DNA of 64,000 nt. Source: Diadema antillarum (lineage: Eukaryota). A model generated the notes under the pieces. That model was not told the origin of the DNA. It worked only from the letters and a program-made list of their open reading frames with translations, and did not search any database. The stretch lies in NCBI RefSeq assembly GCF_040938485.1, contig NW_027271292.1, positions 1,054,001-1,118,000 on the forward strand, written 5' to 3'. The position numbers were made by a program, and so were the translations under genes. This document shows positions 1 to 64,000 of the stretch, one piece after another; positions within the stretch are counted from its first letter, which is position 1, and every line of letters begins with the position of its first letter.

Positions 1-237
1 GAGGCATTTAAGCGTTATATAAATACACTGACTAAAGATGTTTTATTGCCTTGTAACTATGTTTGATCAATGGTATCTGTGTTTTATGACTGCTCCGTTG
101 TTAAAGTGAAATTTGTTTTTATCGTTCTCTTTTATATGGTTTTATTTTTTTATACTCTATTTCAGTTTAGCGTTCGCTTTTGAAAGTTTGTCTTCAGTTG
201 TGCAATTTCTGTGTGTTTTTTATTTAAATTTTTACTT

Positions 238-445
238 GATGTATTTATAATCCATTTTTCTTTAATGATGTGCAGTATATCATATATTTTATTCATCTTA
301 GGGACTGTAATGGAATTAACAGCTCTTACTGTTTCTTTTATGATGTATTTATAATCCATTTTTTTAATGATGTGCAGTATATTATATATTTCATTCATCT
401 TAGGGATTGTAATGGAATTAACAGTTTTTACTGTTTTTTTTATTT
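238..445. repeat. Direct tandem duplication, ~102-104 bp unit x2
   Basis: GATGTATTTATAATCCATTTTT...GGGA[C/T]TGTAATGGAATTAACAG occurs at 238 and again at 342. This explains the internally repeated 162..452 ORF. Confidence 0.85.
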
Positions 446-629
446 TTATCAAGGTGTAACTGCCAAAAATTTGTTGCTACAGTTGTGTTACATGTATTTA
501 ACTTTTGAATCTAAGCTTGTTTATGTGTTTAGTATCGTTTTGTTTGTATTGTTGCGTATACATGATTTTTGTTTTAATTCTAGATGTATGTATTCTTGGC
601 TTTATACCATTATGTATGTATGTATAATA

Positions 630-720
630 TGTGGACCCCTATGGAAACCAGCTCTGCTGATCAGGGTGTTCCACCCCATGAAGAGGAAATAAATTCAATT
701 CAATTCAATTCAATTCAATC
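630..720 (+). mobile_element. LINE (L2/CR1-like) 3' tail
   Basis: GGACCCCTATGGAAACCAGC...GGGTGTTCC stem-loop, then AATAAA and (TTCAA)n. Related tails occur at ~2826-2900 and ~3328-3390. Confidence 0.55.
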
Positions 721-904
721 TTTTTGAATCGATGGGTTGAGTCAAAATACAGTATATATCCCACATTCGAGTAAACTGCATCATCACACGGTCAGCGCTT
801 ATAGAGTGAAGAATGAGGACGACAAGACTAGTATAGTGTAACTTAAGTAGGCCCTTTTAGTCTTTACATTTAACAATTTCACACACATACACACACACGC
901 ACGT

Positions 905-990
905 ACAATCAATCAATAAAATTAATTAATCAATCAATCAATCAATCAATCAATCAAGCAATCAATCAATCAATTAATTAATCAATCAAA
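905..990. repeat. (CAAT)n microsatellite
   Basis: Direct reading of the sequence. Confidence 0.9.
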
Positions 991-2949
991 AATCTCCACT
1001 CGATTTTAGGGAAAGGTTTGGTTGATAAGTCTGTATCGATGTTCCTGATGAGGAGCGACATATTGTGTTTGTCTTTCACAGAAAACAACAACAGCAACAA
1101 TAACAACAACAACTATATAGTTCGCCCGTCGGGCTATAGAACACCTTTCTTGACTTATCAATTTTATATTAGTGGCACGTAACTTTACTCTAAGATGTCA
1201 GAAGGGCTCAAGAAGGTCTGACCCACAACCTTTCTTTAATCGGCATCTTGCCAAAGAAGAACTGTGATAGCGCAAGAAATCAAGCTTATAAGGGCTTATT
1301 CATATAGGCAATATTTCCTTTTCCCAGCCAACATAATTATAGCTGTGAAGTCGTAAAATGTGAAGTTATCTTCATCGATATCTCATATGGGAGGCTGTAT
1401 GGAAATCAACACAAGGTCATACATGAATGTTTGATAATAAGCCATTTCACAATTAGCTCATACTAATCATGTGCGCATTAGGCTATATACATGATTTTTT
1501 TTTTCTCTCTCTCTCAGTTGGTTAGACACTTTGACCCATACTCGTTTTCATAGGCATGCCACGATGCATAATAGCGTGCCCGCCGTTCATATAACAATAT
1601 TCAAGCCATGGAATTATGTTCAAACAAAGAATGAATTTGAGTACTGACAGTGACCAGAATGGTCCGTCAATAATTTTGACACTGCGGCAGATATCCATTT
1701 CATTGTTTTGTATTAAATTGACTACATTAACAAACTGTTTCTATTGATATAGCAAATACAAAATGTGCCAGGCTTGCTGTCAGGTGGATATACTGACAAA
1801 CACTATTTGTAAGGATTACACATATGAATAATCATTGCATCACAGATGCTTATCTCAGCGATGTTTTTTTTTTAAACCAACATGCCAGATTGTGAAAACT
1901 ACCTTCATTCTGCCAGCATCGAAAGTGGAACTGTGAACCGGCTTATGGTATAGTGAGGTGGGGACGGTCGAGTTGACAAACCTTGTGGTCGAGGAGATTG
2001 TTGCCGAATTGTTGCCGTGATACTAGTACTGTACTCAGAAAACCAGGGAGGTGTCACCTCCTTGGTAAACGCAGGGAGGTTATCTGAGTACAGCTGTATT
2101 GGTAAAAAACGATTTTGATTTTTAAGTAGAAAGCTACTTCCTTTGCAAACTTAAACAAGAAACCATGTACATTTATTAGTATCCGCTATCCTAAATATGT
2201 ATCGTTTACTCTGGTACCATAAGATGTCGGTGTATTACTTAAACAGTTCGTTTGGTGAGCAATATATTCCATGCAGTGTACCCGGAACATTGGGGAGGAT
2301 GAGAAAATATCTTTTTTTATTACCTATTGGTTTGACAATAATTATGTGTGGATACTTCGATAATAGTATAATTTGTATATTGATTTTTTTGTGTGCATGA
2401 TATGTTTTGTACACTTATATTCTTTTTTAAAAATGGAAATGAATAAATGAAATGGAAATGAAAGCATTACATACACTTTCAGGATTTGTGTTCATATTGA
2501 ATGAGTAGAATTTTATCTCTCAAGTTTTAACCTGATTGTGATTTTTTATTAGGATAAACAGAGTGCAATATATTTATTTCTGTGACACCGGGAACTGACA
2601 TATCATTTGTCTTGTTGTTGTTGTTGTTGTTATAGTTGTTGTTTTTTTAACTCGCGTATTATATTCTTTCGGTTTCTTTCTTTCTTATTCCTGCTGTATT
2701 TTTATCAAAGTATAATTTTGTTACTTTTCCTTCTTTTTTTCTGCTATCTGGTTGAAATGTTTACGTTTGTTTTGATTGTAACATTGCGTATTTGAATATA
2801 TGTTTCTGTATCTTTTTATTGTGCAGGGCCCCTTGGTAGAGCAGTTTTTTTAACTGAAAGGGCTACCCTGTTGATATAAAACGGAAATAAATAAATAAAC
2901 CTAGAGACAAATATAACTATGAGAAATAAGCAAGAGAGAAATCATAATT

Positions 2950-3390
2950 ATGTGTGTATGTTTTGATTTTGCACCTCCGTATTTAAAAGATCAATTTCAA
3001 TATTGTCATTTTAATTATTTACTTAGGTCAACAGGTAACTTAGCATTGCCAAAACCCAGGACAGAATACTGTAAAAGAACTTTTTATTATAGGGGTGCTG
3101 TGCAAGACAACAATCTCCCTCCAAGCTTAAATTGTTTGTAGTCCTGCTTCATTTTCTAGTAAATTAACATCATTTGTTCCAGAATTTTTATAATCCCTCT
3201 ATAGTATAAGTTTATTTTCTTTGTAGCTTAGTCGACATACAGTGTACTTTTTTTTCTCTTGTCAGTGATATACATATTTTTACAGTTTGAATGTTTTTTA
3301 TCCTGATATCAATATCAATTTTATATTAGGACCCCATGGAAGAACAGCCATGTCTTCGTAGACTGAGCTGAATGGGCTATCCTACCGTAC
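2950..3390 (+). mobile_element. 5'-truncated CR1/L2-clade LINE: ORF2 C-terminus plus 3' UTR
   Basis: ORF 2950..3141 reads APPYL...Y-LLRS..LALPKPRTEYCKRTFYYRGA...NLP, the typical post-RT C-terminal motif of CR1/L2 ORF2. It is followed by a GGACCCCATGGAAGAACAG...CTGAATGGGCTATCC stem-loop tail. Confidence 0.75.
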
Positions 3391-4029
3391 ATAATCGTTG
3401 CTTATTTTTTTTTCTCTCTCTTGTTTTCTTCCCTTTTCCATATATGCATTCCATGTATTATTCTACTGTTGATCATATGTTGTATATTGCTTGTCATACT
3501 TTTACTGTACTCTTTTTTAATGCTGAATTTACGGTGAATAAATAAATCAAAATCAAATGTTTGTGTATATACGAGTAAGAGAGGGTGGGGTGGGGGCCGG
3601 AGAGAGAGGAAGAGAGATGAATACAAGACCATTAGATTATGTTCAACGAAAGATTAGAGCGTATATCCCCTATCCGAAATCTCTGCAAACTCAAAATGAA
3701 GTTATGATGCTTTAAGGTGACAAATCGTCTGCTATCCCTGTATGATCTCACAAGCAGTATTTCATGTCTTTCCCTTTTTGTATACGTCTTCCAATATACA
3801 AGATGATATGTGTTACCTTATCATGAATACATGGGGTTTCTCCTTATGTGTTATACAAATTTCTTGAGACGCGATAAGATTAAATATACCAGTTAGGAAT
3901 GATAAATACTAAAACTACAACACCAATAAGACGACACACGGGTATTTTATCATTTTTTGTTTTTTGTTTTGAGGGGATGAAGAGGGTGGGGTTTTTGTTT
4001 TGTTTTGTTTTTTAGAATCATTGATATTA

Positions 4030-4584
4030 AGGGCTTTTTACACTTGTGTTTCTTAACCCCGGACTTTCTCTGACCCAGGACTATCGTTAGTCCCGTACCA
4101 ATTTTTTCAGCTTTTTACACTCGCCAATTAGTCCCGTACTATCTCTTGTCCGGGGCTAAGGAGAAAACTGACCTTTTTACACTCGTATTTCTTAGCCCCG
4201 GACTTTCCAAACCACATGAATATTCATAATTACGCTGTGTACTGTACACGTACACGCACGCACCGGCAGCACTTGATTACCTCGTTTCTGATTGGTCAGT
4301 GAGGGTCGGACTTCGTCTCCGTCGCTTAGCCCAGGATTATTTTTTCGTTCTGTTTACACTCACTTGCTTGGCACCGCAATTGCGGTGCTAACCCCTGCTA
4401 TTTTGCAGGGCCAGATAGTACCGTAGATCGGTGGGGCTAGCCCACTTTGGCAAAAACGAGTGTAAACAGAAAGTGGGCTAAGGATAGTCCCGTACCAACG
4501 GTGGGGCTAAGGCCCCCCCCCCCCCCCCCTTAGCCCCACCGTTGGTCCGGGGCTAAGCAAAAATTTACAAGTGTAAAAAGCCCT
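4030..4584. mobile_element. PIF/Harbinger (Tourist-like) MITE, 555 bp
   Basis: Perfect 18-bp TIR AGGGCTTTTTACACTTGT (4030-4047) / ACAAGTGTAAAAAGCCCT (4567-4584), flanked by TTA on both sides (4027-29, 4585-87). Internal repeats TTAGCCCCGG and AGTCCCGTAC. Confidence 0.9.
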
Positions 4585-5346
4585 TTACTGTCACCACGCC
4601 GCTAGGCCCCACTAATCTCTGTATGTGATCTTATTTATGAACAGACACATTGTTCTAAAATTAAAAATATATGCAATCGTGATGGTAGAATTTTCACCAA
4701 CCAAGACCGTCTATAAAATCTTGTTTCAGTTTCAGAAGACAAGCATCGCTGATTTGCTATGACCAACCTTTATAACAAGAGTCGCTTATCATCTCGAGTA
4801 ACATTGCCAACAATGTATATCCGGTAATACTAGCTTTAATCACACGGGACACATGATACAAATCGCTCCAATACAGGAACTGTCCGCACTGCGATCTGAA
4901 CTTGCATGTTCTGAAGAGAAAGTAACTGCAATTTAGGCCTATCCTACGGATGTAGATTTAAGACCACCAATGTATTGAAGTCGTTACAGTGTATTAATAT
5001 CAGTAATGAGACAAGAGCCTTTCCGCGTCTGCCGCTTGCTAGTAAAACCCGGATCCTCGTTCTGGCAAGTGACATTGTTCTCTTTAAAACAAAGAGAGAG
5101 AGAGAGAGAAAGAGAGTGATAACGCTAATGACGTTGTAAAAGAAAAACAAAAAAAATCATGATGCTTAAGTTACTATAGAATGACTAATGGGTTATATCC
5201 TCTTTGTGTGTGTAGTATAACCTATAGTGGCAGTGCATGCATTAGCTCATAGCTCATTCTTCACTTTACACAAAAATACAATTACCCCTATTCCTTAGGC
5301 AAGGATCAGTTCAATTCAGCATCATCCGTTATCTATGATACATGAC

Positions 5347-5692
5347 ATAAGAAAAAAAGGTTCTCAAAATGGTTCTCATCGGATGGTTCTCGCGAAATGG
5401 TTCCGCTGAGAACCTTAAATGGTTCTCAATTATAGCACCATTTTATTGCTAAAGGTGCTCACGAGCACCCTTTAAAATGGAGGATGTGAGCACCTTTTCA
5501 GTCGAAAAGGTGCCTGTAGGCACCCAAATGGTTCTCATGAGCACCATTTCATTTTAAAAGGGTTCTAATGGGCACCTTTAGCAAAAGATGCTGATAGGCA
5601 CCATTTAAAAAGGTTCCCACGAGCACCCAAAAAGGTGTCGATATTGTGACAGTAACATTTTTTGTTTTGTTTTGTTATTTTCTTAGAGTGTA
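5347..5692. mobile_element. Non-autonomous DNA element with internal GCACC/GGTTCTC subrepeats
   Basis: Dense short internal direct and inverted motifs. The right end TTTTCTTAGAGTGTA reads as a CAC-type terminus on the minus strand; the left terminus is degenerate. Confidence 0.5.
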
Positions 5693-7580
5693 CTCTTATC
5701 TAGTATATTTGCACATTGTGAAGTTACACTTACTTTATGTAATTTCTCTGACCGGTAGCACACAACTTTATTTCAATGCCTGAATATGACACGAATATTG
5801 TAAATTTATACCTTCGGGTCACGCTTAAAACTATTTGCCCAGAGGTGATTTCGCAACATTGCTATGCCCCTCAACATTGTCTCGAGGCATATTTATTAGT
5901 CTTGCTGAGAAATTACCTCTTGGCAAATATTTTAATCCGTAGCCCTCAAAACAGTCGATAATTATCACCATAATTCATTGAGGATGTAAAGTTGCTATGT
6001 ACCGAAATGTAGCCTCCAAGATTGAGAATATTGCTGTTATGCTATACTTTCGTTTGTTTATTTTCTCAGCTGAACCTAGGAGAGAAAGACATCGTAAGCA
6101 AATCATTTCATCCGAGGACTTGCAGGACACAATTAGCCAGTCTCCTCTCTTTAAAGAAATGGCTCCCTCATTTTGCGCGCGATTGCAATATCTAATTCAA
6201 TTTAGGTCTATGTGTTACCTGCCTTTAAACTGTGCTCTGCCTGCTGCGAGTTTGAGAAATCACCTTTGATTATTGAACGCACTACTCATTTATCCATTTC
6301 ATTCATTAATTCATTTTCATTTTCAACAACAAAAAATACACATGTACAAAACATATTATTATCATGTTCTATCGTAATACAAAACAACACACGTGCTCCA
6401 AATGTATGTCAAAATGTGCTGTAATCACAATAGGATAGGTTGTAAAGTAAAATATGCATGATACTACTTAATAACGTTGAAATTTCAGGGGAAGCTACAA
6501 AGCAGAGCTTGCCATATACTCATGCATTCCCCTTAAAGCAATTATTGATAAGGTACAGAAAATGTTGGCTGCATCGAAACGTGTGACGTCAAAATATAAT
6601 AAAGATTTAAAAGAAAATAAATGGAAAATTGCCAAGTTGAGATTGATATTAAACTTTCAAACTGAACTCTGAAGTACACATATTTTAATGTAATAATCAT
6701 TTCTAATATAGCAGCGTACAATATCAGCAGTCACCACAATCCACAGAACAATGATATCAAAATGTACTCGCATCCTCACAGCTGGAAGGTGTATTTGTAA
6801 GGTGTGCTGTGAGGGGGCATCTCCCCCCCTCCCCCCTCCCCCCCCCCCCCCCCCCCCCCTCCCCCCAACTTTCTTGATTTTTCCAGGTTGACTCATTTGA
6901 ATATCAAAAATGATTATTTTGTTTGATTTCGTTAAGACTCTGCATTATTAGCAGAAAGATAAGAACCTGTTCCCTCCCTCCAAATAATCAAACGAGTATA
7001 CATCACAAAAACATTAATGGGCTTCCATTCAGTCCCAACCTTACTACACTCTTGATAACTTCTGTCAGATTCACAACTTGCGGTCACATCTAACATGGGA
7101 AGTAAACGAGTATTGATCATGTCTTAAAAGGAAGACGTGATGGAACAATTACTTACCCATACTGTTTAGAACTCACGCAAACAAAAACGACAGACGAAAT
7201 ATGATAGCGGGAATTGTGTTCTTTCATCCTTAGTATCACATACGTCATTTCTTACTCTTTCTGTCTCTCTTTATTCCCCATTGTCTCCATTTTTATGCTC
7301 TATTGTCTCCCTCTATTCCACAAGTATCATGTTGGACCCTCTTCTTTTATTGTATTAATGTCATGCATATCATCGGTTGCCAAAGAGCCAAGCTTTTAGC
7401 TTAATTATTGTTGGCAACCGTTTTGTATGGTAATTTATAACGCATGTTATTATGTCACAGTCGATGTGTCACGAATATTTAATTGCAGAATCTAGCCATT
7501 AATGTATAGTAGCATTCTATTATGTTAGATGATATTGCAAAAAAAAAAGGAATTACAAATGATATGCCACACAGAACATG

Positions 7581-7621
7581 ATCAAATCAAATCAAATCAA
7601 ATCAAATCAAATCAAATCAAA
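7581..7621. repeat. (ATCAA)n microsatellite
   Basis: Direct reading; another copy lies at ~34097-34155. Confidence 0.9.
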
Positions 7622-8499
7622 TACGGGAGCGTGGTATCAGGGTTCTCACCTCCCTGGTGGTATATTTAGTCATGAGAATGTAAGTAAGAATCGCCAAGAA
7701 AAAGGTGGTACAGACTGTAGGTCTGACATCCCATTTAATCAAAGTTTGCGCACCTAGACTTTGTATTTAGTTTGGGGAGCTTATTTCACCACGGGAAAAT
7801 AATCAACCGGTGAAGGAGTGTCACGAGATGGCGCTCGTCTCCAGCTCAGTTTAGAGTCCCTTCATGAAGGGCCTCCACACATTACAGTGTGGGTTCTGCC
7901 CGTATGATTAGTGTATTAATTTCATAATTAGTGTATTAGTTATAATTAGTACAAACTCGTGTGAGTCTCACACTTAAGAGTATAATGCAATACTATGGTC
8001 TCATGCCTGTAAGGATTTCTTTATTTATCTGTCTGTTTAAGTCACTTTCATTTACAGTAAAGCATAGAAACTTATTCCTTCCCTGTCGTTTATTCTGCGA
8101 GGGGGATTTTCAAGTCACAATGCGCTATATAAGAAGTAGCTAAAATAAGTCTTGACCGCTTTGGTGTTACGGCTCAAAGGCTCCAAAAACAAACTTATAC
8201 ATTCTCCTTTCCCTCTAAGTAATTGTTCAAAGGAAATCTCAAAATAGACGAAGGGAGCTTTGTAAAAGAATTTATCCTCACCAATATCTGTAGTCAACTA
8301 CATTGTAGTTCCTTAGAAAGCTTGGATCTTGTAATCTTTAGTTCATTACAATGTGATAATAGAGTGACATAGTTTTTATTTCCGGCGATATTTCCCTTCA
8401 CATTCTTTTCAAGTGTTATCATGATCATATTCATAACAATAATTGTCACCGTCATTAGTATCGAGGACATTACTGTTATCATTATCACTTTTAGCACAT

Positions 8500-8603
8500 T
8501 ATTATTATTATCATTATTACCGTACTATTATCTATCATCGTCATTATTGATATTGTCGCCATACTACTACTACCACTACTACTACTTCCACTACTACTAC
8601 TAT

Positions 8604-8647
<44 letters not shown>

Positions 8648-8660
8648 TTTATACTACGTG
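8500..8660. repeat. (TAC)n/(ATT)n microsatellite
   Basis: Direct reading; explains the poly-Tyr ORF 8421..8786. Confidence 0.9.
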
Positions 8661-9027
8661 ATCATTATCAATATGCTGGTGTTAAGAATGACCTATTGTA
8701 TACATTTTCTTAAAAGCTATGAGCCAAAAATGTCGTTTGGCTCATATTCCTTGGGTAAAAGAATACGTCTTCAATCTAACCACTGAGTGAAAGACAAGAT
8801 TTGAAATATAAATAAGAAAGGAGAAAGAAAGGAAGGAAGGAAGGAAGAGAGAAAGAAAAGGCACAAGATTAATACAAATTCATCAGAACGGTATAGGTTT
8901 TGAGGGCGCCCTTGATAATTTTGACCAGTACCGTATTGCTTCTACAGCCCGTCACCAACTGACAGAAGGCGTTCGCATTCTTTACGAAGAACCGACAGAA
9001 AAGCATTATTCCCGCTAGGTGCGTGTG

Positions 9028-9062
<35 letters not shown>

Positions 9063-9304
9063 GCGTGCGTGTGTGTGTGGTTTTTTTTTCAGCATGTTCA
9101 CGAGACGACGGGCTCTACGACCTCTTATACATACCTTTTTCACTCGCTGTATATACCTCATCGATTTGTCTGGACGTTGGGTATGATCCAGATCTAGCTT
9201 ATCTTTTGCCTCGAAACTCCATGAAATATATAACACAGAAAAGAAAAGAAACCAACAAAACATGTGAGTGAAACACAAGTAGGTCTAAGTATTCCGGCCT
9301 TCCA

Positions 9305-9385
9305 GGTCATGTGGTGGCGTAATGGTCACAAACTCTCGGTCAGCCGGGGTCCGAGGTTCGAATTTCGTCTGGTGCCGTCATCTTG
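9305..9385 (+). mobile_element. tRNA-derived SINE head
   Basis: A-box-like TGGCGTAATGG (~9314) and B-box-like GGTTCGAAT (~9355) at tRNA-like spacing; no intact cloverleaf. Confidence 0.5.
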
Positions 9386-11887
9386 TGTCTTCTACGATCC
9401 TATCATCGCTTCACTTTCCACATAATACTGACTTTCCTCTTTCGACCCTTTGCCCTCCGATTCTCTCTTCCTCCTCATAGCTCTGCATACACACTCTCTC
9501 CCCTGTATTCTATCCGCATCATATTAAAACTCATTGCCATTCACTCGTCTATGTAATTTCTGTTTGGTTTTGTTTTGTTTGGCTTGACTTGGTTTTATTT
9601 CTGCATTTTCCAACATTATTGACAATAGAACACAATGTATACAAAGAACTTTCGAATTAAAAGTTATAACGACGACTTAATCAATGTTAGATAAAAGGAA
9701 TATGTTGAAGATAGAATACAGGGGAGAGAATGTGTATCTAGATATTTTTGTGTCAGTACATGTAATTGACTCGAGGGCATGGAAAGGAAAAATCTCATCT
9801 CTTGCCTCGGCAATCTTACATCTTTAATGTTAAATGTATAAATCTTACATAATTTTCATTTTCTTTTGAAAAAAAAATCTTACATCATGTTACTTCTTCT
9901 CCTTATTCTTTAACTTTTTCTACACATGCACTGCATGATTTCAATACTGATTCCGTTATGTTTTATCATCATGGTATTATGTTTTTTATGTATGCATGTT
10001 TTATTTAGTGGAAATGAATGAATGAATGAGTGAATGAGTGAATGAATGAATGAATGAATGAATTAATTAATTAATGAATGAATATTCACCAAAGGAAAAG
10101 TGCAACAAACCGCACATCGTAAGCCTATCATATTATTATGCTTGAAAGGATGATGGCGTGTGAATGGGGTATATTGAAGAGAGGGAAAACGAGAAAATAA
10201 AGTGGAAAATATTGGCCGGTAATCATGCAAGGTGGATCGTTCTGGTGTCTCGATATGGCTAGATGAGTACAAGGGAGAGGGTAGTGTAAGACCTGTGAGG
10301 GAGGATCTGAGGAAAGGGTGAAGTTGACAGCAGATGAGAGGAAACTAAGAAGTCTAAAGCCATACACCCATGAATATACTATTTTGATATTATACTACAA
10401 GTATATTTTCAATAGCTATTGACTGACGTAAATCTATAATGGCTCTTGAGCAGACGAATAACCTTGTGTGTCTACTTCAGAAACGAATTTTCAAGTTAAA
10501 CATTAATATCGCATCCTGGTCGCTGATGAAGAATATGCTATACTAATCTGTTTGCTGGTTTGGTTCTTTAAAAACATGTGCTTCCCCTCCAGGATGGAGC
10601 GTTTTAATGTCTCTAGGTTATATGGCAGTATGCGCAGAGATGAACTAGTGCATAAGGCACGAGGAAAAAAGTTCAGCTATATATTTCTTTCATCGAAATT
10701 CATGAATGATCTAGCTTTGATGAAAGGCGGGGGAAGGGAAATCGATGCGAATCATAGAAAAGGTCTTGGCTGAGCTGAAGAAAAAGGCTTCGCTTTATTA
10801 TCATTATCATTATTATCATTTTCTTACCAGGGTTTAAAAGGAATAATGAAGGCAGTGCAGGATTACCTTTGTGTATTTTTAGACCCTCTCACGGAAATGT
10901 TTTGATCAGACCTCTTTGTTCAGAGTCACCTTTGCTGTTGAATATCATTTTGATTGAGATATATGAGATTGACTTTCGTAAATAACAATTTCTTCTAAGA
11001 CTCGTCTGAATAGCGATCGACACTGAGAGCTGCGGTCATTGTCACATTTCCACCCAATTGCTCGCGTCGATGCAGACACCTGTAAAGAATCCCGCACGGC
11101 ACACTCTCACGTCTTATACAAAGATAGCTGAAGGAACAACAACAACAACAACAATAAGGCTCGTAAGTAAAATTTTCTCAAGGATATTCATAAAAAGTGA
11201 AGATCTTGGGAACAGTTTGTAAGAATCTCTTTATGTGTATTATAGGAGTGATGAAAGAGAGATGTTTTTGAAGTGCGCAAGCGCATATCGCTTTTTAAAA
11301 ACAAGAGAAAAAAAAAAGAGAAAGGCAGAAAGAGAAAGAGAGAGTGAATGATCTAGGGAAAGTTTCCCAGTTCCAAACACTTAAAAGTAGGCATGGTTAA
11401 ATTCTCAAGCCAGTCGATTACAGATTCAATCATCGGAAAGTCTGGGCAGTGTTGCTGTATAGATGGTACTCGGGTGAGAAATTCACACATTATGTTTTGT
11501 TTTGTTTTATGCATTCTGATTTTAGAATTCGCCCCGTCTTCTCACATTCTGCCTTATTGAAAAGTAAGGTTTTGTTTGGTCTAACGGGAATACTTCAGAC
11601 ATTAAAGGGAATAATTCTCTTTGCAAGTCATTAAACCCGGATTCTCAGGTGATTTACTCTTCACAGTAGATTATAACTGAAGCATTAAATGCAGCAAATG
11701 TAGAGAATCAGCGTCCAAATAATATCACAATAGTTTTAAAAGTCCTATAGGGTAATAGAAAGACATAAAGAATATTTTTGCATCTGTATAGATAAAGTGT
11801 CTTTCATGGACGTAAATAAACACCGATTATTCAATGTTCTGATAGCAGCCACGATACAAAAAAAAAAAAAAAATCATGGGTGTATAT

Positions 11888-11945
11888 ACTCGGATTGGAC
11901 TCGAACCAACAACCTTCTTATTGCTAGACAGGCGTCATATCCAGT
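11888..11945 (-). mobile_element. 5'-truncated tRNA(Ala-AGC)-like SINE or pseudogene
   Basis: The minus strand has the loop CTAGCAA and a well-paired T arm GTTGG-TTCGAGT-CCAAT. The loop is identical to that of the element at 38074. Confidence 0.55.
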
Positions 11946-12031
11946 ATTGTACTTCATTTCATACCGAGCTTGCATCCAATAGCTAGTGACAGTTTTGTAC
12001 CTTAAAGCAGTGGGTACTGCGTACTAGGGCC

Positions 12032-12305
12032 TACTCAGGGTAATGATTCTTTCGTCGAGTTGCTTTCATTGCAACTGATTGACTAATTGCCTATCATTAT
12101 GCACCGATTGTTGAGCGTTTTAGAAGTAGCCATGATAAAGATACTAGGGGAAAAAAAAGAGTTGTACCTTGTATGTAGGCCTATTAATATTGTCATGGCT
12201 ATTTATCAAAACACTGAATAATCAGTGTTTACTTACGTCGATGAAGAGCAATTTGTCAATCAGTTGCAATGAAAACAAACCAAAGCAAGAATTATTAATT
12301 TGAAT
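12032..12305. repeat. Inverted-repeat (MITE-like) element upstream of gene A
   Basis: TTTCATTGCAACTGATTGAC (~12064) is inverted as GTCAATCAGTTGCAATGAAA (~12256); outer AATGATTCTT/AAGAATTATT arms. Confidence 0.65.
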
Positions 12306-12837
12306 AAAGTACTGGAGTGTGACACTTATTCGTTTCTAGCAAACCATCATTCATATAAATTAAACAAGCCAAATTTGATAATAATCACATAGGTAAACAT
12401 AAATCTTTGACGGCTTTTCTCACCAAAGGAATGGTGAATTTACGCCTGGTTTAAACTTGAAATCACAAAACAGAATCTGTTTGACAAAAAAAAACCCCGA
12501 ATATTTGTAATAACGAACCACTGAAATCAACTATTGATTGCATGTTTATCTCTGCTTTTGTACTTTCTGGTCCATGCTAAATTGAAAAAAGTAAAAGAGA
12601 GAAGGCGGGGGAGAGTTTTCCTGAGTGAAAAGATGTATCAACATTTTAGGAACGATGATGGGGGATCATTTTACCATTATATGCTTATAATTATATCAGA
12701 TTTCAATTCCTTATACTGAGTGCTTACCGAGAAACTATTCCTATGCGGATTTTATAAGTATGACATCTCATTTCAAACATACCACAGATCATTAAAGAAT
12801 TATTTAACAATAATTCTAACATTTTTTTTTTGTTTCC

Positions 12838-13858
12838 ATGCATGAAACTCAAGATTCAAGACTGTCCATTGATTCATATTTCGAAAACAAGGTTGACATG
12901 TCAGACGGCCAAATGGGCGGACAAAAAACTGTTACATTATTTGAAGAGGCAGAAGATGATAACTTTTCAGCAATGACTGAGCTCACAACCCAGTCTCAGG
13001 TCACCAGCTGGTCGGAATCTTCGAGTCTCTTCTCCTCGGAGGTAGTCATCGCCTTGGCGGTCATCGTTGCTGTCATAGTGTTCATCACCGTCATCGGAAA
13101 CTTGCTGGTCGTCTTATCCTTCATGACGACAAAGAAGCTACGTAATTACAACAACTACTTCATACTAAGCCTGGCCGTGTCTGACCTTGTGGTCGGTGCC
13201 ATCGACATGCCCCTCTTCGCCATCGTATTCATTACCGGGCGATGGCCGTTTGGGGAAGTCTTCTGTGACATCTTCTCCTTCCTCGACCACACTTTCGCCC
13301 ACGTCAGCATCGTGCTCGTAACCATCATCAGTCTGGAACGCTGGGTTGCGGTCTCATTTCCCTTCCACCATCGTCGATACTGGCGGCGTCGCTCGCGTGC
13401 CATGCTGCTCATAGCCATCGGGTACGCCATTCCCGTGCTCATCTGGTTGCCGTCCACCGCGCTATGGCAGTACCTTCGGGGAAACGAACGTCGAGCTATA
13501 CCTGCAGACGTCTGCGAGCCACAGTACCTGGAGAGTGTGGTTTTTAGCTTTTTGTCACCAATACTGTACCTGTTCATTCCCTTCGCCATCACGGCTGTCC
13601 TCTGCACTCGCATTTCTGTCATCATCTGGCAAATCCAAGGACAGAAGGCGAAGACGCAAGGGACGATTAATCATCAAAGAAAGACTGATCGGCAGTTTCA
13701 AAATGGTGCTCCTTCGACATCGAATACTTCATCTTCGCAGGTAATCGAATCCGACGTCGGAACCGATAAGTCACAGAGGCCGAACGAGACAGGCTCTCCG
13801 GATAACATCGACGATGAACAGGAAATCAAACAGAAAACGAGAAAGGACAACTTTAAAG
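12838..13858 (+). CDS. Gene A, muscarinic-like aminergic class A GPCR, coding exon 1 (N-term to ICL3; TM1-TM5)
   Basis: GN1.50; NNYFILSLAVSD2.50; C3.25-x6-D3.32; SLERW; LWQY in TM4; P5.50. The ORF runs past a phase-1 donor AAAG|GTAGGA (GT 13859-60). The start codon is uncertain (12838 or 12898, or an unseen upstream exon). Confidence 0.9.
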
Positions 13859-14599
13859 GTAGGAATGTACAATCATACCATTACATCAACACATACCTAC
13901 GTGCATCTGCACTTAATGATTGCTTAGTATAAGTGCTCCCTCCAATAAGGCTGAGGCCGTTTACATTACACAAAATATGATTAAAATACACAACTGCTGA
14001 ATCTCAACTAAGAGTTTTATGGTGCGTTTATACATATTGAATAATACAAAACCAAATCAAATTACATAGTATGAGAAGGGAAATGTGTTTCTCTATAACT
14101 TTTGTGAAGGAGTCCGGAGAAACACAATATGTATGAGGGAGTAAAAATATCTGACTCGTAATCTTTTGCAGATAACGTCTACTTCCTGCTTGATTTGGTG
14201 TTATCATGGTTACTGGATGATTGACTTGGGGATAAGGCCTATGACTTGAAGGTCGTGTAAGATGTTTGTTGGATGTGTATGATGCAGTAAAACAATCGGA
14301 TAGGGCATATCTAACCTGAGCTCTGACTGCCGACTGATTTATGAAATGTAGATGGGTAAGATTATGATTATTCTCTGTTGAACAGGATGTCAGTAAAGAA
14401 AATAGCGATGGTAGATGAATTCGTCTAATCTCGTTGGTGTTCATGTAACAAAGGAATGTCACACTTGCATGGAGCGATTTCTCACAGCTGATTGATCAGG
14501 TTAAGTTTTTGCAGGGTGTTGAGTTGAGTTGAGTTGAGTTGATTTTATTCATTGGACCATGGTTGCTGTTCATCAGTAAGGCCGTGAAATTAATGATGG

Positions 14600-14990
14600 G
14601 TTACATTTCGTTCCGAATGTTCGTAATTCAGAAAATGAATGAAGGTTGGTTTTGTGATCTTTCGTAAGTAGGAAAGTTCTCCCGCTTCCCCCCTTTTTTT
14701 TTGAATAACTAACCTTATTTCATTTTTGGATCAACGAATCTTATTTCTTACTTGCAGGATATGATTTGTACACTTATATTCTTTGGTGAAAATGAAAATG
14801 AATGAATGAAAATGAAATGAATATTAATACACTGTATGGGTAAATAGAAAAAAAAATACGAACCTTATTTCATTTTCGGAACCACGAACCTTCGGAATAA
14901 CATCCTTCGAAATTATGTCACATTAATGTTCGGATGATGGAATCTTTCGAACATCTTGAACATCTTGGGATGGGGAATTTTATGTTTCGG
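14600..14990. repeat. Interspersed repeat family built on GAACCTTCGGAA/TTCCGAAGGTTC motifs
   Basis: The same motifs recur at ~47640-47790, ~49290-49800 and ~54115-54230. Confidence 0.65.
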
Positions 14991-15860
14991 AATATAGAAC
15001 ATGGCCCTATACAGACAACATATCATGTAACCCCCCCCCCCCCCCCATAAAAAAAAATACAAATACAAATACAAATAGTACCAAAAATACACATTCAATA
15101 TTTCTTTTTCCAATTCAGCTTACTTTATTGATAATCATAAAAGGAGAATATTTACAGGGTAAAATGTGATGCGGAGTTTACGGAGAAAATCATAGCATCA
15201 AGTCAAATGAGTCCCCCTTTGTAGAGTTACATAATTATGTACAAATATAGATTAAGAGTCGAATTTTGAATATTTCATTAAAGTAGCAGATTAATACATC
15301 AACATAAAGAAATATAAGAAACATAAAATTATGCTTCAACACTAAACAAATAAAACAAACAGACAGAACAAATGGATGGACGGATGCAGTTGGTTCATTT
15401 GGTAGGCACTACAATCATGTTTTATATCTAAACTTAAGCACTTTGAGTAGATATATTCTTTTAAAAAAAAAGATGTCTAAATCATTCCAGACCTTAGCAC
15501 TTTTAGGGAAAATAGAATTCTTCTATTTGACGCTCATGCGACAAAAAAGGTAAAACAATATTACGATTGTACAATTTATTCATTACCAAACAGCCTCCGA
15601 AAATATAAGAGTTGCATTCAAATGTTTATGCATAAAGAGACCGTAAGACAAAAACACAATGACAGTGTGAGAGCATTAATAAAAACATCATGGAGCCGTG
15701 TAATCAAGATAATTAGCATTTCAAAAAAAAATCTGAATTGCCTTTTTTTTCTATAGAAGATACAAATGATGAAATTAAATGAGTGGATTCCAGGTCATAC
15801 AAGACTGCAATAATCAAGATGAGGTAATATAAAGAAATGGTATTTAAAGAATAGTAGCAT

Positions 15861-16592
15861 TTAAAGGGTTGGTATATCATTGGTTAATATGGGGATTCAG
15901 GTTTCAACTTTTTGCGAGCTAATTAGAGACCATTTATATGAAATACTAAAGAGCATACAATTCTAAGAGGAATCAAAAGTTCATTTCATTTGACGAAAAT
16001 TATTTTTGAAATGACTGGGATATCCACTAAAAAGTAGAACAAAGTAGTCCTGATAAAAGGTTGGACTCACCTTTTTTAATGAATATGTTCGTTGAATAGG
16101 TCGTGGTTAACATTATGACAATGATTTTTCATCATGTGATGTATCAGAAGCAGTCGTACCATTATTACCATAAATACCTTATCATTATGTCAATGGGATG
16201 GTAAAGTATGGGTGGAGATGAGGATTGGGCTTTTTAACTTTTTGAGAATACCAAGAAACCACTTATGAAATCATACAGAGCGTACCATTCTGAGAGAAAT
16301 TCAAAGTTTATTAGATGAAAATCGGTTTTGGAATGACCGAGAAATCCACAAACAAAGTAAAACAAAGCGATTCTTATAAAAGATGGGTCCAACCTTCAAT
16401 TAGAATTGCTCTGTTTTTTTTATATCTCAGCCGTTTCAATACCAATTTTCGTCAAATAAACAATGAATCCCTTTTAGAATTACATGCTCTTTCATAATTA
16501 TTTCCTAACAGGTTTCTCATTATCTCACACAAAAAAAAAAAAATGTTCGAAACCTAAAGTTAGGTCTCAACCAAAACTATACGATCCCTTTA
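15861..16592. mobile_element. Palindromic TAAAGGG-terminal DNA element (MITE family)
   Basis: Imperfect TIRs TAAAGGGTTGGTATA...TTCAGGTTTC / GAAACCTAAAG...CTATACGATCCCTTTA. Partial copies at ~24779-24900, ~30140-30305 and ~31370-31650; the last has the central palindrome TAATAAAAGGTGG-GAC-CCACCTTTTATTA. Confidence 0.7.
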
Positions 16593-17109
16593 TTGGCAAT
16601 ACGCCGAAGTTGGATCCAAGTGATAATTACCAACGTGATACGTATCACATCGGAAAGTGATATACATTATTCCCTATTTGATTCTGATGATGAGTTTACG
16701 ATCAGCATATTAAAAGGGATTCTCCTTTCTCAAATACCCTTTTCTGAGGCAATAAGAAAGCATTCTGATGATCCATCATATATTTTACTCTCCCTCGTCC
16801 ACATGTGGAAAGAAAAATAAAACATGCTCACTGTACCACACACCACGTCGTTGTAATAGCAAACTATAAAATACCTTAACTTGTAGCACTGTTGTCAAAA
16901 ATATGTATTAAAATCTTGCAAATTGTCAGCATATATTATTGTATCGTTCCGAGAATACCTCGCTTAGTTGTTCCTTTTTTAAATTTTTTTAAATTTTGAA
17001 AACAACATCCTTAATGCACCCCCATCCCAAGAATAACAGCCATACCATAGTATGCATTCGCTTTGAGCATTCTACGCCCAGAGTGAGTTTGGTGTCCTAT
17101 AAGCCGTAT

Positions 17110-17139
17110 AATAATATGATGACGATAATAATGATGATG

Positions 17140-17176
<37 letters not shown>

Positions 17177-17330
17177 TAATTATGATAATAATGATAACAA
17201 CAAAAACAAAAATGGTAATAATAATAATAACTATTATTATTATCATCATTATCGTTATTATTTTTATTATTGTTCTTCTTCTTATTATTATCATTGTTAT
17301 CATCATCACTATCATTATTAATATCTTATT
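17110..17330. repeat. (AAT)n followed by (ATT/ATC)n microsatellite, self-complementary
   Basis: Direct reading; explains the poly-Ile ORFs on both strands. Confidence 0.9.
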
Positions 17331-17362
17331 ACCAGAAAATACTGCGACCCTTTAATTCCCAG

Positions 17363-17478
17363 GTCTGAGAACACTGTCCTTCATCGTATGTGCGATGGTC
17401 ATCTCCTGGGGCCCTTCGGCCGTGACTATCATTATCTCCTCCTTCTGCGCAGACTGCCTACCTGGATTCACGTACTCG
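17363..17478 (+). CDS. Gene A coding exon 2 (TM6-ECL3), 116 nt
   Basis: CCCAG| acceptor and |GTGAG donor. Phase 1 fits exon 1, giving (G)LRTLSFIVCAMVISWGPSAVTIIISSFCADCLPGFTYS with W6.48-x-P6.50 and the ECL3 CxxC. Confidence 0.9.
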
Positions 17479-17950
17479 GTGAGAAAAATTCTGTTCAGTC
17501 TATACGGTTAGAGGGAATTTTCTCACCAGAACATCTTAAACCTTTTTAATAGTTAGTACTATGGTATAATTGAATTGAATTGTAAGACTTAATAATCAGT
17601 GCTCTACTGCACGTGAATAATAAATATTCAAGATGTGTTGAAAGTTACACAATGAGAAATTGAGAAAAGAACAGTAAAATGAAATATCCTTTTATTGAAT
17701 TTTACTGTTCTAAGTTTGTGTGTGTGTTTTCCCCCAAAATGGTTTGTTCTTTTCATTTGTGAATGCCATTTTCTTTCACAATGACCAGTCTTTTTTCACA
17801 ATTCTATGTATTTATCATATCAATTTATGCCTGCATATTAAAAAATATAATAAACTGAAGAGAATGAAAATGATACTTGCTGTAAGTAGGCGATGTCCTC
17901 ATTGCAAACTGAATTTTCTTTCATTTAAACTTGTTTACTTCATCTCTCAG

Positions 17951-18067
17951 GTCACCGTCTTCTGGGGATACATGAACAGCATGCTGAACCCTGTGTGTTA
18001 CGCCCTAGCCGATCAGATCTTCAAGCAATCTTTTATGAGCATCATAACACTGAAGTGCCTTAGATAA
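17951..18067 (+). CDS. Gene A coding exon 3 (TM7-helix 8, stop)
   Basis: TCTCAG| acceptor, phase 0; reads VTVFWGYMNSMLNPVCYALADQIFKQSFMSIITLKCLR*. The spliced CDS from 12838 is 1254 nt = 417 aa. Confidence 0.9.
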   Translation, partial: VTVFWGYMNSMLNPVCYALADQIFKQSFMSIITLKCLR

Positions 18068-19764
18068 GCAACAAGTCACCGGGATTCACATCCACGTGTG
18101 TTTCATTCATTGCAGAACAATCTTACAATCTTATCAATGTAGGTGTCCACTGTCCCGAAGTTGAGCAAAGAAGGACACACCATATAGGAAGTACATATTC
18201 AAAATCGTCTCTTATCATGTAAACATCCGTTTATTAAGGGCACCTTAAAGCCATCGTATAATCGACGGTGGAGTTTCTCATGCTGCTATTGCTTTGACTT
18301 TTGATAGGCTTTTAACCAAATTCGGGGCTAACTTCTGAAAATTTTGAAATTCCATATTCGTATGGCCATCTAGTGTCCGTTTCGGGACAGTGTGAAGTCA
18401 CACTAAACACAATGACGCAGTTTGTGGAATGTAGCCATCAAGAACATCAGTTGTTGCTATGCCCGGCAAGCCTTAAATTATGGCGACGAATTGAAGTCAA
18501 CACGATATCTACGGCAGAGAAATTTGAATAATATACGACGAAAGTAATGTGAGGCTCCCTCCAATTTCCGTCAAAAAATGTCCCCTGGAAGGTGATAACC
18601 AGTAGAAAACCAGCTACTAGAAAAAATGCGTGTTGTTGTTCTGTATTAAAAAGTCTGTTTGATCAACAAATATTCAGAAGAAAACGTTATTTGCCTGAGA
18701 AAGTCATATATGACAAGTATAACGCTGCAAATGATATACAGAATGTATAAACAAAATGGTAATCTGAAAACGGAATCCGATTGATTTCATTCAAACTTCC
18801 AAACTCTAATCGAGCTTGAGGTTCCATTGAATTTTTAAGTAATATAGTAACTAACATTTTTAGATCCACTACATTATCTGACAGAATTATCATCTGCGGA
18901 ATTTTTAGAAGAACAAGAGATAGTTACCATGACGGTGCGCGATATCGACGTACGGCGGGTGTGGCAAAAGAACACACCGCATCATTTCTTCTGCTTGTTT
19001 TTTTTTCTTTTATCTGACTTCGCCAAATTTCACTGCTCTGGCGCTTTACAATCGTGACATAACAGATGGCCTTTAGTGAGTCAGAGAGGTAGATACATGA
19101 TTAAGAGATTCTTAGCATTGGTTGCCTGTCAGTGTAATGAACTCGGATATGATGACAGTTGTGTTAAAAAATAATATGGCTGCTGTCAGCGTTATATGGG
19201 ACATAGAAGGAAAATTATAATCACAAAATATAGGTCTTTTAAGGTATGTAAAATATGTCATTGTAGGACATACGAATATACACGACCTGTATGAGCCCCT
19301 GATGAACTTCCAGCAATGCAACTATAAAGAGAGGTGTTTCTGTAAAAATTCACGTACCTGAACACGGTGACAGGACAATTGCCAACACAAACACACACCT
19401 GAAAAGTCGTGGTAATATCACAGTGTCACAGCCAGCTTAATCATAGATCATTTGTCACAGATTGCCTGCATGCCATTTGTCATTACTCTGCAATGTATAA
19501 CACCCACGTGCGCACTATTAGCGTCATTACCTTGGAGAGAGCTTGAGAAGAACGTAGAACGTAGAACGTGAAGAACGTGACCGAGACATGACAAGCGGTA
19601 TTCGTGCTCTTGACACGAGCTAAATTAGTGTTTGATTTATGTTCTCTTCGCTGACAGTCATTTAAAAAGGTTTTAGAGTAGTCGAGGTTGATACCACTCT
19701 TTGTAATGTCAACCGTATTATTCCGACCTTCTTTGTCGACTGTGCTCAAAAAGCATTAATATAC

Positions 19765-19933
19765 AAATGATGCACAGGATAGAGTGCGTTAGTGTAGGCG
19801 TAGTGCACTCGAGGGTATTTACAATTGTGAAACATGCACGAGGCGAAGCCGAGTGCATGTTGCACTACATTGTAAATACCCGAGAGTGAGCTACGCCTAC
19901 ACTAACGCCACGAAATAATCCTGTGCATCATTT
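19765..19933. repeat. 169-bp foldback hairpin element with GCGAAGC apex
   Basis: Perfect arm pairs 19765-80/19918-33, 19786-803/19891-908, 19812-24/19869-81 and 19831-39/19853-61. Confidence 0.9.
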
Positions 19934-21354
19934 GTTTTATAAAATGGGTCGAAAATTCGAAAACTAACATCATTTTTCAGCGTTTTTCACGTACCTTTGT
20001 GGGTCAAGACGTCCGAAGATGTTCGTCCCAAACTTTTACGCACGTCGCACTCGCGGAAGTCCCGCACATACAGTATAAGTATAATGGGGGGTTGGGTTTC
20101 TGGACACCCGCATGAAAACTTACTTATTTTACATAGAATATGCACCCTTTACCTTAAAGACTTGATATAGACTCCTCATATAGGCCTACTAGACAACATA
20201 CTCTGAAAACGGCGTGAGAATTAACCTGCTAAATCGTTGGATTTGCTCTTCAAAGTGACTCCATGTACGCGTCCGGTCCCACAACGCTTGGTCTACTGTA
20301 CTGTACAAAGTGTACGTATAGTACAGTATACGTACGTATACATACGCCACATTTGTTATGCACAAGGGAAGACAGGCCGGCCGGCCGGCAGCCCGAACTA
20401 GAAGTTGTTTACAGGATTGACAGCGCGTACGCGTATGCATGCAATTCATCAAAGGAGCCGCCGCGCGCACAGACGATCGGCAATCTACCATAGGATTACA
20501 GGCAGTGCAGTTGTACTGAAGTAAAGGAAGGAGGTGTGTCTCATTTCAGCGCTTCCTATTGGCTACATTCTTGAACCCATTTTATAATACGTTTTAAAAC
20601 CCCCGCATTATCACAAACGTAATCTCGAACGATAGATGTAATAACAAACAGGCCATCCAGTTGCACTAGAGTTTCAGATTCTTCAGGACTGTTTGATCAA
20701 CCTTTAAACGCAAAACACTAAAAATAATAAAAAAACGTTTAATGGACTCCATAATCACCACAATTGGGCCTTACCAATGACCGCTTATAGAATTTGAAGA
20801 TTTTTTGACGATATCCTATTTGATTCTCAAGATCTGAAGTTTTCAAAAAAAAAAGAAAGAAAAGAACCCGATTAATATATTTGCTCTTCATCATATTTCC
20901 TTTCTTAGAATTGCATGTCCATCAAGCATTCCCAACGGGAAGTCTCTCTCTCTCTACCAGATATCTTATGTCTATCATAAATATGTTTGTATCCATATGT
21001 TTACATGTTTGTTATTTTGCATTTGTTAAAAACATGCTGTATTATTATACCCCCGCCAAACGAAGTTTGAAGGGGTATATAGGAATCATTATATATGTAT
21101 TTGTAGTTATTGTTATGCTTAAGTATATTTTTGAATGTATATTGTTAATATATTGAAGGTTAGTCGAGTTCAATATGATTTTACATTATACATTGTCATT
21201 GTAGATTCTAAAGAAGGGCAATTAGCCCGAAAGCTCAGTTAAAGGGGTTGCAACTCAACATCACAGCCACGTCTCTCGTGCAAGTTTTGCTGGCAATATA
21301 TTTAACTGTCCTTGCACCGCCCCGCCATGTTCTGGTTTAGTTCATTGCTGTCAC

Positions 21355-21395
<41 letters not shown>

Positions 21396-22126
21396 TATGA
21401 CAAAAATACCATATAATTGGCCAAAAATGGCAATCATTCCTGCGGGAGTAAGCCAGAATTAATAAGAAACGGGCGAGTTTAGTTTGCAGTAGAGTACATG
21501 AATGTATATTCTGCATTAGTGAAGAGTATATCATGATTTGGCTGGTTTTGTTTATAAAATCCTTGAGGTATACATTTGTTCGTACGATCAGTATTCCTGT
21601 CATGTGTACACTACGGGTTTACGTTGCCATTATCATTGTGATAACAGTATAAAGACTTTAATGTAATTACTAGTGGCAATATAACAATTATTATAATCAT
21701 CATCGTCATGACGGTTCATATTTCTTGAATAAATTGTTGTGTAATCGATTTTGGAAGTGAAATGCTCTTTGGAAGCATCAACGATTAGACACTCAAGGAG
21801 GTGAATGGCTCGGGCCTAACAAGGTCGAGCTAATCACGTCGCTGAGCAACAATGGATCTGAGCTACATTGGTTAGTCACTTAGTATCAAGGCTGACCATA
21901 ACAATGCGCCATGTGAGCTGTTGTGAATGCCATTAGAATCAAATTGGGGAAATATTCATCATGCCAAAGGCTGTCGATTCCTGCAGTGATAGCAATTTCA
22001 CTAACTAAGCAAATACAGATTTGTAAATATACCACTTTCATCATCGTCCTTACAGTTGTTGTTGTTCGATTTATTATGCGTTTATCATTCCCATTGGAAT
22101 ATTTACGCCAAACTTTTATTTGCAAA

Positions 22127-22284
22127 ANNNNNNNNNNNNNNNNNNNNNNNNNNNNNNNNNNNNNNNNNNNNNNNNNNNNNNNNNNNNNNNNNNNNNNNNN
22201 NNNNNNNNNNNNNNNNNNNNNNNNNNNNNNNNNNNNNNNNNNNNNNNNNNNNNNNNNNNNNNNNNNNNNNNNNNNNNNNNNNNN
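22127..22284. other. Assembly gap (N run); other gaps at ~25683-25821, 34696-34910, 52714-52850, 54879-55011, 55672-55812
   Basis: Runs of n in the sequence. Confidence 0.98.
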
Positions 22285-23032
22285 AGTCGTATAGTAGTAG
22301 TATAAATGATTAAAAAATTTAATCTATACATCAACTGTCCCCTTCACTAGCCTCAGTTCGAGATTGCCCTATCAACAATGTTGTATTTTCTGGCCAGCCC
22401 GGTTCGGTACCTTAGCAGGCTTCTCAGCATGGAGAAGAGCTGATTGGCTGTCTACCTGCCTAGGTCACTCCAGTACACGAAAGGGGTTCGACCGATGCTC
22501 GTGATGAAGCAGAACATGCTATTTATCGCGTAATTTACCATAGCCTTACATAAAATGAAAATGATAATAAAATGATAATAATAATAATAATAATTGTAAT
22601 AGTAATATAGTAATGATAACAGTATAACTATATTAATGATATTGTTGTCTCCATGATGATGTGTTTAGACTTGAAGTGTGGAGCTGAGATTGAGTTTCAA
22701 ATTGATTCATTAGGATGTTCTCATTCGACCGTCTATGTAAGCACATGCATATGTCAGTCACCTGATGGACATGGAAATGACTGTCACGTGATGTGAAATA
22801 CAGACTGATGGATTGTGGTTCTGTAACGACAATTTGTTGCCCATGCGCAAAACCACCCTTTGCTGCTATAAATGATGCTACCTACCAAGTGGTGTGGTCA
22901 TACCTTGTAAATTCGCGCCCCTCTTGGACTTCTCTTTTCGTTGAGAAAGTTTCCGCGGGTTCTTTTCAGCTGTCTCACCGCAACTGTTCCTTGATACAAG
23001 TCAGATTTGTCTTTTCCTAAAAACTTATCAAA

Positions 23033-23040
23033 ATGGAAAG
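23033..23040 (+). CDS. Gene B predicted initiator micro-exon coding part (ATG GAA AG)
   Basis: AAA-ATGGAAAG|GTGAGT is a consensus donor. Phase 2 joins the CTAG|G acceptor at 23575 to give MERIVTTVF.... The large exon has no in-frame ATG before TM1 and has an in-frame TAA at 23555. Confidence 0.7.
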
Positions 23041-23574
23041 GTGAGTGCATATCATAGATTGCTTTATGATTCGTTGATGCTGAGTTACATTACATTATCA
23101 AATTAGTCAGATTATAGTATGTGGCGCGACATATTCTTAGCAGGTCTTCATAATTGTAAACTAGAACAAAAAATAAATAAATAATGCTTGAGCAGAAGAA
23201 ATGTAGTAATGAAGTAATGGAGTAATGGGACACGATTTAGTTTGGTTGATGTTGAGTATCACACTACATCGTAACATATCTCGGAAGAGCGAGGGACATC
23301 ATCATTATCAAGAGAATTGCACGGTAAATGAAAGTAAGAATAAAAGCAGTGTAAGAAGTCGAAACTGTTCTCGGAATCTGATATCAATCTTGTGAACTAC
23401 GCATCATTATTTTTAGTACAAAACCGCAAATGTAGATCAAGAAAAGGGCAAGACACATGCTCATGTGCAAAAATAGCTACAAAAGTGTAATTTAGTTATC
23501 GTGATGAAAACAAAAATGAGGAATTCATACTTACCAACAAATACAAGAAATATCTAATCATTATCAATATCTAG

Positions 23575-24515
23575 GATAGTGACAACTGTATTCCAGTTGG
23601 ACGTGAACTTTGTCGAGGAGGTGACGAAAGTAGCTGAGGAAGAAAGTATTTCCTCCAAAGATTTCGGTGCAGACAGGTTTCCTGATGATCAATTCGTGTT
23701 TGACAACGAGACGACAGGACCCCAAGATTCCAATCCATATTCCAAGGAACTTGTGATCGTTTTATCCATCGCCATCAGTATGATCATCTTCCTGACTATC
23801 ACAGGAAACTTTCTCGTCATCATGTCGTTTTTCGTCTCCAAGAAATTACAAACTTACAATAATTACTTCATCTTGAGTCTGGCCTTGTCCGACCTGGCTG
23901 TCGGAGCGGTGAACATGCCGCTCTTCGCCATAGCACTCGTGACGGGTAAATGGTCAATGGGACAGGTTTTCTGTGACATCTTCACCTTCCTCGATCACGC
24001 CCTCTCCCACGTAAGCGTCGTTCTCGTCACAATCATCAGCATGGACCGCTGTGTTGCCCTGTCATTTCCCTTCCGACATCTTAAATACTGGCGACGTCGT
24101 TCTCGAGCTCTCCTTCTCATCGTCATCGGCTACCTGATCCCAGTCGTGATCTGGCTGCCATCGACAGCCCTCTGGCAGTACGTCTACGGCAGCGACCTCC
24201 CCTCAGCTTCCATCGACACGTGCGAGCCTCGGTACCTGCAGAGCATCGTCTTCAGTTTCATGGCACCGATTCTTTTCCTCTTTATTCCCTTTGTCATGAC
24301 AACCATCTTCAGCTTGAGGATCGTCGTCATCATCAGAAGTTTTCACGAAAGAAAAGTACGACGGACGATGAGATTCAACAAGCCCACAGAAGTAGATGAC
24401 TCCGTTACCGACCAGGCGACGAGGACAGGCTCAATGGTTGTCCGTAAGAATGGATTGAAAGCCGAGGGGGGAGAAAACATCGACAAGCGGCAGATGGACA
24501 AAAATGGAACGAAAG
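23575..24515 (+). CDS. Gene B, muscarinic-like aminergic GPCR, main exon (TM1-TM5, ICL3)
   Basis: Paralogue of gene A (NNYFILSLALSD, CDIFTFLDH, SMDRC, LWQY). Phase-1 donor AAAG|GTATGT at 24516. Confidence 0.9.
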
Positions 24516-26179
24516 GTATGTCCAGTCTAGCGACTTGTTTCGATTTTACAATCTTACTGGGCTTTGGATAATTATAATGAGAATACTACTACTGTTACAA
24601 TAACGATACTCTTTTTGTTTTCAATAGCTGTAACGCCATACACTGTCTACGCTCGTCAATCATAAAATGAAAACACGTTAGTTTAAATATCATTTACAAT
24701 TCACGCAATGGTTACACTGAGAATGGGAAGTGACTGAGTAGGTACTGTATTTCAGGCGCTTCAGGCAATCGAGATTTTAAAGGGATTGCGTAGTTTTTGT
24801 AAAAATGGGGATTCAGGTTTTAACTTTTTTACAACATAATTAGAAACCACCTAGTTCTATATGAAATATAAAAGAGCATGCAATTCTAAGATGAACATTA
24901 CAATTTCTAAAGTGACATCTTCCATACGCAGAGCACGTTTTGAAAAAGCACTGATCTGAGCGCATAGACAGGTATAGGGCTTATACACGCAAAGTCTAGT
25001 TCATGAGCCCAAAGCTGCGCAGTAATATCTCGGGAAGTAAAAGTAACTCATTAAAATGAAAAGGTAGGTCGTACACTTGGAGTAGATGCAGAAATTTTAC
25101 ATTTCTGTACACATTTTACATAGGTACCTTTTGAGTTGAAAATTAGCTGTTTTTCACCTTAGGATTCAGTACTCCGCAAGAGACACACATTTTTGCGCGT
25201 TATATGAACGGCGCGGTGCGCGCGAACAGGCAGGGAGAGGTCCCATCAGATGACCTACTTCGAGAGGTAAAAGAACCATTATTCCTGTCGCACAATCAAA
25301 AAGTAACTCCTTAAAATGAATAATCATATTCTAATGAATATTCATGTAAAATATCTAGCCAATTGGAAAAACTTTCCCATAGGTACCTCTGCAATATTCA
25401 TATTCCATAGCTGCTGACAGAATCTGCCTCTGATACACTCTATTCAACGCGTGCCGCACTTTAGGATACCGCATCCTGATTGGCTAAAAGGTTTTCGGGC
25501 AATCGGTCACCGCGTGATCATTTCATTAATATTCATCACTACTCACGCCACTGGATCGCTGTGATTGGCTTCATGTAAATAAGAACCTCAGATTCAAAAA
25601 TAATGATCTCGCTGCATCGGATACAGTGTATGTACTTTGTGACCTCCTGCGCTGGCGTGCTCTGCATCTCCTGCCTTCTATANNNNNNNNNNNNNNNNNN
25701 NNNNNNNNNNNNNNNNNNNNNNNNNNNNNNNNNNNNNNNNNNNNNNNNNNNNNNNNNNNNNNNNNNNNNNNNNNNNNNNNNNNNNNNNNNNNNNNNNNNN
25801 NNNNNNNNNNNNNNNNNNNNNTCCATGGCACTACTACTACTACTACTCGTACTACTACTCGTACTAGTAGAGTATGGCAAAATCAAAATACATGCCCATT
25901 GGATATTAAAGACAGCTCGCACAGCTAGAAAAGTACGTCAGTAATATAAAAGCTATCAATTTGATTATTATAAAATTGACACTTAATCATTTGGATTAGA
26001 TTTTTGTGTACGGCTATGAATAAAATTCTAACTATTAATCAATTTTCAATGTCGTTGAGTGGCTGAATTGCATAATGTACAGTACTTGTATGTCACTGAG
26101 CTCTGCACTGTCGTAATTACTTTTTGATTCCGTTGGGTTCGATCCCCCCCCCCACTCACACACACACACACACAAATAA

Positions 26180-26210
<31 letters not shown>

Positions 26211-26410
26211 CATCATATCTTAATGTATGCACGCACACCTCTACCGAGCAAAATCAACACAAGCACACATGCTGTATACACATGTCATATCACTGACAAA
26301 ACCTTTTGGACATAAACACGAAAACAGTGTATATATGAAGATAGACCAACAGCCATTTGCTTTTATTCAGTCTTCTTTTTTAGTCATCTGCAAAATTACA
26401 ATACGTGCAA

Positions 26411-26505
26411 ATTCTCCAACAAGATACAGAATTGGTACAAATGCTCTAACAAGAGACAGAATTGGTACAAATCTTCTAACAAGAGACAGAATTGGTACAA
26501 ATCAT
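26411..26505. repeat. 30-bp tandem repeat x3
   Basis: ATTGGTACAA at 26431, 26461 and 26491. Confidence 0.9.
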
Positions 26506-26784
26506 CTATTGTCTTTATAAATTCAATATTTAGTCCTATAAGGTATAGATATCTGCAAAACTATGTGACGGTTTAGAAAAGAATCCAGCGTGTGCAAAAT
26601 TGAATGACAGTTAGTCATTGTGGCAACAATGTATGGATTAATTTCATGGCAGGATTGTACCTATGCGCGTAAAACTTGTAACAAAAAAATCAGGGGTATA
26701 TTTTGCTTATAAATACGAATAGAGTGTAATACACGTTTTGTACACTGAAGTTTGGAAAAGCGCTGAACTAGAGGAGCTGTGTGT

Positions 26785-27028
26785 ATAATTGCATTGGCTG
26801 GAATGGTTTAGCTAATGAGACGTGCAGGGTGTTTCACCATAAGGCTCATCAGTGACTGACCATTTGTTTGTTTTGTTTTGCTTTTTTCATTTATAAGAGA
26901 AGAAGACGGCACGAAGGGTTGTATCGTCTTCTCTTTTGAATGCAAAAATACTGGTCAGTGCTGATGAGCTTTCGGGTGAAGCAGGCTGTATGACTCATAA
27001 GCTAAACTATTCCAGCCAATACAATTAT
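26785..27028. mobile_element. Foldback MITE, ~245 bp, possible TA target site
   Basis: Terminal arms 26785-26813 and 27000-27028 match at 27/29; nested inner inverted arms (GCTCATCAG/CTGATGAGC, AAGAGAAG/CTTCTCTT). Confidence 0.75.
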
Positions 27029-28071
27029 ATTTTTGATGACTTTATCTTTAGGATATTTCAATTATGAGAGAGTCAATTTATACATTTCACGGAGGTTTGG
27101 AAAGATTTAAAATGAATTACATTATAATTCACCACATTCCCTAACAAAAAAAAAAAAAAAAACCTTACATAAATTTCATAATCTGCAACGATAACAAGGA
27201 GCATCATGACTTTTCAGTTGTAATATAGTACAATGTATTAACTGTTTGTATCAAATGTATTCAGAACTACCATTTAGGAATCCATATCCAAAAGTCATGT
27301 CCATTTCAGAACGACTGGGCCATGTGTTCATTGCTTCTAAGTCGTTTAACTGATATACATGGATATGATTATGAACACTTTTTTTAAGTGTGCACGACAC
27401 AGCACTATAACATGTACTGTGAAGGAATACAATAGGTCGTAACAACCCGAAAACTTCTCGGACCTCTTCTGGCGGAAACATAAAAAGTTTGTCATGTACA
27501 TCCATCATAGTAACATTAATAAACATGAAACGGTGTAATGTGAAAATAGAACTTTATACCCTTATATTCGCAGGAAAGATACACAATTATGCAATTTTCT
27601 TCAAAGGGTAATTTTTAACTTTCAAAAAGTTGACTTCTATCAGGACAGTACTGCTCTACTTTGGCAATGGGAAGCAAATGACATACCATCCAATCTGAGT
27701 TAGTGACATTTTCATACTCTATCTAGTGTGCTCTTAGTAGTCAATTCTTGTGCATTGACACTCATCCTACCAAGTGATGTGCTGGGCAAGACATCATGAC
27801 ATTACATTGGCGTCAATAAAGAATGACAGAAACATTTTTCTTTTTTTACAATAAATGTCAGTTTTGTCAATTGCTTCCTTTACCCAAAGTAGGGCAGAGT
27901 ACCCCAAAGTTTAAACACCAGTGTTTGTTTGTTTGTTTGTTTGTTTTTTGACATGCATACTATCTTGAACATCAACAACATCTCTGTATACGTATTCATG
28001 CAACACGATAACACTGTCAGAACTTATTTCATATTTGGACAAAATTCATCGAGTACTCTATTCTACAAGTA

Positions 28072-28677
28072 CTAGGCTACTATATTGCTGATACACGCAA
28101 GTGCATTCCAAGACTCATCTGAGATGCCATGAGCATCCTTTACTAGCACGGCGAGATTTACCCTTTGTAAAATATCCTCTTCATTACATCCTGTCATGCT
28201 ACACAACTCCTCTGTATCTTCAATCAGAGAAATAGCCTTCAGTTCTTCACTGTTTTTGTCTCGTACAGTGATATGTATGACAAGAACTCCCTACGAATCA
28301 AGAAGTTGTAACCTGGCCCGACACTCTTCTTTGAGATGCATTGAGAGTCTCCTGGCATGTCTCCTTGAGTAATGTTCTTTTCTCATCCATGCTGATCGCT
28401 TGCCTGATTGTCTATTTCTCAGTAACATAGAGAGATGCAGAGCACGTTTTTTGTACTTTTTCCTGATCAATTCAAAGCGTTCATTCTTTTTCAAAACTTT
28501 TTCAAGCTTCTGTTTTATGTATGCCAACTTCTCAATTTTTCTTTTAAGTTTCTTTATGGTATCAAGCAGACTTTTTTTGCGGACATTCTGATTGCAAAAT
28601 TTTAAGCTGCCATGTCTTTGTCTTTTTAAGCCCCTTACTGAACAGAGCTCGCTGCTTCCCTCCTCGTCGTGACTGCT
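28072..28677 (-). pseudogene. Decayed transposase-like reading frame (possibly Transib/RAG1/Chapaev-like, N-terminal of the catalytic core)
   Basis: One frame with a single internal TAG (28293-91): ...DTIKKLKRKIEKLAYIKQK...HYSRRHARRLSMHLKEECRARLQLLDS*GVLVIHITVRDKNSEELK...LQRVNLAVLVKDAHGISDESWNALACISNI. The family assignment is from motif memory only. Confidence 0.45.
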
Positions 28678-29013
28678 TTATTCGAGTAATAGGTCTGATT
28701 AGATACGATTTTATTGCATTCAGTAGACGAGGAGTTGAAGACATATTCATAGAATAATGTTGGCATATAGAAAAAAACACAATGTTTGAAACCTGATGTG
28801 GACCCTTATGCATAATTATGTAACTTTGTAACTTCAGTAACAAAAGCCAAATCTACATTTAAAAAAAAAAGTATGCCATAGTTCATGAATGAATCAAACT
28901 GCATAAAAAATATGGAACTGACGTTTGAGTGTAAAATGTCTAAATAACTTTGAATTTAAGAAACTGTAAAACTCCTAAACAACCCTGAAACAAAAAGTTG
29001 TTGTGTCTTGACT

Positions 29014-29462
29014 TCATTTCTGCTGTTTCCACTCTTCTCGAGTTCCATACGACCTTATGAACCTCAACATAAGATAGTGCCCTCTCTCCAGATGATGTCC
29101 TGGCAGGGTACCACTACGTTCCACAAATTCGGTAATTGGTCTCATTTTCCTAACCTTTAGGTAAAGCCCCTTTTCTTTCACGTATGCGAAATCCCCTGCC
29201 ATATTGGTTATTCTTACGTTCCAGTCGGGTCCTAGGATGGCATTCAGCTCATTCATTTAATAGGTTACGGTCTTGAGTATTTTTGCAAGGTGCAAATACT
29301 TCCTCGAACACCAGTGGATCTACAGGGACACGTGCCACGCACTCCGGATTCTGGTTTATGCTGATTGTAAGCTTTTCCTTTATGGCAAGCCTGAGCGCAG
29401 TATTGACATCACTTGCTGTTCCGCAGCTGCCTGAAAAATCCTCTTTGGTGATGAGATCCGCC
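29014..29462 (-). pseudogene. Frameshifted protein-like exon, probably a second gene of the same transposon
   Basis: TTTCAG| acceptor at ~29463, then ADLITKEDFSGSCG...PLVFEEVFAPCK, a frameshift near 29256, then NELNAILGPDWNVRITNMAGDFAYVKEKGLYLKVRKMRPITEF...*. Confidence 0.45.
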
Positions 29463-30468
29463 TGAAATTAAAAAACAAGTTCATACAATCTCTCTGTAAA
29501 TCAAAGATGATGATACTACATAGGTACCCATCATTTATTAGAGAAGTGGTAAGTATACACACAAAGGATATGTAGGTAGAAAGGAATTATGCACAATGAA
29601 TGTATAATTGAATTATAACAATGGCTTTATCCCTTCGGCAGTGTAATGTTAAACACGGATTACATGTTAAATAGGAATATACGTTTTCCTGTTCAATTTC
29701 GTATTAGTGCATGAAAGAGTATAGATCTAGAGAGTCATTCAATTTCGATAGGGCAACAAAATAATGGGCATTCAGTTTCACATGAGTAGAGCAATCAAAA
29801 GAGTAAAAACGTTATTTAGATTCCATATACCACAGGGCATTCAAGTAAGCACGAAAAGACACGCGACTGAAGATTCCTGGTAGATTATATGAATTATGTT
29901 ACACAATTCAAGAACAAGCATCTTTTCCAATTATACACGTGTACATGTGGATTCCTGGTGACGTGCAATACTGCATATTAACAAAATCTCATTTTATTGT
30001 GTTACTTGTTCACCTTCACATTATATACAATGTGTGACAAATTTTCAAACATTTTTGTCAATCATATCATTTCCTCAAATCTAAGCTTCACCCTAAAAAA
30101 ATAATAAAAAATAAGAGTAACATCGCTCTGCTTTAAGCCTTTAGATATCTCGACTCAGCCATTTCAAAACCAATTTTCATCAAATAAATGTTGAATTCCT
30201 CATGGAATTCCATGCTCTTTCATGTTTCTCATTGGTATCTCACAAAAAATGTTAGCGTTAGAAACCTGAAATTAGGTCTCAACCAAAACTATAGGAGCCC
30301 TTTAAGGTTGGTGCTGTGAGCATGTTTTTTATTGTTAGACTAGACGTCTAGAGTGTTACTGTTACGGTACACAGTTTACTTTTTTTTAGTGTTACTGTTA
30401 GTGACGGTTTGATGAATGCACAAATAGTTTTGACCTTTAAGTTTAGGTTTAATCTCCTCTATTAATAA

Positions 30469-30641
30469 CAGTGGCGGATCCAGAGGGGGGCGCAACCGGC
30501 GCACGTACGCCCCCCCCCCCCTTAAATTTTCGTTAAAAACAAAGAAAATAAAAAGAAAATACTGCAATGAAACCCGGAAGTGGCACCAAAAATATTAGTC
30601 ACGCCCCCCCCCCCTTTACAGAATTCCTGGATCCGCCCCTG
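30469..30641. mobile_element. GC-rich MITE with CAG(T/G)GGCGGATCCAG TIR and 5-bp TSD (AATAA)
   Basis: The 15-bp TIR matches 14/15; AATAA lies at 30464-68 and 30642-46. Confidence 0.85.
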
Positions 30642-33600
30642 AATAATACACTAGTTTGATTCGTTACAGGTTCTATTCTACATCGGCGCTAACAGTTAGG
30701 CCTACATGAGACAATGCTTAAACATGCTTCAAAATATTAGAATGATGTTTAGTAGAGTTTAACGTTTAGGCCTGTTGTTAGAGTTTAACGTTTGTCGTTA
30801 GGCCTACCTCGACATCAAAGGCTGACTTTTTGTTCCACTGCTGGCACTGCAGTTGTCTTCTCCTGGGTCTCCGCGAGTTTTTTGAAATGTCCGATGGAAT
30901 ATGAAGCACATCTTCTCCTTGGTCTTTGGGTTGGGTGTTCACTCATTGGTTCCAGAATGAAGTAGCCTAGTACTAGTAGAATAGAGTACTCGTTGAATTT
31001 GTCCAAATATGAAATAAGTTCTAACAGTATTATCGTGTTGCATGCATAGAGGCTCTACGTATACTGAGTAACTAAGCTAGCTAAGCTCAGACCCTTATAC
31101 TAGTAGTGCATGCATTATACAGCTGCGCGTATCGCATGCTGGTATTTCGCGGAGCGCGACCACGCTAGCCAGTCGTCCAGCACTAGCTCGTGATTGGCTA
31201 ATATCTTTGACCTGTGTTTGTATGTAAATGAGGTCAACGCGTGATCAATTAATGAATATTCATTATACACTATCAGCAACGGGTTTCAATTGGTTGTATG
31301 TTAATGGAAATATGACATCATACCTCATTAAGAGTTTGTCCGCCGACGCGTGTAGACTTTTTGTAATGATTCAAAGTTTATTTAATGAATATCGGTTTTG
31401 AAATGGCTGAGATATAAAAAAAGGAAAACAAAGAGGTCCTAATAAAAGGTGGGACCCACCTTTTATTAGGACATCTTTATCCGTGGATATCTCAGCCATT
31501 TCAAACCCAATTGCGCTTAGCAATTAATTACGCTTATAATTGTATGTTCTTTAATATTTCATGTACACTGTAAGAAATTTCTAATTATGTCATAAAAAGT
31601 TGAAACCTGAATCCCAATCTAAACCAGAACTATACCATCCCAAGTCACCAACATCCTGTAGGTGAGAAATTCCACAGACCTGTTTAAATTACTATGCTCC
31701 AGAAATATTAAAGTTATAACACGAACTGGAACTAATAGTTGTTTTTTTTTGTGGGGTTTTTGTGTGTGTGTGTTTTTGTTTTGTTTTGTTTGTGTTTTTT
31801 TTTTTTTTGGGGGGGGGGGGTATGGAGGATTTGTGTGTTTGTTTGCCTTTTTGGTTTCTTTCTTTCTTTGTTTGTTTGTTTGCTTTGGTCGGCCCAGAAT
31901 AAGCTATAAATAACTTGCCATGTGAATGCCGTTGCACACGAAGTACAAAAAGGAAGGCAAGGAAAGCATTGTATCCGATTTAAAATAGACTGACTATGTC
32001 TCATACTTAGCTCAGATCCATTCATATTCACTTTACAGAGTGAGTTTTGTTGGGCTAGATATTATACACATATATGTATATGGTGAAACTTTAATCAGTA
32101 AGTATGATAAACTTTTAATTGATATAACTTATTGTCTGTTTTTGTTGATCAACGGCTCACTTTGCAACGACCTTGCGATGGTACAATTTGCGTGATGATA
32201 CAATTTGTATAAAGAAACCTTTGCAATGACCACTGCCCTTGTTATGGGCGATATGATTATGATGATTATTTGTACGCATATCTGATGATTTTGTATTTTA
32301 AAATGATTGTCTGCTGAAAGAATTTTGCGTCATACCGAGAAGAAATATAATTCTGGATAATTTTGGCAACTCATACGCACATGTAAGTCTTCAGTATCTT
32401 CTTCGATTCCACAAACAGTGTTTTGCTCAGACAAGCATAACTTATAACAAATATGAGCACATGACTGGCAGGTGGTTTGTCACGAAAGTGGACCCGTATA
32501 TTGTAATGATATTCAATCAAATCTCTCTGCTGAAACAAAATGCAATTTCTCAGTTTGGACGTCATGGATGTGTTTTCTTCTTATGCCTTTAATGGCGCAT
32601 TTTTCCTTCCTCCTACCTTACTTTTGTCTAAACTTTCCTTCTCCTCTTCCTCCTGTCGAAATATTTGGATTACGTCTCCGTGAACTCTCTCTCTCTCTCT
32701 CTCTCTCCCTCTTAAATAATTCCTTGATTCAGCAGAACAGCATTATCACCGTATCTTCCTTTTCCTTTTATTCTTAGTGTCACTTTTTCTGCCTATATCT
32801 CAAGTACACTCTCCCTTTCCAGTTCTTTGTTTTATGGCAGTGAACACAGTCACTTTGTTTACCTCTTCTTAGTCCTCCCCTTTGCATGGACTAGAACAAA
32901 AAAAAAATCACCTTTTCAATCATAATTAAACCAGCAAATACATATACGGTCAAATATTTTCATTGTACGGAACATGAATCAACAAAAGTTCTGTGTTTGA
33001 CAAGGTTCTGAATTTGATTTTGGCATGTCAACCCGGTTTGATCATGAACGTAATTTGATTTTGTTGTACCGCGTAATTTTACATGCACAATTGCAACGCG
33101 TGATAGATACAGGTGATTTCTTGAGCTTTTAGTGTTTTCGTCTGGAGATATCTGTCGGGAAATATTTTACCTCGATAACATCTCTCGGTATCTTTGATAA
33201 TGCCATTAGCTTAGAGGAACATGAACCTGCAGGTTTCATCAGCTTAATCACATGAAAATGTGCTTAACCACAAAGTGAAGTAAAGATTTCCATCATAAAA
33301 TATAGATAGTATTCATGAATTTGATGAGTTGGTTGCTTTACCCAGGGCTGATATGACGCAATGGGTTAACTAAAAATAATCAATCAGCTGGTATCAGAGG
33401 TCTTTAGAGAGAGAGAGAGAGAGCACACTAATGTACTCAAGTCTCAAATATTAATTTGTTGGAGAACAATAATCCTGATCGGTCACCCTATTTGCTACCG
33501 GACGAAGGGAGAATAACTCGATTGATAGAGATAGTGGGACTGCCGTTCATTGTGAAGATGATTAAACAAACGACCTCTTTTCACCCATAGGGTAGTGTTC

Positions 33601-33707
33601 TACAAGAAAGACAAAAAAATACACCATTTTACTCGTGTGTAGATAAGGCTTTTGTCTTCATGCTCTTCGTTCTTTTGTGTCTGTTTTTTTCCCGGATCCG
33701 TTCACAG

Positions 33708-33823
33708 GGCTGAGAACTCTAGCCTTCATCATAGGTGCTATGGCGATAGCCTGGGTGCCTTCCGTCATGACGGTGATTACCTCAACATTCTGCGCCACCT
33801 GTCTGCCAGGATTCGTTTACACG
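33708..33823 (+). CDS. Gene B exon (TM6-ECL3), 116 nt
   Basis: TTCACAG| acceptor and |GTAATA donor; reads (G)LRTLAFIIGAMAIAWVPSVMTVITSTFCATCLPGFVYT. Same length and phases as gene A exon 2. Confidence 0.9.
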
Positions 33824-35525
33824 GTAATAATAATAATAACAACGATAATAATAATAGTAATAATTGCATTTATGTGGCGCTTTATACATATTCGATTACG
33901 CGAATTTGCAAACATGTGACCCTTTTATTTCATTTCATTTCATTTTATTCATTTCATTTCATTCATTTCGGTAGGGCAAATGATTATTAAAGCTAACAAG
34001 GGTATTCTTCTTCACGTCAGCTCCTTAATGTGTAGAAATACTTTATTTCTTTGTACCCTTTTCTCGTTCGTTCGTTCGTATTTATTTTGCTTCACAAATC
34101 AAATCAAATCAAATCAAATCAAAAATCAAATCAAATCAAATCAAATCAAATCAAAATGAATTGCACGGGTGTGATAATCTTAAACAAAACATAACCAAAA
34201 TAATGACAAAGGAGCAATACAAAAGTGCAAAACTACATAGGCCTATATAACAAAAAAAAATCTTTGTAAAACATTTATACTTGCATAGAGAAGGCATATG
34301 ATGGCTGATGGCCTCATTGGGAATATAACTCAGATTTGCCTCTCACGAAAAGTAATTTATTTGTTTCTATTGCAATATTACGCTTTAGAGGGAAAAAGGA
34401 AGATGTGATTGAATGCTGTACGTGTGCAGTTATATAGGTGCGTTAAATGCGTCTTTTGATTAGATCCTATACCCAATGCTGCAGTGCCAGCTGGTCACTG
34501 TGCCCCTGATATGCCTGTAGGGGCTCTCATCCTTGTTCTAGTTGATTTTGATAATAAATTCAGTGATTTCAAACAAAGAGAACGTTATACGTTTTATGAA
34601 CTTTAGGGTATAGTAGCAGTCAGAGATTAGATGACAAGGCAATCGCTTCCAAAAACTCTCTCTAGCCTGCAAAAACATCTTCCTTAACAGATGTGNNNNN
34701 NNNNNNNNNNNNNNNNNNNNNNNNNNNNNNNNNNNNNNNNNNNNNNNNNNNNNNNNNNNNNNNNNNNNNNNNNNNNNNNNNNNNNNNNNNNNNNNNNNNN
34801 NNNNNNNNNNNNNNNNNNNNNNNNNNNNNNNNNNNNNNNNNNNNNNNNNNNNNNNNNNNNNNNNNNNNNNNNNNNNNNNNNNNNNNNNNNNNNNNNNNNN
34901 NNNNNNNNNNCGTCCAAAGTCCCTGGCACTGAAAGGCTTAAAAGAAATCATCCTAGTAACATACAGATCCAATTGACGCCAAATAAACATTAGTCTAAGC
35001 TCCATAATGATTAACATTTCCCATCCATATATGCACGAGCCAAATAAAAAAGTATGTAATTACACAGAAAAAAAACATCTTCATTAAAATGCTCTTATGT
35101 AACTTTTATCAGCTCGTTCATAAACCAATCGATATTTGTAAAATAAGGGAAATAAAGAAGGAATGAAATCGATATTCAATGATAGGAAGAGGACTGATCT
35201 TGATTCACTCATAATGTTAACTAGATAACATCAAACGAAATATTGATAATCGTGTTCATAATGAAATAAAACTGATCCTTAACAATCACACAATCGTAAG
35301 CAGGAACAGTAAAGTCTCGCTGTGTTTACAGGCTTTTCTTTTTTTTTCTTTTACAATCTTTGTAATTAATTAACTCACCCTCAATGCCTCGTTGAAACAT
35401 GTGATTCTTTGCTTTTGTATTTGTTTTGTTTGTTGTTTTTTGCCAAAGTCTAAGTCGCATTTTCATTTTAAAATGGGAAGGGTGGGTGCGTCATTGACAT
35501 TATCTTTACACACATAACATGCATA

Positions 35526-35567
<42 letters not shown>

Positions 35568-37153
35568 AAAAAGTTCTGAGGTGTTTAACACTGTAATGCT
35601 GTATGTAATTTCTGGAACTAGATATTTTGACCTTTAACTTCTGCAACAGATCAACAAAGTCTGATTTATTTGTGTCAACAACAAAATTTATGCAAACTGC
35701 ACATCTCAATTTCCTTTAATGTATATAGTTTGTTGGATCGAGGGACTCGAGGCCATTATTTTTCTTTTAGATGTGGCTTTAAGATTCATTACACTTTCTT
35801 ATTGCATCTTATTTTAGGTACTGAAACGGAAAAAGCAACAACCGCTTCAAACCTAGCTGTAGAATTTTATATAGTACTGTTTTATGAATGCTGTTCGTAA
35901 ACGACGAAAAAAAAAAGAGAGAGCAGTCTTCTTCAGTATAGCTAAAAAAGTTGTAAAGTATTTGAATTCTTTTTAACTAATAGCAGCATTTTACGATTAT
36001 GTCTGAATCATATCTAGAGCATCTGCCAATCAAAAGAAACGATGCGACAGAGCAGAAGTATAATGTAAAGACATAATTTAGTTCTACCATTAAAGTCATA
36101 TTTTCACAATGCATCTACGAGAGAGGATGTGTATTGTACACTAGAGAGATTTCATCGATCTCCTCCTACATATGTTTTCGTATTTAATCTTACCTGCTTT
36201 CTCAGGGACTCTCATATTTCTGAAAAAAAAATCAATACTATTACACTAAAGAAAATTCTCTGAGAGCGGAAGATTGCCTTGATTCAAAGTAGAGGAGATC
36301 CAATTGAGTGATAAGTGCACAATCGATATTAAGTCGAAAGATGGGACAAAAGGTCACTCCAGCGAAATCTTCGTCGACTCTTCTGCACTCTTCAAACTTG
36401 TTTACATCATGGATATGTCTCAGATACATCAAGACCAGCAGATATGAAGATTTTCATGCACCTTTGGTTAACATTTAGTGCCGTCAATTGAATTCATGGA
36501 ATTGATAAAAACTTAAAAATCAGAAATATATAGCTATTGATTGGGAGAGAGAAAGATTGTTTACGAGTCTGTTTGCCGTTTCAAATGACGTTGCGTTCCA
36601 TTTTGACGTTTGGATTATTACTTGTAATTTTCCTAGTCATAAAATAGCAACATAATACCAGATCATCTCTTAACCTTACGGGAGACCTTGCTAATAAGAC
36701 TGTAAAATGAATCTGAGATTTGTAGTCAAGTTCTTACGAACAATATCACTTCATATGATCTTAGCCATTTTCGCTTCAAGAAGGTGAACGAAAATGTCTT
36801 GTGAAACATGAAATGATTGATGGACGAAAAAAGTAGGTTATAGCCAGATCCGTTTTAATCTTGCAAAAAGAACAGGATGTACACAGAGCTAAAAATTGCT
36901 AGCCTATGATAACATAGCGCTAGCAATTGCATTTAATGTACTTTATTTTATGTACTTTATTTAATGTAGATGATAAACATATATACATAATTTTCCTACA
37001 GATTTGCACCATTTTCTTTTTTTAATTGATATTGAAGAAATGAAATTTAACTTTAGGCTGGGAGGTATACATGTATTCTTATGAGTATCGTATTTTATAA
37101 TGTACTTATGACTATCGTATCTTACAATGTCTTCGGTTTTTCTTTCTTTGCAG

Positions 37154-37276
37154 CTCGTGATATTCTGGGGCTACATGAACAGCATGACGAATCCACTTTG
37201 CTACGCCTTGGCGGATAAAGCCTTTAAAGAGGCATTCATCCAAATTCTATCTTGCAAGCATTTCCTCCAGCGCTAG
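37154..37276 (+). CDS. Gene B last exon (TM7-helix 8, stop); absent from the ORF track
   Basis: TTTGCAG| acceptor; reads LVIFWGYMNSMTNPLCYALADKAFKEAFIQILSCKHFLQR*. The spliced CDS is 1188 nt = 395 aa. Confidence 0.9.
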   Translation, partial: LVIFWGYMNSMTNPLCYALADKAFKEAFIQILSCKHFLQR

Positions 37277-37849
37277 TCGATGTTAATGATAAAATTATTT
37301 CCTTCTTTTCATTAGTGACACTGATGATAAAGATTGAGTATCATTTGGAAAGAATTCCACACATTTATTTCAATGCTGTATTGATTTTGTATGACTCTGC
37401 ATATGTAAATATTTGGTTGTAATTGCAATTTTGTTGGATATAAAATCGATGAAATGAAGTGAAATAAAATGGAAAGAAGAGACTGAACTTGACGTCAAAG
37501 TGAAATCAAACCCCTCGTGCAAGGTGCACGGAGCAGTTTAGACAATTTGCAGAGACGAATTTTATCTCGATGGCACCAACCGCATTTTTTAAAGTCAATG
37601 ATTTGTTCACTTGTAACTCGCACCTGTCGATATTTTTTTCAACATAATGAATAGAGTAACCAGAGTTTGCTATGTGTTTGAAGCGTTAGTGTAGTTTCCA
37701 TGCCAACTGTTTCACACATTGATCTTACATCTTGCCATTTTCATGTTTGACATTGTAACGGAATCTTTGACAACGTAAACTATACTATGTATAGTGCTAT
37801 ATCGACGAAAGAACAAAATGCTGCAGCGTATAGCGTTGTCACAGTGAAA

Positions 37850-37971
37850 CATTAACCTGACATAAACCTTTGGGTTTATGTCTGGTTAATGGGATCACCG
37901 AAGCGATTCGGTGATTCCTTGCATTTATCCCACAGTTGGTACACATCCTTTGGGTTTATGTCAGGTTAATG
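37850..37971. repeat. Two abutting hairpins plus a 25-bp direct repeat
   Basis: 19-bp stem 37850-68/37873-91 (1 mismatch); 12-bp stem 37891-902/37907-18 with a GCGA loop; 37867-91 is repeated at 37947-71. Confidence 0.85.
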
Positions 37972-38073
37972 TGCGTGTTTGTGTGTGGCACACATACACA
38001 CACTATAGCTTCTGACCACACGAGCAAAGAGAATCAAGGGCCGAAGGGTTATGGGTCGAACACTGAACTAGGG

Positions 38074-38148
38074 CTTTTTATAGCTCAGTTGGTAGAGCAC
38101 CGGGCTAGCAATCAGGAGGTCTCGGATTCGAATCCCGATGGAGACCCA
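38074..38148 (+). pseudogene. tRNA-Ala(AGC)-like pseudogene or SINE head
   Basis: TAGCTCAGTTGGTAGAGC D arm, CTAGCAA loop, TTCGAATCC T loop and a downstream T-run. The acceptor stem 5' strand is degraded (CTTTTTA vs TGGAGAC) and G53 is mutated. Confidence 0.7.
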
Positions 38149-38165
38149 TTTTCTTTTTTTCACTT

Positions 38166-38244
<79 letters not shown>

Positions 38245-39479
38245 TACATTACTTTTTATTTATTCTTTTGTTATTTTTTATTTATCTATTTATTTATTCA
38301 TTTATTATTATTATTTTTTTTTTTTTTTGGGGGGGGGGGGGTTATTGCATTCTCTGTCTATGCCTTGTATCTCCTGTACAATCCAGGGAGGCAGCTTGGT
38401 CGTTTAGAATAGTGGTGTAACATTGTTTTTAGACACATAAAAACTGCAGACTGCAGAATGACTAGAATAAGGACTGACGAACAATGTGGCGACATGTATG
38501 TATGCGTTATAACATTTAAATAACTACTTTGAATGTATGATTCATAGCTTTGTGTACATAGAACATGAAGTAGTATGGTGTGATGTGGTGTTTTAGCGGT
38601 ACAAATCTCTTAATAAAGATTATAAGGTGTCTGTTAATCAACCTACTGTATTGAAGCTTGATTTGGATTATGAAAGTAATGTGTGTAATGCTTATGTTAA
38701 AATCATCTCATGAACTGTTGGTTTCAAAGTAGGTGTGAAAAGTGTTACAAATGTAATTTATTCGAGATACTCCGTAAACACCTGCCATTACTTCTGTGCA
38801 TTCTCTACCTTCCATTGTGACGTAAGGGCCACCAACTCCACCATCACCATGAGAGGTCCATACAGTTTAATAATTGCATTAAAAGATGACCAAGAGTCCG
38901 AGCGTCATCTTCAATCACTCCTAACAGTGTAGCTGCATTTATGTGATACCAACTAACGTCTCCCAACAAGAACTCGAATCTAACCATAAAACCCACTCTT
39001 GTCGTAATGGTTAATCGCCCTGGGCCCTGTTTTACGAAGAGTTATAATGATTACATAGTTGATTTCTATCATAAGTCTATGGCAGCCTGTGTGGTATTAC
39101 GGAAAATTATTATCGATTATATCTCTTGATAAAACATCACCCAGGTGTTTTACAAGTTGTTTTCATTTTGCAGCATATATTTCGCATCTCTCACACGATA
39201 CAGACAATAAAAACACTACACAACGCCAATATCCAGGACCACTCAAAACGGTTGTAATGATTTAATTTGAGCTAAGTGAATTAGAAACACTATTGATCAA
39301 GAGAACGAGAATGAGAGAGATCTGCTCTTTGTTACAATCAGATGTAAAATTCAAGTAATGCCTTTATACAATACAATGCCGACAAACTTGTGATGTTCTT
39401 ATTAATACTTACCATTCCTCATATCTTTACACTTTGATTTAACTACGTCCGCAAGTATTATTATCTCCTTAGAGCCTAC

Positions 39480-40110
39480 ATCCTATAAGCCCACCATTTA
39501 TCGACATTTCCATAATATAAACAGTACGTACAAAAGGTCATTTAAAAAGATGTTGAGTGTTGAATATGAGAGCGAATAAACACCTGATATTGATTCTTGC
39601 TGTCTTGTGTCTTTCGTAAGTCATCATTTTTCAAATCACCATTGATCGTTCTGTCTTGTGCAGTCTGTAGGTATTATATTATCAGGCTGTGTAATAATGC
39701 TAATTTCTACACTAAAATTACAAGGAACCTCAAGTGGGTAAATCAGGCCGCATATGTTTTGAAATTCGAGGGAGAGAGGACAGATTCCCATAGCGACAGA
39801 TTGTACATGAAGGAGAACAAAACTATCGCAAAACATACATTTGTTGTTGAATAATTTTTCATAATTGAGGTAGATAGGTAAGCCAAAAACAAAAAGCTAC
39901 CAATGAAGCAAGGCTTTTAACTTTCCACGGTGCTTTATCTTGCCCTCGAAGGTAATTGAAATCTTCTAATTCATGACGAAACTATAATCTAACTCTTCAA
40001 TGCTTTATGCACATAGACCTTTACCCCGACTGAGCTTTTAAATATTAGAAGGCCTCCATGGTTACAGTGGGATTTTCCCCCCTTCTACCCTGTCGAATGC
40101 TTTCACATTT
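39480..40110 (-). mobile_element. Highly decayed L1/Tx1-like reverse-transcriptase remnant
   Basis: Minus-strand fragments KAFDRVE (~40090) and MGICPLSLEF (~39780, resembling QGCPLSPLLF) lie in the expected order, with many stops. Confidence 0.3.
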
Positions 40111-41394
40111 TGTATCTATATGCATGACGATAAGTCCAATGTTGCAGACAATACAACCGACTCTAAATATCATTTTTATAGACTTACATTCACATTCACA
40201 TTCACAGTAATGGTGGGTGTGAAGTTGGCTTTGATTTTCTCCAAGATACCAATGAAAAGATCATTTGCAACAATAGCATTTTGATTTCCTCTATCACTTT
40301 ACCTCAAGGTGATAGACATATGCTATGTTGTTTAGAATCATGATTATCTTGAACTTGAATTACTGTTATAATGATTAATGGGTCTCAAATATTTCAACAG
40401 AAGTTGGAATATTATCTTGTCACCACAGACATTCTTCATCTTTTAAATGTATCTTTTGAAACATTTGGAATCCCAAGATGGTGAATAGCTGAGAATCCTG
40501 ACATGTTACAAATCATTAAACACATGCTTAACCAATCGTACAACTTCTGATATCAACTCTTGACTAATAAATATATAAACGCAAAACACAAGGGATACCT
40601 GAGGCACAGAAACGACATGCTGCAGCGTGTCGACCACGCATAACTATGATAATCAATTACATGGTGATTCCAATAACACGATAAAGTGAATTCTAAAGAA
40701 TGGGTAGAGTAAAGCTATCAAGATCATTAAAATGTCATTATTGACAGACCAGTGAAAGACGTTTCAACAAGTCTAGTTTACTACTTATACTGTTTTATCT
40801 TCGTTGATGAAAAAATAACGTGTCTACCTGTCACCTGAAAAATCATTGAAGTATTCAAAATAGTTAAACCCAGCGCCATAAGCTAGGAGGAATAAATTCC
40901 AAATAAAGACGCCATACATTTCACAACCACTTGAAGTCGATGTAGCTCTCGAATCACATACTTTGTTACATGCACACGGTTTCTTGTCTGTCACACTAAG
41001 AAAATGATTGTCATCATGCTCTATTTGTGATCTTGTTAATGATGGGAAGAGCTTGCTCCAAATATTTTAAAGCTTGAAAGAAAATAACTTCCGCTATCGA
41101 AAATATGTGCACCCAAAAGGTCAAAGTATGTTTGTCATTGCTGCTGGCAAATACTTTCTTTTCAAGTGCAAGACTTTAGTTCTTACCCAAAGATTGGCGC
41201 ATAATAAGGGTCCACTTTAATCTATGTTTTGTTGAAACAGTTTTAACTGGAATGTTCTATATACACTAAAAATGGTGTTGAGAATAACTTCTTTCAGCGT
41301 GTAATCTGCAAATTTAAGTTTTATTCACAAACTGCTTGTCTACATGCGGACAGTTATGGTTACTAGACATCTCTTTCTCTTTGTGATTGCATAC

Positions 41395-41675
41395 GAAGTG
41401 AAAATAAAAACTTATACCTTTTGATAGGCCTTAACTATACATGTTATACATAATATGAATACGGTTATGATAAAGGGAGTCGTATGTTGTCTTACAAAGT
41501 AACAATGAAAACTTACACTTTGATCTTACACTTATCTTTACACAATGTAGATACGGTTGTGGTAAAAAGAGTTGCACGTTGTCATAAGAAGTGAAAATGA
41601 ACACTTACATTTTGATAGGCCTTAACTTTACATGATATAGATGCAGTTATGGTAAAGAGAGCTGTACATTGTCCA
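41395..41675 (-). repeat. Three diverged ~90-92 bp tandem units overlapping the gene C stop codon
   Basis: The anchor TTGTC lies at 41487, 41579 and 41669, with flanking shared GATAGGCCTTAACT and GGTTATGGTAAAG-like blocks. Confidence 0.75.
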
Positions 41676-42957
41676 CGGTACACTGTGTAATTGTAGTGTC
41701 ATTCTTAGGTTCGACTGCTTTCTCAAACAGCGGGGTGTCTGTGGGTGATGTGCAGGTGAACATGTCCCGGAGAGCTGCCCGGAACTCAGGGTAACGTGCA
41801 GCATAGATGACAGGGTTGGCGCAGGAGTTGAAAAAGCCCAATACTGTCAAAACCTGTTGGAGCGGACTATTCAGGAAAGACAATGGGACCCAACCAAGGT
41901 TGTAACCGAGGAATGCGATCTGGTTCGGACTCCAGCAGATGATGTAGATGAGAATGACAATAAACATCATCTTGATGACACGATTTCTGGCTACGATATG
42001 AAAACTTGGCGTCTGTTTCCTCGCCTCTACTGCATGGGTGTTGGCCGCGTCGTTAAAGAAGGCAGCCTGCTTGTTGAGCTGGCGAGCAATGAGGAGCTGG
42101 GTGATAATCATGGTAAAACATGGAATCACGAGCCGAAGACAAAACCAGTAAATCGCGATGATTACTCTAGACCTCTCGGACAGATACCTCTCCCCACATC
42201 GTTGAGTTAAGTCCTTCACTCCGTAAACAATGAAGGCATGGATGCCGGAGAGAAGGGATAACAACCAGACCACAGCGATGAATATTGAGACGCGGCGTCT
42301 TGTGACGTAACGCTTAAACTGGAACGGAAACACCACAGCCAGGTAACGTTCCACAGAGATAGACATGAGGAGGTAAGAAGATGCTGTAATGCAGCTCCAG
42401 AGCAGCAGTTGAGTGGAAATCAGGCGGCAGTAGACCTCACCTTGCCAGGTCTTAGGGACAGAGGACGCTCTAGGGATGGGGATGATAAAGACGGACGTCA
42501 AGAAATCCGCCACGGCTAAGCCACCAATCAGTGTGTCCATTGACCGGCTCTTGGCGCGTCTCTGGAACAGGACAACGATGACCAGAAGATTTCCTACGAT
42601 CCCTACGATGGCGGATATCAACTGGACGACGAGGTTCCATGTCCAACGGATTGGGATCCATCGCCAAGGTACTTGTCTTGCTTGCTCATCCTCAGTCAGT
42701 ATTGATGCAGCAGGAAAGTTTTCTGGTGGCATTGAAATGAATACATCATGTATTCCCGGTGTTGACTGGACAATTAATTCCCCTTGACCACTGTCTGCAG
42801 TTTGAAACTCAGCTTGAGCTTTTCCAGGCTCGAAGGTGAGATTTGAGGGTTGGTTAACGTCGTATTCCTCACTCGCCAAAGTGCTGGAGAAATCGGAACA
42901 CGCGTATTCCTGCCAAAGAGCAAGAATCATTGTCACACTTACTGCCATCTTCATCAT
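41647..42957 (-). CDS. Gene C, peptide-receptor-like (galanin/allatostatin-A receptor-like) class A GPCR, 436 aa, intronless CDS
   Basis: GN1.50, LAVAD2.50, ERY, CWSP, NSCANPVIY. The start is set at ATGATGAAG because a polypyrimidine/CAG| acceptor (42981) lies 23 nt upstream, as in D and E. Confidence 0.92.
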   Translation of the reverse strand: MMKMAVSVTMILALWQEYACSDFSSTLASEEYDVNQPSNLTFEPGKAQAEFQTADSGQGELIVQSTPGIHDVFISMPPENFPAASILTEDEQARQVPWRWIPIRWTWNLVVQLISAIVGIVGNLLVIVVLFQRRAKSRSMDTLIGGLAVADFLTSVFIIPIPRASSVPKTWQGEVYCRLISTQLLLWSCITASSYLLMSISVERYLAVVFPFQFKRYVTRRRVSIFIAVVWLLSLLSGIHAFIVYGVKDLTQRCGERYLSERSRVIIAIYWFCLRLVIPCFTMIITQLLIARQLNKQAAFFNDAANTHAVEARKQTPSFHIVARNRVIKMMFIVILIYIICWSPNQIAFLGYNLGWVPLSFLNSPLQQVLTVLGFFNSCANPVIYAARYPEFRAALRDMFTCTSPTDTPLFEKAVEPKNDTTITQCTVDNVQLSLP

Positions 42958-43853
42958 TGTGATCGGACGTATAAAGAAACCTGTTTGAAGAAATACGAAC
43001 AAACAAGAATGTAAAATTACTGTATGATTATGAACAAATGTAATTAAACAACTGACATGTATGAATTATCTATGGAAGATAACGATACGATGTCTAAAAT
43101 TAATCAAGTTATGACATCAAAATATCTTCAAATATAATATCTTTTATTACAGTTACAAAAGAAAAAAAAGTACTATTCCTCGCCCTGCTACTTACTTTTA
43201 CAAAAAACTTCTACTACCACTTCCACTACTCCAAATTCCTCAACAGACAAGGCAAATAGTAAATTCCGGTCTCTAAATCGCTCATCTTTTATCAACGAAT
43301 TTGTTGGCACTCTAGACGTTACGTAAAAAAACAAAATAAGTATATGAAATAATACCCTGAGACATATAGTCACTTTTGACAGTGAATCTTCACATATAAA
43401 CTCAAACTTGCTGATATTAAACCTGTCTAAATAATTCGCGATTAGATTTTAAGTGAGTGGTCAAACATTGTCCAATAATGCTACTGGTCCAGAAAAACCA
43501 ATATGAATATAATGCACATCTCTGACCATGTAATTTTTTGACTAAAAAGTTAGATTTGAAAAGCAATTCAATTAAGGGAATGAGAAAGAGCAGCAATTTG
43601 GAGACATAAGATTCGAGTCTTCTGGCAACAGAGATAGCATTACAGCCTACATCCATTGCTTTGTCGTGCGGAAGGGACGTATGGCTGCCCGTGGAAAGGC
43701 TATCTGCTTAAAGGCATTCAGTCACATTCTTAGGGGTCACGTTAAATCAATCCAACCTCAAACTCAGATCTTGATTGTGTCTCCATACGGAAGCTGGGCC
43801 ATGGTGTATGATTCTTGAAATTTTGGAAGATGTAGAGATTTCTGCTCATTTAC

Positions 43854-44022
43854 CTTCATACAAATATCTGGCCGGTTGTAGATATGTCAAACGTTTGAAG
43901 CGTTTATTTTGTACGGTTTCCTCCACGTCTGATCCGAGCAGTCACGACGAATGGTAACTTTCCCGACAGTACAGTCCCTTATAGCTAATTGTCGAATGAT
44001 GCAGATACTCAGCCCATGCGCA
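43854..44022 (-). promoter_or_regulatory. Gene C core promoter and non-coding exon 1
   Basis: Minus strand: TGCGCATG (44022), TATAA (43983), CCATTCG with its A at 43952. The exon ends TCTACAACCGGCCAGATATTTGTATGAAG|GTAAAT and is homologous to D and E. Confidence 0.7.
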
Positions 44023-44299
44023 ATGACAACCATCATTCCATTCATGGAGATGTCCAATGAGAAAGAAGGAAAATGAGAGAAAGGGGCTCATTAACATATG
44101 GTAAAGCAATACTCGCTGTTACTCGTCTGAGTGCCCAGACCTTGATGGATATTAAGTTTTCATCTGACGTAACAAAGGAATACCCGCACACAACCCAATT
44201 CATGAACGGGTGTACTACTATCTTGTGGACTGTTTGCCCGCAAAATACTTACATTACCATGTAGCTGTCAAATTTCCTATTTGAAATATCGCAGAATGC

Positions 44300-44660
44300 A
44301 AGTTTGTCTAAATATTTACATTCCATGACCTTATGTAATGGTTGGCAAATATTCGTCATGTTATGAAAGAGGAACTCTGTGCATGTTCATTCCGCTGATT
44401 GATAAACTTTTTAGTCATAATGTTAATCTTGCGTCTTTTTGACTGTCGTGTCAAAGTTTTTTGTTTGTTTTGGTGAGAAAATAATTATCATTAGATTGGT
44501 CAGAGGTGTTATAAGAAATCGTAACTTTGTAAGTGGCATCAAATCAGTTTGTGTGACTGGGATGAGTGACAAGGAACATGGTTAGAACTCAAGTGTACAG
44601 GTGATTGAAGTGAAATGGATTATGTCTCGTAATAAAGGGCAGAAGGTGGGACTAACAGAA
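44300..44660 (+). repeat. Conserved ~300-bp non-coding block (copy 1 of 3)
   Basis: TAAATATTTACATTCCATGAC...TTAATCTTGCGTC...AAGTGGCAT...AACATGGTT is shared with 47940-48235 and 60570-60920. Confidence 0.75.
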
Positions 44661-44691
44661 GTATAGAGACCAATGAAAATGTACGCCAATA

Positions 44692-44854
44692 CAGTGGCGG
44701 ACGGGGGGGGGGGGGGGGGTTCGCACAGGGTGCGCTCCCCCTCTTTATTTTTTGTTTAAACAAAAGAATTTAAAAGAAAAAACGGGGGTGGGGGTGCGTC
44801 CCTCTAATTTTGTAAAAGCGCCTTCCCTTTACGGAATTCCCGAATCCGCCCCTG
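44692..44854. mobile_element. Second CAGTGGCGGA...TCCGCCCCTG MITE with 5-bp TSD (CAATA)
   Basis: CAATA lies at 44687-91 and 44855-59; internal similarity to 30469-30641. Confidence 0.8.
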
Positions 44855-45660
44855 CAATAGGTACCAGCAATGATACGAATGATTGTGGGACTCAACTGTA
44901 CAGAACAGAAGACTATGTTTGCTAGGAACAGGCTTTACGAAGGAACATGGTTGACATTCAAGCAGGCAATGTAGGCTTATGTCCTTTGTAATTTAAAGGG
45001 AGAGAATTACTGCATTAGCAAATTTCCTTGACAGCAATTGACCTGGGAAGAATTTCTTATTACGCTAATGTTTCACTTCTTTAATCCCTATCAACATTTC
45101 ATTTGTTGATATCTCTTTCCTTTCATTTACATTGTGCGCGTGTGTCATTGATGTTGATTATGTTGAGATTGAGAAAAAAAACTTCAACTCGAACTTAATT
45201 TGAATCACTAAAGTTTCCACGAAATCAAAGTACATTTTGACTTCCGTTGTTTCAGTTGGATCTTCATATGATTCAGGTAATACATGATCACATTTTTAAG
45301 CAAATGACATCAATTGGCTTCATTTTTTTTTTCACAAACTCGGATCCAACCTAAAAAAGTATATCTTACCTTTCCGCAAAAATTATCATCTCCATTCTAC
45401 ACAATAGTTAGCTTTTTCTTGCTATATGTTCAATCCCTCGACTTTTTCTGACATAACGATGATAATTATCAAGTTAAAGGTTTTGAGATGTCATGTCACG
45501 GGCAAGTGTAACATTCTGAGAAGTGCGTTTCTATCTAACATCGAAAATTTCTAGAATGAGTTCATCAAGTTACGCGTGTTGCGGCAGGGCTGGTTTGCTA
45601 CAGACTACAGACAGACTTGCAAGCATCGCTTTACCAGAAATAGTTGTGCCCCCTGTAGAG

Positions 45661-45919
45661 CCCACGAATGTCAAAATCGCCCACGAATGTCAAATTTACC
45701 ACAAATGTCATAACACGTCAACCACAAATGTTAAAATTACCACAAATGTCATAACACGTCAACCACAAATGTCAAAATTCCCACAAATGTCATAACACGT
45801 CAACCACAAATGTCAAAATCTGATTAACCACAAATGTCATAACACAACGACCACAAATGTCAAAATTTCCATTTTTACTGCAAATGTCATAACGCGTCAA
45901 CCACAAAATGTCAAAACTC
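45661..45919. repeat. Minisatellite of alternating 19-bp and 23-bp subunits (42-bp higher-order unit)
   Basis: CCACAAATGTCAAAATTTA alternates with CCACAAATGTCATAACACGTCAA. Confidence 0.85.
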
Positions 45920-46064
45920 ATTGCTTACATTATGATAATGAAAAATAGCGAATCAGACTATAATTTGATCAATGTTTGTCTGTCTGTTTATTTGGATGAA
46001 ACTTGGTGGGTGGATGAGGGTTGGTCCCAGAATTATCCGCAAATGTCACAACACGTCAGAATTA

Positions 46065-47240
46065 CCCGCAGTTGGCCCGCACCTGCCAGTACCTAGCACG
46101 TATCTCGCTCGTAGTTGCCCGGAAGTGCGCACGCAAGTCCGATTTACCCGCAGCCAAGTTTTGAGCCTGACCAAAACTTTTTCCGGGTGAGTCGTGGGAA
46201 TTGCCCGCAGAGGTCCACGCAGAACACCAATAGGAGGACCGTAGCTGCCGCAAGTCACAGGCAGTTGAACCACTTGAAGTACGTTAAAGTTGCCCATGGA
46301 TCTATGCCTATGCGCCGAAAGCGCGTGTCATCTGCCGGCATTCTACAAGCATGTTTACTAAGAAGGAACGGTGACGAAACTACCAATATCCGTGTAGCTG
46401 GTCATCGCAGTTCTGCGAGCGAAGAGCGAGCTATACGAGCAAATTGCGTGCATGCTGAGGGTCAGTTACTGCCTTTACTGCTTATGCTGCGTGGATCTCT
46501 GCGGGCAATCCCCGCGACTCACCCGGAAAAAAAAAAGTTTTGGTCATGCTCAAAACCTGGCTGCGGGTAAATCGGACTTGCGTACGCACTTCCGGGCAGC
46601 CACGGGCGAGATACGTTCTAGGTAAGCCCTATACTGTCAGGTACGGGCCAACTGCGGGGAGCTCCGAGTAGCAAAAATGATTTTCCCGCAAATCAACCCG
46701 TAAGGCTTCCCCACACACGGTGTGACGATTGCCTTGAGCATGCTCAAAACTTGTTCCGAATGAGTCGCGGGGCTTTGCCCGCAGGGGTACACGCAGAACA
46801 CCAGTAGGAGACCCTTAGCGGCAGTGCCTCGCGGGCAACTCCAGCACGCAACTTGCCCGTAACTAGAATGTGAGTAGAACGTAAGTAGCACACGTCCAGC
46901 AGGTATGACGCACGCGAAACTCGCCCAAATCCTTGTCAGCCCGCAGAAAATTATCCTGCGTGCTGGAAAATCCACACACGCAACAAGCCCGCGTACCCTT
47001 CCGGGTAAGCTACGCGGGTTTGTAGCGAGTAGGAATTTTCCAGCACGTAGGATAATTTTCTGCGGACGGACAAGGATGTTGGCGAGTTCCGTACCTGCGT
47101 CTTACTTGCTAGACGCGTGCTACTTACCTGCTACTTGCGTGTATTCCGAGTGACCTGCGTGAGATCTTCGAAACCGATCCGTTTTCAGTTACGAGCGACA
47201 TACGGGGAATACGAAGTACCTGCGTGTTTGTCTAGTGTCG
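46065..47240. mobile_element. GC-rich compound foldback element
   Basis: ~160-bp inverted arms 46065-46222/46487-46658; a degenerate third arm ~46700-46870; a 31-bp stem 46941-71/47035-65 (30/31). The right end GGGCC|TTA is Harbinger-like; no left TIR was found. Confidence 0.7.
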
Positions 47241-47939
47241 GATTCATGGGCCTTATTTGCCTATAGTCGAACTCAAGGGCTGTATGACTGGTGGGTTGCA
47301 TGACTAATGGACATTTATTCATTTTCGAACTCATGGGCCGTATGACAAGAAGGTGTCGTACTCGTGGGATGACCCTATCTTGAATACCTGAAAATCCTCA
47401 AGGATGCAAGAGTTGAATCATCCGGATTCTTATTCAGCACCCTCGAAATGGGCAGAAAGCGTCACATTTGGAGTGCGGTAAAACAAGGTTTTTTCACCCA
47501 TAAATCTGACCGTGGCACCTAGAATGTGAATGTGAAAGTAACACAGTCGGAGGCCGAAATGGGGCCCAATTTTCTTGTATACGATACTCGTATACATTAA
47601 CCCACAATGTATGCATTGTCATCACGCCAAAGAAACACATTGACTACCTGCTTCGGAAAAAAGAACCTCATTTCATTTTCGGATAAACAAACCTTCTGAA
47701 TATCGAACGTTTTTTTTTTTTTGGTTTTTTTTTTTTCCACTTTTCGATTGGAGAACTTTGGGAGTGAAGAACCTTCGGAATACGAACTGTTGCCGATAGA
47801 CCTGTACCCTGACTGACTTCAACATTTCCCATTACACAGAGAATAACCTCACATCAACCAAGTTATGAACAGGCTCAGTACACTCTTCACCATGTAACTA
47901 TCCAATTCAGTATTGATTTGTAATTTCGAAGAATTCAAG

Positions 47940-48235
47940 TTTCTCTAAATGATTTACATTCCATGACCCTAATGCGCTGGTTGACGAATAATATTATACA
48001 TGCCATCAACAAAATGAAGTTCATGTCTATTCCCTTAATCTGCGTCGTTTTGACTTTCGTGCCGAAGTTGATGTTGTGTTGTTGTTTTGTTTTTGTTTGT
48101 TTCCTTTTTTAGAAAGAGAAAACATTATCAAATTTGTCAGTAGTGTTAGAAGAAACCATAAACGTTGCAAGTGGCATTACGTCAATATGTGTGGTTTGGG
48201 TAAATGACGAGCAACAGTCATGGTTAAAACTCACT
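47940..48235 (+). repeat. Conserved ~300-bp non-coding block (copy 2 of 3), upstream of gene D
   Basis: Shared blocks with 44300-44660 and 60570-60920. Confidence 0.75.
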
Positions 48236-48416
48236 TTTCTCTTTCTTTCTCCTTCTCCTCCTTCCGTCGTTATCTCTTCGTTTTTCTTTTTTATTGGTAG
48301 CAAAAAAAAAAAGAAAAGATATTGCCTCTGATGAAGATTCTGCGAGGATCGAAAGCTCAGGTCAATCTTTAACACGTATATCAGGTGACTGCTACAAACG
48401 CACTGTCATCCAATTT

Positions 48417-48591
48417 TGCGCATGCGCGCCACCTTGCCTATAGTGCTTACCTCTTGATATAAGTGAGGGATGGATCTGGTTGTAGTCTCATTCGCCGTTG
48501 GCTCTAGGCTAAGACACCAAGGAATCGAACCTATCAGAGAAACTCATTGGATCTCTGACTTGTCTACAGACTGGCAGATGTTTGTCTTAAG
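48417..48591 (+). promoter_or_regulatory. Gene D core promoter and non-coding exon 1
   Basis: TGCGCATGCGC 48417-27, TATAA 48458, TCATTCG with its A at 48490 (32 nt after TATAA), donor TTAAG|GTAGG at 48592; acceptor TTCATACAG| at 50431. Confidence 0.75.
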
Positions 48592-50454
48592 GTAGGCCTA
48601 ATTGAATGAAATCACATTTTTTAGTTGATGGATTGCGCATCGCAGCTGAGCCTCAGCGAATAGATATATTGCCACATAGACAGCTCTGAACGACATGACA
48701 TGATGGTCAAGCAATACGTAACAGTTCTTTATTCTTATTATCATCGCCATGATTAGGCCTATTACTGCTATTGTTGTAATCAGTATCACTAGCATTTTTG
48801 TCATTGCCGCAAGAAAAAAAAAATTGCCTTGCATACCGTAAATTACACCATGATTGTTGTAAATCAAGTTTCGCTTGTTCTTTCCAGAAGAGCAAAGCTT
48901 ATAATGTCAGAGTATCCTTTCACAGAATTTGATAGATTATCATGTGCCAAGTTGATTTGTTAGAATTGTGTGTTAGAACACTACAATGTCGAGGTGTATT
49001 TGACATCGATTTTACACACAATTTTAAGAATACCGATATCCTCTTTCAATAATCTTCTGCTAACCAGTAGTATCTTTCTAGTAGTGATAGTTCTTAAAGT
49101 GAGAGCAGCAGTGGTAAGTGGAGATGCTGTAGTGCCTGTACAGTGCTCACCTGCTTTAAATAAGTCCTCGCGACCGGTAGTTTTCTTTCGTTATAACGAA
49201 ATTTCTTCATAATCAATTCATCAAATACAGCATTATGATGAAAACACGCACAGTTATATATTGAATGCTATTCATTTGAATGCTATACATTTCGTTATCC
49301 TAAAAGTTTGTTATTTCCAAGGATCGTTATCCCAAACGGCTATTGTTCCAAAGATTCGCTATTCCCAGGATTCGTTATTCCGAAGGTTCGTTAATCCGAG
49401 AATGAAATGTACGATTCGTCATTCCGGAGGTTAGTTAATCTGATAATGAAAAAGGTTCGTTATTAATATTACGAACGTTTGCTTATCCGAAGACAATAAT
49501 TATAAAGTTTTTAAATCCGAAGTTTTGATAGTGAAGGGTGTACTCTCCCTCTTTTTTCCTTTCATTTTTAGATTTACGACCCTTATTTCACGTTCGGACT
49601 TAGGAATCTTATCATTTTTAGATTAATGAATTTTTGTAATGAGAACCAGTATTATTCATTTTTTGGAGTGACAACCCTCGGAATAGCGCCACAAATATTT
49701 GTAATAACGAGCCCTATTCTTCTTTTTCAAATTAAAAACCATCTACGTTTATCGGAACTTGTGTGTTTCGTAATAACGAACCTTATTTCATTTCGATATG
49801 AAAACGAAAGTTCTCCTCGGAAACGTTGCTTGACACAGCAAGCGAAAGCAGATCTATTTCTATTTTAAACACAGTGCAATGTCACGTGAAAGTGAAGCGT
49901 TTTCCTATGCAGAGACACTCTGTAAATGTTCTGCTATAATCTGATAATTTTTGCAAGCGATCCGCATTTCGTTAAAACGGAGCACATCTTCTTGTATGTT
50001 TATTCTTTGTCAGTGGCGCTCGGATAAAACTTTGCTTTAACGAAAATTTCGCTTTGACCGTGTTCGTTACAAGAGAATTTAGTATCATAGACTTTAATGA
50101 CGATAGTTTGGAGACCTGAAATTTTACTTCGTTGTGACGACATTTCCTTATAATCTTATTCCTTGTAACGGGAGTGCATTTTACTTGTTAAATTGAATCG
50201 AAAAATATGAAGGGATACAATGTTCATTCTCTATGTATGTTAACTGTTTCTTTTGTGTCTGTATCCTTGTTACCTTCTTGGCATGATTGAAGAAATTTCT
50301 GATTTATTCAGTGACTATAGAATTCGATGAATTTAATTTTGTTCTTGTTTTTATTTCTCCAGAATAAGTACGTTTGTACTAACTCTTCTTTGAATGTTTG
50401 TGACGAAATTGCTTTTTTTTTCTTCATACAGGTCTGTCGATACATCCAATCACA

Positions 50455-62260: not shown

Positions 62261-63463
62261 ATGATGAAGACGGCATTAACTATGATGGTAATTCTTGCTG
62301 TTTGCCAGGAACACGTCTTTTCCGATTTCACCAGCACGTTGGCGAATGAGAATCACGACGAAGATCTATCTTACAATGTTACTCCTGGGCCCGAAGAAGC
62401 CAAAACGGGGCCCCAAACAGCGGACAGCGATCAAGGAGACATGCCTGGTCTACCAAGAGCAAAAGATCACCATGAAAACGTATCCATGTCACCCGGAATC
62501 TTTCCGACTACAGTCTCTTGGCAATGGATCCCAATCCACTGGACGTGGAACCTCGTCATCCAGTTGATATCCGCCATCGTGGGGATCGTAGGGAATCTTT
62601 TGGTCATCATTGTCCTGTTCCAGAGACGCGCCAAGAGCCGATCAATGGACACACTGATCGGTGGCTTAGCCGTGGCGGATTTCTTGACGTCCGTCTTCAT
62701 CATCCCCATCCCTAGAGCGTCCTCTGTCCCTGAGACCTGGCAAGGTGAGGTCTATTGCCGGGTCGTAGACACTTTCTTTTTTCTATGGATCAGCATCACA
62801 GCATCTGCCTACCTGCTCATGGCTATCTCTGTGGAACGTTATCTGGCGGTGGTGTTTCCGTTGCAGTTTAACCGCTACGTCACAAGACATCGCGTCTCAA
62901 CATCCATTGCTATCATTTGGCTGCTATCGTTTCTCTCAGGCGTGCATGTTTTCCTCGTTCACGGAGTTAGCGAGTTGACTCATTCATGCGTGGAAATGTA
63001 CATGTCGCAAATGGCTCGTATCTTGATCGCGTATTACTGGTTTTGTCTCCGGCTCGTGATTCCATGTTTTACCATGATTACAACCCAGCTCCTTATTGCT
63101 CGCCAGCTCAACAAGAAGGCTGCCTTCTTTAACGATGCGGGCAACATCCATGCACTGGACGGGAGAAAACAGACACCAAGTTTTCATATCGTAGCCAGAA
63201 ATCGTGTCATCAAGATGATGTTTATTGTCATTCTCATCTACATCATCTGTTGGAGTCCAAACCAGATAGCATACCTTGGATACAACCTTGGTTGGATACC
63301 AGCGTCTTACCTGAATAGTCCACTCCAACAAGTTTTGACAGTATTAGGCTTTCTCAATTCCTGCGCGAACCCTGTCATCTATGTTGCCCGCTACCCGGAG
63401 TTCCGGGCCGCTCTTCGGGACATGTTTACCTGCACATCACCCAAAGAAATTCCGCTGTTTTAG
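62261..63463 (+). CDS. Gene E, peptide-receptor-like class A GPCR, 400 aa, C-tail truncated by TAG
   Basis: All 7 TM motifs are intact; the TAG at 63461 aligns to a Glu codon in C and D. Confidence 0.9.
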   Translation: MMKTALTMMVILAVCQEHVFSDFTSTLANENHDEDLSYNVTPGPEEAKTGPQTADSDQGDMPGLPRAKDHHENVSMSPGIFPTTVSWQWIPIHWTWNLVIQLISAIVGIVGNLLVIIVLFQRRAKSRSMDTLIGGLAVADFLTSVFIIPIPRASSVPETWQGEVYCRVVDTFFFLWISITASAYLLMAISVERYLAVVFPLQFNRYVTRHRVSTSIAIIWLLSFLSGVHVFLVHGVSELTHSCVEMYMSQMARILIAYYWFCLRLVIPCFTMITTQLLIARQLNKKAAFFNDAGNIHALDGRKQTPSFHIVARNRVIKMMFIVILIYIICWSPNQIAYLGYNLGWIPASYLNSPLQQVLTVLGFLNSCANPVIYVARYPEFRAALRDMFTCTSPKEIPLF

Positions 63464-64000
63464 AAGGCGGTCAAACCTCCGAGTCATATCAGTGTCAAAC
63501 GATGCACAAAGTAAAAACAAATAGCTAAAAAAACATTTCGTTAGGGCTTAGAGAATTAATGTCATGTATACTATTAAGTTACCGTATGTGAATTAAACTG
63601 TCACAAAGACCGTCACGCAATGAAAGGTCACTGGTGCTGTTCGATCTTTCGTGACATATAGCAGTATGATTTTATTTTGGTCTGTTGGATCCTATGATTT
63701 AGAACGAAATCAAAGAACTTTTTATTTTTTACATTGGGATTAACACGATTCATATGTCATTAAGATCGAAATAGCAAATGGGGTTCGGGACAACTAACTA
63801 TTGTGTAGGCCTACTGTATAGATACATGGCTGCGTAAATAACCAGTTTCTGCACCAAAATATCGATGTGCGTCGATGCTACTCTTTTATCAAAAAGTGCT
63901 GTCGTTTCTAAAATTGTTTAAACTATTAGATTTATATACGCGATACCGTGTGTTCTTTGTTCGGCATCATAATAATTCGTAAGTACGTGTTTGCGGCTTT

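What the first reader, a model, noticed from the sequence alone, without database searches (positions are those of the whole stretch)
12838..37276. Muscarinic-scaffold receptor pair with a rewired ligand pocket: tyrosine lid lost, two TM3 histidines gained
Seen: both spliced proteins carry muscarinic hallmarks (NNYF.LSLA.SD in TM2, LWQY..G at the end of TM4, FCxxC(L)P in ECL3, NPxCYAL in TM7). They also keep D3.32, Y7.43, W6.48 and the sodium-pocket residues D2.50/S3.39/N7.45/N7.49, so they look functional. Counting from C3.25, P6.50 and P7.50, both paralogues have Y3.33->H, N3.37->H, Y6.51->S, N6.52->A/V and Y7.39->V/I. Established: Y3.33/Y6.51/Y7.39 form the aromatic cage for the acetylcholine quaternary ammonium, and N6.52 is an invariant orthosteric contact in M1-M5. 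Inference: this is an orphan muscarinic-derived subfamily that binds a different amine or metabolite. The D-H-x3-H face could also confer Zn2+ or pH sensitivity.
Basis: partly seen in the sequence, partly recalled or inferred. Interest (0 to 1): 0.75.

Follow-up and report, generated by a model that had tools for sequence, protein, structure and literature searches.

The report
Sea urchin muscarinic-like orphan receptor pair
Two neighbouring, intact sea urchin (Diadema antillarum) receptor genes look most like acetylcholine (muscarinic) receptors but have lost most residues that hold acetylcholine and carry two conserved histidines instead; they belong to a receptor family seen so far only in echinoderms, whose ligand is unknown and which databases label "muscarinic".

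Summary
The window is Diadema antillarum. It carries two tandem + strand class A GPCR genes with identical intron positions: gene 1 at 12838-18067, gene 2 at 23033-37276. All three assembly gaps lie in an intron or between the genes. Both proteins keep D2.50, D3.32, S3.39, W6.48, Y7.43, N7.45 and NPxxY. Both have H3.33, H3.37, S6.51, A/V6.52 and V/I7.39.

Both are under purifying selection against Diadema setosum (dN/dS 0.21-0.24). Solved muscarinic receptors are the best sequence and fold matches.

The interpretation needs three corrections:
- The pair belongs to a monophyletic family (29 rows, 100/100) whose named members are all echinoderms. H3.33 is invariant and H3.37 nearly so.
- "Muscarinic-derived" is unresolved. 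The best tree puts the family outside the A-type and B-type muscarinic clades, but AU tests do not reject alternatives.
- H3.33 also occurs in B-type muscarinic-like receptors, and W6.51 is ancestral in the family. Echinoderms also have a separate receptor clade with the tyrosine lid intact, the likelier acetylcholine receptor.

Ligand, metal or pH sensitivity and expression remain untested; no RNA run was listed. Two earlier follow-ups in this scan report related Asp3.32-less arrays elsewhere in this genome.

The parts
12838..13858 (+). Gene 1, exon with N-terminus, TM1-TM5 and most of ICL3. Start codon is 12838 or, in the NCBI model, 12973. Donor AAAG|GTAGGA, phase 1.
   Evidence: ORF and Pfam 7tm_1 hit, E 5e-38. 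Identical to P0001 residues 1-296. Splice site.
13285..13302 (+). Gene 1 TM3 codons D3.32-H3.33-T-F-A-H3.37
17363..17478 (+). Gene 1 exon with TM6 and ECL3 (W6.48-G-P-S6.51-A6.52; FCADCLPG). Acceptor CCCAG|GT, donor TCG|GTGAGA.
17951..18067 (+). Gene 1 last exon with TM7 and helix 8 (V7.39-F-W-G-Y7.43, NPVCY), stop TAA
22128..22284 (.). Assembly gap between gene 1 (ends 18067) and gene 2 (first coding base 23033); not in any exon
   Evidence: gene models
23033..23040 (+). Gene 2 first coding mini-exon ATGGAAAG followed by donor GTGAGT; it supplies Met-Glu and two bases of Arg
   Evidence: The only exact match in the window. Fits the acceptor TCTAG|G at 23573-23574 and the D. setosum protein start MERIVTT.
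23575..24515 (+). Gene 2 exon with N-terminus, TM1-TM5 and ICL3; donor AAAG|GTATGT, phase 1
   Evidence: (7tm_1 E 4e-33)
23993..24010 (+). Gene 2 TM3 codons D3.32-H3.33-A-L-S-H3.37
25683..25821 (.). Assembly gap inside the gene 2 intron 24516-33707
33708..33823 (+). Gene 2 exon with TM6 and ECL3 (W6.48-V-P-S6.51-V6.52; FCATCLPG), 116 nt as in gene 1
   Evidence: 95.7% identical to D. setosum L004:14750-14865
34696..34910 (.). Assembly gap inside the gene 2 intron 33824-37153
37154..37276 (+). Gene 2 last exon with TM7 and helix 8 (I7.39-F-W-G-Y7.43, NPLCY), stop TAG
   Evidence: 98.4% identical to D. setosum L004:17900-18022

Best explanation
[quoted passage not shown] They belong to a family seen so far only in echinoderms and related to muscarinic, histamine H1 and histamine H3 receptors.

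The activation machinery is kept: the sodium pocket D2.50/S3.39/N7.45/N7.49, (E/D)R at 3.49-3.50, P5.50, W6.48-x-P6.50 and NPxxY. The amine anchor D3.32 with its partner Y7.43 is also kept. Inference: they are activated by a small cationic (amine-type) ligand that salt-bridges to D3.32.

That ligand is probably not acetylcholine. Two of the three lid tyrosines are replaced by non-aromatic residues (S6.51, V/I7.39) and the third by histidine (H3.33); N6.52 and most TM5 contacts are also replaced. The family-defining histidines at 3.33 and 3.37 lie one helical turn apart, on the TM3 face that in amine receptors meets the ligand's polar head group. They would supply new hydrogen-bond, aromatic or metal-binding contacts.

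Whether the ligand is an internal transmitter or an external chemical cue (a role like that of trace-amine-associated receptors) is open.
For: Shown:
- Complete frames, canonical splice sites and the same gene structure in both copies.
- Purifying selection against D. setosum. Gene 2: 391 codons, dS 0.110, dN 0.026, omega 0.24. Gene 1 (partial): 231 codons, omega 0.21. Fisher p below 1e-6 for both. Nearly all changes fall in the N-terminus and ICL3.
- Pfam 7tm_1 hit.
- Confident 7TM model, pLDDT 86.7, pTM 0.82.
- Best fold matches are M5, M4 and M3 with TM-score 0.88-0.92 normalised to target length.
- Best sequence matches among solved structures are M1-M5, for the single exon (E 9e-39 against 2e-26 for H3) and for the family profile (247-301 bits against H1 216-248 and H3 202-212).
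- Retained and replaced pocket residues are tabulated.
- H3.33 is invariant and H3.37 nearly invariant in a 14-sequence family alignment, on a par with class A hallmark residues.
- The family is monophyletic (100/100) and every named member is an echinoderm: Echinoidea, Asteroidea, Ophiuroidea.
- Echinoderms have a separate clade with the lid intact (D3.32, Y/F3.33, Y6.51, Y7.39, C7.42, Y7.43) that can serve as their acetylcholine receptor.

Inferred: the nature of the ligand and the role of the histidines.
Against: - No ligand, coupling or expression data exist. No RNA run was listed for the locus, so transcription of the spliced forms is not shown here.
- Other aromatics (F7.40, W7.41, Y7.35, Y or F at 5.46, the conserved ECL2 Tyr, and W6.51 in sister genes) might rebuild a cation cage. 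Acetylcholine or another quaternary amine is therefore not excluded.
- Receptors carrying the B-type pocket pattern include more than 20 with H3.33, and B-type receptors still respond to acetylcholine.
- Sister lineages of the same family have N or S at 3.32. The family as a whole is not tied to amines, and D3.32 could be a structural holdover.
Confidence: 0.55

Rival explanations
1. They are still cholinergic. The echinoderm family consists of divergent acetylcholine (or choline-ester) receptors whose cation cage is built from other aromatic residues, as arthropod B-type receptors differ from A-type.
For: - Muscarinic receptors are the closest solved relatives by sequence, profile and fold.
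- D3.32, W4.57, W6.48 and Y7.43 are kept.
- H3.33 occurs in more than 20 representatives with the B-type pocket pattern. B-type receptors respond to acetylcholine although insensitive to atropine (PMC7203735).
- Muscarinic-type pharmacology is reported for echinoderm muscle (PMC10603993).
- The AU test does not reject a clade with deuterostome A-type receptors (p 0.117).
Against: - Both window genes lack Y6.51, N6.52 and Y7.39. Those residues are present in all 71 canonical A-type sequences examined, and Y6.51 and Y7.39 are present in nearly all B-type ones.
- Only 4-6 of 17 A-type pocket positions are kept.
- Echinoderms possess a separate lid-intact clade that fits the cholinergic role better.
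Confidence: 0.15
2. They are metal-ion or proton sensors, or metal-dependent receptors. The His i/i+4 pair on TM3, next to D3.32, binds Zn2+ or Cu2+ or titrates near neutral pH, and this gates the receptor alone or together with a ligand.
For: - H3.33 and H3.37 are spaced i, i+4 on a confidently modelled helix.
- That spacing is the classical bidentate metal site on an alpha helix and has been engineered into GPCRs (established knowledge, not tested here).
- The pair is as conserved as class A hallmark residues across the family.
Against: - The evidence is purely geometric.
- The pair lies deep in the membrane-embedded pocket, not on the extracellular surface where known proton-sensing and Zn2+-sensing GPCRs place their histidines (from memory).
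- The pair is also kept in family members that lack D3.32.
- No coordinates could be measured with the tools available.
Confidence: 0.1
3. They recognise a non-amine ligand (a lipid, purine, peptide or other metabolite) or signal constitutively, and D3.32 is a structural holdover.
For: - Sister lineages of the family replace D3.32 by N or S, W6.48 by S or G and Y7.43 by H or W, yet persist.
- Earlier scan notes report whole arrays of Asp3.32-less relatives in this genome.
- DRY is altered to ERW in gene 1 and DRC in gene 2, and F6.44 is M.
Against: D3.32 and Y7.43 are kept together in every complete group I sequence from urchins and sea stars (two exceptions: the brittle-star protein P0168 has C7.43, and the S. 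purpuratus model P0003, whose TM7 looks mis-predicted), which implies selection on the pair. The sodium pocket and NPxxY argue for regulated rather than constitutive activation.
Confidence: 0.15
4. They are annotation or assembly artefacts, or decaying genes: exons stitched across gaps, or unexpressed relics.
For: - Three assembly gaps lie within the span.
- No RNA run was listed.
- Gene 2 has no ATG in its large exon.
Against: - No exon touches a gap.
- The same exons in the same order occur in the gap-free D. setosum locus.
- An exact ATG mini-exon with a consensus donor restores the gene 2 start.
- Omega is 0.21-0.24 with no stop codon in either species.
- tblastn finds only these two exon sets in the window.
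Confidence: 0.03

Closest known systems
A-type muscarinic acetylcholine receptors (vertebrate M1-M5, invertebrate mAChR-A)
   Same: - Best sequence, profile and fold match.
- Shared motifs: TM2 NNYF.LSLA.(A/S)DL, TM4 LWQ(Y/F), the ECL3 C-x-x-C pair and NP.CYAL.
- Shared residues: D3.32, W4.57, W6.48, Y7.43 and the sodium pocket.
   Different: - Y3.33 becomes H, N3.37 becomes H, Y6.51 becomes S, N6.52 becomes A/V, Y7.39 becomes V/I and C7.42 becomes G.
- W3.28 becomes F.
- TM5 T5.39/T5.42/A5.43/A5.46 becomes S/(S,A)/P/(Y,F).
- ICL3 is short.
- There are two introns (before TM6 and before TM7).
- The ML tree places the family outside the 100/97 A-type clade.
B-type muscarinic receptors (arthropod mAChR-B, GAR-1/2-like)
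   Same: Both depart from the A-type pocket. Many representatives with the B-type pattern also carry H3.33.
   Different: B-type receptors keep Y/W6.51, H6.52, Y7.39 and C7.42, and have C3.36 and L3.37. They form a separate clade (100/99).
Ambulacrarian lid-intact muscarinic-like clade (Saccoglossus P0232, D. setosum P0288, Amphiura P0291, Holothuria P0293)
   Same: Found in the same phylum and the same superfamily. A sister relation is not rejected (AU p 0.149).
   Different: - It keeps Y/F3.33, Y6.51, Y7.39, W/Y7.40, C7.42 and Y7.43, and has C3.36, A3.37 and S6.52.
- One member is encoded without introns.
Histamine H3/H4 receptors
   Same: Next-best solved relatives after the muscarinic and H1 receptors. 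One L. pictus family fragment is even labelled 'H3-like'.
   Different: No E5.46, no Y3.33, no Y6.51 and no W7.43. An amphioxus H3-like sequence does not group with the family.
Trace-amine-associated receptors (an analogy of evolutionary pattern, not homology)
   Same: A lineage-restricted radiation from an amine-receptor scaffold, arranged partly in tandem. Some members keep D3.32 and others have lost it, and pocket positions vary between paralogues.
   Different: A different parent lineage. A chemosensory role for the echinoderm family is unproven.

Membership tests
Class A (rhodopsin-like) GPCR | 7tm_1 profile match and seven-helix fold | tested here: met
   Pfam PF00001, E 5e-38 and 4e-33. 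AF2 model pLDDT 86.7 with seven TM helices plus helix 8. Foldseek hits are all GPCRs.
Class A (rhodopsin-like) GPCR | Activation microswitches: D2.50, R3.50, P5.50, W6.48-x-P6.50, NPxxY | tested here: met
   All present in both genes. DRY is ERW (gene 1) and DRC (gene 2), and F6.44 is M.
Aminergic-type receptor | D3.32 counter-ion with Y7.43 partner | tested here: met
   Present in both genes; the pair is kept in every complete group I sequence from urchins and sea stars, but the brittle-star P0168 has C7.43 and the S. purpuratus model P0003 has an aberrant TM7.
A-type muscarinic acetylcholine receptor | Tyrosine lid Y3.33, Y6.51, Y7.39 | tested here: not met
   H, S and V/I in the two genes. 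All 71 canonical sequences examined have Y, Y, Y.
A-type muscarinic acetylcholine receptor | N6.52 and the other orthosteric contacts (S3.36, N3.37, T5.39, T5.42, A5.43, A5.46, C7.42) | tested here: not met
   A/V6.52, H3.37, P5.43, G7.42. Only gene 2 has S3.36. Four to six of 17 positions are kept.
A-type muscarinic acetylcholine receptor | Placement inside the A-type clade | tested here: inconclusive
   The ML tree puts the family outside the 100/97 A-type clade. A forced clade with deuterostome A-type receptors costs 17 lnL, AU p 0.117, not rejected.
A-type muscarinic acetylcholine receptor | Activation by acetylcholine or muscarine, block by atropine or QNB | not testable with these tools
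   Needs heterologous expression.
B-type muscarinic acetylcholine receptor | C3.36/L3.37, Y(W)6.51, H6.52, Y7.39 and clade membership | tested here: not met
   None of these residues is present. The B-type clade (100/99) excludes the family.
Histamine H3/H4 receptor | E5.46 with Y3.33, Y6.51, W7.43 | tested here: not met
   Y/F5.46, H3.33, S6.51, Y7.43. No grouping with the amphioxus H3-like sequence.
Echinoderm His3.33/His3.37 receptor family (delimited here) | Clade membership plus H3.33, H3.37, F3.28, P5.43 and the ECL2 C-x-P-x-Y motif | tested here: met
   29-row clade at 100/100. Residues. ECL2 motif read.
Helical bis-histidine metal site | Two His spaced i, i+4 on one helix face, with measurable metal binding | not testable with these tools
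   The spacing is present. No coordinates or binding data are available.

The most novel reading that the evidence does not exclude
The invariant TM3 histidine pair, buried in the orthosteric pocket beside D3.32, is a native metal-ion or proton site. These echinoderm receptors would then be gated by, or need, Zn2+/Cu2+ or pH together with a small ligand. That mode is known from engineered GPCRs but not as the defining feature of a natural amine-type receptor family. A remoter variant is that a family member is the long-sought receptor for an echinoderm-specific small messenger such as 1-methyladenine.
Probability: 0.1. Interest if true: 0.8.

Novelty: new variant of a known kind. Interest (0 to 1): 0.5.

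Why it matters
- Sea urchin and sea star genomes list many "muscarinic M1/M2/M3/M5-like" genes, and expression surveys count them as cholinergic receptors (for example PMC12467107).
- At least five such genes in D. antillarum belong to a family, so far found only in echinoderms, that lacks the acetylcholine cage. A different clade with the lid intact is the likelier acetylcholine receptor.
- Separating the two changes how echinoderm cholinergic signalling should be read.
- It also defines a conserved, testable set of orphan receptors with an unusual D-H-x3-H pocket for ligand screening.

Tried and rejected
- RNA evidence: the look-up of sequencing runs listed no RNA holder for 12700-18200, so read laying could not be used and expression is untested.
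- The supplement of PMC12467107 gives only names such as 'M1-AChR', without accessions, so it cannot be tied to these genes.
- Literature searches found no paper that describes this family or its histidines. The 1-methyladenine receptor lead produced nothing relevant.
- AU tests did not resolve the deep placement.
- I considered that the TM7 motif F-W-G-Y hides a one-residue deletion that would put an aromatic residue at 7.39. The ungapped alignment to M2 and to the family does not support this, but a helix register shift cannot be excluded without coordinates.
- The structure tool returns no coordinates, so pocket distances (His-His, His-Asp) could not be measured.
- dN/dS between the two paralogues was not attempted because synonymous sites are saturated at about 50% protein identity.
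- P0167, a possible echinoderm lid-intact receptor, turned out to come from Tara Oceans metagenome contigs of unknown animal origin.
- The three downstream GPCR genes are unrelated to this family.


Full report
**What is there**

The window is from the sea urchin Diadema antillarum. The first large ORF is 100% identical to a database protein, P0001 (372 aa), named 'muscarinic acetylcholine receptor M1-like [Diadema antillarum]'.

Two class A GPCR genes lie head to tail on the + strand.
- Gene 1 has three coding exons: 12838 (NCBI uses the ATG at 12973)-13858, 17363-17478 and 17951-18067.
- Gene 2 has its large exon at 23575-24515, then 33708-33823 and 37154-37276.
- The large exon of gene 2 has no ATG. 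It opens with a splice acceptor (TCTAG|G).
- The only exact copy of ATGGAAAG|GT in the window lies 534 bases upstream, at 23033-23042, and has a consensus donor GTGAGT.
- That mini-exon gives Met-Glu-Arg, exactly the start of the D. setosum orthologue (MERIVTT).
- All five introns are GT..AG.
- The intron before TM6 (phase 1, after Lys-Gly) and the intron before TM7 (phase 0) sit at the same positions in both genes. The TM6 exon is 116 nt in both. This fits a tandem duplication.
- tblastn with three family proteins finds only these two exon sets in the window.

**The gaps**

- The three runs of N are at 22128-22284 (between the genes), 25683-25821 and 34696-34910 (inside gene 2 introns).
- The nearest exon edge is 749, 1168 and 873 bases away respectively, so no frame crosses a gap.
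- Continuity across the gaps cannot be known from the window. I did not look up or fill the missing letters.
- As an independent check of exon order, I fetched the gap-free orthologous locus of another species, D. setosum (L004).
- It holds the gene 1 exons and the gene 2 mini-exon, large exon, TM6 exon and TM7 exon in the same order and orientation.
- Nucleotide identity there is 91-98% without indels in the coding exons; the 61-base stretch around the gene 2 mini-exon is 88% identical with one gap.

**The observation**

- Alignment of exon 1 to solved M5 and M4 places D-H-T-F-A-H opposite D-Y-V-A-S-N, which gives H at 3.33 and 3.37.
- An ungapped alignment of the TM6 and TM7 exons with a ray M2 and with family members gives S6.51, A (gene 1) or V (gene 2) at 6.52, and V or I at 7.39.
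- TM7 reads F7.40-W7.41-G7.42-Y7.43.
- D2.50, D3.32, S3.39, W4.57, P5.50, W6.48, P6.50, Y7.43, N7.45, N7.49, P7.50 and Y7.53 are kept.
- DRY is ERW in gene 1 and DRC in gene 2. F6.44 is M in both.
- Of 17 positions that line the A-type muscarinic site (list from memory of the M2 and M3 structures), gene 1 keeps 4 and gene 2 keeps 6.

**Are the genes alive?**

Exon-by-exon Nei-Gojobori counts against D. setosum were summed without joining sequences.

| Gene | Codons | dS | dN | omega |
|---|---|---|---|---|
| Gene 2 | 391 | 0.110 | 0.026 | 0.24 |
| Gene 1 (part inside L004) | 231 | 0.18 | 0.039 | 0.21 |

- Both differ from neutrality at p below 1e-6.
- There are no stop codons in either species.
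- Changes cluster in the N-terminus and ICL3. The TM6 and TM7 exons of gene 2 differ by one residue in 78.
- Expression could not be tested, because no RNA run was listed.

**What family?**

A full HMMER scan of 1.84 billion representatives with P0001 shows a score gap. The self-hit scores 831 bits, a small set scores 333-232 bits, and a continuum starts at about 216 bits. I mapped pocket positions on about 400 retrieved proteins.

| Group | Pocket pattern (3.32, 3.33, 3.36, 3.37 / 6.48, 6.51, 6.52 / 7.39-7.43) |
|---|---|
| Canonical A-type receptors | D-Y-S-N / W-Y-N / Y-W-L-C-Y |
| B-type receptors | D-(Y/H/W)-C-L / W-(Y/W)-H / Y-(W/F)-L-C-Y |
| Amphioxus H3-like receptor | D-Y-G-S / W-Y-T / F-W-M-L-W, with E5.46 |

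- H3.37 occurs in one set only. Every named member of that set is an echinoderm:
  - urchins: Diadema, Strongylocentrotus, Lytechinus;
  - sea stars: Patiria, Acanthaster, Asterias;
  - a brittle star: Amphiura.
- D. antillarum has at least five such genes: the two here, P0129, P0272 and P0275.
- IQ-TREE (LG+C20 PMSF; 65 and 78 rows; TM cores with ICL3 removed; gene 2 represented by its large exon only) recovers the set as one clade of 29 rows at 100/100, with a stem of 0.6.
- Inside the clade, group I keeps D3.32. It includes the window pair, its camarodont orthologues, a long-ICL3 echinoid paralogue group, sea star orthologues and a divergent 'M2-like' group.
- Group II, from sea stars plus unnamed contigs, has N or S at 3.32, S or G at 6.48 and often H or W at 7.43.
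- Across a 14-sequence family alignment, H3.33 is invariant and H3.37 is at least 90% conserved, on a par with N1.50, D2.50, R3.50 and P6.50.
- Other family marks are F3.28 (W elsewhere), P5.43 and an ECL2 C-x-P-x-Y motif.
- W6.51 is the common state in the family. S or A at 6.51 is confined to the echinoid subclade that contains the window genes.

**Relation to muscarinic receptors**

- Solved M1-M5 are the best matches for exon 1 (E 9e-39 to 1e-27, against H3 at 2e-26).
- They are also the best matches for the family profile (247-301 bits, against H1 at 216-248, H3 at 202-212 and 5-HT1 at about 196).
- They are the best matches for the AlphaFold model as well (pLDDT 86.7, pTM 0.82; top hits M5, M4 and M3, with H3 at rank 22).
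- In the tree the family lies outside three well-supported clades:
  - the A-type clade (100/97: vertebrates, tunicates, a mollusc, a spider, a rotifer);
  - the B-type clade (100/99);
  - an ambulacrarian clade (100/98).
- The deep branches are unresolved.
- Forcing the family together with deuterostome A-type receptors costs 17 lnL (AU p 0.117). Forcing it together with the ambulacrarian clade costs 10.6 lnL (p 0.149). Neither is rejected.
- 'Muscarinic-like' is therefore safe. 'Muscarinic-derived' is possible but unproven.

**A lid-intact receptor exists in echinoderms**

- A search with the hemichordate P0232 found orthologues in D. setosum (P0288), Amphiura (P0291) and Holothuria (P0293).
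- These have D3.32, Y/F3.33, C3.36, A3.37, W6.48, Y6.51, S6.52, Y7.39, C7.42 and Y7.43.
- This clade is the better candidate for the muscarinic-type pharmacology reported in echinoderm muscle (PMC10603993).
- That lowers the chance that the His-His family is the echinoderm acetylcholine receptor.
- H3.33 by itself is weak evidence against acetylcholine. More than 20 representatives with the B-type pattern carry it, and B-type receptors respond to acetylcholine (Collin et al. 2013, as cited in PMC7203735).

**Mechanism**

- Shown: intact, selected receptors with complete activation switches and a retained Asp3.32/Tyr7.43 pair, and a pocket whose acetylcholine-specific residues are replaced.
- Inferred: they bind a cationic small molecule other than acetylcholine. 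The two histidines lie one turn apart on the TM3 face towards TM4 and TM5, where amine receptors meet the ligand's polar head group (established for positions 3.33 and 3.37 in amine receptors). They would form part of the new recognition surface.
- The small residues at 6.51 and 6.52 and the aliphatic residue at 7.39 would open the TM6/TM7 side of the pocket.
- Whether the role is neural or endocrine, or chemosensory in the manner of trace-amine-associated receptors, cannot be decided without expression data.
- The Zn2+/pH idea rests on geometry only.

**Link to earlier scan notes**

Two earlier follow-ups on other pieces of this genome (s1-224569 and s1-225694) describe six- and seven-gene arrays of muscarinic-like receptors without Asp3.32. 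They call these part of an echinoderm-wide orphan group. My tree independently shows Asp3.32-less lineages inside the same clade. I did not have those windows' sequences, so I could not test whether the arrays belong to it.

Gene 2 was handled exon by exon by reference. Full-length work used the stored gene 1 protein P0001.

**Verdict**

This is a real and well-conserved feature. It is a new variant of a known kind: an amine-type class A GPCR family, seen so far only in echinoderms, with a histidine-lined pocket, mislabelled as muscarinic. Interest is moderate.

Noticed in passing
window 41647-43002 (-), 50455-51774 (+), 62222-63463 (+): Three intronless paralogous class A GPCR genes (413-451 aa) lie downstream of the pair. 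They are only distantly like solved peptide and opioid/CCK receptors (about 74 bits) and are unrelated to the muscarinic-like family (29% identity over TM1-TM3 only). D. setosum has a matching gene at the same relative place.
   Followed up: partly
L004:10001-18022 (D. setosum): The public D. setosum protein for the gene 2 orthologue (P0005, 317 aa) stops after the large exon. Its TM6 and TM7 exons exist unannotated at L004:14750-14865 and 17900-18022, so the deposited model is truncated. No D. antillarum gene 2 protein appeared in the two protein searches that could have found it.
   Followed up: yes
proteins P0007, P0017, P0019, P0020, P0029, P0036, P0050, P0078 and others (sharks and rays): Cartilaginous fishes carry many 'M2-like' paralogues nested inside the vertebrate M2 clade with altered pockets: H3.33, N or G at 3.36, V or F at 6.52, and sometimes N7.39. 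This looks like an independent radiation of muscarinic-derived receptors with non-canonical binding sites.
   Followed up: partly
proteins P0003, P0004 (S. purpuratus): The S. purpuratus orthologue model P0003 has an aberrant TM7 (D at 7.43 and 7.45), which looks like a mis-predicted last exon. P0004 runs from ICL3 into an unrelated tail (not analysed further).
   Followed up: no
proteins P0135, P0198, P0230, P0268/P0277, P0115, P0136, P0140 (sea stars and unnamed contigs): A sister lineage of the family keeps H3.33 and H3.37 but has N or S at 3.32, S or G at 6.48 and H or W at 7.43. Several short contigs read through after ECL3, at the position of the pre-TM7 intron seen in the window genes. 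This suggests that the intron is shared family-wide while the pre-TM6 intron is not.
   Followed up: partly
window 16996-17355 and 33824-33900: AT-rich trinucleotide repeats (reading as runs of Ile, Asn or Thr) flank the TM6 exon in both genes: just upstream of it in gene 1 and starting at its donor in gene 2.
   Followed up: no
window 46001-48000: The highest G+C content in the window (0.48) with overlapping ORFs on both strands (46115-46570 +, 46637-46975 -). Not examined.
   Followed up: no
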